From positions 4,402,001-4,466,000 of the forward strand of contig OZ281495.1 in assembly GCA_965637545.1 (NCBI GenBank): a DNA stretch of 64,000 nucleotides. The letters run 5' to 3'. The translations under genes and the position numbers were made by a program. A model generated the notes under the pieces. That model was not told where the DNA came from. It did not search any database and worked only from the letters and a program-made list of their open reading frames with translations. Shown here in pieces: positions 1 to 64,000 of the stretch. This DNA is from Phallusia mammillata. Lineage: Eukaryota. Position 1 is the stretch's first letter; each line of letters begins with the position of its first letter.

Positions 1-922
1 AAACAATGAATTTATGAGATTTGTAATTAGCAGATAATATAGAACACAAAAAGTAATGTAATTGATATAACTGTAGCCAACAACAGTGTCACATACGTTT
101 GGTATATATTTGTTGCCACTCAAACTGATTTTTCAACAAAGCTTATTTGACCATTTTATCCGTATTATTTATAATCGGTACAAGCACATATACCGATTAT
201 AACCTTAGTTAATAACGTTCTAAACATACATAACTTCAGCTAAATTAATCTTAGTCATTTGTGTGAAAAACAATTTCATGAAACTCATGATATACAAATA
301 AAATCAACTGATACTTTAGGTACTGCGTGAAAGCATAACATGGGTAAAATGAACCTATAGTTAGGAAATAAAAAGTGTTAGGACCTTCACAAACTAACCG
401 AAATAACTTTTAACTTGCCATTACTATTTTTAGTTGGAAAGTGACAGTATAGTAGAATGAGACCTGACATTAAGTTTTCCAGGTGATGCACACAGACAAA
501 GCAAAAGATGCCGAAACTAAAAAATTTTGCTCAAATTTTCCAATCCACCGGCATTTGCGAACACAAAAATTACAAAATTTGTTTATACACAGCTAACCGG
601 CGTTTAGTGCTCAGTTAATCACGACGACAGAAAAATTCTAGACAGATTTAGCGCAATCTAATGTACATGCACTTAAGCATATTAATGTGCTTACTTTTAT
701 TTTACTTTTGTTTTAATTTGGCTAAATCAACTATTCCCAACTAATACATATGCGGGCTGATAGCAAACACTACTTTGCAAATCTATACATATATTTAAAT
801 ATGTGCGACATGCGATGTCAGAGAGAAATCGTACAGCTGTTATAATTGAAGAACTTAAAACAAAATTTGGGTAACAATTTAAACATTTTATTTCCATTTA
901 ACAATAAAATTTGGGTCTAATT

Positions 923-3524
923 CTAAGTCTCTAACTCTATGTCTGTTTTAACTGGCTCATCAGAACAGGGGCAACAGCAGCAGCAGCAGCAACAACACTT
1001 GAGGTGCTTCATGATAAAATCAATAACAGCTTTGATTCCTGCCAAACACAAATATTACAAAAATATTTTTGTTCTAAAAAATATTTTTATGCGCAAAAAT
1101 GTTTGTAATTGATTTTTATTTTCGAAAATAGTAATGATTTTTGCTTACCACTCCAAATGGCCATCAAACATTTTTTTATAGCCTCCCAAATGCATTTCCA
1201 ATTCCAGAAATGACCGGTAAAACAGCCAACAATAAATAAACCGACTATCAGTATCGCCCAGAGCCAGTCTGGTAAAGCTGTAAACGATAAAAACATTGAC
1301 AACAGCTCTATGCAAAGTTCGTTGAACTGGCACAATGTAAATTCTTACCTGAGCAGTTCTTACATGTTGACACTTTACCAGAAGTGCAATAAGAAGAGAC
1401 AACAACTATACCTTCCTTCTGACATCTCGCCACAGCAAACCCGTTACATCCGACGGGACAAGTCAAATTCACCAACTCATTGTATTGAATTGTAGCTGGA
1501 CTGTTGTCATATTTACAATCCTCTTCACAATCACTTTTACATGGTAAATATTCATTCAAGTAACAAACCACTGCAAAATAGAATCAGGGCATTAAAAAAA
1601 TCGTTTTGTCAATAAACCAAAGAATACGGAAAAACAAAGAGTGTGTACCATTTAATTATAACATGCAGAAGTTCGCTCTAGGCATGAGCTGTCCTTAATT
1701 TATTGTGAATGTTGTTGTTTTTTCCGCTAGTGAAACACATAACTGACATCATTACACAATTAACAAAAAACGAAATATTCGTTTCAAATTATACAATATG
1801 GACACAACAATCGATGCGAAAGTCGCATTTTCTCTCTGCATTATGTATGAAATGCAACCAAGGGCGATTTGTTCACTTGTGTAACGTCACCTGGTTGGCA
1901 AGGGTTCGTGACGTTCAACAACTTGTTGGCTCCACAAACAGCTGTAGAATTTCCACTGCAACCATCAGGACAAGTCATATTGATACTTTCTCCAAACCGT
2001 AAATCTGACCCGGTAAATTGGCAGCTTGTCGCACAACCACAGTCCGCTTGTTGCGGAAGAGAGCAAGTAACAGCTAAAATGAAAAACAAAAAGGTTGTTT
2101 TGCATTAAACACAACAATTTTGAACAGCAGTATGTCAGTTGACACTTTAACAATTGCTTAACGAGTTTTACAGTTTCTTGATTTGTTGCAAAGCAACGAT
2201 ATTGCTGTTAACTATGTGTATTGTACTGCTTATTAGAACAAACCTTCACAAACAATCGATTCACTCCAAGTTGCATCATTTTGGCAAGTTGCAGTAACAG
2301 GACATCCTTCATAATCATCAATACATGAGAGTGTCGCAATACAACCTAGACCGCATGGGACTTGTGTGACATCTGCTACTACTTCCTGCGAAGAGCTGCA
2401 CTCTGTTCAAAAACATAGGTTGCTGTTTCTCCCTCAGGAATCTGGCACTAATCTTTTCACAGGTCTTTGGTCCTGAGCAGTACGCACGTTGTGTTTTGTA
2501 AGTTACAACTGTTCTTGTTTAAACTTTTGCTTATTTGTGCTCATTTAGGCTTTTAAAAAAACTTACCTGAAGCGATAATTGTCACATTTGGAAGGGTAAA
2601 CCCATCAGAATCTTCTACCGCCAGAGTAGCATTGTTCATGTGCGATGAAAGAATGACGTGTAGGGTCATAACGACATCGCCCGGTAAACTTTGGACACTA
2701 AAATCAATGTTTTTGAATCACTGCAAACCCTTCATTGTTAAGTTATGAGCAAATTTTATCAGGCACGTGAGGTACAAGCATAGCCAAACCAAAATATTCA
2801 TTGCTGTGTTTACTGTTGGAATTATATATCTGGTTGATTAAATAGCGGAAATTCTTTTTTTTTGCAATGCTCGATAACGTACATCCAATTGTGCCAAATT
2901 AAATAATAAATACTTCAATGAACAATGCAATAGATAATGTTATATTAAACTAGCAATATGACGAACATCTGTAGCTAAATCAAAAGATATTGTTGAACGG
3001 TTAATTTGGTTCAAAAATAGAATAAATATACTTAACTTTAAAGATAGAAATTCATTGAATGTTGAATTGTATTGAGTTACCACTGGTAATAAAACAAGAC
3101 TGCCAAACACTTCGTACACTGGTGTCTAAAATGTAGTACGGTAAAAATTGAAGTACTCCTACGAATATTTTACATTTAGTTCTTAGACGAAATAAGTTTT
3201 GCAACCTATAACAACACACATTTGTTTTTGGGTAAATTCTATTGTTCTTAATGTGTATCTTACGTTGTTAATATACCAATAAATAGTAATAGAACCACTC
3301 GTGTAGTCGTTGGTAGTTATATACGTTTGTGTCCCGTTAATAACTGTAGTTACAGGAGAAATATCAAATGATGAAAAGCTTGATCTTGTGATGTTTATCG
3401 AACCTGTAACGCATAAAATGGTTGGTTTCTAATTGGTGCACTATAGCACGCCGTTAATACAAATAGCACAGTTTACACACTTACATACAAATGCGATGAA
3501 ACATGTTGTTAGCGAATAGTTCAT
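923..3524 (-). CDS. Gene A: small-family type I membrane protein, ~402 aa (signal peptide, Cys-free Ig-like domain, 3 CCP/sushi-like repeats, TM, poly-Cys tail)
   Basis: Nine exons with GT-AG sites and closing phases: 3485-3524, 3264-3403, 3037-3125, 2567-2697, 2244-2402, 1891-2073, 1349-1570 (alternative in-phase donor at 1379), 1149-1277, 923-1038. The N-terminus is MNYSLTTCFIAFVCSINIT. CCP1 reads CSSSQ...CGLGCIATLSC...TCQNDATWSESIVC. The TM is WLWAILIVGLFIVGCFTG. The tail ends KCCCCCCCCCPCSDEPVKTDIELET*. Confidence 0.88.
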
Positions 3525-4434
3525 TTTCGACGAAAATCGAAGTATACGGATTTCTGGTTTCTTTGAGCAAATTAATGGTTCATTAACAGCGTTTTCGAGC
3601 AGTCACGGAAAGCCTACTGCTGTATCCCAACAATCTAAAGCTTTCATTTATAACCAAAAGGTAATCTTTTTCTGAAATATATTCAAATCACAAAGCAGGA
3701 AATTTTTTAGTTTAGTATAAATAGTTGACATACACATGATCCAAACATTTGTTATGTTACATACTAGAACAGTAAAAGGTCAAATTTCAAATTTGTGCAA
3801 ACAAATGCTTCACATTTATACGACCTGAATTAATTTATACGCGTATTATCTCTAATTATTCTCTTCCTTCTCCAGCTTCAAGTTGTTTAAAATTTAGAAA
3901 CGAATTACGAGTTTTTCAAAAAAACGTTTAAAATTTCAGAATGTTTGTCTCAAAATACAATTTTAAACTGTGTATTTAGTCATGTCAGAATGTAATAGTA
4001 AAAATACAGGCAATGCGAACCACAAAACACGTTACTCGATATTTTGAATGTCACCTGGTTTACATTGCCATATTTAGTCTTGTTGCAAAACAAATACTAT
4101 TCATTTCGGTAAGAAAACCAAAAGATTCAAATCTTGCCCAAAATGTGATAGAACTTGACAGTGAGCATATTTTTCCAAAGCACCAAGTAGAAACACTAAA
4201 AAGTGTATTGCAGTGCCCTACCAACCGTTCCTCATTTTAACAAATTTGTTTAAAATGCTTCATTGAAACTCTGCTGTTGACAACTGTTCTACACCTGCTA
4301 GAATCCATCCACCTTGCACAAAATCGACCCACTTCTTTGGAACAAAAAGCTTATTGACTTTTGACAAAAAAAGGTTTTGGCGTCTTGTGCGTTACTGCGT
4401 TACGAGCGCATTGCCTTGCGCACTGGCAATCAGA
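3525..4434. promoter_or_regulatory. Putative bidirectional promoter between divergent genes A and B
   Basis: About 910 bp separate two outward-facing ATGs. A CpG-rich patch (GCGTTACGAGCGCATTGCCTTGCGCAC, ~4397-4423) lies just upstream of the B ATG. Promoter function is inferred from position only. Confidence 0.5.
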
Positions 4435-7400
4435 ATGTTGCGAATATTTGGATTTCATCTCAGTCTTATACTTTTTGCAAAATCAATTATAGTTGATGGT
4501 AAGTAAAATAAGATTTGAGGTATAGCGATAAAATAAAATATTAAATTGTTGTTTAAGGAAAAGCAACATGTGAGACGATAGACGCAGCACAGGGAAGCAT
4601 AACCTGCAAAAGTTTCAACGTGACCAATTGGGAGATGACAATCGATTATAATGTGAAGCAATTAAATCTGATTGTGAATACAACCACAATAGGTTTTGCT
4701 GTACCATCTTGGGGATGTTGTATCTTTGATGCTTGTCCATCACCATCTTTTCCAAACAATTTCAGTTTACAAGCACACGTAGCGTGTAACGACAGCTGGG
4801 TTTCTTTACTTGTCCACGAAGTACATCAAAACTTACAATTTTCCTTCTATCAAGACTGTAGTAATACCGTTGCAAAAAGTGTTGTTATTGTCCAAGGTAA
4901 ATTACATTACATGCGAGTTTAAACTAATACTTGCATTGTATAATTTTGTAAACAGAGCAAATAATAAAACAATGCATGTTTGTTGCAATAATGAAATCGT
5001 TCTATTTTTTAGATTGTGTTGGATATTGCAACTTAACTGGATGCATAAGCAGCGCAAGTTACAACAAGACGTCAAATTTCGCTTGTGAACAAAACACCAC
5101 TTTGTTTGTGGATGGAAATCCTCAAAGCAGTCTGAAATCTGACTTTCCAATGGTTTGTGATATTTCAAGCTCATGGGTTGGGCAAGGAACACCAGAATGC
5201 TGGTTTGGTAATTGATAATGTTTTTGTTATTTCTTTTGGCCTTTTGCCACTTTTTTCTACTACTGGAATATAGTGTGTTGTTTATTTTGGTAATAATGTG
5301 GTTGTCGGTCCATCATAATTGTTTTAAAAATTGTTGAATATTTCAGCTTTACTCGAAAACTTCCAACCAGTTTACAATGAATCGGACAACGTTTATACAC
5401 AATGTACCTTGAGGGGGAATTCCACCATACAGACAATATCATCAACAACTTTTTTAGACGGAAAAGAAGTGAGTGCTGCTGTACAACTACAGCGCATCTA
5501 GTGGTCAAACATAACTTCTTTTTAGGTTACAACCGATACGTTTCAAATTAATTCAACTTACAATGGAAAGTTAATTTGGTGCACCATTAAAGTTAATGGT
5601 GTCAGTCTGGAATCGAACAAACGAACACTAGTTGTTCATTGTAAGTTTGTGTTTAAAACCCAGAATTGCACATAGGCGTTTATAAAGCAATATATAAGTC
5701 GAACTTTGATCATTGCTTTAGAAAATTTTATTTCCAATTCTATTGTACTCAAGCTTACATATCACAACATCACAAAATTTTACAACAAACACTTATAACC
5801 CATCATTTCTTTTATTCGATTATACAAATGAAAAAGGCGTTCGTTTTAAGTTTGTTTACATTTTGTGTTCCCAAGTCAAACCGCAGACTGTGCTTATTCC
5901 AATATCTACGTCGGGTGATAACATTGTGAAAACAAGTGATGAGTTTCTTCTTCACTGGCCGGAAACGCTGAACATGACATGCGAGAACTCGGCTAACCCA
6001 CAAGCTACTTGTTCATGGGGGTATTTCAACCAAACACATGAAACCATCATACGAAATACTTGTAACACGAAAATCTACATAAGCAATTCTTCTAATGTTT
6101 GGTGCAACGCACTGAATCTATTGGGGGCAACAAATAGCAGTGTAAACAAGTTCTTGGTTGCTGGAAAAAGTAGGTGATAGGTAAATTGCGAGTAAATTCT
6201 TGACTGAAGTTGTGTTTGGCTTGCAGGAAGCACTTTTATCAATCTCGAACCAAACGACAATGAATTATTATTGGGCAAAACTCTTAATTTGAAATGTGGC
6301 ACTTTATTTCAAGTTGAATTAAATACCACGTTTCAATGGACTGTGCCAAATGAGCAAGGAATGAGTCTTACGCAAAGCAAACTTATAATTTCTAAAGCAA
6401 CGAAAATAGACGGTGGAAATTACACTTGTAAAACAAGCGATGCTTTTGACAGTGGAAATGCTACCGTAAACGTGGACGTTATATGTAAGGAGTAAACTTA
6501 TTACATGCACGAGTCGCGTTGATAGGTCAAAAAATACACACAAGGTGCCGAAAATACACGAAAATACACGTTTATATTGTTTACCCTACCAAAATGTATC
6601 AATATATTTGTAAATTCGTCAATACTTTCTTATGCATTTTATTTTGTGTTATGCGACTGTTACATAATATTTTTTTAATACAGTCTGCTGTTTTTTTAAC
6701 TACTATTCATCCGTGCTCTCCGTATATTGTTTTTGTGCAGGGAGTTCTTCCAATGTCACAATTAACGCAACTACAAGCGGTTTTTCAACATTTACTGAAT
6801 CACAAGTATTTCTACAACAAGATCAAAATGTGACAATCAATTGTTATCCCGATGATGCAAATCCAAAAGCAATATGTTTGATTCAAATCAATGATACCTT
6901 TTTGAATACCGATGCGGTTTCTTGTTCCAACACTATTTATTTCAATGAAACATCCATAGCCAATTGCATTGCGAGTAACAAAGTCGGAAAAACCAGCAGC
7001 AAAACTTTGGATTTTGTTGTCATATATGAAAGTATGGTGTTGATTTAGTTTGTACTTTTTACTGTCATAATTTTGAAACAAATCTACATGCACAGGAAAT
7101 TCCCACATTGAAGCACTCAAACAGCCGAATGTCCCAATACGAAATGGAAACGAAATTTCGTTGAGCTGCATTATTCCATATTATCAAGAGCTGAACACGA
7201 GTTTTGTATGGACCATACCCAGCTCACGAAATGTTGATCTTAACAGTCCAACTTTGTTGTTATCTGATCTGACAAGATTTGATTTGGGAGATTACACTTG
7301 TCATACACAGGACCAGTTTGGAAGTGACAATAATACGTTATTTCTGAACGTGACATGTAAGGAGTTTATTTCTAAAACTGTCATCCTGCAGTATTTTTCG

Positions 7401-9654
7401 GTCATACATTTTTCTATTTTTAGATCCACCGATAGAGACAGACGGTTATACAACATGCAACTGGACTGAAGTAAAAACGGAAAAATGTTTTTTAACATTT
7501 TCTTCAAATCCTTTAGCCACAACTTACACGTTATCCAATAAAGGGTGGCAAGGAAAAATCGGTAACGATCCAAATGACACCACTGAACAAACTTTTTATC
7601 TTCTTTTGGGGGTAAATATTTTACTAATATTAATTCTGTTTGGTTGAAGTAATGTTTAGTTGCCATTGTTATCTCTACTATACTTTATGACAGTGTATGT
7701 TTATTTTGAACAGACTGAAAGCACTGATAGCAGCGACGAAACGATTAAATTGACAATCATAAGCTCTAGCTTTCCTGATGAAAATCTTGAAGTTACTTTT
7801 GTGATATCAAACAATCCTGGTCAAAACTCAAGTTCAAACAAAACAGCGATCATTGTTGGAATTGTGGTTGGGGTCATGGTACTTATTGCCATACTTGCCG
7901 TTTCATTGGTATTCGTTCGAAGAAGTCGTTCTGTCCAGAAACGAGGTGAGCTAGCTTTGTTTTGTAAACAGGATGCAGTCGGTGAAACAAATATATATTT
8001 TTTGTTAGAACCTTCAGTCACAAGTGATGAAAGTAGTCGAAGTGAAAACAATTATATGGAAGGTATATACACAAACAATTTTACCGCATCATTTTTTCTG
8101 TTGAAAAGTTGTTTCATTTATGATCGATACTTACCTAAAGATAATAAAACCAAAAAGTATTAATAAGATAATAAAACCAAAAGTAAACCAAAAGTATTAC
8201 GCGTGCGCTTTAAACACATTTCAATTACTTTCAGACGAACCACCCCAAGTTCGACATGACGAATATGCGACAGTTGACTTGAACAAGAAGAAACCTAAAA
8301 GTAACTTAAATAAATAATTTAATATGTTATTAAATGCCAATGTGTATTTTTCAGATAAAAATTCCACCAAGGAAGAAAGGATAAACCCGCTGTATGGCGA
8401 CCTCAGTGATCCCGATGCGATCCAAGATGCTTTTTCCGGGCCAACTGAATCAGGTATTACGAGGTGGTCGAAAAGCTTAAGTTGTAATTATCATGGGTAA
8501 ACAATCCTTATCATGCCTTTGGCCACTTGGAAACGTGTTGTTTTTAGCTCTTTGTTGCAAGCAACTTCCTAGTAATCATCCAACTTTAATTTAGTCCTTA
8601 AAGCTTTCAGCCTTGTACCACGCTGAGGGTTAGAATAATTTTGTATAGAAATGGAACAGTACAGATAATCTATATAACAATATTAACCATTTAGCACGAC
8701 TGTTTATGTTACGTTTGCAGAGAAAGAAGATAAAGTCAATCCGATTTATTCCCCAATGCAAACAAGTGCTGTAATCGGAGAAGTTTACGCACAAGTTGAC
8801 ATAACAAAGAAAACGAAAAGTAAGATAGGTAACTTTGATGTGAAAATGCAACAACGTTAATGTGACATATTTCGTAGGCGAAAAGGAGGAAAAACAAAAT
8901 CCGTTATACGGTTCCTACCCGGTTCCGTTAAACTTGCATTCGGGCCAAACAGAGTCAAGTGAGGTTACTGATGATCCGTCCTATCAAACTTCTAAATTGA
9001 ATGGCGACACTTATGCACAAGTTAATAAGAATCAACTGACAAATGGTACGTGTGACAGAGAATGGATTTACGCAACGACTAAATAGGTCGATCCTTAAAC
9101 GTATATGCAAGGTCACCTCCCTTCGCGCGCATGAAAACATTTCTATCATTTTAAATGCACCCGGTAGTCACTCTTTAGCAAACGATGATTAAAAATCTGT
9201 TTGGGGTAATTTGCTGATCAATTAGATATGGTAACTATGATCAAAATAACTTTTATTGTTGTAGATAATTCGGCACCTGTTTCTAAAAGCAAGCCACCGA
9301 AGCCTCCTATCAAAAAGAAACCTGCTTTTATTCCTAAAAGTAAGTTTATGTTTTCAACATGCAGTGTGTGTCGATACCCAAAAACTATGACAAAATTATT
9401 TACAACAGAGTGACTGCATTGCCAATCTTCATGAAAAAATAACGTAAGTAAAGCAGTATTGTTTTGAAAATGTAGCACCTACTGTATTTTCGCATGTAAG
9501 TGGAAAAAACAATACGATAAAAAAAAGTATATGGATATCAATGTGTGTTATACGCATCTGGCTTTGTGCATTCTCTGTACATTTGCTTTAAACGATAATA
9601 TATAATTCTACAGAAATATCGCACCTAAGCGCTGTGGTTGCAAAAGTGATGTAA
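4435..9654 (+). CDS. Gene B: large-family Ig-superfamily receptor, ~986 aa (signal peptide, divergent N-domain, CCP, 5 Ig, juxtamembrane domain, TM, Tyr-motif tail)
   Basis: Eighteen phase-consistent exons: 4435-4498, 4558-4896, 5013-5207, 5347-5468, 5526-5640, 5876-6169, 6227-6484, 6741-7031, 7096-7356, 7424-7611, 7714-7945, 8009-8062, 8235-8300, 8355-8453, 8721-8819, 8878-9045, 9265-9339, 9614-9654 (alternative last exon 9725-9774). Ig signatures include LKC...W...DGGNYTC and LSC...W...DLGDYTC. The TM is AIIVGIVVGVMVLIAILAVSLVFV. The tail has NPLY, NPIY, NPLY, YATV, YAQV x2 and PPKPP. Confidence 0.9.
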
Positions 9655-12394
9655 CAGCGCAATTTATTGTGGAATTTCATACACGTTTCTGATGTACAAT
9701 CACAACTTCATTTTGTACTTTCAGGAATTGACCTGTCAAATGTGGTGCAAAAGTTTTATTCATCAACGAACTAGCCAGTGCAATTGCTAAAAATAAATAC
9801 ACATGTTTACGTCATTATATTTTTAAATTATTTCACTTTTTATTCCTATTTAATTAAAAGAATTGTGTAAATTACAAATTTTGTGGTTTTTGTTTACATA
9901 TATTTATTATCACTTCATTTATTTTACTGCTCTTTTAATGTACTGTTTTTGAGTTAAATCTTCCATAATTTTGATGGGTTTTCCGTTAATTGTTTAAAAC
10001 CGTTGCATCATAAAATTCAAAGCCGTTGCCTCGTAATATTCATGTCCTCCAATTCTGTTTAGCACATACACTTTATGTTGTACAAACAACGTAAGTCTTT
10101 ATGACTCTTCATAGGGATTTTCATGCAACGTGCTCATGTCGTACAGTGTATAATTTTCTTGCAATTAACTTGCACTTATCTGCCGGTCTGAGTTATGTTG
10201 CAGTTTGGTTGCAGTAATGGTTTTATATTTAAAACGGTTTTCAAATTGAGTTCCAATTGACTGGACTGCGATTAGTTTGAGCAAACAGTTGCCTTCCGCG
10301 CACTGTTTGCGAATTAAAATCAACGAAAGCGCACAGACTTTGGTACGCTGTGTATCAATCTGATGTATACTATGTCGCTTTGTTAATTTTCGCAGTGATT
10401 TTTGTTTGTTACATGTGATTTTGAACTACTATGTTACATTTGTAAAAGTTTAATAAAAGTTGTGGCTAAAGTGTGTTAAAAAGCCAGTGTCAAAAATGAG
10501 GCTACTACTAAGCTACTACCAACAACGCTTCAAACAAAACACCAAAAGCATTTGTATTTGTACAAAACAAACTTTATTGCTATAAAACAATAAAATAAAC
10601 GAGCAAATTGAGCTACTGAATATACGGGACCACTGCAAAATCCCAATAAAGGTCGTTAAAACGAAAGTAGTTCGTACACAAACAATCTTATCATTTCGTA
10701 CCAACGGTCGTCCTGTATATCAACTTTAAGCAAACAATATCGCGACAGAAATAGCACACGGCAAACTACACTGACGTCAGCATATGCTGGTTAATAATAA
10801 ATTTTATGAGCGTAAGTTTGCTTTGCTCTTGTGATGTTGCTGCGTTCGCACGCATAGTCAGGTTGCTAGTAACACAAGCCCGTCTGAATGTTTCAAATAT
10901 ATAATACAACAGAAAGACTTTCATTTTAACTGTTTGTCCAAAGTCCTGTGATATTAATACTTGGACTTCTAACAAGTTTCTGTTGCTTTGCAAATAAAGT
11001 TTTAATCAAGTCTGATTGTAAATCATAATTTCAATGAGAATATACAAAACCTACAAACATGCTTTGACGTTAAAGCAAGAAAAACGGGGTTTTGGTCACT
11101 TTTCGGGTTTTGGTCACTTTCAATGTAATATTAACATAACACTTTAGTTTGAGAAGGCAATTTGTTCGAATGTCTTATTTCGGCAAAAAATACGCCCCAC
11201 CCATTCAAATGTCGTTTTTGCGTTAGAATTTGGTAAAAGTCTGCCCGAAAAGGCAAAAAGGAGTGATCCCATGCTAAACGTTTGTCGACACCTTTTAATG
11301 TCTCCCGTTTCTCGGAGTGAGGTGTTTTTTTTGCATTTTAGATGCATGTAAATAGATAGAAGGGTTGTTTATACATTACCGATGTTTATTGGTTGTTTTC
11401 TCTTGGAAACAACAGCTATGATAGAGTAGCATGACTCAACAAGTTTACGAGGTAACCTAGCAAAACAATAGCCTCAGACAGTACAACTGCTGGGTAAACA
11501 TGTACAGTCGCAAGGCTGGAAAAGCTCCACGACAATCATCCGGCAGTATACAATCCAAAAACTGTCTCGTTACCACACCAAGCGACGATATGGATCTTCT
11601 GCAGACTTATGTTTATAATTTTACACTTTTATTTTTGATGCGTGTTATGGTGTGTCAACAAATTTCTGAAATAAGAATTATTTTTCCAAATAAAGTAAAG
11701 GTTGGTAAGGAAATGAACATGCTTTGCTGCGTTGACTAAGTAAATCTTACAACTAATCTTACTTAAAGATAGCGGAAATTTAGTTACGGGATCTTTTAAC
11801 ATCGGAACTAGATAGATTTGTTTAAAAGAGCTAAATCGTTTGTTTGGAAATTAAAAAGCAGTTAAAACTAAGGGCTTTTAGCACATTTCCATTTTGGCCA
11901 AAAAAGCAGGGCAAATTCTAATATCTACGATATTATAAATTAAAATTATAACTTTTTTGCACATTTCGGTATTTTTTTTCTTAAAAATTTTAAATGATGC
12001 TTACCGTTTTCTCGTTTACAACGAAACCAAGAAAGAACACACTAAGCATTGATGTAAATATAAAAGCTGCTCTGCATGCTTCCACAAATTCGGGCATTAC
12101 GCTTATTTCAATCCCACACAAACGGCAAATTTATTTAAAAATTTACATGAAGCAAAGCCTTATCGTGACAACATACTCTCAGACGTGCCATTGCTTGTGC
12201 TACGAAATAAATGTGAGGCGCTTTACGGTTGCGTAAGATTTAACGATCGTTTGCTTCAGTTTATTGGCTCGCAGTAGTAATAAAGACAAGCTGTAAAGGC
12301 CTGTGGAAAAATGACACAGAAAACCACAATAGGATGTTTGCCAAAAAAATGAGCACAATGCATTGAAAATACGAATCATAATCGGTAAAGAAGA

Positions 12395-15200
12395 TCGGTT
12401 TCTAAACGAACTTTCAAATCGGTTTAAACCGGAATCGTAGACACGAAATTTCAAACTAATTGGAAGAGGCTATAGCCTTTCCTTTTCTATCGATTTTCGG
12501 AGGCCTTTGCCGGTTTTATCCTTCTGCCGAATCTCAAACGGGTAAAAAACGGAATCGAAGTGCCGAAATTTCGACCCGATTTTCGACAAAAACCTAAGGC
12601 TATATCTTTTTTCGATTTTATGGGGTCCAAAAATAGAAGAAAAATCCGGTTTTCGGTGGATTTTCGCCAGGATATTCCAGTTTCAAACTAGTTCCAGTCG
12701 GTTTTAGTCTCCTACAGAACCTCAGAATGAAGAAAAACCTTCTTCAAATGAAGAAAAATTGAATAAGTTTTCGGTGGTTTTTCGCCGGAATATTCCACTT
12801 TTAAGCTGGTTTAAACCGGTCTCCACCTTCCACGGAACCTCTAAGCCGATTTAAACCTGATTTGAAAATCGAAAATTTTGACCCGATTTTTGTGAAAAAC
12901 CCATAGATTTTCTGTTTTTTCGATTATTGGAGGTCAAAAATTGAAGAAAAATCCAGTTTTTGATGGGTTTTCGTCTGATTATTCTAGTTTCAAACTGAAT
13001 CTATCCGGCTAAAGCCTACTACCGAACCTCCAAACCGGTTTAAAGCGGATTTGAAAATCAAACATTTTGACCCGATTATTAAAAAAAACCTAACCATAGC
13101 CTTCTGTTTTTTCACCATTTCTGAGGGTCACAAAATTGAAGAAAAATCCCGTTTTCAGTGGGTTTTCGTCGGTAAATTTTAGTATCAAACTGGTTTGAAC
13201 CAGTTTCTGCCTCCTACCGAACCTCCAAACCGGTTTAAACCGGACAGAAATAGCAAATTGTGGTTCCGAATTCCAAAAAACGGTTACATAGCCATTCCCT
13301 TTTTATCGATTTTCGGGGGCCAAATATTCAAAGAAAATTCCGGTTTTCGCTGGGTTTTTGCCGGATTATTCTAGGTTCAAACTGATTTAAACTGGTTTCA
13401 GCCTCCTACCGAACCTCCACACCGGTTTAAACCGGAATTGAAAATCGAAAATTTTAATCCGATTTTTAAAAAAAACCTAAGGCTATTCAGAAAAATGACG
13501 AAACATCCGACTTGCGGCGGATTTTCGCCGGAATATATCAGTTTCAACCTGGTTCTTGTCGGTGTTATCAATCAAAATTTTGATTATCAATCAAAATTTT
13601 GAAAAATTTTGAGATTTTGAAAATCAAAATCTTAATCCGATTTTTGAATAGCCCGAAGCCTTTTCCTTTCCCTCCGGTTTAAACCGGAATTGAAATCGCA
13701 ATATTTTGATCCGAGTTCCGAAAAAACCTAAGGCCATAGCCTTTCCCTTTTTTTCGATTAAGTGGGTCAAAAAATTGACAAAAAATCCGGTTTTTGGTGG
13801 GTTTTGGCAGGAATATTCCAGTTTTAAACTGGTTATAGTCGGTTTTAGCCTCCTACCGAACCTCCGAAACAGGTATCGAAATCCTGATTTTCGAAAAAAA
13901 ACGTAAGGCTATAAGCCAGGGTTGGCCAAACTGCGGCTCACGAACCGCATGCGGCTCTTTGAGCCTTTGAATGCGGCTCTAGAACATGCATTTCCTCATG
14001 AATTGTTTAACCTGATTGTAAAACAACGCATTTTCGCACGTACTAACAATAGATTGAATGTTTGTCATAACCAATGTACATTCCGAAAACGCAAAGATTA
14101 TTATTGTACAGAAGCGTGATAGCTTGTGCAGTGTAGTCAAATACATAGTCAAATTGTAGCTGTTAGTCAGGGCTGACATTAAAATGCATTTTACATTTGC
14201 ATTGCGTTTTATACTACCATTAACTGCAAACTTTAGCCAAAAAATGTTGTCAAGAAATAATTGCAAAAAAACAGAAACAGGAAAATACAACTTTTCAAAC
14301 AGAATGTGTGGAGCGGTTTGCATTCATTGATAATTGTGGTAAACCTGTGTGTTATATCTCTCAAGCTTCGCTTAATCATTACAAAACTAGTCACTTGAAA
14401 CGCCATTACGCATCTAAACACAATTTTTTTTCCATCATATTAGCCTAATTTCAAACACCTTGCAGCCTAGGTTAAGACTTACATTATCACTTCGTTGTGA
14501 GTGAATAAATTCGTATTTGATTTTTTGTGTTGCGGGTCTTCAAAACTAAGTTTTTGTGATATGCGGCTCGAGCGTGATGCAGGTCTCCACCCCGGCTATA
14601 AGCCTTTTCTTTTTTCGATTATATGGGGTCAAAAAATCGAAGAAAAATCCGTGTTTCAGTGGGTTTTGTTGAGAATATTTCAATTTCGAACTGGTTCCAG
14701 CCGGATTAGCTTCCACCGAACCTCCAAACCGACATAACCTGGAATCGAAAACATGAAATTTTGACCCAATTTTCGATAAAACCATGAGGCTATAACCTTT
14801 TCCTTTTTCGATACTCGGATGTCAAAAAATCGAAGAAAAATCCGGTTGTGGCTTGGGTTTTGCCGGAATATTCCAGTTTCAAACTGGTTCTAGTCGGTTT
14901 TACCATCTTACCTCCAAATCGGAATCAAAAACCCAAAATTTTAAAAAATCGAAGAAGCATCGAACCTCCAATCTGGTTTACACCTGATATGGCGACGTGA
15001 AATTTTGACACGATTTCCGAAAAATCACCAAAGCTATAGCTATTCTCGTTTTCGGATTTTAGGGGATCAAAATATCAAAGAAAAATCCGGTTTTCGGCAG
15101 GTTATCGCCAGAATATTTCAGTTTTTAAGTGGTTTTACCCGGTTTCTGCCTCCTTCCAAACCTCCAAACCGGTTTTAATCGGAGTCGTTAGACGTAAACC
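12395..15200. repeat. Degenerate tandem satellite-like array, unit ~190 bp
   Basis: Recurring AAACCGGA..GAAAATCGAAAATTTTGACCCGATTTT..GAAGAAAAATCCGGTTTTCGGTGG. Marker positions ~12880, 13069, 13262 and 13457 give ~190-bp spacing. The array is interrupted at 13917-14595. Confidence 0.8.
13917..14595 (+). mobile_element. Non-autonomous hAT (Charlie/SPIN/Buster-type) deletion derivative
   Basis: Perfect 8-bp TSD CTATAAGC (13909-13916 and 14596-14603). Ends are CAGGGTTGGCC / CCACCCCGG. The interior encodes FQTECVERFAFIDNCGKPVCYISQASLNHYKTSHLKRHYASKH (~14293-14420), which resembles the N-terminal zinc finger of Buster-type transposases. Confidence 0.85.
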
Positions 15201-15245
15201 TCAAAACATCGATAAAAAAACATAATATTTGATCCAAACTGATTT

Positions 15246-15299
15246 GTCGTCTGCAGGACGTGCCACGTTGTATGGTATGTATTCGTCACTAGATGTCGC
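15246..15299 (+). promoter_or_regulatory. Conserved motif pair GTCGTCTGCAGGAC ... CACTAGATGTCGC (CTCF-like), copy 1 of 3
   Basis: The same pair with 41-46 bp spacing recurs at 35934-35992 and 44892-44949. The second motif resembles the CTCF core CCACTAGATGGCGC. Function is inferred. Confidence 0.45.
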
Positions 15300-15354
15300 T
15301 ATTGAACAAATCAGCAAAAGCCATTGGTCACTTGGTGGAATACTGGGCAAAAAT

Positions 15355-15440
15355 TTGGCCGAATGCTCCAGCGCATCTGACATATGATGACATAAAAAAA
15401 ACCTGATCCGGATTTGTCCCCGGGGGTGTATGAATTTCGT
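15355..15440 (+). mobile_element. tRNA-derived (Leu-like) SINE head / tRNA pseudogene, degenerate
   Basis: TTGGCCGAATG A-box-like start, then CTGAC...A-run...CTGATC, then CCCCGGGGG. Homologous to 33302 and 51233; the B box is decayed. Confidence 0.45.
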
Positions 15441-15796
15441 ACTATGAATTTCGTAGGTCTACTTTAGATTCCATAAGAAATTTTTTTTTTTTTGGAAATT
15501 GTTTGACCCATGTCCCCAATTTCAAAATATCACCTAAAAATGCTTGGTTACGTTTGTTGTAAAACGAGCAATAAGAAATTGCCTGATAAATATCGGACGT
15601 TTGGATGTATTAGATGATTGAATGTCATGCAATATTTGTGTTTAAATCGATTTTCATCTGTTAGCACCAATCTGTATCAAGTAGTTTTAGTTTCTGACTT
15701 TAGCTTCGTCTTCTAATTGGTTAATTGTTTTTGTAGCGTACGTTGTTGTTGCTTTCTTTATTTTCAAAAAGACTGTCGATAAGCCTGCCTGCTTTC

Positions 15797-16090
15797 GCAA
15801 ACATGGACGAAGAGACAAACCAAACACAGTGTTCATGGAATCATGGGATTGGTCAACACAATCCCGTTAATCACTATGATAAAACTGCTGACGAAACTCG
15901 TTTCAGCCCGGCACTAAAACACAGGGGAGCGACACAACTTACGACTTGCAAACATGACTTGGTGTCGGTGTACGAGTTACGAGCTTTTACAGCTATTAAT
16001 AAACTGCAGTTGTTTGCAGTCGAGTAAAATCGCGTGACTGGAACTCGAATCAGGCATCAGTTCATGGATGTAACAACTACTTTCGTTTTA
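15797..16090 (+). repeat. Conserved ~300-bp intergenic block, copy 1 of 5
   Basis: Cores AATCCCGTTAATCAC, AAAACTGCTGACGAAACTCGTT and AAATCGCGTGACTGGAACTC recur at ~17291-17550, 18141-18422, 36455-36700 and 45520-45760. Confidence 0.85.
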
Positions 16091-17290
16091 ACCAGGATTT
16101 CATGCGAGTAAAACAATACCCACTAAGTAAAGAATGACAAAAGTAGAAAAGTCATGCTTTTTGTTATCCAGCCGTATTCCAACCAGGCCTACATGCGTAC
16201 TTGTTTGCCGTGACAAGTTTTCTATTTCAAATAAAATTACACGTTAAAAAATACTTAAATGTTCTCCTATTGCTAACTTTATTTATTACCCGACTTGTTT
16301 GTTATTAGGAAAACTCGTTGAACATGCTTTAAAAAATTGCATTAGTAAGCTTTGAGAACAAAGTGTCTAGACTGGTGTTAGCCACAAACATCAAATCGTC
16401 ACACTTCTAATTTACCAAACATCCCACTGTATAGTTTATATATTTAAACAAACAGTGATGGGTAAATTTAATACCTAAATTTCATGGTTGACAAAAATAG
16501 ACTATCTCAAAGATCAACTGTTCAAGATAACAGGAACGTTTGGATGTGGAAATGATATATTAACACAACAACGTTCTTTCAACATATTTACGTTTGTACA
16601 AAACAGTGTAGCACAACAAGAGCACTTAACTGCAAAGGTGTGTTAAATTATTTCGATTCAAGTTTGAAATTGCACCATTGTATAAAGCATGGTAACAAAC
16701 GAATATCATAAAACAACAGGGCATGGCATAGACGTTACTACAAGTAGATATAAAAAGGAAAGGTTCAGATGAAAAACAAAGCCTTTGCAGACTAAACTTC
16801 TTTTGGCATTTTTAATGTCGAATGGTGGAATGTTTTAATTGCGATGTGTATTTCTATAGCCAATGGCAACAGCTACAAAAGTAGGAATAACGACCTAATA
16901 TGTTTTAACAACGTGTGCTTGTGCCACTTAAGAGCGTCGCAACAAAGACGAAAGTAAATGCAATGACAATCTTAAAAACAAACGTCACCAGCGCTTGCGC
17001 TTAGTCTTGCTGCTAGTGTGCGTCATTAAAGTAACATCGTAAAGATCGAGCAAACAAGTGTGTGAAAATTTAACAATCTTTAATGGCTTTCGGTCTTCAG
17101 GGATTTGTACAAAACTGTCCAATTTGAATTTGATTTGAGCAAGTATTATCTACATGTTACTTTGACTATAGCTTTTCAGCCAGTAAGAAGCTTTAGAATC
17201 CTAATAATTGGCTTCAGAGCATATTTATTGAGTTAATGAGTAATGCTTTTTCGCAGCGGACGTTGCTGTTGCTTTTTTAATTTTCTAAAG

Positions 17291-17550
17291 TGAGAATGGA
17301 CGAAGATACAAACCAAACACGGCGTTCATTCAATCGTGGTATCGGTCGTTACAATCCCGTTAATCACAACGACAAAACTGCTGACGAAACTCGTTTCAGT
17401 CCGGCAGTAAATCAAAGGATAGCGACACATTTCAAGAGTTGTTGACATAACTTGGTGTCGGTGGGCCCGTTACGAGGTTTTATAGTTAGTAATAAGTTGC
17501 ATTCGTTTGTATTCAGGTAAAATCGGGTGACTGGAACTCGAATCATTTCA
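17291..17550 (+). repeat. Conserved intergenic block, copy 2
   Basis: Colinear with copy 1; the downstream flank to ~18050 aligns with the flank of copy 4. Confidence 0.85.
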
Positions 17551-18140
17551 TGCAAACTCTGCGTAAACTATACCCTGTAAATTAAAGAATGATGGCATTA
17601 AAAATATCATGTTTTTCGTTAATATTCCAACAAATGCATGTCATAGTCTTTGTTTGCGGGGACACTTTTTGCTTCGGAATAAAATTAGACATTCTTTAAC
17701 TGTTTCCTTTTATTTAAAATTTTTTTAATTAAAGAAACAATTTCTTTAAAGCTCGACTTTATTTGTTATTGGGAAAGTTTGTTAAACATGATTTAAAAAG
17801 TTGCATAAATTATCTTTGTGTTTAGTCTATAGTTTAGTCATAAAACTAGAGTCGTCTCATTCTCAATTTACTAAACATCACACTGTGTAGTATATATTTG
17901 AAATTCCAAAATTTCAAAACTTAATTTTCAGGGGCCACATCCACTTCCAGGCTTTCCCAAAGGATGAACTTTTCCCTCTACACGATGTACCAGCAGTTCA
18001 TTTACTATGAAACGTAATTTATTTATGCAATGTTAAGATGACAGAAACCATGTAAAATTACCGGCTGGTTGTTATTTCCAAATCTTATTGATTTTGCGCT
18101 GCTTATTTAAAAATGTCGGTCGTTGGACCTCTCTACATCA

Positions 18141-18422
18141 GCAAACACAGATGAAGTGCGAACTAAACACAGTGTTTATGGGATCGTCATAACAATCTCG
18201 TTAATCATAACCACAAACTACCGACAAAACTCGTTACAGACTGGCGCCGAAACACAGGGAATCCAAATAATTTACAAGTTGCAAACATGACTTCGTGTCG
18301 GTAAAGGGTTACTAGCTTATTGAGTTATTAATAAAACGCAGTTGTTTACAGACTAGTTGAAATCGCGTGACGTGAGCTCAAATCAGGCTTCCGTTTGTGG
18401 ATGCAACAATTACTTTCGTTTT
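18141..18422 (+). repeat. Conserved intergenic block, copy 3
   Basis: Contains AATCTCGTTAATCAT, AAAACTCGTT and AATCGCGTGAC, colinear with copy 1. Confidence 0.8.
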
Positions 18423-19711
18423 TAAGCAGGATTCCGTTTCAAGTAAAATAAATCCAGGCGGTACAGAATAACGATATTGAAATAGATACATAATATACCC
18501 ATTCTCTTTCTGTTTTTTTTCATGATATAGGTTTTTATGCGTCCATTTTTCTGCTGGACATGTATTTTGTAACGAAATTTCTTAAAGTAAGGCTTGAAAA
18601 AATCCACAAATGTCTTTCAAAAGTTTTACACATCGATTTTTTAAGTATTAAACGTGACAGGTATATGCACTGTGTCATTAAGATCAGGATAGTGATGCCG
18701 TGGAACAAACATGGAACAGAAGAAAGACATATCAACGTTAAATAACTTACAAAAGTTTTAAAGAGTGTTTTGGTCAATTGAAACCCAATTAAAACTTGAA
18801 ACTCTCTTCTTAAATCTTTACAGAATAAATTTTCTTCATGCGACACAAGAATGTCAATCACTTCAAATTCCTAATATTACGTTGAAAGTTACACTGTAAG
18901 AAAGAATATTTAAATAATGAGCCATAAGTAGCAGGAAAATAAACTTCTGTTGCTTGTTTTAGAACCATGATACGCCAAATGTGTTTGTTTTGTGTTAATT
19001 CAACGAGTTATGGATCGATAGTCTATTAATGAGATGGGAATTTCTATTAAAACAAGAACCAGTAAAGTACGATAACAAAGCTTACTGTCCAAGCAGTTAT
19101 GCTTTTAATATCGTAAGCGTCCTGCGCTTAGACATGCCCGCTTGTTTGTCAAGCGATGTTTTGTGCGTCAGTGAGGCAGCAACGTGAAAGTCAAACAAGC
19201 AAGAGTTTCAAGTTTACCAAACTATAAAATAGTGTAAAGATTTTAGGTTTGTAGGAAACGGGTTTAACATGACAACTGGAACCAACATTTTTATACCTAC
19301 GTTTGAAACAGTGGTTTTCGACAAATTATTAAGCGGCAAACAGAAAATAGCTGAGAATTTACAATTGCACACATTCATAAAGCACATAAAATTAAGAGAT
19401 TTCCACAATAAAACAAAAATATGTATATAAAGAGACGTGTATATCATTGTTCGCACCTGTAAAATAAGTGTCATTCAATATAATTCTAAAATGGTTTATC
19501 GTACTATGACAGTCAAATATATATTTGTTTTCAAACAGCTAAACCATTTTTTATGACAATATTGGTGTATTTAATAAAGTAGATTTGTTGATGCCAATAT
19601 ACGTTAGTGGCGGTAGCTACAGTCAATTTCATTGAGCCAATGAAGAAGTTTCAAACGCTGGTTGCGAATAAGTAAAAATAACAAAATATACTCACAATTT
19701 TGGCGTGAAAA

Positions 19712-22700
19712 TCAAATGTTCGATGATTCTGCACAATACAAGAAACCTTAACAGTGTTTAAAAATTAAAATGAAAATACCAAGTTACTTTTTGGAATAAA
19801 TGCTGGTTTCGCTTTGAGTGGTGGCTTAGGTGGTTTCTTTTGGTAAGCGTTTGTAGCATCTGTGAAAATAGGAGTGTATTTTTAAACATGCAAGGAGATT
19901 ACGTTGGAAATCTTTTTGCTCTCGCTTTTTTCATGAACTTATTTCTTACTCCTTGCATTAAGTGACAAGAGCGTTCAAATTGAAGTAACTAACATAAAAT
20001 TCAGAACAAATTTTGAGGTTTGTGTTTGTAACAAAAGGTTCTATATGGGAACTAAATATATATTACAGTATTTGCCGATCTAATCGTTATAGCTTAAATC
20101 GTCTACTCCACACGAATTCCTTTGTTGTAAATAGTTCATGGCCCTTAAGAACCACGGCGTTTGGGCTAGATTGTCTGATTTTTAGTTTATAATATTTTTA
20201 TTTCACTCTCCTTGTCTTGAAGATCTCGTTAAACAACGTAAATAACGTAATTTTAAAAACAAAGATATGTTGTAACCTTCTTTTAATTTGTGAGTTTCTA
20301 CGTTTAGTGATGATGTTTGGTAGGATGCACCATATAACGGATTTATTTTCTCTTCTTTTTCGCTTTTCGTCTGCATACTTGAAAGCAAATCTGTTTCCAG
20401 AACTGGATAGGTGCCGTACAACGGGTTTTTCTTCTCCTCTTTTTCACCTAAAATGTTAAAGTTAGCACTTAGATTCATTATTAGAAAATCGTAAAAACGT
20501 TACTTTACTTTTAATTTTGGGTTTGCGTTTCCTGTTAACGACAGCATATGCACCCTCCGTCATCGCACTGTTACTTGGTTCGTATATTGGATTATTACGT
20601 TCTTCCTTCTCTGAAAGTGTTTTGTGAACATACTTCCAGCTTTAAATTTCCGAAAATTTATTCTTCAAATTTAAAAATTTTGGGTTACCTTTGGGCGTCT
20701 TTTTCGTTTTGTCCACCACAGCGTAAGCTTCTTCCATCGCAGTGTCATCACGCCTCATGTACATAGAAGTTGTATGTGCGTCTTCGGCGAAAACACGTTG
20801 AGATCTTATTTATCAAAAATGTAAATGTTTGCTATGATTGCCTTACCTTTAGGTTCTTTTTTGTTTTTGTTCACTTCAGCGTATGTTTCTTCCTTGTCGC
20901 AAACGTCGCTTGGTACGTATATAGGGTTGATGCGTTCTTCCGCTGCTTAAAATTTAACATTTTGTTACTTAACATTTTAATTTAGGTCTTTTGCTGTAGT
21001 TAAAAGATGCTAAAATGAAACACTCACGCACGAAAACTTTTGTGTACCACTATGTGGCAGTATTTTGAAACATTGAGAAACACAGGCTGATTTGTACCAC
21101 ACGATAATGTGGGCCAACCTGTATTATTGAGTGTAACAGAACTGTAAGCATCAATGATCGCATCTTCTTCTCCCTCATTTCCACATGTAGGGTTAACAGT
21201 TCCACCCTGATTAAGAGACGATTGACCTTCACCTACAACGGCAAGGCAACTGATTAACTCAAATGATTTCGTTTCTTTTACACCAGACCAAGCACGACTT
21301 ACCTGGCATATTTTTGACTGATCTTCTGCGTAGAAAGATCACAAAAGCAGCGATGGTTAATATAAAGACGACCGCCCCTACAACACTGGCAACAATGACA
21401 ACAGTTTGATTGCTCGATCCGTCTGTTACTACGATACGTAGCGAGAGTGAGAGCAAATTAGTAGGAAATGCTGGTGAACCAATTTCAATTTGATACCATT
21501 CGTCTTTGCCTGTGGACTAAAACGTTGATGTAAAATAATAAAAAAGCTGCGTTAGTAAAAGGGTTTAAATCAATTAATTATACAAAATTGTGAGCATCTT
21601 TATAAGGAGTGCACAATCTTTTCGATTTGACGGAAGCAGCACAGGTTTTTATTTCACTTACGACCGCAGATGTCCCCACGGTTTTAGTTTACAACTTACA
21701 GTAGACAAGAAACGAAATATGTACTTCAAAAATTAGTTGGGTTTCTTTTGGTAATTTATTATTTGGAATTAACTGTCTTACCGTTGTACGAAAAACAAAG
21801 TTTTGTGAATTGGGAAGCGATGTGGTATAAAAATCGCATGAAGGACAACTAAAATTAACACCGTCCTTTGTAATCCAAAAACTGTCTGCAGGTGGATTGG
21901 ACGTAATTGGTATAATACATGTTCCATTTTCGACGTCAGTCCATGTACAATCTGGTGTAGCAGTCAAGATATCAGGAGAAACTGCAATATAAAAACATTG
22001 TTGTAGACGAGGCACAATAATAGGGAATAATTATATAGGGTGTTTACACATAACGTCCACAAAAAACGTTTTTTGAGTTTCGGTGAAACAATCTGTTGTT
22101 TGACAAGTGTAGTTTCCCCAATCTAATTTTGTAAGACTGTGCAATTCGAGTGTAGAGTCATTTAAGTCAATATTTCGATTTTGAGAGGGTATTGTCCACA
22201 AAAACTCGGTTTGCAGTTCTGTCTGAAAAGAAATTTGGCATTCGAGACTTATTGTATCCCCAGCATAGTGGTCTCCATCTTTTGGGTAAACCTGTAATTC
22301 AGTGTTTCCTGCAAGCGTAAGATTGTTGATAAGTTTGGTATAGTGAAGGAGTAATAGTAGCAACACAATCTTACTTGAGTCATCTATGAAGAAAATTTGA
22401 GTTTCGGATGAAACAACAATCGTCCCAATGCCATTTTCGGCCGAGCATGTCACATTGGAAGATTCATTGAAAATGTGGGAATAAATACACGATTGACTTG
22501 CGTACTCGGAATCGTTTATTTGAAACGTACAATTGGCATCGGGATTTGAGTCGCTGTCACACTTCATTGTCACGTTTTGTGCATTGTTGATAAGAATGTC
22601 CGGTTTCACAAAAACCACATATTCCGACGAATTAGAATAGATTTGTACCCCATAAGGTTGGTCTGTAAATTATAGCCACAAATGTTAAAGACACAAAAAA

Positions 22701-25096
22701 TCTCTAATGTCGCATAGGTGATGTTGGCGGCAATTGAAAACCTACACAGTAAGGTATTGCAAAAAGTATACAAATCTGAATATATTAGTATTTTTACACA
22801 GCGGTTGAACCAATTGCCATGCGTGGTTAAACACAAACATTATCATTGCAAAAGCCTGACTGCAAATCGGACAAACAAGCGTTGAACGGCAATGTCTTGG
22901 TTTAAACAAGCATACAAAATACATAAAAAAGACCTCAATAGCTGACATCAGATTTGGCATGATTTCCTGGGGAACCCATGTATTAAATACGTTTTTTTTA
23001 AATCTTAACAGTAACTTACGCAAAACAGATATATCAGTCGTGTTAGATGAGGAACCAAAAACGTCATTGGAAGTACAAGTGTAAATCCCGCTGTCGTCGC
23101 GGGTAAGATTTTTAATTTGTAATGTCTGTCCGGCCGTTTCGTTGTTGGGAGTTTTCCAGTAAAACGAAGTGTTAAGCTCAAGTTCGTATTCAATAGTGCA
23201 GTTCAGCAAGAGTGTATCGCCTTCTTCTAATCGCTCCCTCGAAACAACGCGGATTGTGGGAATTCCTTCAACATAATACAATAAATGGTTTACAATAAAT
23301 GGATAATAAAATCCATAGAATACGTATTTACGAGTATTTGTTATGACAAACATACCCTTGTTTTAAAGAAAAAATGATGTATCATAGTAAAGCATTTAAC
23401 TTACGTTACCCAAAATCATTGAAAACACGAGTTAGCAGGCATATTAACTTTTTGTTGCAAATAGTTAAATTCTCACTTGTCGTTACAACCAATAAATCAA
23501 GTTGTTCACTGGAATTGCTTCCCGCACAATTTGTAGCATTGCATTTGATTGTCGTCGATTGCTTAAACTCGTGTGCACCTTTGCATGTATTAACCTGTGG
23601 CATTCCGTCAAATGTACAGTTGTATATATTTGTATTTTTGATAAAACAATTAAATGTCACATTTTGGGTTCCGTTAAGGAGCACACTTCTGTTGCTTATT
23701 AAAACATTAGAGCTGTTAGAGACAAACAGTTCGACTTCATATGGTGCTTCTGCAACACATAAAACACGGAAATACGTAGATTTTTGCTTGTTTCTTGGAA
23801 GTGGATTGTTTCAGGCACCTATTAATTGTATTGTTGTGTTTCCTGACCATCCAGTGTGATTGTAAATGTCAGTAAACGGGGTTACTGCCTGGCATGATAC
23901 ATTTAGTTGATTATAATACGCTTCCAAAGAGATTGTTGTATGGACACCCTTAATATACAGAAACATGTGTAAACAATAACAAATTGCGAAAAAGAAATAT
24001 TTTATTTATAAAAAAATACCGCAACATCAACGAACGATGATCCATTGAAGAAGCGGGTGGAATTTCCAACAGGAGTTGTGTTTGTATACACACACGTCAA
24101 ATCCAACGTATCTCCAACTTTTGGACAAGCATTGGGCGCAAACAGCAATGTAACATTGGGATCTAAAATGTTAAAATTTTACGTTGCATTCTAACTTAAA
24201 AATATCGTTCAAAATGTGTTGTACACTCTGCAATAAAAGCACAAGTGCAGCGTTCTCGGAACAATATCCAACTTTAACTAACTCGTTTCTTTAATTATAC
24301 CTTTCCAGCATTGAAGTTGGTCTTGTCCACTCCATTTAGCTGTTTTCAAGCAGGAAGTTTCATTGCTGGGTAGCTGAGTTGAATTAGAATAGTATAAAAG
24401 AGCCCCACCATTACATCGAAAGCGTCCATTGGATTGGTAGTTGTAGTTTTGTGATTCAATTAAAACATTGTTTTGCGTCGTGTTTGGGCATCCTAAATAG
24501 ATATAAAAGTTTTAAAATAAACAGCTTTCCAACTTTTTAAATGTACGTTTTACCTCGCGTAAAAATCCTAAAATTGCACGATATGTTACCACCGTTGATC
24601 TTTATTTCAACTAGTGTATTATTTGCAACAACTGATAGTGGAACAGAGGTATTAAGAAATACATTTTCACAATTCCAAGAAGTTTCAAACTCATCCACAT
24701 TACCGCTTTTCATAGAAAGGCAGTTTGGTTTAAGTACAAAAGTTGTACTTTCACTTTGATTTGTAGATAAAATAATCGTTATGGTAGTACTATAAGCTGT
24801 ACTTGGCGGAATTAGAGTGTAAAGAATTCCATGATAATTCAATGCCCACGTAGAATATGAGGGATAAATTATTTCCTCCCTTAGTTCAAAGCAATCTGAA
24901 ACAGTATAGAATGTTTATATTACGAAAAAATGATAAAACAGACTTTGAACTTGATGAAAAAATGATGAAACAAAGGTAACTTGCCTTGGCCACGAGTTTC
25001 CTTTGTAACAAATTTCCCACTTCCCAGCTGCAAAATAAACAAAAGCAATACTGAAAAAAGCAATATATTTTTTTTTTTGCCTTTCGAATAGTTCAT
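19712..25096 (-). CDS. Gene C: large-family Ig receptor, ~1040 aa, Tyr-motif tail ending SSNI
   Basis: Eighteen phase-consistent exons: 24985-25096 (GC donor), 24554-24895, 24301-24492, 24020-24162, 23819-23948, 23477-23749, 23020-23265, 22375-22662, 22048-22308, 21725-21981, 21303-21516, 21119-21232, 20847-20942, 20689-20781, 20509-20610, 20277-20447, 19788-19859, 19712-19728. The signal core is ILLFSVLLLFILQLGSG. The TM is VVIVASVVGAVVFILTIAAFVIFL. The tail has NPxY x4, YAEV, YAVV x2, YSSV and PPKPP. Confidence 0.9.
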
Positions 25097-25685
25097 TCTC
25101 AAGTTCAAATGTTTAAATCAAATGCTTGAAGTCATTTCCAGAAATTCATCTCTTGGAACTACGGTTTCTGCGTACAAATTATGTTTACAGTCACATAATA
25201 ATTAAAGAAAAGGCTAATCTTTCCATTGCTTATTACAACCAACAAACGTGTTGTTTTGCAATCAGATTGACCCGGAATAATAAACAATTACTCTCAGATT
25301 TGTCAGATTCAAACACGTTGCTAAATTTAAGCGCAGGCTTGTTCTTTGTTTGGATATACCAGCAACTGTCGCAAAACTGCCTCCGGACACATTTGTTGAG
25401 TACCCGGTACCGTACGTTTAGTTTATTAATGCTTCTGTTTTTTCTTAGCTACGAGGGCAACTATTTGCCACTAATTTTTTTCCCAAATCTCGTACAATGC
25501 CTGTTTGAGTTCAACTATACCATCTTTTTCTATGTACTTTTACAGCAATCAGCAGATCGCGATTTCCAGGAAAAAGGCAAACGGACAGAGAAAAAGGCAA
25601 GAAGCAGAAGCAGAAGCAGCTGCGATTTTGTTAGAAACTTCGGTTGGAGATGACTGGAAAATTGACGATCTCAGTTAAAAAAGAC
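25097..25685. promoter_or_regulatory. Putative bidirectional promoter between divergent genes C and D
   Basis: About 590 bp separate the outward-facing ATGs at 25096 (-) and 25686 (+). Inferred from position. Confidence 0.5.
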
Positions 25686-28600
25686 ATGAAAAAAACAGTA
25701 AAAGATCGGAATTGGATAAAATTTTTACTTTTGGGATTTTACATGCTGCAATACCACTGTGCTGAAGCTCAGCTGGGTAAGTTTGCTTGAACATTTGTAT
25801 AACCTATGTTAAATTGAACGTAATATTTTATGTACGCTAGTCGCCGCACCCCTGACAGTGACTCCTCAAACATCAGTTATAAATTCAACATCGGAAATAA
25901 GCATTGAGCTGAGCAAAATAAGCTTTATAGTTTACTGGCAAATAGACTCCAAAGTAAGTTTTGGTTTTTGCACAAATGAAGCAAAAATTCTTTGTTGTAC
26001 CTTTGAAATTTTATCCTTTCTAACTTTTAAGTCATAGATTTTGTTCTTTTGTTTTTTCGCAAAGGATGTTGTTCAGTGTACTTACGGTTCGGGAGACCCC
26101 ACTGTGTTTGTAACCATGTTAAACACATCATATACGCCAAGACTCAACTCGACGTGAGATTTTTATGTAGTTATTGTATGTTTAAAAGCAACTAATAAAT
26201 AATTTGTGTTCAAACACAAACTACACATTGTATCTAACAACAATACTCATGTTTTATGCGTTTTGACAGTTACGAAATGACAACATTTATCAAACTTACG
26301 CTTACATTTGATCCATTGCTGGCAAGTGACAACAACTCAGTTGTGACTATAATTTCACTTCCATCTTTTAATGAATTGGGTTCAGGAGCATTGCATGTTT
26401 TGCCAGGTATGTTAAGAAATCATTGTCGCAAATTTTGGCACAGTGGCCAGTTTTATCCCTTTATGCCTGCGGTTACGAAATTTTATTTTTTGCTGCTTTT
26501 GTGAATTAGGTTCTAGACATTAATATATAAATGACGAGATATGTTAATTATGCAATGTTTTAAATAAGAAATTTAGGACATATCTAAACCCTTATGTCAT
26601 AGCGCCAATGTTTATCAGACTGTTTACCATTAAATGCAAGTGGAGTGGAACCCACTGCTTCAGGTTGTGAGTATGGAAAAACATGCAATTTTAAATGCCT
26701 TTCTGGACGAATTGGGAACGCGACAGCAGATTGTCAAGCAAATGGAACATACACTGTTGTCACAAACAACTGCCGCGAAGGTATGAAACGTACGTTATCT
26801 TCGCAAGCTCAAACAATTATTTCAATGATTTCTTTTAGTGATTTGTAACACAAACGATGCCGATTTACCCGAAAACTGTGTGATAGTGCCAAACTATGAA
26901 GTCCTATTTGGAGAAGAAGTGAAAATTACATGTGCCCGGGGTTTGGGTTCGTTAATTTGCGATGATCAGGAATTACTGCAACACCAATCACTATTTTTAG
27001 GTGAATTTGGTTTGAATTGGCATTTTGTTGTTCACCGAGGGACAATTCTTTCATTTTACAGCTACTACATCCACACAGAGTTTGCATGACTCATTTGTAG
27101 TTGGCGCCACAGCGCCAGTTAGTGTAAAAGTAACAGGAAGAAATTTTACGTTGGAATGGAAGCTAAATGCTCTGGTGGGTTTGGAAGGTTATCCGAGTTT
27201 CTAAGCCAGTATTTAAATTAGAAAATAAAATCCCGCAATTCATCTTGAACGTTTACCACGCTTTGAAACGGAAAATAGTAAAATGCCAAAATTGGCCATC
27301 GAATCAGCGACAAAAAGAGTGAGATTACTTGATAACACAAATTCTCTTTTGAAACAATTCTCCAATCACCACCAAAGTTTAGCACGTCCGCTTGATTTAG
27401 GGCTGATTGCGCGGCATACTTTTCTTAAATTTTGTCAAGAAATAAGATACACATTTATAACAATCTCTATTTTTCTAGGGCACCCGCTTTGTACGTTAGT
27501 TCTATACGACGTTTTCCAATGGTTTTAGCAGTTTTTGTTTGAGGGGCAATGGCGATTTCAGCATTACATATTAATCATTTGAAACAAAATTTGCTGGGGC
27601 TAAACAAATAAGCATTTTCATGTTTTCGAAAACAGAAAGTTTTATTTAAAAGTAGACGACGTTGCAGAGCCGTCGGTTAACATATACAATCAATCAGTTT
27701 TTATTTGTTTTATCTGACGTAAACCTACAGACAGCAGCAGTTTGTCAAGTGCAAGACCAAAATAATGTGACGTGTAGTACATATGGGGAATACGAAAACC
27801 GAATAACCGTTAGGTAATGTAATACACTCAATTTAATCAAGTGCGTTGCGGTTTGAAATATTATGATTTATACCTTTTAGTTTTGACTACGATGGTGAAC
27901 AATTCACATTTACATTGGAACTAAAATCAATAAGCATGAACGACAACAATACAAACGTTGACATTGTTGGAAAAGTCCCATTTGTTGGAGAATACGCTAT
28001 GCAACAAAGTGTTGGTGTTTTGTCAGGTGTGTGGTGTAGCTGGTACTCCACTTCCCATGCATAAAAAGTTTTCAATTTACAATTGTTTCAAACAGATTTG
28101 GGTTGGAGAACAACTTTTAATAATCAGCATATTTTAGCTTTTGTATTTTACATTTGAAATTTAAATGTAGTTTTACTTGATTGAAACGCTGAAACTTTTT
28201 GACAGAATGCAAGTCATTGATATCGGATAGCATTGCATCCGTTCCGAAAAGCAATTGTCCCTTTAATGCAAGCTGTACTTTTGGCTGCCAGGGGAAAATT
28301 GATGGATCGGCGATCGCCATATGTCAGGGAAACGGAATTTATTTAGTAGTTCGAAACAATTGTTGGCCAGGTAAGGGACCGACAAATAAGATCTGGGCAC
28401 ATTGTTGACTTTCTTAACATTGTGACAAAAATTTAATGTAGCTATCTGTGTTTGCTTTTCTTTCTGTTTTATGTGATTGTCGCAACAGAACAATTAACAG
28501 TTTTATTCTTTTTAATTTGACCTTGCTTACTTAACCAATCGATTGCAAATGATTTAGAGTAAGGTGTTTCATTGCAAAATCCCACAAGACGTGGACATAG

Positions 28601-28988
28601 TCAAAACCGGTGTTCTTGTAGATGCAAAGATGCCTATTTTGAAACGTTTGCTTGCTAAAATTTTATTCAGAGTCTTCAAACAAAATGTTCACGCTAACAT
28701 AATGTCGCAATGTCTTAAAACCCTTATATTTCGAGACGAATAGCTCACTACTTAAAATTGTTGTGTGCTTTGAAATAATCTTGCTCATATGGATGACGTT
28801 TTGTAAGAAATGTAATGACTGCGCTACTTTCAGCTTTATTTACCGGTGACTGGGCGGCAATTGTGGTGTGTCTGGGATTATTCCTTTGTGTATCCGGGGC
28901 TGTTGGAGGGTACTGCATAAGGAAAAAAGGACAAAAGAAGAACGATAAACAAACAACACTTGAAACGCTGGACAACAAATCCCAGTAG
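25686..28988 (+). CDS. Gene D: small-family type I membrane protein, ~458 aa (signal, Ig-like, CCP, CCP-like, second Ig-like, CCP, TM, short tail)
   Basis: Eleven phase-consistent exons: 25686-25776, 25841-25953, 26065-26153, 26270-26406, 26619-26780, 26839-27000, 27101-27174, 27731-27813, 27881-28026, 28206-28370, 28834-28988. Exon 2 (VTPQTSVINST...IVYWQID) matches gene A (ISPVTTVINGT...TIYWYIN). The TM is WAAIVVCLGLFLCVSGAVGGYCI. The tail KKGQKKNDKQTTLETLDNKSQ* has no Tyr. Confidence 0.87.
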
Positions 28989-29140
28989 CAACGTTAAATA
29001 CTGTTTTTATTGTTTATGTAGTTTTCATGCGCTTATTTTAACGTAATTGTACCAAACGATATGTTGTATCAAATATATTTATTGTAACATAACCGTATTA
29101 TACACACATGTAGGCTAAGACTGAGTTACTGCTCATACAA

Positions 29141-30353
29141 CAGGGGTGTCCAACCCGTGGCCCGCAGGAAGGTTCTAAGTGACCTGCGCGTTGTATTCGA
29201 AACGACTTATTTTATTAACTTAATCGCCTATGTAAATTATGGAGAATTTTTATTCTAAAAATGGCATTTATTGTTTGCTTTATTCATTTTATAATAGAGT
29301 AATAAACAGCTGTACAAGTTACTCTTTTATTGCATCACAATGCACATTGTTACGCATCACAATTTCGACGTGGTTACGACCAAAATCTTACCCTTGCTTC
29401 TAAAGTCAGTCAGTAATGTTTCTTGCTTTATTGGGGCAAAGTGTACATAAAACACTAGTAGTCCAACCCATTGTTACGCGATAGAGCCCTATGGACGCCA
29501 TTTTGTGTCCAAATACAGCAGTTATAGGGAAAAACACATAAATTGTCTGATTTTTACTAACTAGTGGGCTTTAACGCGAATTTGATAGGCCAAATCGAAT
29601 AAAACTTTGGGTTGTAACATTTGAGCGTGATAATGTTCGCTGAACGCAATTATTTAAAGTTCACATAAAAATTAAGCGGCAAAACAGCATTGGCTTTTAA
29701 TATTGTGGTGAAATGTTGGTACCTAAAATTTTCATTCATTTTGGCTGATCAAATTCGCGTCTAAGCTCTCCATGTCGTAAAAATCAGACAATTTATGTGT
29801 TATTTGTCTATACCCGCTGTATACTTTTGGACTCAAAATGGCTCCATAGGCTTTATTGCGTAGCAATAAGTTGGACAACTTGTGTTGCATTGGGGTACAT
29901 CTGATATCGAAGGTTTTGCGCAAAACGCATTTTGCAGTGAATTATCTCTTGCGCTCTGCAGTGATATATATTATGCCAAGTGGTAAACGAAAAGCAGGAA
30001 AAGATAACAGAATATTCAAAGAAAAGTGGATATGTGACTTTAATTTCCCAGTACAGGTAATCAGTAATTTCTGACAGTCCATCTCACCGAATATTGCCAA
30101 ACTTGTTCGAGCAAAAAACAGTGCCAAACTTCACATTGAAACGTCGACGTGTAAAAACTAGTAAAAACTTTGTTGACGTTACAATATATTGGTGTGTTTA
30201 TTGTTTTTACAATTGTAAAGATCTGAGTTTAGAATTTCGGTGTGAGGATTTTAATTAGAAATAATAAGACACTCATTTGTAAGATTACAAATTAGCACTA
30301 AACAGTCAAGTGATCATTCGCAAACCGCGTGTGGTCCTTGGCCAAAAAGGTTG
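29141..30353 (+). mobile_element. Non-autonomous hAT (Buster/SPIN-type) element with truncated right TIR
   Basis: Starts CAGGGGTGTCCAACC. 8-bp TSD TCATACAA at 29133-29140 and 30354-30361. Internal MPSGKRKAGKDNRIFKEKWICDF (~29973) resembles a SPIN/Charlie transposase N-terminus. Confidence 0.75.
29457..29882. mobile_element. MITE with ~100-bp terminal inverted repeats nested in the hAT element
   Basis: GTCCAACCCATTGTTACGCGATAGAGCCCTATGG...AAATTGTCTGATTTTTAC (~29461-29557) is the reverse complement of ~29778-29877. Confidence 0.75.
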
Positions 30354-30876
30354 TCATACAACAAGGCCCTATGACCAGTGAGCGAGTAAAAGACAAGTTT
30401 TGGAAGAGTATACATTTGGTCCCACATGTGACATTTCTTCAAACTCTTACTGATTTACTTTAGAAATACTAATTAGCTTTTACGTTGGGAGAGTATACAT
30501 TTGGAACGTAAAACGACAACCAATTAAATTGCAACGGCATGTTGATTTTTTAGGATTTTGAACGTTTTAGTTGTTTGCTTTTCGCCTCTAGCTATTAGCA
30601 GCGAAGATTTTTGTTTTCTTTCAGTGCTAAAAAGACGGTGACTGTTTCTCTTGTAACTGCAAATCCATGCCGTTTTAGGTCTGGAAGTGTTTTCCTGATA
30701 ACAGTATTCTAAATCATAATAGCAAGTGGTGTTTGTAAAATGCGTCAAAACAAGAATGAACTCAAACCGTAAACAAAATTGCGTAAAACAGCAAATAGGT
30801 CTCCATAGTTGGAAAAAGTCATCATCATTATGCTTTTCCATGCAAACAGCAAAAACTGTCGGCGACATGCTGGTAC

Positions 30877-32395
30877 CAGACATGGGGTCGAATACACTCG
30901 TCCTGTATTCGAATACTTTACGAATACTTGCATGACTGTATCCGAATTCATGAATACTTTGGTAATTTTTGAGTGACAGCAATTCGAAAGGTATTCGAAT
31001 AAAACGAGTATTTGCATTCGTGAATTGTTGACCAAACTACAATGACAAGTAATGCGAATGTTATTCGAATAAACCAAAGCATGTATTCGTATTCATGAAT
31101 TCTACGCCCTTTTTAAAGTACAGCAATTCGAATTGTATTCGAATAATGCGAGTCAGATATTCGTATTCACGAATTGTTTAATTTCGTAATGTTAAGGTGG
31201 TAGCAATTCAAATTGTATGCTAATAAAAAGTGTCAAGTACTAGTATTCATGAATAGTTGATCAAAAACAACAACGTGTAAATCGAATACTATTCGAATAA
31301 ACCCCAAGCAAGTATTCATATTCATGAATACTTCGTACGTTTTGAGATGTAGTATTTCGAATTGTATTCGAATTAGTGGTTTTAAATAGTTATCTGTATT
31401 CTCGAATTGTTCAGTTGTTGTAAGAAGCAAACAATTCGAATAGCATTCGAGTGCACCGATTCGGATATTTGTAGTTGCGGAAAATGGAAGAAATATAAGC
31501 GCCCTGAAACTTTAAAGGTATTCGATCAAAAAGTAACATGGGTTTATAAATTGCAAATTTATTGGTAAAAATGCAAATCAACGAACTTTGTTTGCCACTC
31601 AGCTTGACTGATTTAAGTCTTCGTTATAAAAATTTCACCAAATTTGCATGAGATGTTTGCTTCATGAACACGCTACACCTGCCATGTGCTGAGAAAAAGC
31701 TAATGTTGCAAGCTTTGTTACACAATTCCATTTATGTAACGTCACAATTAAACTTGTATGTGTCATTGTTTCTCAACATACTCAAAAACTTGTCAAATCA
31801 GGTTACATTCACTGCCAATTTGAATTGTATTCGAATCTATTTGGCAAAAATATGTAGCGAAATATTATCGACTACTCTTAGCCTGGAGGTACTCGACAAT
31901 TCGATTTGTATTCGTAAACATGTAGTCATGTATTCGATTTTACGTATCTTACATTGCCAAAACCTGACAACAGTTCGAATTGTATTCGTAAAAATGTAGT
32001 CATGTATTAGATTTTGCGATGTGTTACGTAACCACATGCTGACAACAATTCGAATTGTATTCGTACAAATGCAGTCATGTATTCGATTTTACGAATTGTT
32101 ACCTTGCCAAAGGCCGACAACAATTCGAATTGTATTCGTCAAAAATATCGTATAATCGAATTTGCAAATTATTAAATAGGCAAAAACCTACAACAATTCG
32201 AATTGTATTTGAATAAATTTACTCATGATTTTGTGTTCATGAATTGTTGATTCAAAAGATAACACTAACTATTCGTATTGTATTCATGCACTATCGAACG
32301 AACGCCAAAATTATTCGAATACAGCACGAAGGTGGCAAAACCTGTATTCGAATGCATTCGAATACGAATGACGAATACAAATTGCCCCATGTCTG
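30877..32395. mobile_element. TIR element filled with TTCGAA-rich repeats, including a ~75-bp tandem array
   Basis: Perfect 11-bp TIR CAGACATGGGG / CCCCATGTCTG. Flanks are GCTGGTAC / ACAGGTAC (partial TSD). Internal units ACAATTCGAATTGTATTCGT occur at ~31897, 31970, 32046, 32121 and 32195. Confidence 0.8.
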
Positions 32396-33301
32396 ACAGG
32401 TACAGAAAGCAATCGCGTTAAGACTGTTTCTGGCTTATGTCTAACATTGGTCAAGGGATATAGAATTGCACCCAGTCGAAAACTATATTCACAACAATTG
32501 TTTTTATTATTATTATTTCTATGCGAGATTTCTACTAGTTAAAAAGCAAAAATGTTTTATATCCCAGTAGACATTTAGACTCGGGTCCAAGGTCATGCTA
32601 TCAATTTAAATGGGAACAAGGAGGCCATTCTGTTCATATATTTCGCCACTACTGCATTATCGGTATCTGTGAGCAAGTATAATAAACGTGGAGATAAAAT
32701 CTTGTGCATATAACACCTACCTGTACAAAAAAGAAACTGATAAAAAACAGCTCTAAAGCACTACATTGCGAAAATATTTTTTAGTAACCCCAGGTTAAAT
32801 ACTGCAGGAGGGCGCTACTTAAATCAAGACAACTGGACAAGAATGCAAGGTAAAGAAGACAGAAGAAAGATAAGACTTTTGGCCACTAGCAAAATCCAAA
32901 AACAACAACAACGTGTTTAGAAAAACTGGGGTTTAGTTAAAGGACAATTTTCATTTACCCCGGGCAAGCATTTTCTTTAATATATTGCTAGAACATATTG
33001 ATGGGCCAACAGAGCCTCAAAAATATATATCACATAAGTAGAGATTTGGCATAAATTTCAAGCCGCCTAAAGATGCAATGCAAATGGCCCCTTAAAAATA
33101 GTTTTTAGATTTTACATGACTATATGAGACACAAAAACGATAAATATGACATATTCAATAAAGTAAATGTTCTAAGGAAAATGAAGAATGCAATAGTGAT
33201 TACGCGGTAAAGATGCAATGCAAATGGCCCTTGGCAATAAGCGCCGCCGTGCCCAGCGTTCATCGAACGCCAATCAATTATTCATATTGAAGGGAAGGAA
33301 C

Positions 33302-33390
33302 TTGGCCGAACGGTCTGGCGCGCCTGACCCGAATACATACATAAAAAAAACTGATCAGAATTCTTCCCCGGGAGAGTCCTGGGTTCGAAA
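33302..33390 (+). mobile_element. tRNA-Leu-like SINE head / pseudogene with intron-like insert
   Basis: A box TGGCCGAACGG, CTGA...TCAG anticodon-stem-like pairing around an A-rich insert, variable-arm hairpin TCTTC-CCCG-GGAGA, and B box GGTTCGAA without the downstream acceptor arm. Confidence 0.55.
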
Positions 33391-33828
33391 AAAAACGATT
33401 CATATTGTAACTTTTATCACAATGAGCATGGCTCAAAGCAGCACTGCAACATACAGTCGCTAGGCCAAATATCGCCTAAAAAGCAATTACAACTCAAGCG
33501 AGATTGATTGCTTAAACCTTTACCTTGCCTCGACGGCAGCGCGAAAATACAATAAACTGTCATAGATTAGCCTGTCACATCCGGCATGAGTATTACAACA
33601 ACAAAGCGACTCACATACACACAACTGCAGATTGTACAAGCACTGCAAATCTTACGAGTGGGAGGCAATAACCATATTTCATTTGTGAGATCAAGATGCC
33701 AGCATGCCACACGTCAAACTGTAAAAAACTTAGTAAACTTAGCTAAGTGCGGCGGCTCGTTTAATTTCTTACACCAATTCGAAGCAGAAACACTTGTCAA
33801 ATGTCAAAACTATTTTTATTTAAAAAAA

Positions 33829-35219
33829 AGCAAATTGCCAGCGACGTAGAGTAAAACGTATTCATTTTTATTAAAACAGACGTTTCGACAAAACTATTGT
33901 CATCATCAGTGTAAAATTTAATGCACCATGCAGCACAACCTTACGTTTTAATGGGAAACACTACAAACAGATAAATGGTGTGGCAATTGGGTCCCCAATC
34001 GCCCCCTTATTAGCCGATGTTTTTATGAACTTTCTAATCGACAAAGCCTTAGCTTCAACACCTTCTAAAAACAAACCCGATCATCTCTGTCGGTATGTCG
34101 ACGATCTGTTCGTTGTGTTTTCCTCGCAAACTTTGCTGCAAAAGTTTTTCAAGAGGGTGAATGCAGTTTATCGGAGCATATCTTTCACACAATAACTAGA
34201 GTTAAACAACACTATCAATTACTTAGGTGTGCTCGTAACTAATACACCCAATGGCAAAGACACTACCACCTACCGCAAGCCTACCCACAGTGGACTCAGC
34301 AAGTGGGACAGTTTTGTACCACTTCACCATTAACCTCGTTAACTGCCTTAAAAAGAGCATATAATATCTCCAGTTCCTACAAAATTATGGACCAAGAGTT
34401 TGGAACAGTACAATCCATGCTTGCCTTCAATGGATACCCTGTAACCTTCCTTGACGGCTGTGTTAAAGGGTTTCTCAACAGATGTCATCGCCCCACACTT
34501 ATATCTTCACCCAAGCGATCAGAAACCACGCATTTTGAAACCATGTGTCTCCCCTTTATAGGACCCACATTTTACAATATAGCGCGAGAGCTCACGGGAA
34601 TTGTGAAATGCACAATACTCGATGTGGAACTACGTGTTATCCACAAACCGACAAAAATTGGCAGTTTCTTTTCTATCAAAGACCGCCTTTGCAACAACCT
34701 TCGCTGCAGTGTTGTTTATAGGCTTACGTGTTCGTGTGAGTCCTCATATATTGGTGAGAAACAACGAAATTTAGTAAGTCGAATAAAAGAGCACCAGACC
34801 AACGAAAAATCGGAAGTATGTAGGCATCTTCAGACTAACCCTACGCATAGGGTCAACTTCACCGAACCAGAAATATTGGACGCAACATCGGATCGGACTC
34901 GTTTGTTTATTCTGGAGTCGCTTCTTATCCAGCAACATGTACCGGGGCTGAACGTGGACACAACTTCGATCCATCTGCGGCTTTTTAACACCTAATTCTG
35001 TCGACAACCTTTTATCAGCGTGACGCAGCAGTTTAAAGTTTTCTCCTTACTTTTGCCTGTATATAAACGCGCTTGTTTTCCGCTGGTGCATTACATTTTA
35101 CACTGATGATGACAATAGTTTTGTCGAAACAATAGACAATAGTTTTGTCGAAACAATAGTTTTGTCGTCTGTTTTAACAAAAATGAATACGTTTTACTCT
35201 GCGTCGCTGGCAATTTGCT
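33829..35219 (+). mobile_element. 5'-truncated, degenerate Penelope-like retroelement (RT C-terminus + GIY-YIG endonuclease)
   Basis: YKQINGVAIGSPIAPLLADVFM...CRYVDDLF (to a stop at 34195), then ORF 34303-34995 with VVYRLTCSCESSYIGEKQRNLVSRIKEH (GIY-YIG). Flanks 33829-33928 and 35084-35219 are inverted copies, as is typical of Penelope termini. Confidence 0.9.
33876..33912 (-). ncRNA. Minimal type I hammerhead ribozyme motif in the Penelope terminal repeat
   Basis: Minus strand reads ACA-CTGATGA-T-GACAA-TAGTT-TTGTC-GAAAC-GTC-TGT. It has the conserved CUGAUGA and GAAA boxes, a 5-bp stem II, a palindromic ACGT stem III and a GUC cleavage triplet. Confidence 0.75.
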
Positions 35220-35933
35220 GTCTATTAAAGACATTATTCAAGTCCGTGTCTTGTGTACCTATTTTTATTTGTTTTCCACATGCATGCTGCCATCACGGGC
35301 ATGCTGCCATCAGCCACTTGTGCCGTAACCACGCACTACCGATTTGCATAACACAATGTGTTGCCACACGCTAACAATACCTTTTTTGAGAAAACAAACA
35401 AACAAACATGCAAAAAAGGTTTGACTCGCGGGTGTTTGACCATTCACTGTGAGGTCAGTTTAGATTCTAAACTTTAGAATGTCACTTGGTACTTCATTGC
35501 AGAAGCGGCAACCAGGATTGCGAAAACACGGCAAATCATGTAACACGTGGAATATCAACATTCAAAAAGGAAGCAGTGAAACAAAACAAATAAAAAACAA
35601 TAATTGCAATCATGTGAAAACAAAGGCAAAGTATTGGTAACAGTTAAAGGTATTTAAATAATAATAGAAATAAAAGATACATTATACGTGTTCGCGACAA
35701 TAGAAAGGTTATAAAGATGACGTGCAATGTAATAAATGAACTAAGTTAATGATCAATATCACCAGCAGTTAGGATGGTAACTGACGCGGTACAAACGCGT
35801 TAAAGTCCACCGAACCTGTTAGAACTCCAGAAGCAATACGCAACATTTAGTTTTTTTTAAAGCTCATTAATTAACTTTATGTCATACCTGCGTAATTGTA
35901 CATAAAAAAAGTGTAAAATGGTAGTTATAGATT

Positions 35934-35992
35934 GTCGTCTGCAGGACATGACACAATTGTTGCCGTATGATAATATACTCACTAAGTGTCGT
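35934..35992 (+). promoter_or_regulatory. GTCGTCTGCAGGAC ... CACTAAGTGTCGT motif pair, copy 2
   Basis: Homologous to 15246-15299, ~520 bp upstream of block copy 4. Confidence 0.4.
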
Positions 35993-36454
35993 TCTTGAGC
36001 AGTGTTACAAATAGGTATGTTTGTCGCTTGTTGGGGTACGGTGCAGTGAGGTAAAAATGTGGGTTAGATTATTATTGGTGCATGCTCTTTTGGCACCGCG
36101 CCATTAAATAAACAATATATGATTGTGAAACTACTTGCATATTAACTGAGCAAACGGCAAGTGTATTATACACGAAGGGCCTAATTTTTAGTTAATACAG
36201 AAGTAGAAAAAGCCGTAACGTTATGTTGATTTGATATACGAAACGCCTTAAGCTATTTTGCGAATTTCTGCGTGTTTGGTTTACACCAGTGTTTAATACC
36301 GAAATTTTAACACAAAACAATCACGATGGAACAATCAAACTGATGGATAATTACTTTCAGAAAAGAAACTCTATCTTACTGAATGGTTGAGTAGGTTGCA
36401 GTTGATTTATTTAAAAATATTGGTCCTTCAAAACACCGTTTAAAACATTCGTGC

Positions 36455-36700
36455 AATGGTGGGATCGATTAACACAATCCCGTGATCACAACTATAAACT
36501 GCCGACAACTCGCCCCGGAATGGAACTCAAACACAGGAAAGCAAGACAATTTACGGGTTTCAAACATAGCTTGATGCCGGTGTCCAGGTTACGAGCATTT
36601 TCAGCTATTAATAAACTGTAGTTGTTTGCAGTCTGTTAAATCGCGTGACTGGAACTGAAATCAGTTTTTAGTTGATGGACGTAACAATTAATTTGGCTTT
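36455..36700 (+). repeat. Conserved intergenic block, copy 4
   Basis: Contains AATCCCGTGATCAC and AAATCGCGTGACTGGAACT. The flank resumes after the piggyBac insertion at ~38272-38650. Confidence 0.8.
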
Positions 36701-36871
36701 TACCCAGAGTTTAATGCAAAATCTGTTTTAAAACAAGTACACAAAAGCCTTCTTTTTTAAAGAATGACGAAACTGGAAATGTCATGGGTCATATGATATA
36801 TCCGTTTCCCATGAGACTTATGCAACTGTCTTTCTAATATAGAAGGGATACAAGTTTTTTTTAATTATTAA

Positions 36872-38267
36872 CACTAGAACGGCCGTGGTGTCGAAATCGA
36901 CACCTTTTTAATTTCGATGTGTATTTTTTGCTAGTAAATACAGCTGCTTCAATATGAATCTTTCAGTAGCTTCCTAACTTTGATTGAAGAGTGTGTCTAA
37001 CTTTTTTTGAAAACACTGTGTTAACGAATTTTTTTCTACAAGCTGTTTTACATCCAACGGCCGAGGTGTCAAAATCGACACCATAACATTTTAAGCGAAA
37101 AACAGTGTGATACTCTTACTTGTTAACCAGAATACAGTGGTATAAAACTAGGCAGAAACCATGTTTTCATAAATACGTGTTTGTACATCTCATTTACATA
37201 CTGATACAGCATTTTCGCATAGTTTATGACATAGTTTAACCGCTCATGTAGAATATACTGTTATACTTTGCTGCAAAAAAGACTAATCGTACATCTATAA
37301 CATAGATCTGCTCAGAAATAAGTTGTCATCGCAGAAATTCAGAGATGTAGATACACAGCAGCAGAAGTTTTAACATTAGTTCATGAAGATTCCGACTCTG
37401 ATAAAATGGAAGATTCTCTGGTATGTGAGATTAAGTCTTCGAGTGCTGCGGAGTTGTGTAGTGAAAGCAGTTCTTCATCAGAGGATGAAAATGATAACGA
37501 ATGTTTAGTTACATCCAGTGGTGGGATTCAGATGGTTCGCACCGGTTCTATAGAACCGTCTCACGAAATTTTATGAGATCAGCGAACCGGTTAGCATTAC
37601 TGGTTACTGTCAACGGACTTTTTGTAACAGAACCTGCTGAAAAATATGACTTTTGTGATAGAACCGGCTGACATAAAAATTACATCCCACCACTGGTTAC
37701 ATCCCAATACACCGCAAGAAACGGAGAGACATGGACCCCTTTACTATATGCCAGGAGCGTACGTTCAAGTCCTCCGAATATAGTGCGAGTGAGATCAGGT
37801 GTCAGTCCCAATGTTTGCTACAAGGCTCGTAGGAGCCCTTATGATTGCTGGAAATTGTTCGTCGACAATCCTATGTTGGCAAACATAAAAGCACATACAA
37901 TGAGCGAAGCTGCAATTAATGCACCAAACTTCGTTTTTTTTCAATGGAAAAACTGAAAGCCTTTATCGCCTTACAGTATGCAACAGGTATTTGCGACAAA
38001 AGCCAACAAAATTTTGTATTTTGGAAACTGAACTTTTATACAATATTTTTTTGCATTTTAGCTTCTGAGAATCAATTATCTTAGCAAGGTCATCTTAGCA
38101 AGTATAAATTTACTGTAGCGTTATAAATAGATGCATACCATGTCCTGTGTTCACTTTATACATGTTCCGTTGGGGTTAATCAATAAAAAATATCGAAATT
38201 TATTGATGGTGTCGTTTTCGACACCATCGGCTGTTGGAGGTATACATTTTTTTCGGCCGTTTTAGTG
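36872..38267 (+). mobile_element. piggyBac deletion derivative
   Basis: TTAA TSDs at 36868-36871 and 38268-38271. TIR CACTAGAACGGCCG / CGGCCGTTTTAGTG (13/14 match). Degenerate transposase pieces: acidic N-terminus at ~37345-37500 and SPYDCWKLFVDNPMLANIKAHT...LKAFIALQYATGI at ~37835-37990. Confidence 0.88.
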
Positions 38268-39787
38268 TTAATCAAATAATTCATCAAACAATTGTAAGTC
38301 CCATTTTATTTTTTAAAAACTAACTTTATTTATTACTCGACTTTATTTGTTATTGAAGTAATGTAAGTTACTTTGAAACATTGCAGTGCAAATCTTAGTC
38401 ATAAAAATAAAGTTGTCTTATACTCAATTTACCAAACGTCACACTGCACAGTGTATTTAAAAAACACACCGGGCCAATTAAATTCAAAACCTAATTTTCA
38501 CGGTTAACATACATTTGCTGCCTTTCTCAAAGCATGAATTGTTTCCCACGACAGGATGTACCAGTATTTGTTTCACTATGTAAAGTGATTTCTTTATGCA
38601 ACGTTATAGACATATTGCGTCAGTAAAGCAACATTGTAACAAGCGAGAAAACATGTTTGTAAAGGTTTATCAGTCTATAAAAAGGTTTAATGGCTTTAGG
38701 TTTTCAGCGATTTGTACATGGCAAACGAACCTGACTATCGTATTTTTAAGCACTTCTCGTCAACCCATGAATGTAATGGGTAAAAGTGAGTCTTTCATTC
38801 AAAATACGGTCAAAACATTTCTCGATGTATCCAACAACCTTTGAAGACAGCTTTTACATTTTTTTAAATTAAAAGAATAACGTAATCAAACACAGACAAG
38901 GTTCATAAATGCGATGCATGCTATTCATGTGAAGATTACTTTCCGGGTTGTGGTGCACTGTTCTGTTAGTTACTTTGCGTATATCCGTGTTGCGGGAAAT
39001 GCAAAAAGTCTAAATGCAATTTGCCCTGCGTCCCACGCGCCTTAACGTTATCTCCATACAGATGCTGTCTCCTAGAAGAATGAGTTTATAAACAGACTCG
39101 GACTGACTTTGCCGGGCATTTGCGCGAGTTCAATCAGTTTATTCTTGCTGCGTTCAGTGCGTTATCTACTGTCCTTGTCGCACAATGCGCGCACTTTCGA
39201 TTTCGAAATTGAGTTTGTACAGTTTAAAGTCATTGTCTTTGCAGGACTTGAGAAGAACCGAAAACGACCAAAAGGAACAAGCGCAATTTGCCGTTGATTA
39301 CAGGCTTTGACGTAGAACTGAATGACTTAAATATTGTGCTTGATTTTTTTCCAAACCTTACTGTAAACCTTACGGCAAGCATTTCGGCAATTGCTGTTGA
39401 TTGGAATTGGTTTGAAATGGCAGATAATTTTTACTAATAAACTGTTTGAAAACAGGTTTCAAAAATCAGCAGTGCGTTCTACGAAAACCGATCTCTTTTA
39501 TTATATATTACTGAATCAAGATGAAAAGTTTGCAGTTTTAGTTCGTATTGAACAATCTTAACGTGGTGTTTCAGAAATGCAGTAATGAAAACAGTTACCA
39601 ACTAACTGTGTATTAAGAAAGATACCTAATACTCGCGATGCCCACAGTCGTAGCAGCAAATATTTAAACAAGGACAATGCCTTTCGTTTTGACAGATCTT
39701 ACTCCGAGCAGTATACTCAGTTTGATTAAAGTTGTGCAGACATTACTCTGAAATTGATCAAGCTTTTCATGGAACTGCTGCTGTGTA

Positions 39788-42700
39788 ATGCATTGGAGAA
39801 TGCTTTCAATAGTAATCGCTGTTCTTGCAATAGCATATGCTGCAGGTAAGTTGTGTTATAAGTTCAACAAAACCTTGATATGACCTAAAAAGAGCAAAAT
39901 GGGCAGCGATAACAAGTAAGCTAAAAGTAAAGTCTTCGATATCACCAGCCGTACAAAAGTGCATAGCAATACGAATTTATTTTCTAAAACAGAGAACCTG
40001 CAAGTGGATGTCTAGGCAACATGCGAAGTCACTGGAAATAGTTTCAAAGCGTTTGCACTGGAATAAAAACTTTATTGGCGCGAACTTTGTAAGCACGTAT
40101 AAAAAAGGTTTCAAAACTACGCTTTCAAAACACCTCTGTTAGTGTACAATGTTACTTACTGATTTATTATGTTAGCAAACAATCAGGTTTTTATCATGCC
40201 AAAAAAATCAACATAACAATTGTTTCGTCAGGATTTATAAAATCTAGCATTTCAAATGAAATACTTTTTTTGCCTTCTGAAAATAAGGTGTGTATGTATT
40301 ATAAAAGCATTTTTGCATAAAACGAACTTTGAAATACCAAAAACCAAGTGTTTGCATTTTGCGGTATTATCAGTTCCTGTAAAATACACATTGTTACACA
40401 AGACTAATCGAAAAAATGTAAATCTGTAAATTGTTTAGACTTGTATCCACGTCAAACAACTTGGGCATCAAAATACTATGGAACAATGTATTGGTACAGT
40501 GAGTGTTACGGAAGCGGAAACAATCCGCCTGATGTGACGTGGACAGTCACGTTAAACAACAACTTTACAACATACGAAATATACATATGGTGCTGGAGTT
40601 GCAGTGTTCCAAACTACACCAAAGGAGCATTTAATTTGACCGGATTACACACAACGATTACCTACAACGATACTTGTATGAACACAACGTTTAGTGTAAC
40701 TTTGCCCAGAGAGTTTACTTTGGACAAAAGCATTGTTCAAATCGATACACGAAACGTTGAACCTATAACAAGATACATTGTAATCCAAGGTTGGTACCAA
40801 AAGCTGTTTAAATATTTTTCTACAGGTAAATTTCGGTTGAAAACACACTCCAAGCGTTTCAAACATAGTAATCCCAAAATTATTGATATATTAACGAATA
40901 ATTAGTGTACGTAGCAAATAATTGCAAATCTAAGCTAACTTAAAAAGATTTTTTATGATTTCATAAAGGATGATTTAGATAAAAGTTGCAAAACTGTTGC
41001 ATGCCAAGTTGCAAACGCACTGGCGAGAAGAAAACAACTGGATACGTATGTAAACTGCAACAAGAAATAATCAATTGACGATTCGCTCGTTGCAAATATT
41101 TGACTAGCCCAAACCAAGATCTGGTTTTGTATGATCAACTAAAGACATACCCTGTTGCGTATTGCATTCAGAATGCCAGAAAGAGTTGAACTTACATGTT
41201 TCTGTGTCTGCTCTGAATGGTTACTACAACACTCAAGGACAATTTTGTTGTGCAAATGATGGAAGTTTGTTTACAAACAGTGGAAAACCAGCCACCGATA
41301 ATACCACAATATGTTTGTCAACTGCTGAATGGGATCATGAAAACATGGTTGAGTGTTGGTTAGGTAAGGAAAGTACGTTTGTGGGGTAAACCCGTAACGG
41401 AGGGACTTACATTGGATTTGTGCAGCACCGGTTCCGACCCTGGGAGTCAATGGAAATATAACCGCCACATTCTCTAGCACAGAAAACGATACTTTGAAAC
41501 TGGAATGTTTTTACACTGACGCATATCCGGTTGGAACTAATACGATCTATTACAAAGGAGGGGATGTTCTTGTAATTGTTTCTAAAGTAAGTCAAATTTA
41601 GTATAGATTTTTCGATACAGCTGTAATGGGCCGGGTAATGGAATTAGATCAATTTTCAACAGGCTCTAAAACGAGTAGTTTTGTCTAGCCCCCCATCCGT
41701 TGAGTAACAACATTGTTAAACATGCAAACGCGTTGACTTAATGTTTGTTGAGTAATATTCAAAGATAGTTGGATCAGGGAAGCAACTGGTAAACCAAAAC
41801 GACTAAACTAAACAAACAATGCAAGCAATCACTTTGACTTTTTGTATTACATGTAATTGACCAAATTCGTAATAACAAAGAGTTTCCCTCTAGTGCAGGC
41901 CATCCACTTACGGCTAATGACGCCCATTTTTAAATTAAGCAAGGCTCTTTGTAATCCTCATTCACATTGCACAAAAATATATGCACAGGCTACTCCGGTG
42001 CATTTCATTTCAACACGTAACGACAACAATCTCAATGTATCATGCCAAGCTGTGACTCCATACACGGAATACGAAAACACAGTTGGACGTTCACCAGTAA
42101 CTTTGCCCAATGTACAGTGTAAGTTGAACTTTTTGCATGTATAGATCACGCATGCAATATTCTCGTGTCAACATACACATCAGTGAAATCTGGTGGAACA
42201 TTTCCTCTGCATCGACAAAAAAGGTTCCATTTTATTGTTTCAAATAAATGATGCAAATTCAGTTGCAACGTAAACAATTCACGTTCATTCGAATAACACA
42301 AATGAAACCAGTAGATCACAACAAATACCCAAATATTACACTTGTTTCAAACAGTGTTTTTAGTTTCGGAAAAGTGTTATTGACTGTCCCAAGGCAATTA
42401 GTAAGTTCAGTCACAGGCAAAGATATTCTTGATTTTATAAAACTTTAAATTGAAAAACATCTGTTATAAATATATCAGTAAAATTTTGTTTTGCGATTGC
42501 AAAAGGTAAATGTATGAGTATTTTAAACTCAATTATTTTGCAGATCCACCATTGCTTGACAAGATTATTGTAACTTCACTGCAGCTATTTGTTGAAAATA
42601 AGTATGGTGTTTTTCTTGATGGCCAACAAACTGCGACACTAAATTGTTCAAGAGAAGCAAATCCACCAGCTAGTTGTGAATTCCAAATTGGCGACCTGAC

Positions 42701-43597
42701 CCAAAGTGAAAGTTCTTGTGTATTGTCTCACAGTTTTACAGATACAGCATTGGTTTCATGCTATGCAAGTAATATTGCTGGTAGTGGATTTTCACAACTT
42801 AATGTCACAGTTGTTACAGAACGTGAGTTTCAATGTTGCTTGGTCTGGTAAGTGCTAATTGCCACAGCTAAATTGATACACTTTTGGCAGGAACATCTGA
42901 AGTTAATCAGCCTGAAGTAAACAACACATCCACAAAAGCTGGAGAAAACGTTACCTTAAGTTGCTCAATGGATTATTCTGTTGAACTGGACACAAAGTAT
43001 CAGTGGCAAATTCCTGATCAGACGAGGGTTATTGACAAGCTCAGTCATATTTTAAATTTGACTAACTTAACAAGACTAGATTTGGGATACTACATTTGCA
43101 AAACAAGTGATGCTTTTAAAAACTACTCAAGCAACTATTTTTCAAATGTGGCATGTAGGTAATTTATTACTACATCGTTTAAATGAACTTGTTGAACTTT
43201 GAAGTAAGCATGCCATACAGATTCCCCACAGGAAATAAACAGTCACACATACTGCAAATCAGATGAAGTGGCAAATGGAAATTGTTTCGTAACGTTTTCA
43301 TCCAATCCACCTTCATTTCAATACACATTGACAAAAGAAGGTGAGTCAAATTTCTTGTTTTTGAAAGCTGATAATTGTTTTTTATAAACCCCTGTATTTC
43401 AGATACAATCATTGTATGTCCTTCGTGTTCCTTGGCAACTGATAGCAACGACAGCACAAACCAAACTTTTGTTTTGATGATGGAGGTTTGTTAAGTGTTT
43501 TTAGACATAACTTATGGTTGCATCTTTAAAAGCTTTGTAACAAACCAAAATAACACGTTACTTATTATAGGAATTACTAACCAAAAATTTGCCATGA
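39788..43597 (+). CDS. Gene E: large-family paralog lacking a TM exon (predicted secreted, ~554 aa, or incipient pseudogene)
   Basis: Exons 39788-39845 (MHWRMLSIVIAVLAIAYAA), 40439-40789, 41172-41363, 41426-41586, 41989-42118, 42544-42822, 42891-43154, 43221-43340 and 43403-43485 are all open and in phase. The next acceptor (43571) gives ELLTKNLP*. No homolog of the H TM exon is present. The last exon is less certain. Confidence 0.78.
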
Positions 43598-44891
43598 GAT
43601 AATTTACCCCAGAGAAAATGTGACATATTTTGGAGATCAATACATAGAAGTAAAGGTTTTTGTATTTCTTCATTGAAAGGATGAAAAATTTTGAGCAAAA
43701 GGGTACAAAGCAGCATTTCAGTGTAAAACATCACAATCTTTCAAAAAGTTTTTATTGTCGTCGTCAGGTAAAATATTGGCTTGTATTATTTTGCTCAGAA
43801 TATTAAGAATATTGTGTACCTAGGGGTCAAAAATGTTTTACTTCATTTTGTCATTTACAATGTCCCCAATGTCAAGCACGCGTACTAGCAAAATGCTGTT
43901 AAAAAGAATAAAAAATCTAGGATTTTGAAGAGCAAGGATGAATACATATTCACGACTCCAAACAGATGAAGTTTTCGACTACTATAGCTTTGGCACACGA
44001 TGATTTGTATTTAAGTATGCTGTAAACGCAAGTCGGTATAAACGCTTTAAGGCTGATCCTAAGAATAAATCCGTCGGTTGAATAGTGATTGAACTGACTT
44101 TTATGGTTTTACCATCAGATCTGTTTAGCACAGTTAGTAGAACTCCTATCTTTGAAAAACCTGTTAAAATGCCACCATCGATTTTCGATGTTTAAACCAC
44201 AGTGAAATTAATATTGAAATGAAATAACAGTAAACGATTTCTGGCTTGCAAGTTATAGATTAAAACAACAATCCCCGAACCATACAAATTTTGCCAACCT
44301 AGCTATTGTGAACAAGCATTCCTTGCATGTGAAACCGTGTGCTTTGGCCCAACTTCATGTATCAAAGTCAAATTACTTCCGGCTTATCAATCCTCTTTCA
44401 GCTCCACAGGCATTACGCGACGCCCGTTACACAGTTTTCAGGAACAGAACATATATAAAAAGACACAAAAGCTGTACTGCAGTCTTAAAAAGTGGCTACT
44501 TTTGGCGTCGGAACCTCGACAAGTACCTTTCCGAATTACCAACTGAGCTGCATAGACTGGGGAACCTGTAGAAAGTCGAATGACAGCTTTGTAGTTTGGT
44601 AAAGATCGAATAAAAGTCCCGATATTAGTGAGTTCTTGCCTTAACAGTTACCGAACCGAACACCCAGGCTGGATTAAAAAACAGGAATTAATTACAAAAA
44701 AAAAGGACGGACGTTTTGGAAAAACTCAAGGCCAACATTTTTTGAAAAAGTTCGTGTATTGGTAGACAACTGTGCTAAGGACATATATTTAAATTTTCGG
44801 ATGGAAAGTGCTTTAGCAGCTAATATAATGGTATTGTAAAACCTGATCAAATCGTTTGAAAACAGACATCTAAAAACGGTTATGGTAGTCT

Positions 44892-44949
44892 GTCGTCTGC
44901 AGGACGTGTCACATTGTCGCTATACAACAATTTTCTCACTAGGTGTCGC
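44892..44949 (+). promoter_or_regulatory. GTCGTCTGCAGGAC ... CACTAGGTGTCGC motif pair (CTCF-like), copy 3
   Basis: Homologous to 15246-15299, ~630 bp upstream of block copy 5. Confidence 0.45.
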
Positions 44950-45519
44950 ATTTGAGCAGTGTAAGAATTAGATATTTTAGGTTTGTCACTTGGGAGAGTA
45001 ACGAGCAACACATCAGCAAATTTGGGTAGGATGTTGACAGTTTATGAGTTGTGTGTCAGTTTTTTTGTACATTTCTGTAATTTGACAAAGGCAACAGCAT
45101 AGGCCTTGTGTATTAACTTTACAAAACAAATACTTCAAAGTGCAACTCACTTGTTAACACGAATGTCATGCTTTAAATCCATATTCAGATAATTTTTTAC
45201 TAAGTTTTAATGTGTAACGGCGCGTTGATATCATCTGACGTTTATGCCACATTTAAACATTTACTGAAAAAACATTTTTTGAAAAAAAAACAGAAAATCT
45301 CGTATTAATAAACAAACGGCATTTGGAGGTTGTATTTCGCGCAAATGTATGAACATAATGTGATCTAGACTCTAATATGTGAGGTAGTTGACATACTTAT
45401 TTCGAATTGTAATTCAAGGTAAATTAGGGGATAATTTGAAAACTAAATTTGGGAGCCTATACTGCTTTTCATTCAAGGTCAGTGGTTGTCTCTATCAAGA
45501 ACGAACCACAGGGCTAATA

Positions 45520-45760
45520 AAACACAGATGTTCTTAGTATAATGGGATCAGTCAACAGAATTTTGTTAATCACGACAATAAAACTGCTGATAAAACTCGA
45601 TTTTACTTGGAACAGGAACACTAAAAAGCAATACAATTTACGATTTGTAAACACTGGTGCCTTTGAACGAGTCGGTGAACGTGACATGAGCTTTTACGGC
45701 TTTTTATATGCTCCAATTGTTTGGCTATCAAAATCGTTTGACTGGAACAAAATCACTTTC
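45520..45760 (+). repeat. Conserved intergenic block, copy 5 (most diverged)
   Basis: Contains TTGTTAATCACGACAATAAAACTGCTGATAAAACTCG and AAAATCGTTTGACTGGAAC. Confidence 0.75.
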
Positions 45761-48673
45761 TTTTTCAAACAGAATTCTATGCATATATCGCTTCTAATTA
45801 ACTGAGGTAAAAGACTCGTTGATAAATGCTGATGACGTTGAAAAAGGCTTGGATTTATTATATATCTGCTTTCATCATATATATGTACAGTCTTCCGAGA
45901 AGCGCTGAGCTCCCAATTTGCAGGTAGTACGGCAAAAAAACGATCTTGGTCATTTCATATCACCACCGCTGCCACGAAGTTTTAGCATTACGAACAATTG
46001 CTCCACTACGTAAACTATTTTATTAGCGCAAACTAAAAGATGACACCCAATAAGGATACCATTAGCTTATTTACACTCTGTACAAAACAAAGCAATGCAA
46101 AAAGATCACATTACAGCAAATGCGTATATGGTTGTGAAAAGTAAATTGTTCAATTGATACGTTTGCATTGGGATAGGGCAGATGGAAATTCCAATATTGA
46201 CATGGAAAACAGCTTAGGACGTATAAGTTACTACAAGTGGTTGGAAGAACTTGAGGGGATTTCGGAGGCAAAAGATATTGTTGTCGACTTAACTTGTTTT
46301 CTACATGTAAACTGTTGAATTGTGTGATGTTTTCATTGCGACGTGACAGTGTTTTTTTTTTTTTTTCTATGGCAACGCCTGCCAAAGCACGATCAACGAC
46401 CTACAGTCCTTTACAATGTACACCTGTGCCAAAGTTAGAAACAACCCCATGAACGACAAAAGAACTGTAGTGTTAAAATAGTAATCGTTACCGTCCAACG
46501 CTTAGACATGCCTAATGTAATTGCTTATCCAGCTTTTGTGTGTCTGCAAACCAACGTTGTAACAACCGAGCAAAGAGGAACTACAAAATTTAACGACCAA
46601 TAAATGCGTAAATGGCGTCGGGTTTATTGGGGTTTGAAAGAAACTGACGATCATTTTATTTTTAACTGCGTCCTTTTTAACACCTGTCGACAACTCGTAA
46701 AATATGGATCACGTTTCAGATGACTTTACAAGTGCATGTGGTGTAAAACGCAGACTATTATTACTGCCATTTCAGTGGCTATGTTTTTTCAAATATTTGT
46801 CACAACCTTACCACCAATCGCTCAACATAAATTCTTATATGTATGCAACATAAAATGTAATGGAAACGAAAAATAAGATTTTAACGCAACAGCTTCTTTA
46901 CAATTTGAGCAAAATGTAGTTCAACAAGACCACAAAACAGCGCAAGCGTATATAGATGTAAGTTGTTTCGAGCAATTTGAGAAAAGGTATATTGGTATTA
47001 AACAGATAAACATTCAATATACAATCATAACATATAAAACAGCATGAAGACTTGATGTTATATACTACAAATTGTTGGAGGAGCACAGAATAATTGGGAA
47101 AAAAAAATTGTCGATACTACTTTTCTTTGATACCTAGACTGCTTTGCGGGCGCATGTTTTAGTTGTGACGTGCTGGTATCGTTTTATCACCAATGGCAAC
47201 CGCCACAAAGTAGTATCAACGTCCTGCAATTGTTTAACAAAAACTTAGAAATATTCCCTTTTGCGACAGAAACAATATAATCATCACCGTCACTCGCTGG
47301 GACACGTTTTGTGTCAATTTTATAGAGTTAGCTATTGTATGTCTATAAAGAAACACCTTAACGACCAGGCAAGCAGGAACCTGACTATCTAACATTCAAT
47401 AAAAGGTTTGATCGCTTTCTAGGGATGTGTACATTACACAAAGAAATTGACGATCATTGCATTTTTAACTACCCTTATCGAGTTGCAAAACAAGTTGCAA
47501 AATAGAGATCACGTTTCAGCGCATTCTTGCTCTGAGAAGTGTATGTGGTCAAAAAGTCATACTCTAGTCAAACCTTTCATTTGTAAACTGATTAAACTGT
47601 AAGGTAAAACCATGTATGTAGGGCTAACATGCGTGCAGCCAACGTATTTATATGTATATACATGTGAATGGAATGTTTTTCCCCGTTTTTAACTACTTTT
47701 GTTTGGCATGCGCCATAAAAAAGGAAGATTTTTAGCGGTACATAATTTCCCCACAATTTTCCTAAAAAATATCATTGTATTTAACTGTTTGGCCACAAAT
47801 CCCTTAAATTTAAAAAAATTATATGCAATAACTGCACCGAATGCTAAAAAAGATGGCGATCTATAATAATTTGGCAACAATTATCCATATATGCTGCTAT
47901 TTACAAATTTGCATTTATGAAGTTTAACCAATAGCAGCGTTTAAGTGGCATTAAGCATTAAAATCTGCTACACATCGTAAGTTATACTGTGCTAAGTAAT
48001 AATTAGGCGAAAAAGGATAAGTATGTACACAGGTGATTATTTAAAGTTTGGGACATTTTTGTTGTCATCGTCGTTGAATCTTACACGACTTCGTCTGTCT
48101 CCTGTTCACAATAAAACCTTTTTATAGTTTGCAACACATAAAACCACCAACTATTCGAAATCATTTTAGTTAACCAGTGTTGTATGAAACTTATATGCGA
48201 TAATTACTGAAGCACCTAGGTTACAAAAGTAACGAAACTTGAGTGTATGAAATAAAGTGTTCATTGAAAACAAATTTTTGTATTTAGTACAGATTTTTGG
48301 CCAGTAAATACATTTCACAATCTAATGGTCATAATTGTCTACCAATACAGTTTACGTTGTCAATGCCGTGGAAAAACTGTGCATTTCACTTACCTATTTG
48401 AGATCATAGAAGAAAGATCAGATGTTAGATGAATCTGCGTCAAGAAATATTTTAGCAATATATATGTATACATACATATATATAGTTATTTCAAAGTTAT
48501 ATCAAACTCACCCTTTGTCCTAAGATTCGGCTTCTTTTTTATGGGAGGTTTAGGTTTGCGTTTTGCGGGAACAGACTCGGCTTCACCTTTATTTAACAAA
48601 ATCAGAATTAATTTTATCTGGTCGTTTCGAAGAATAAAAAACTGCTAAATTGAATCTCCATTTCTTTACATTA

Positions 48674-48987
48674 CAGGGTGGTCAAACATGCGGCCCGCGG
48701 GCCACGTTCGGCCTTTGCAGAGTGCGGCCAGGGAAGTAACTTTTAAAAGTCGTGTTCGGAACACTCTGTCGGGCCAGTGAGTTTACATGATACAATCATT
48801 CTTGATTGGTTCATTTTACTAAACAACCTGGTCGAGTGAGTTGACTTTACTACCGCATTAAGCTCGTTTGTGTTTAATTAATGCAGTAATAGTTGGTTTG
48901 GGCAGAATTGAATCACCAAAGGGCGACCTATTTTTTGCCCCTGCGGGACGCATGTTTGGGTCGAGACCCATACTTTGAGAACCACGG
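48674..48987. mobile_element. Composite/partial hAT MITE fragments in an F intron
   Basis: Starts CAGGGTGGTCAAACATGCGGCCCGCGGGCC and ends TTTGAGAACCACGG. The ends belong to different families and no TSD was found. Confidence 0.5.
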
Positions 48988-50516
48988 TAGTAATAGGATG
49001 ATAAAATACCTGATCTTTAGATTCAGCAATAGTGATTGTTGCGTCATTGTATGCCATTGTTTTCACACAAAAGCAACAAAGCACAGTTGTTTTTTTACTA
49101 TAGTATATACAGTGTATACCTGATTTGTTATTTATTAAATGTTGTTTTTTAAAATAGTTAATGGCACTGATAATAACACTTTACTTTTAATCATGCAATG
49201 TTACTTGTTGTCGCTTTACACTGTAACACATGTTTTGATAGTACAGCCCTCGACTTACTAAAAAAATTGCTTAAAAGAGTTAAGTTGTTGGAGTTTGACA
49301 CCCCTGCTCTACAACACAAGCTACTTTACCTTGCAAAGCTGAAAAATAAACGCGTTTTCTTACCATTTGGTTTTGATTTGTGAACTTGAGCATAAACATC
49401 GTCAGAAGTATTATTCGTTTGGCAAGTGTTGTACTCTAAAACATTCATAAACACACATTTAGCACCGTTTGTGCAACTTTCCTAATTTTAAGCTTTGTCA
49501 GTGTATTCTCGTTTAATCTAAAACACTAAACTTAGTATGTATTTTCCAAAGCTGCCACTATAGCAATTGATTATTCTACCACTCACCTTTCGGAGACAAC
49601 TCTTGTGGTGTAATTCCGTGCAAAGGGATTCCAGGGATTTGATGAGATCCGTACAAGGAGTTATGTTTTTCTATTTTTTCGCCTGCAAACTCATGTGTTA
49701 CAAAGTTTTTGTTGGAAACAATGTTCTTCTCACCAGAATAGTCTGTGACATGTTTTTAAACGTGGTGTGCAAATCCTGCACGCTTACTTTTAAAACTTTC
49801 CATCGGGATTCCAAACATGAAACGATTCAGTGTAATAGAAGTTCAACTAGAGTCCTTTACTTTTACCGAACGTTAAAGCTGTTCCAAGAGGAAGTAAAAC
49901 TTAAAGAACTTGCTTGCTCGACGCGACAAACGTCATTTTTTATTGGTTTCACCACTACTAAATAACAAACCACAGGTTTCCCCTTAATTGAAAATAACAG
50001 TTACTATAACGTTACTTTGAGTCTTTTTAGACTTGTCCACTTCCGCATACAGTTCAGATGCCGGTGTAGGTGATGACGAACCATATAGTGGGTTGATACG
50101 TTCTTCCTTTACTGGTGAAAAGTATTGGCATTACCGAATTAAGCGAAATTGAGGACAGGGGTTTTGGACGTTGATCCAAGGCAACGCACAACAAAGACTT
50201 CGGCACAAAATAATCTAACGCCGTAAGCACAGCCCACACGAAAGTGTAGCTACCAAGCAAATGTATCTATATTCCGAATAACGTGACATTGTGTCCAAGT
50301 AGAAAAATAATGTACTTGTATTAATGATGTTTGTATATTAAACTTACTTCTAAGCTTTTTTCGCAAATCAACCTGAGCGTATGTTTCTCCTCTGGTTTCA
50401 GCAGCATCAGCGTTATCTGAAAATAATTAAAAACACTTCACATTCTAGATAATTTTTTGATGATTCACAAAATACCAAGCTTAACATTTTTCGAAACATT
50501 GAACAATCACCTAAAC

Positions 50517-51060
50517 CAGTGGTTCTTAAACTTTTTTGGTGAAATTTCCCACTAAAGTCAATCAACAAGTTCGAATTTCCCCCTCTTTGTTATTTTTATA
50601 TTGATGATTTGTGCTCTTCATTAACAAAACAATGTATTCTTCGATTCAAATAGTTTTGTGACGCGCTTTTGTCGGGACATTAAAAAGTGCTTTCATCAGA
50701 GAGTAAAATTGTGTGGAATATCGGAGAGTCTTCTCTGCTTGCAATACTGATTTATTGCATCACAATTAACATAAGAAAGGCATTTATTTTTCACCCAATG
50801 ACAAAGGCATTGATATTGTTAATCTTGTCTGTAGTGTAATAAATGGCCTTCAGATTTTTATGCGAAATGTGAAACTGGGTGAAATTAATCTTAGATGTTG
50901 TTGCGAGAATACTTTTGCAGTAATTTAACTTTAAACGGTTAACTTAAGGCCTGATGTGATTTGCAGGCCAGAGTTTGGTGAGCCCTGACTTGCACAATTT
51001 CCCTCTACATGCAATGAATTTCCCACTAGTGGAAAATTTCCCACCGGTTAAGAACCACTG
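50517..51060. mobile_element. hAT MITE
   Basis: TIR CAGTGGTTCTTAA / TTAAGAACCACTG; perfect TSD ACCTAAAC. Confidence 0.9.
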
Positions 51061-51232
51061 ACCTAAACTATTGAAAGCAAACCATCTTGGAAGTGACAGA
51101 TTTGTTACTAAAAAAATTAACCTACGAATGTCTTACATTCGTTGCTTCTAAGCTTTTAGGCTTGCGCCATACTAACAGAATTTTTTCGCTGGCTAAAACA
51201 AATCATAACAAATATGTTTTGAGGGCAGAAAT

Positions 51233-51970
51233 TTGGCCAAATGGCCTAAGGCACTTGACCCAACTACTGACATAAAAACAGATCAGAATTCTTCCTCGGG
51301 GTGTCCAGGGTTCGCACACAGCAAAAAAATAATAGCTTGCAACACTATCCTTCACTATTTCGTATCTGTATCGGCAAAATCACAGTACGCCAGGCCCCTT
51401 GATATGGGATCAGCACGTCACCAAGCACTCATCAAATGGCATAGGGTGTGTTAGAAAAATGTAGCCGCCGTCGGATTTAAATCCACGACAGAAGCTTTCC
51501 GGGACTCGCACAAAACCAACTGAAGTGCGCAGAGTCAATGGAGAATCCGCACAACGTTGAATCACAGGCAAATTTGCCTGCCTCGTATGCTGCACATGCC
51601 AGCTTTAAGGTAGGAGATTGCCAGATTGGCCAGTGTCAGTTAAGATGAACATAAATTCATAACTGGGATCAGTCCTGAAGCGTCTATGTAGACCAGCGAT
51701 CTCGGCACACTTATATGTAAATCACAGTACGCCAGGCCAATGAAGGCGCCATACCGAATAAGTCGGTCACCAAGCATTCACCACCATATGGCAAAGCGTA
51801 GTCTAGAAAAATCTAGCCTGCGGTGGGATTCGAACCCGCGACAGGAGTCTTTCCTAGACTCGCGCTCTACTGGCGTAGTGTGATTTATAAATGAGTGTGC
51901 TTTGATAGCAGATCTACATAAACGCCTTCAGGGCTGATCCCAGTTATAAATTTATGTTCATCTTAACTGT
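51233..51970. mobile_element. Cluster of tRNA-derived SINE pieces in both orientations
   Basis: tRNA-like head at 51233-51320 (+). Direct repeats at ~51381-51500 and 51722-51850. The minus strand GCGGGTTCGAATCCCACCGCAGG (~51816-51838) matches a tRNA-Leu T arm. A ~57-bp inverted pair lies at ~51637-51693 / 51914-51970. Confidence 0.6.
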
Positions 51971-52422
51971 ACAGAAAAACAGTGCAAAGCCCGAAATTGC
52001 TGCAAAACTAATCTGGCATATGCCGTTTAATATTTTTTTAGAATCTTACCATTTCAAATTGCCAACGAAAAATGAAGCGAAATAATCGCTGATCAGTCTG
52101 ATACACGAGTATGTTTCATACATGCTAAACGGGACAGTTCCTTTTTATTGCGTCAAAATGTAGCAAATTATTAAAAAGATCTTGCATATAAGCGAAATTG
52201 CAACATGGTTTTGATACAGGTAAAAAGTGGTTTTAAAACTTTGCAGCGAAACATATTTCGAGGTAATATAAAGCATTGGCCAGCGACAACAAAATAGTTT
52301 ACTTTTATTACTTACCTTGTTTATTACCTACCATAACGTTTTTTTTTACAAGTGACGCCAGAGAGACAGAAAAAGCAACAACAAGGCATAAATGCAGACC
52401 ACTTGCAACTTAACACATAGAG

Positions 52423-53339
52423 CAGTGGACCGGGTTTCTGTTGAACCCCAGGGGTTCGCCAACGCCGAATGAGGGGGTTGACGAGGGTCTTTTTGAAGTA
52501 CAATACAAATACCTGGACTTTAGGATCTACAATCGCTCAAAACGGTAATTTGTATTTGTCAAATATCAAACACTGGATGGTTAGACTTAGGCAGGGGTGT
52601 TTTAAACTGTTCTAAACAGTTTCTGTGGCACTAAAAACAGTACTACCTGCCTAATAACCGTATGTATCAGACTTTTTGTACGCCTATTGTGTGTCAACAA
52701 TGCGAACAAAACAGGTACCAAAAGCATCACAATATAGATTATGACACCATAAACACTTAAGACTGATCTCCTCCCTGTGCAGCTCAATGTGTGCACAGAG
52801 CTACAATCTAATCTGGGCTTTTTAAGCGCTATTAGATGGTAAATGCATGAAATAATATAAGTATTTTAAAACAAAAATAAGCAAGTAAATGGCGGCCTTT
52901 CGTGAAATAAGAATCAGCGATGTGGCCGTCCTAGCAAAATGGTTGTACACCCTTGCACTAAGGTTTTATTTATTTTGTTTGACGTAAAAAAGAGCATTAA
53001 TTGTTCGTAAGCAGAAAAACAACGAAACTTTGTTGGCAGCAAAAACTTATTACTTCATCTTTTTCATGTTTGTGTACAGATGCTAAAAATACAATGCTTC
53101 ATTTTGGTAAAAACTAAAAATTGCCGGAATTAAAGCGATCATGAAACAAGTTGTTTGTATTATCATGTCAGAATTTACCGAATTGACAAACTTTAACTTT
53201 TGCCACTTCGTTTGAACAAAAACTAATTGTAGCCCACCAAATAAAATATATTAAAATCCTAGGATAGAACTTTGGTGTTCGACCAAAGGCTGAAGAATAT
53301 CGTAGGGGTTCGGCCGGTATAAAAAGGTAAAAACCACTG
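52423..53339. mobile_element. hAT MITE containing a nested hAT MITE (52592-52955)
   Basis: Outer element CAGTGG...AACCACTG with TSD ACATAGAG/ACATAGAA. Inner element CAGGGGTGT...ACACCCTTG with TSD GACTTAGG/CACTAAGG. Confidence 0.75.
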
Positions 53340-53413
53340 ACATAGAACGTAAAAATCCGCTTAAACTGCTGGTTACAGGCGTAATAATAAGATTCGTTAT
53401 ACTAGGTTTAGAG

Positions 53414-54006
53414 CAGTGGTTCCCAACCTATCTACACTGTGGGATCTGTAAAAATGTAAGAAAATTCCACGGACCGGCAAGAAAAGATCGTAGTGAATGC
53501 AAAAGATATTTGTAAGTTTTTGTTCACCAAAGTTGTCGTTGCGCAACGTAACGCAAGCTTTAGTCATAGCCCATGTATTTAAGACGAAAAATTACGACCA
53601 AACGGAAATCAACTCAACTCAAACAACAAAACGCTAATCCATTTACATACAAAATCAATGCTGGTGGGATGTTTGCTGTTGTTTCGCTGCCAGTATGAAT
53701 CTCAAAATCTCAAAAGCAAAGAATAACTTTGTTTTCCAAAAATATGTTGACTGCTAGGCACAGTTTATGACAAAACAGTCATAAACGTCAAAAAAGCTTT
53801 ATAAACAATTTTACGGGTATCCACGGTGGAGAGCTATCCCAGTTTAACGCCAAGCGTAAAATGAGTTTTGTAGGTACCAACAACTTTGTAATAGGCCTAC
53901 TTATAATTCTATTTTTAAAAAAGTAGCTTGGCAGAAAGTAAGATAATTTGCGGACCGGCAAAATGTTTACCCGGGCCGGGACCGGTCCGCGGGTTGGGAA
54001 CCACTG
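53414..54006. mobile_element. hAT MITE
   Basis: TIR CAGTGGTTCCCAACC / GGTTGGGAACCACTG; perfect TSD GTTTAGAG. Confidence 0.92.
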
Positions 54007-54374
54007 GTTTAGAGCACTCCCACAAAAGCAAATGTTGAGCACGAAAATTTTGTAGTTAAAAACTTACCCACAGTGGCTTGCGTGTCATTATCCATGTTTT
54101 TTATTCCTCCATAGACTGGGTTAACTCGTTCCACTCTTTCAGAAGTTTGCCCTTTAACGTGTAAAATCAGTTTGCATATTTACTATGTGTGTGGGTTCAA
54201 CTTGGAAACACAAAAATTGCGTTTGTTACTGCGATTGTACATGTGAAAATTATATATGTTAATGCGCACGTTTTTTTGAATAGAGGTTATTTTATAGAAT
54301 AGGGGTGGGGTGAATTTCAATTTAGTGAGCAGATAAAGTAACAACAGGCAACAAAAGTTACAATATACTTAGAA

Positions 54375-54856
54375 CAGTGGTTCCCAACCTGGGGTTCGCG
54401 GACCCCCAAGGGGTCCGTGAGACGGTTTCAGGGGGTCCGTGGAGGCAAACATTTGTAGTAGCATTAACAACGGTACAATATTTTTAAGTTCCCAAACCGT
54501 TTTTGCAATCCTGTATATAAGTGCAAACTGTTAATCAAACCCTTGGATCAGGAAAACTTGTGATTGTTACCTCCATTGTGACATCACAACACACATTAAC
54601 AATAGAATTCTTTGTGCTTTGTTTTTAAGCATTGTACACCAGAAAATTTTATCTCTTTTAGTGCATTGACTGCTACAGTACAGAACTTTATTGAGATTAA
54701 CGGACTGTGAAGGTTGATTAAAATTCTGCCCCCAAAAACGAAAGTATAATAACGTATAATGCAAGAAGCGAAAAAAGATTAAATTACGTTGGGGGTCCGC
54801 GGACCGATAAAATTTATAAAAGGGGTCCGTGACTACTAAAAGGTTGGGAACCACTG
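54375..54856. mobile_element. hAT MITE
   Basis: TIR CAGTGGTTCCCAACCT / AGGTTGGGAACCACTG; perfect TSD ACTTAGAA. Confidence 0.92.
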
Positions 54857-57800
54857 ACTTAGAACCAAGCAAAGATTTTTGCATGCATAGTATTAAACGT
54901 AATTTGGAACACATCGACGTGCAGTTAAAACCGATAGCATGCCTTTAAAATTTACAAATAGATTATGTTGTTTTGTATAAGCAGAATCTTTCATTCCAAA
55001 TCTAGCGCTAAAATTTGTCTGTGAGAGTGACGAAAACACAATTAGAAACCTTTATTCGAACAATCTACTGTGGCATATGCATCGGGTATATCGTCTGGGA
55101 CACTTGAATTTCCATAAAGTGGGTTATCTCGTACCTCTCTTTCATTAGAAGAACCTGCACGATATCTGACAGTTTTGAATGCAGTTAGTTGAAACGAAAA
55201 AGTTGCAGTGTAAAATGCGTCACCCTCAGCGAAGCTAACGTTAACAATTGTGTTGGTTATTTTCATCACCTTTTTGTTTCGTTTGCTTTCTTCTCTTTAC
55301 AACACAAACAGCAATCAAAATAATAACAACAGCGAGCACAGCCACAATTACAACGACTACAATAACGCCAGTTTGGCTATTTCCACCGAAGTCACCATCT
55401 AAACAAACAAGTTCTGAACTTGAAAAAAATTAACAACCTTTTGAACAGCTTACTTGTTATAGTAAATGTAACTTCCAATGGATTTGGAAACTGCTCTAAT
55501 AATGTTGAATAGACTTCTAACTTGTATGTCGCTTGGTTGTTGGTGACCTGTAAGATCGTTAGGTGCTGTAAAAATTTTTAAACGATATTCCGGTACTTAA
55601 TATAGTTAATGGGTAACCAGTTGATTGAATGGAAGCTAAGTTTTTTTTTTTTTGGATTGATCCTGCTTTATTAAGTACGTTTGCTTGATGCAGCTAAAAT
55701 AAGTGCTGACGCAGATCCTTGTTTAAAATTGAGTCGAAAATATTCACCTCAGTTGATAAAATAAACCTTTGAATACATGCGTCATCAACAAATATTTGAA
55801 CAAACGTGCAATTGTCGCAGAAAATCGTGTTGCCTGGTCAGATGCAAAAAAATATTTTGAACGTATACGTTTATGCATTCAAAAATAGCTAAATACCATT
55901 TTGGGTTAACGTGTAATTTTCAGTAACTGGATTAGAAATGAAGTCCGCAAAGCACCGTCCATTTAATACATCAATCCATTCGCAAGTTGTCTTTCCTCCA
56001 ATAAATTCAGGTCCATCTAAACGCAAGGAAGGGACTAGATTCAAGATTATAACTTCAGTACACAAAACGAAAATATTTTCTCACAAGTTACGTTAACAAA
56101 GAATGTTTTTGTTGTACTGCCGAACGTATCGTTTGTATGACAAGTGTAATTTCCCGAATAAGATTGGGAAAGGTTATATAAAATTAATTCGGAATCATTA
56201 AAATTGGTGTCATCTAATGGAGTTCTCCACGTATACGTTGCTCCAATGTCAGCGGAATATGGAATTGTGCAGTTAAGAGATAAACATTTTCCCTTTTGAG
56301 TTTCCACGTACTGTACATCATCAGATTGACCTGATGAAAGTACTTTATTAAGTTCTAATGTCGTAACGGTGCTTGAATAAATTTGATATTTTTCAAACAA
56401 TGCTCGTTACCAGACCGATCAGCTACATCGATGAACAGCGTTGAACTAGTTTGGCTTCCAGCCTCGTTTTGAGCACTGCAGTTTACCAAAGCGGAATTGT
56501 TGAATGCCTGATTGAAAGCACACGATGTTTGATGGACAACACTGTTGTTGATATAAAACTGGCACGAAGCTTCAGGGTTGGCATCGGTCAAACAATACAA
56601 CGTCACATCTTGATTGGCGTTTACCAACACACCATTGCTTGTGTTAACAGCGTTACTTGAATTTCCAACAATTGCGTTTATATTGGCATGATTCCCTACA
56701 TGGTAAAAATCAACAGCATATTTAATAAAATGACGGTCTATTCTTAGAATCGTACTACAAACTTTAATTATGTTAATAAATGTTTGTTTTTAAACAAAAT
56801 GATGACGCTGTTGTGTTCTGTTGCAAACACTTGAGTCACTGCAAAACGATGTGCATATTTTTTTCTACATGTTAATTATGGATTGTAGGCTATGTAAGCA
56901 GATGGGGTTAAGTTAGGAGTGCTCTGTAAAAAAAGTGGCTAATAGCCCACAGACAAAAGGTACTTACACCAAACGTTAATACAAACGCAATCAGTGCTAT
57001 TGTCAAAAACATCTGTCGTTGAGCAATTGTAGCAACCAGCGTCGTTTGCTGATATAGATCGAATGAACAAAGATTGTTGCGCTTGGTCTAGTTGTCTGTC
57101 AGTATTTGGAACCGTCCAATGAAACGTTGTATTTAATATTGTTTGGAACTCAATGTTGCAACGTAAAGTGATGTCACAGTTTTCAAGGAAAGAAATTGAG
57201 GCATTTTGTTTGTTATTTGGCGATATGAGTGCATTTCCTGCCAAAAGACAAACACTTTGAAAGTAAACAAAAAGTGGCATAAGTTCTAACTTAACTGACT
57301 TTTTCCAGTAACGTTGAAGTAGACAGTGGTACTACTGGCTGTTCCGTACGCATTAAATGCCGAACATCCTATCTCACAGTCAGTGGTAATGTTTATTTTT
57401 TGTGTGCATTTTTCATTGCGATAAACCCCATCTGCTGTTGAAGTTGTAATAATCCAAGAACAATTTGCTGTTGGATTCGCACTATTTTTGCATGTCATGT
57501 TAATCAAAGTTGGCCAGTGAAGCAAGTATCCATGGGAAGTTTTAATCGTATCGGCATGTGAACTAACTGTGATTTTCGCATTGGTCGGTTTATCTGAAAA
57601 CGCAAGTTTTTTTTTTCAAATCCATCTGCCAATCATTTGTTGCCAGTTAAGTGTAAGTGTTTCTTAATGTTTAATTTTCTTACTTACAGTAAACCGTAAG
57701 CATAGACGTGTTTGATGTTAACGTGGCATCTGATACATTCATTAAACACCAAATATCCTGGTCGTTGTGAGCAGAATTAACTTCAAAGTTGCTGCTTACA

Positions 57801-58461
57801 ATCTGTTCAAACATAAAACATGGAGTTAGTCACAAATGAGAAACTAAAATAAGCTGCAGACAATGCATACAGTTTCGACCTATAAGGGTTCATGAGTGCA
57901 GCTGGTGAGGAGAGATCTGCCGTATTGGCTAGTGTAACCATTCAACGGCACTCTAGTTTGTTGGGAGCATCAGGGTAAAAACTAAGATACCACTTAAAAC
58001 TACGTTCATTTTTTTCCGTTGATTTAGTCTTGCGCTTAACGTGTTTAAACCGACAACGTGCTATACACCACATTTTAAGAGGGAAATAGAAACTTTTGGG
58101 CAACTTTAGGTGAAAAAACAAACTTTTAGTTCGTTAATAACCTACGTTGTTGTCCAAGTAATAGTTGACATCGGTTTCAAATTCGCTTGAATTTCCTTTT
58201 AACAAGCATCGTAAATCAGTTATGTTGGATTCAACATAAAAGGGTTGAACATCTAAAACAACTAAAATATAAAGCAAATTGAAACTTTGTAATCAGTTAA
58301 AATTCAATTTGTTTGAAGTCGTGTGAAAAGGGCCAGTAATTACAATACTTTATTGCATGATTAATCCTGTTTAATAGCAACTGCAGTTGTTAAATCATGT
58401 ATAAAAAACGCAACCGCTTTGGTGGTGCTTGCCTACTTTAATTTAATTGTATCTCCTATGT

Positions 58462-58970
58462 CAGGGCTACTCAATTAGTTTTGTGAAAGGTCCAGATAGA
58501 AAAGGTAAAAATACTAAAGGTCCGGACACTTTCGTCAGTAATGCAACATGTATCAGCCAACTTTGGTTATTGGCAATGGGGAAAATCGTGATACAAAATT
58601 AACACTTTTCTTCAAGCCAAATGTTTCTGTCAGTAAAACAAAAAGCTTAAATTGGGCACTGACCATAAACTAAGTTTTAGCACGACGACAAACAAAATAC
58701 AGTTTATCTAGTTTTGCAGAATTACTTCCTAAGGTAATAATTCAAAATTCAGTTATTGCGTCATAGATACAATTGTGCGCAAACAATCGCCGTTTCGGTA
58801 ATAGTGTATTGGAGTTTGGAAACACTTCAGGCTCCTCGCAGTACTTTGAGAATCGGACTCGAGTTAACTGTCGCTACATAGCAACGATCATGAAATTAAA
58901 AGACCGTCGAGGTCCAAAAACGCCCCAAAGGTCCGGATTTGGCCCGCGGGCCGCCATTTGAGTAGCCCTG
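58462..58970. mobile_element. hAT MITE between the truncated 5' ends of F and G
   Basis: Perfect 13-bp TIR CAGGGCTACTCAA / TTGAGTAGCCCTG; perfect TSD TCCTATGT. Confidence 0.92.
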
Positions 58971-59071
58971 TCCTATGTGTTGACATTATCTATCTTCTGG
59001 GGTTCGAAATGATTATAGTCGGTTATTTTTTTGTCAACAACTTGGGCTATAAATTGCGTTATTTTTTTTAG

Positions 59072-59753
59072 TAACTTGTGAAGCTGTGGAAAATGGTAAA
59101 TGTGAAATTTCGAATTGCGCATTTGCTGCTAATGAAACAGTGGCATTTGAAGAAACAGTGTCAATGATGTGCTCGGATGGTTCCTCCGCAACAGCCACTT
59201 GTGGATCAGACGGAACATTTACTTGTAATAAAGGTGTGTATCGGAATCCTTTTGCTTGTCGTTTACAGAAAGAATCAAAAACGACTTATTGACTTAATCG
59301 TAACACGCGTGATAGAGAAAAAAATGTGTGCATACCGTTTTACCTGGTGCCACGCTAAAGACAAAAAAAAAATTTTAGCACACGCGTCATCCAACGTTTG
59401 TGGTTGTGCATTATTTTTCGTAACAAGCGCCAGTTTATTGTTAATACAAAGTTGTTTGCTTCTCGAAGTTTACTGGAGCAAAATAAAGTTAACAACACGT
59501 TTTTTTTATACGACATCTATTTCGGGGTTGAAGTTTAGTGGTGTTCTGTATTTTTTAGTAGGTTAAGTCTCCTAACAAAATGATCGGTTTTGTGTGACCG
59601 CATAACAGCGGTTTGAAATGTTTTTTTTGTTTTGTTTTAGAAAACGAAAATGATTCATCTTTGTCTGCAGGGGCAATAGCTGGAATAGTAATAGGATCTG
59701 TAGCAGGATTATGTGCAATTGCGGGGTTGTTATATTGGTTCTTTAAAAAATGA
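59072..59753 (+). pseudogene. Gene G: 5'-truncated small-family remnant (one CCP-like exon + TM exon)
   Basis: Exon 59072-59233 (VTCEAVENGKCEISNCAF...SMMCSDGSSATATCGSDGTFTCNK) is homologous to the second CCP of A and has the same 162-nt length as D exon 6. Exon 59641-59753 reads SLSAGAIAGIVIGSVAGLCAIAGLLYWFFKK*. No signal or Ig exons were found. Confidence 0.75.
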
Positions 59754-60706
59754 TCACTAAAAAAAATCACCATTGTGTATACCTATTTTGCAAAAAAAAA
59801 GTTGATAACAAATATATAAATCCCACGTTTGTAGAAGATAACAGTTGAAAATGTGTGTAATTTCCCAACATTTCTTTATGTAAATTCATTTCCATTTTAA
59901 TTATTATTTTTTTTATTTTCATTATTTAAATTATTTTCAGTATTCCTGTTTCAGCAAAATTTCGAAATCAAATAAAATGTTTATCTTTTAAAAACCAAAA
60001 GCTTTCATTGTGTTTGCGACATTAAATTAACAAAATGTGCATTAGTTTAATGAGAAATAAAACCTTTAAAGTAATTGGGATGTACCAAAAAGTTTGATAA
60101 CAAGTCTTTACAAGACCACTTAACAGACTCATGTGTAGTGATTAAAGTGTAAAAGCTTATTTTTAAAACAAGCCTTACTGTGATCGTACAATGACGGTTT
60201 TTATCTTACCAGAATAAAATTTGTTTAATTATGTCTAATTCTCTTTTGTTAATTAATTGACAACAGTTTGTAGATATCAATCGATATTAGTTAGACACTA
60301 GCCTAACAAATTCTCTACCTTGTTAAATCATCATTAAAACGATCAAAAAGATGTCGAGAAAACAAGTAGCACTTCGTAAATTACATTCTAAAGAGGGGAA
60401 ATTTACAAAATATTTTGTAAAGGGCGTGTTCTTGTGATCGCAAACCGAAATTAATAACGGTAATAAAAAGCCTGATAAGCCCACAAACACATCTACTGAT
60501 TTGTCGTTTAGTGTAAGTTTTATCGATGAGTTAGTAAAACAAAAATGACGATTGGTTGTTTTATGCGCCCCGACACATGGCTCGTTGCAAACAGCGATAA
60601 AAATCGTATCATTGCGGTTATTTTTTACAACTGGGGTGCGTTTGAAAGCTTATGCATATTGGCTCCATTTTATTCGAAAAATTTGATATGTCAGTATTTA
60701 AAAATT

Positions 60707-63580
60707 ACTTTGAAACTGAAATGTTTTTACATTAATGCATATCCGGTCGGAACTAATACGGTCTATTATATAGGCGGGGATGTTATTGGAAATGTCTCTA
60801 AAGTAAGTGCAATTGTTGTGTAGACTTTTCGCCTTTAGGATGCAACGGCCTTTTCACTAGGACGGGCAATATAATAAGATGAAACTTCGAATACTAAAGA
60901 GCTTACCCCACATAAATCTGTGGCCAATATTTAGCAATATTGCAAGATTAAAAAATATAATGACGCATGTTATGAATAAAGATTCTGGTTTATGGTGGTC
61001 AGAAGATGTAATTTTTTTAAAAGTATGGTTGTTTATAAACATAGTGTTGTTATGGAAGTTTTTCCTTCGTTTTTGTGTCCAACAGACTGTCTGTACACGG
61101 CAACTTAGACGAACGATTATATTTCCAAAAGTTCTCTTGTGAAGATTAGTTATGTCAACATACCATTGTTTACAACTCTTTAATCTATTTCTGCGTGAGT
61201 TTGCTTCTTTTGGTCCTGTGCTTGTTTTTGTAGCTACTCATGCACTAAACAACTGACTTCTGAAACGTTTAAGTCATTCGTTTTTGTCCAATAGTCTGGT
61301 GTAATATCACATCTTTTTATTGACACGTTTGTGCAAACAAATCATCAGTTTAAGAAATGTGGTCGACAATTTTCAGGCAAGCCAATTACATTTCATTCCA
61401 ACACGTAAGGACAACAGTCATAATGTTTTTTGCCAAGCTGTTACCACCTACACGGAATATAATAAAGCACTAGGACGTTCATCAGTCACTTTGATCAGCG
61501 TGAAATGTAAGTTACACCCAGACATCGTTTAATTTTTAGGTTTTATCAGCAGTGTTGCCATATCCCTTAATAATCTCCGTTGAAAACATAATTGTTCCTC
61601 TATCAATTCGAGAAACCAAATGATAAGTTACCAAACATGAAGAAAAATCTTCAACAGAGACCATTGCCGACAAACAGTAAAAAACGTTAACAGTAAGCAG
61701 AAGACAAGTATTGTGTGTGCATAGTTCTTTCAGGCTACTTTCATCATTTAATACTCATATTAGGAATTGTACACGAGGGTCTTCATTAGGCACATTGCAT
61801 GACACGGTACAAGCCATAGGTTGCCCAAGCAGTAACAATTTGTATTAATATCGTTTTGTTTATTAACTTTTCTCTTATGAAATATTTTCGCAGATCCACC
61901 AGTTCAAGGCGAAATTAATATAAAAACTAATTCATCAGTTAAAAATGAATTTGGGGTTTTTCTTGATGGCGAACAAAAAGCGACACTAAACTATTCAAGA
62001 GAAGCAAATCCACCACCTAGTTGTGAATTTCAAATTGGCAATCTTATCCAAAGTATAAGTTCTTGCGTATTATCACACAATTTTACAATAACAGCATCCG
62101 TTTCATGTAATGCAAGTAACCTGGTTGGTTACAGTGTTTCACAACTTAATGTTACAGTTGTTACAGAAAGTAAGTTGAACTGATAATAGATATTTTAATT
62201 GCTAAAGTTCCAACATCCATTTCAGGAATAAGTTACTCAGTCGGATGCAAACAAGACACCTAAAAATGCTGGAGAAAATGTTACCTTAAGTTGCTCAGTT
62301 TATTATTCTATTGAACTCGACACAAACTTTTATTGGCAAATTCCTGATCAAACGCGTGTCGTAGATAAACTGAACGATGTTTTAAATTTGCCTAATTTGA
62401 CCAGGCTAGATTTGGGAAACTACTTCTGCAAAACAAGTGATGCTTTTCGAGTTTACATGAGCGTATATTTTTTAAATGTCACATGTGAGTTAACTTCAAT
62501 TAAATTGATTATCTAAGCATAAAAATGTAAAAATGTATTTCGAAACGCTTTACAGATTCTCCACAGGAAATCGACAGTCATACAAACTGCAAATTAGATG
62601 AAGTTGTCAATAGTGATTGTTTTGTTACGTTTTCATCCAATCCCCCTTCGTTTCAATATATGTTGACAAAAAATGGTTAGTCAAGTTTCGTGTACTTTTC
62701 TTCTGTTGATTGTAATTTATGTTCCTTCTATCTTTCAGATTCCATCGTGTACTGTCCTAATTGTTATTTTACAAATGATAGCAACGATAACACAAAACAA
62801 ACATTTGTTTTCGTAATGGAAGTAGGTTGTTGTGTTATTATCATGTAACTTTTAGTAAGCAGGAATACTTTTAGATTTCTGCTGAAAGAGAAACGTATGA
62901 TTTAAGGATTAAATCACCAATGGAAGGTTTTAATGATCTAGTTGTTGAGTTTGTGATATCCAACCAAGGCAACAAATCTGGTGGAAATCGAAATAAAAAA
63001 GTTATAATCGCTGCAAGTGTTGTGGGGAGCATCGTTATAAACGCTATTGTTGCATTTTCTACATATTCCATGGCGATTAAAAAGAACCAAAAAAAACAAA
63101 GGTAAACACGAATAACACTGTCGAAAAACCTAAACATTCACCTTACTAACCCAACTTTTCATAGCTACTAAATCAAACCAAAATCACATTTATGAGAATA
63201 CATTTGACATGGAAAATGTTTCCTCGGATCAAGTTTACGAGGGTACGTAGATTTTTTGCAATTCTGTACTAAATTTGTCAACGTTAGGTGTTTCAACAAG
63301 AAGAATATACACTTATGTTGTAAATAATTTTGAATCTAGAAGTTATTGTATTTCATGTTTTTTCAGTACCAACAGATTAAATACATCACAATTATGAAAA
63401 TGTGGATCTGCAAAAAGGTGAAGCTCAATGTAAGTTTAATCATGTCCTACAACAAAACATAATCTTATTTGTAAATGATTTGTTTTTAGCTACGGAGATC
63501 GAACCAAAAACAACGATGTCTCAAAAACCCCAACCAGCAGTTCTTATGTAAACCAAGCACATCAAACAGAAGCTGCTTGA
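60707..63580 (+). pseudogene. Gene H: 5'-truncated, disabled close paralog of E that retains the TM exon and a YxN-motif tail
   Basis: Homology to E starts mid-exon at ~60707. Exon remnants: to 60802, 61377-61506, 61894-62169 (Ig Cys to Tyr, LNYSR vs LNCSR), 62226-62484 (5-nt deletion, TAA at 62261), 62556-62675, 62739-62821, 62875-63101 (TM, phase shifted in an A run), 63165-63242, 63367-63429 (TAA at 63378), 63490-63580. Confidence 0.85.
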
Positions 63581-64000
63581 AAAATTTGTGAAGAAACATA
63601 TCTTAACCTAACCTTTGTAGAAAGCCAACGAAGCTATCGGTTTCTGCTTTATATTGGGACCGTATTGTAAATGTTTGCACGCTTACGAGTTTCCGTATGC
63701 AAAGCACTAAATTACGTGTTGTATCACCATCTGCCAATTTTGGCAAGGTTGTATTAGCAGTAAATTATGTTCCCATCGGCCGCACTCACTATACCAAAAC
63801 CCCCAAAACATATTTGTAGCTTTGCACTATGACACTTGGTTTCTAAAAATAATCACATTTTTTTGTTTAATGTTCAATTTAAAGTATATGAGCGATCTTT
63901 TTTGTAGTTTGTTCTTGCGCGTACGCTGTTTCTTGCGTATAATTTGTGTGTGTATACTGTCTCTGTGCGATTTTCTTCCTATAAATAAAAGTACAGAAGA

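What the first reader, a model, noticed from the sequence alone, without database searches (positions are those of the whole stretch)
923..63580. Head-to-head paired receptor array: Tyr-free Ig/CCP 'sensor' genes coupled to Tyr-motif Ig 'co-receptor' genes (candidate allorecognition/innate-recognition locus)
Seen: three times a small Ig-like+CCP+TM gene with no cytoplasmic tyrosine sits divergently next to a large CCP+multi-Ig+TM gene with a tyrosine-motif tail (A/B, C/D, F/G). A/B is inverted relative to the other two pairs. There are two further large-family copies (E, H). Paralogs keep exon phases and sizes but are very divergent in protein, and every state is present: intact, soluble, truncated, frameshifted. 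Knowledge (recalled, not verifiable here): Botryllus schlosseri has sushi/CCP-containing fester-family receptors and Ig-type Fester co-receptors with tyrosine signalling motifs, encoded in pairs. Vertebrate KIR/LILR/CEACAM clusters evolve by the same birth-and-death pattern. Inference: this is a co-expressed two-chain receptor system, possibly an undescribed counterpart of that locus in another lineage. The ORF track shows none of it as whole genes.
Basis: partly seen in the sequence, partly recalled or inferred. Interest (0 to 1): 0.92.

Follow-up and report, generated by a model that had tools for sequence, protein, structure and literature searches.

The report
Paired Ig/CCP receptor gene cluster, ascidian
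This stretch of a sea-squirt-like genome holds a cluster of surface-receptor genes in which small, signal-less genes sit back-to-back with large signalling genes, the layout recently described for the Botryllus self/non-self (fester/FcoR) receptors, here apparently in a different ascidian lineage and with a differently built small partner.

Summary
The window carries five paralogous large genes (B, C, E, F, H). Their plan is signal peptide, variable N-domain, Sushi/CCP, about five Ig domains, a membrane-proximal Cys domain, one TM and a tyrosine-motif tail. It also carries three small genes (A, D, G) with CCP-like modules, one TM and a Tyr-free tail. A/B, C/D and F/G are head-to-head. The start codons are 910 bp apart in A/B and 553 bp apart in C/D.

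A, B, C and D give complete open models. E lacks TM and tail. F, G and H lack their 5' exons.

A profile of the small-gene modules matches only CCP proteins, and their fold model matches CCP structures. The large-gene tails carry NPxY and [D/E]xYAxV, often as NPxY-x11-12-YAxV. The same module occurs in a Clavelina homologue. The closest database relatives are uncharacterised Phallusia and Clavelina proteins.

The layout and domain order match the Botryllus FF/FcoR pairs (PNAS 2025). There are differences: the small partner has one TM, not three, and no canonical ITIM or hemITAM is present. No RNA evidence was found, and no small partner was seen at the sampled Clavelina or metagenome loci.

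First readers noted similar pairs 60-107 kb further along this genome; I did not check those notes.

Verdict: a real locus and a new variant of a known kind. Functional pairing is inferred, not shown.

The parts
923..3524 (-). Gene A, small chain, 8 exons, about 385 aa. Short signal peptide, N-domain in 2 exons, three CCP-like modules (exons 2402-2244, 2073-1891, 1570-1349, all phase 1-1), TM exon 1277-1149, and a last exon 1038-923 with a run of eight Cys. No cytoplasmic Tyr.
   Evidence: ORF map. Model. CCP profile and fold. Single hydrophobic segment.
3525..4434 (.). A/B intergenic spacer, 910 bp between the divergent start codons. Candidate bidirectional promoter (inferred).
   Evidence: Models. 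No sequence similarity to the C/D spacer.
4435..9413 (+). Gene B, large chain, about 16 exons. Signal peptide, N-domain exon 4558-4896, CCP exon 5013-5207, split Ig (5347-5468 and 5526-5640), four Ig exons, membrane-proximal Cys domain 7424-7611, TM exon 7714-7945. Tail exons from 8235 carry NPxY three times and [D/E]xYAxV three times. Terminal Pro-rich exon 9265-9413.
19765..25096 (-). Gene C, large chain, same plan as B, about 990 aa. CCP exon 24492-24301, TM exon 21509-21303. Tail exons 20942-20203 carry NPxY four times and YAxV three times, spaced 31-33 aa. Terminal Pro-rich exon 19859-19765.
25097..25649 (.). C/D intergenic spacer, 553 bp between the divergent start codons.
   Evidence: Models. 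Comparison with the A/B spacer.
25650..28988 (+). Gene D, small chain, about 408 aa by the model. Signal peptide, N-domain piece, CCP-like exons 26603-26780, 26839-27000 and 28206-28370, an interposed beta-rich domain in 3 exons, TM exon 28834-28988. Tail without Tyr.
   Evidence: Exon junctions in the 5' third are uncertain.
40408..43485 (+). Gene E, large family. N-domain ORF, CCP exon 41172-41363 and Ig exons, ending after the stalk. No counterpart of H's TM and tail exons within 3.5 kb downstream.
49579..58252 (-). Gene F, large family, B-type. Starts with the split-Ig exon; no signal-peptide, N-domain or CCP exon was found. TM exon 55413-55270. Tail modules are scattered over 49579-55296 around inserted repeats. 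One module has Gln where the others have Tyr (DTQATV in place of DTYATV).
58253..59071 (.). F/G spacer, 819 bp. Too short to hold the missing 5' exons of both genes, which fits a deletion.
59072..59750 (+). Gene G, small-family remnant: one CCP-like exon (59072-59233) and one TM exon (from 59641).
   Evidence: (Smith-Waterman z 6.7 against A's CCP2).
60595..63551 (+). Gene H, large family, E-type. No N-domain or CCP exon. The Ig-a domain has Tyr where E has its canonical Cys. A TM ORF lies at 62875-63102 but no frame-consistent path runs through it. Tail pieces carry YEN twice.

Best explanation
This is a birth-and-death cluster of two receptor gene families that duplicate together as head-to-head pairs, in an ascidian genome.

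The large chain is a type I glycoprotein: variable N-domain, Sushi, about five Ig domains, a membrane-proximal Cys domain and one TM. Its modular tail is built from symmetric phase-1 exons. Each module carries NPxY and/or [D/E]xYAxV, often as NPxY-x11-12-YAxV. The tail ends in a conserved Pro-rich exon (PPKPPxKxKPAFIPKS).

The small chain is a type I protein with an N-domain, one to three Trp-poor CCP modules, one TM and a short Tyr-free tail.

Shown here: gene order, orientation, domain content, motifs, paralogy, and conservation of the large family and its tail module in other ascidians.

Inferred: each pair is transcribed from its 0.5-0.9 kb shared spacer. The two chains assemble at the cell surface, with both N-domains forming the binding site. 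The large chain then signals when its tyrosines are phosphorylated, with NPxY recruiting PTB adaptors and pYAxV recruiting SH2 proteins of the Syk or SHP type. This is the model proposed for Botryllus fester-family/FcoR pairs. I read the locus as a counterpart of that system, probably homologous, in a non-botryllid lineage, with a differently built small partner.
For: - Five large paralogues and three small ones lie in three divergent pairs.
- Ig hits in the large genes. Sushi in the large genes. CCP identity of the small-gene modules from their own profile and from a fold model.
- A, D and G are homologous to each other (Smith-Waterman z 5-7.6).
- Complete open models with a signal peptide and one TM for A-D.
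- Tyr-free small tails against NPxY/[D/E]xYAxV large tails.
- NPxY-to-YAxV distance is 12-13 residues in the window and 13 residues five times in Clavelina P0160. YAxV spacing is 31-33 residues in C, against 29-33 for FcoR core-2.
- B and C share a terminal Pro-rich exon although they are only about 35% identical elsewhere.
- E/H dN/dS is 0.34.
- Family members exist in Clavelina and Phallusia.
- The published FF/FcoR architecture and head-to-head pairing.
- Another individual's DNA holds only about 30% of the C/D words, and on A/B it gives only patchy exon matches, mostly under 90% identical.
Against: - No transcript evidence: contigs of three RNA runs laid nothing on 923-6900, and no RNA run held its words.
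- The two intergenic spacers share no sequence.
- The small chain has one TM, whereas FF has three.
- No canonical ITIM, ITSM, hemITAM or ITAM. No charged residue inside any TM that would point to chain pairing.
- E and H have no partner. F/G is a remnant.
- No small partner within 10 kb upstream of four Clavelina homologues or on a metagenome tunicate contig.
- The N-domain fold is unresolved.
- No direct sequence comparison with Botryllus FF/FcoR was possible.
- The three pairs may be one ancestral pair copied, so adjacency alone is weak evidence of coupling.
Confidence: 0.55

Rival explanations
1. Passive neighbours. Two unrelated receptor families (an Ig/Sushi signalling receptor and a CCP membrane protein) happened to lie head-to-head once, and segmental duplication copied the block. 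The chains work independently. The large one could be a CD22/Siglec- or Draper-like adhesion or phagocytic receptor. The small one could be a complement-regulator-like or vCRL1-like protein.
For: - Adjacency can be inherited from one event.
- E and H stand alone.
- No partner at the sampled Clavelina or metagenome loci.
- No conserved spacer sequence. No TM charges.
- The Ig domains' best non-tunicate hits are teleost CD22-like proteins.
- Ciona has a polymorphic Sushi receptor, vCRL1, that acts alone in blood formation.
Against: - The arrangement has survived divergence so deep that A, D and G are barely alignable, and B, C and F are 25-45% identical.
- The same unusual pairing of a Tyr-free Sushi chain with an Ig-Sushi-Ig Tyr-motif chain is co-expressed in Botryllus.
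- First-reader notes report further pairs 60-107 kb away (unchecked).
Confidence: 0.3
2. A decaying locus. Most or all copies are unexpressed pseudogenes left by a past expansion. The open models for A-D would then be recent relics.
For: - E lacks TM and tail. F, G and H lack their 5' exons. H has lost a canonical Cys and its TM exon does not fit the frame. F's tail is broken up by repeats and one module has lost its Tyr.
- No RNA was found.
- Transposon remains and satellites fill the gaps.
Against: - A (8 exons), B (about 16), C (about 16) and D (9) each give an uninterrupted frame-consistent path with plausible splice sites.
- E/H dN/dS is 0.34, and 0.16 in the membrane-proximal domain.
- A conserved terminal exon is shared by B and C.
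- A Phallusia relative (P0014) is held in NCBI and UniRef as a named protein.
- The RNA libraries sampled were few and of unknown tissue.
Confidence: 0.1

Closest known systems
[quoted passage not shown]
   Same: - Head-to-head pairs of a small Sushi-bearing chain without Tyr motifs and a large chain built as signal peptide, N-domain, Sushi, Ig domains, one TM and a long Tyr-motif tail.
- Clusters evolving by birth and death, with solitary FcoR-type copies.
- Very low identity between paralogues with conserved architecture.
- Acidic-x-YAxV type motifs spaced about 30 residues apart.
- The N-domain is one exon in one partner and split in the other.
- The second Ig resembles CD22 C2 domains.
   Different: - The small chain here has one TM (FF has three) and up to three Trp-poor CCP modules (FF has one Sushi).
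- The large chain is about 950-990 aa with about five Ig domains plus an extra membrane-proximal domain (FcoR is 520-610 aa with three Ig).
- NPxY modules and a Pro-rich terminal exon are not described for FcoR.
- No canonical ITIM or hemITAM here.
- No HECT-ligase or fuhc-ligand gene in the window.
- Co-expression and polymorphism are not shown here. Sequence homology was not tested.
Uncharacterised ascidian proteins: Clavelina lepadiformis LOC143446606, LOC143446907, LOC143445755, LOC143447449 and others (about 1.8 Mb of OX392440.1), and Phallusia mammillata 'Mucin-5AC-like' CAB3264085.1
   Same: - True sequence relatives of the large chain.
- Collinear matches over the Ig-a/Ig-b/membrane-proximal unit: 54% between F and the Phallusia protein.
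- Sushi domain 41-55% identical.
- LOC143446606 carries six copies of the NPxY-x12-YAxV module. Other Clavelina members carry YENx tails, as H does.
   Different: None of them is described functionally. At the four Clavelina loci sampled, the genes lie in tandem or next to housekeeping genes, and no small CCP partner was detected. The Clavelina N-domains look V-set-like in sequence, whereas the window's are unalignable.
Vertebrate leukocyte receptor clusters (KIR, LILR, CEACAM, CD22/Siglec, teleost NILT/LITR)
   Same: Multi-Ig type I receptors with Tyr-motif tails in rapidly turning-over clusters. These include intact, secreted and truncated copies. The Ig domains' best non-tunicate matches are teleost CD22-like proteins.
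   Different: They have no Sushi domain and no obligate head-to-head partner gene. Activating forms pair with ITAM adaptors through TM charges, which are absent here. Canonical ITIMs are absent here.
Ciona vCRL1 (variable complement receptor-like 1)
   Same: A polymorphic Sushi-domain transmembrane protein of a solitary ascidian. A possible analogue of the small chain.
   Different: Known to me only from reviews. No sequence was compared, and no paired Ig partner is reported.
Draper / CED-1 / MEGF10 engulfment receptors (my own knowledge, not tested here)
   Same: Tails combine NPxY (PTB adaptor) with a nearby Yxx[L/I/V] that recruits a Syk-type kinase.
   Different: Their ectodomains are EGF/EMI repeats, not Ig/Sushi. 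They are single genes, not paired clusters.

Membership tests
Botryllus FcoR (fester co-receptor) | Type I protein with a signal peptide and a single TM | tested here: met
   The B and C models have an N-terminal hydrophobic leader and one strong 19-mer (KD 3.25 and 2.88).
Botryllus FcoR (fester co-receptor) | N-terminal V-type Ig-like domain | tested here: inconclusive
   No Pfam hit for the N-domain exons of B, C or E. The single-sequence AF2 model of C's N-domain has pLDDT 36, predicted all-beta. Atlas features point weakly to a beta-sandwich. The N-termini of Clavelina relatives look V-like by eye only.
Botryllus FcoR (fester co-receptor) | Sushi as the second ectodomain module | tested here: met
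   C: Pfam Sushi E=0.0012, 19.7 bits against a cut-off of 20.7. B, C and E align with four invariant Cys and the Trp. A mixed profile of seven small-gene and four large-family modules hits complement receptors at 1e-30. The exon follows the N-domain exon directly in B, C and E.
Botryllus FcoR (fester co-receptor) | Two further C2-type Ig domains before the TM | tested here: not met
   The Ig domains are present but number about five: one split domain plus alternating a/b types. An extra Cys-containing membrane-proximal domain follows. The proteins are about 950-990 aa, against 520-610 aa for FcoR.
Botryllus FcoR (fester co-receptor) | Tail with ITIM, hemITAM and/or core Tyr motifs (core-1 YxxI/L/V; core-2 [A/D]VYxxV in pairs 29-33 residues apart) | tested here: met
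   Core-type motifs are present: DEYATV, EVYAQV, DTYAQV, ETYAEV, EAYAVV, GAYAVV. Spacing is 31 and 33 residues in C. Canonical ITIM, ITSM, hemITAM and ITAM are all absent.
Botryllus FcoR (fester co-receptor) | Encoded head-to-head with a fester-family gene | tested here: met
   Met for B (with A) and C (with D), and as a remnant for F (with G). E and H stand alone, as some FcoR genes do.
Botryllus FcoR (fester co-receptor) | Detectable sequence or profile homology to Botryllus FcoR proteins | not testable with these tools
   No Botryllus FcoR sequence was reachable by reference. The papers hold no supplementary text, and none of the 30 named hits was from Botryllus.
Botryllus fester family (FF) | N-terminal Ig-like (V-type) domain | not testable with these tools
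   The N-domains of A and D are split over 2-3 exons, so no unspliced reference exists to fold. Pfam gives nothing for the first exon alone.
Botryllus fester family (FF) | Sushi domain in the ectodomain | tested here: met
   Seven CCP-like modules (A three, D three, G one). Profile search, fold search and Atlas all point to Sushi. FF has a single Sushi domain.
Botryllus fester family (FF) | Three transmembrane segments encoded by three exons | tested here: not met
   The A and D models each have one hydrophobic 19-mer. The segment after A's TM is amphipathic and charged.
Botryllus fester family (FF) | Co-expression with the adjacent FcoR, and polymorphism or gene-content variation of pairs | tested here: inconclusive
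   No RNA contig of X8, X14 or X16 lies on 923-6900, and no RNA run holds its words. DNA of another individual (X3, X4) holds about 30% of the C/D words and gives only patchy matches on A/B, mostly under 90% identical. There is no genome-wide baseline for comparison.
CCP / Sushi module (PF00084), small-gene modules | Four-Cys framework, hydrophobic core positions and the conserved Trp before Cys4 | tested here: met
   Three of the four framework Cys are invariant and the fourth is conserved in at least 90% of rows. The core F/Y-x...-C and A-x-C positions align with the canonical large-gene CCPs. The Trp is kept in only 1 of 7 modules, and the loop between Cys2 and Cys3 is shortened. Pfam alone is sub-threshold (E 0.035-0.12, or no hit).
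Paired activating/inhibitory immunoreceptors of the KIR/LILR type | Charged TM residue pairing with an ITAM adaptor, or a canonical ITIM in the tail | tested here: not met
   The TM cores of B, C, F, A and D hold no charged residue. There is no ITIM or ITAM.

The most novel reading that the evidence does not exclude
The two-chain fester/FcoR receptor system is not a botryllid invention. It would descend from a paired Sushi-chain / Ig-Sushi-Ig signalling-chain locus already present in the common ancestor of phlebobranch, aplousobranch and stolidobranch ascidians, with a conserved NPxY-x12-YAxV signalling module. This window would be its counterpart in a non-botryllid, possibly solitary, species, where it may serve blood-cell or gamete self/non-self recognition.
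Probability: 0.35. Interest if true: 0.8.

Novelty: new variant of a known kind. Interest (0 to 1): 0.62.

Why it matters
The Botryllus papers state that allorecognition receptors appear abruptly, with no obvious homologues outside the family-level clade. This locus has the same gene-pair layout and the same large-chain domain order. Its nearest database relatives are Phallusia and Clavelina proteins. A sequence-conserved large-chain family, with a conserved tail module, spans at least the window species, Phallusia and Clavelina.

If the link to FF/FcoR holds, the origin of the botryllid histocompatibility receptors becomes a tractable comparative question. One could ask what the ancestral pair did, when the small chain gained or lost TM segments, and how ITIM and hemITAM motifs arose from NPxY/YAxV modules. 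The NPxY-x12-YAxV module would also become a defined target for finding the tunicate signalling partners.

Tried and rejected
- **RNA support.** The second run search (kind rna) found no RNA holder. Laying contigs of three RNA runs on 923-6900 at 85% likeness gave nothing. The tissues are unknown, so this is no proof of silence.
- **Window's own annotated proteins.** An exhaustive HMMER search with C's two-Ig ORF gave no hit above 44% identity. The species or locus is therefore not annotated in the library.
- **Small partners in other species.** I used tblastn with the small-gene exons, a Cys-pattern scan, and HMMs built from alignments A2 and A1. These were run on four Clavelina loci, three loci from a metagenome tunicate contig and three further metagenome loci. 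Only large-gene CCP exons turned up.
- **Shared promoter elements.** Local alignment of the A/B and C/D spacers, in both orientations, scored no better than shuffles.
- **N-domain fold.** The single-sequence AF2 model of C's N-domain was unusable (pLDDT 36). The Atlas hit to GH32 C-terminal beta-sandwiches is below the recognition level and I treat it as a lead only.
- **Small N-domains against large N-domains.** No significant similarity.
- **Botryllus sequences from supplements.** None are held.
- **Rejected: G+H as one gene.** G's module belongs to the small family (z 6.7 against A) and is followed by a TM exon.
- **Rejected: 5' exons of F or H elsewhere in the window.** tblastn with the N-terminal 200 residues of B, C and Phallusia P0014 found no further copy.
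- **Spliced proteins.** They could not be sent to the database, fold or family tools because they have no reference. All such searches were made exon by exon.

Full report
**What the window is**

The window is 35% G+C, has no N runs and has short exon-like ORFs. This is the look of an animal genome.

I translated every stop-to-stop piece and compared all pieces with each other. Five copies of one multi-exon family emerged:
- B, + strand, about 4.4-9.4 kb
- C, - strand, 19.8-25.1 kb
- E, + strand, 40.4-43.5 kb
- F, - strand, 49.6-58.3 kb
- H, + strand, 60.6-63.6 kb

Identities are 25-45% between most copies and 64-81% between E and H. Pfam assigns the repeated exons to Ig families (Ig_3, ig, Ig_2, I-set).

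**Gene models**

I built the models with my own dynamic programme over GT/AG sites and ORF pieces, correcting by hand where paralogues or database relatives showed a missed exon.

B and C give complete, frame-consistent paths. The domain order is:
1. signal peptide
2. a 113-114-residue N-domain in one exon
3. a Sushi/CCP exon of 192-195 nt
4. an Ig domain split over two exons
5. four Ig exons of two alternating types
6. a membrane-proximal domain with two Cys
7. a stalk and TM exon
8. a tail made of short phase-1 exons

I had missed B's CCP exon (5013-5207). It came to light only because a Phallusia protein matched it at 50% identity.

B and C also share a terminal exon encoding PPKPPxKxKPAFIPKS, although they are about 35% identical elsewhere.

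**The small genes**

On the opposite strand, directly upstream of B, C and F, lie A, D and G.

- A is an eight-exon model of about 385 residues. It has a leader, an N-domain in two exons, three Cys-rich modules in symmetric phase-1 exons, one TM exon, and a last exon with a run of eight Cys.
- D (about 408 residues) has three such modules, an extra beta-rich domain and one TM.
- G is only one module plus a TM exon.
- A, D and G are related to each other. Smith-Waterman z-scores are 5-7.6 for the modules, 5.1 for the first half of the N-domain and 3.5 for the TM.
- Neither A nor D has a cytoplasmic tyrosine, and each has a single hydrophobic segment.

**Are the modules CCP?**

- Pfam alone is weak: Sushi E 0.035-0.12 or no hit.
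- A profile of the seven small-gene modules alone matches almost only complement-control proteins in the PDB: CR2 1e-13, CR1-like 2e-8, factor H module 16 at 0.014.
- An AF2 model of A's second module (pLDDT 72) has CCP modules in 49 of its 50 best Foldseek hits, with TM 0.5-0.67 and weak E-values. The alignment behind that model included canonical large-gene CCPs, so it is not fully independent.
- The Atlas feature search also returns Sushi.
- The modules keep the four-Cys frame, but six of the seven have lost the Trp and they have a short Cys2-Cys3 loop.
- The large-gene Sushi is canonical and is the best-conserved ectodomain part. It is 41-53% identical to Clavelina proteins, and the B type is 55% identical to Phallusia.

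**State of the copies**

- E has no counterpart of H's TM and tail exons within 3.5 kb downstream.
- H and F have no N-domain or CCP exon anywhere in the window.
- Only 819 bp separate the first recognisable exons of F and G. A deletion of both 5' ends is therefore plausible.
- H has a Tyr where E has a canonical Ig Cys. Its TM ORF does not fit a consistent frame.
- F's tail is spread over 5.7 kb around repeats, and one module has lost its Tyr.
- E against H gives dN/dS 0.34, and 0.16 in the membrane-proximal domain. Both copies were therefore constrained for most of their divergence.

**Tails**

B, C and F carry three or four NPxY motifs and two or three [D/E]xYAxV motifs (three YAxV in all in each). 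Five of these pairs form a bipartite unit, NPxY-x11-12-YAxV. H carries YEN twice. No canonical ITIM, ITSM, hemITAM or ITAM is present.

**Relatives**

The exhaustive profile search found only 214 proteins at E <= 0.001 among 1.84 billion, and none was above 44% identical.

The named collinear hits are uncharacterised proteins of Clavelina lepadiformis, all from one roughly 1.8 Mb stretch of OX392440.1. A Phallusia mammillata protein labelled 'Mucin-5AC-like' is the closest of all by tblastn. The rest are teleost CD22-like proteins that match single Ig domains.

Clavelina LOC143446606 has six NPxY-x12-YAxV modules with the same EKEE(K/R)INP(L/I)Y lead-in. Other Clavelina members have YENx tails, as H does.

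In a quick tree of the last Ig-a/Ig-b/membrane-proximal unit, the window genes and the Phallusia protein form one clade (SH-aLRT 99) and the Clavelina genes form another. F and the Phallusia protein are 54% identical.

I infer that the genome is an ascidian nearer to Phallusia than to Clavelina. Its G+C of 35% also fits phlebobranch values better than the 41% tabulated for the botryllids. The species itself is hidden from me.

**Is the pairing conserved elsewhere?**

I found no small partner within 10 kb upstream of four Clavelina homologues. I found none either on a 40 kb tunicate contig from a metagenome or on two shorter ones. I looked by annotation, tblastn, a Cys-pattern scan and HMMs. 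This is limited sampling with insensitive methods for such fast-evolving genes. It gives no support for conserved pairing.

**Expression and polymorphism**

- No RNA run holds the A/B words, and contigs of three RNA runs laid nothing on 923-6900.
- A DNA run from another individual under the same species label holds about 30% of the C/D words.
- On A/B that run gives only patchy matches, mostly under 90% identical and mostly over exons.
- This fits strong haplotype or gene-content variation.

**Comparison with what is known**

Three papers describe the Botryllus fester family and fester co-receptors.

- FF: Ig-like domain, Sushi, three TM, short tail.
- FcoR: signal peptide, Ig, Sushi, two Ig, one TM, tail with ITIM, hemITAM or 'core' motifs. 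Core-2 is [A/D]VYxxV in pairs 29-33 residues apart.
- The two families are encoded head-to-head and are co-expressed, and haplotypes differ by whole pairs.
- The N-domain is a single exon in one partner and split in the other.
- Homologues are reported only in Botrylloides diegensis.

The window matches on:
- the layout
- the large-chain domain order
- the Tyr-free Sushi small chain
- the motif type and spacing
- the single-exon against split N-domain
- the birth-and-death pattern

It differs in:
- the TM number of the small chain
- the number of CCP and Ig modules
- the NPxY modules and the Pro-rich end
- the lack of ITIM and hemITAM

I therefore do not file A, D and G as FF members, because a defining feature was tested and not met. 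I treat B, C, E, F and H as FcoR-like rather than as proven FcoR.

**Verdict**

The most likely reading (0.55) is a paired two-chain receptor cluster working like FF/FcoR. The main rival is passive co-duplication of two independent families (0.3).

First-reader notes on windows 60-107 kb further along the same sequence report more such pairs. I did not check them.

Noticed in passing
window 9265-9413 (+) and 19765-19859 (-): B and C share a terminal exon encoding PPKPP(I/L)K(K/A)KPAFIPKS, a Pro-rich and basic C-terminus that looks like an SH3-ligand motif. It can be joined in phase 1 from several upstream tail exons, so the tail composition may vary by alternative splicing.
   Followed up: partly
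window 926-1038 (-): The last exon of small gene A encodes a run of eight consecutive Cys (nine with the CPC that follows) just inside the membrane, a possible multi-palmitoylation site. D has no counterpart.
   Followed up: no
window 34303-34995 (+): A 230-residue ORF with a GIY-YIG nuclease domain (Pfam E 3e-5), as in Penelope-like retroelements. Inverted related pieces lie at 33800-33940 and 35024-35371.
   Followed up: no
window 12476-15222: A degenerate satellite. TRF reports a 192-bp unit, 3.7 copies at 12766-13480. Six-frame self-matches extend the array over about 2.7 kb between the A/B and C/D pairs.
   Followed up: partly
window 31896-32227: A tandem repeat of 75 bp, 4.5 copies, 78% matches.
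   Followed up: no
window 15737-16056, 17281-17567, 36415-36635; also 33200-33475 and 51206-51451: Dispersed repeat copies, 41-67% identical when translated. One family sits inside the broken tail region of gene F.
   Followed up: no
window 5013-5207 (+) and Phallusia P0014 residues 127-190: B's Sushi domain is a distinct subtype (CNLTGCISS, short first half). It is 55% identical to the Phallusia protein but only about 25% identical to the C/E/Clavelina subtype. Two Sushi subtypes therefore coexist in the window.
   Followed up: partly
L001 (Clavelina OX392440.1, 25.196-25.241 Mb), protein P0160: A Clavelina gene spanning 24.7 kb has a 395-residue tail with six NPxY-x12-YAxV modules. Each module is followed by a poly-Lys run, and the tail then has two KKKKKPPPP repeats.
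   Followed up: partly
window 3515-3524 (-) and 25087-25096 (-): The modelled products of A (small) and C (large) both start with MNYS. This may be chance.
   Followed up: no
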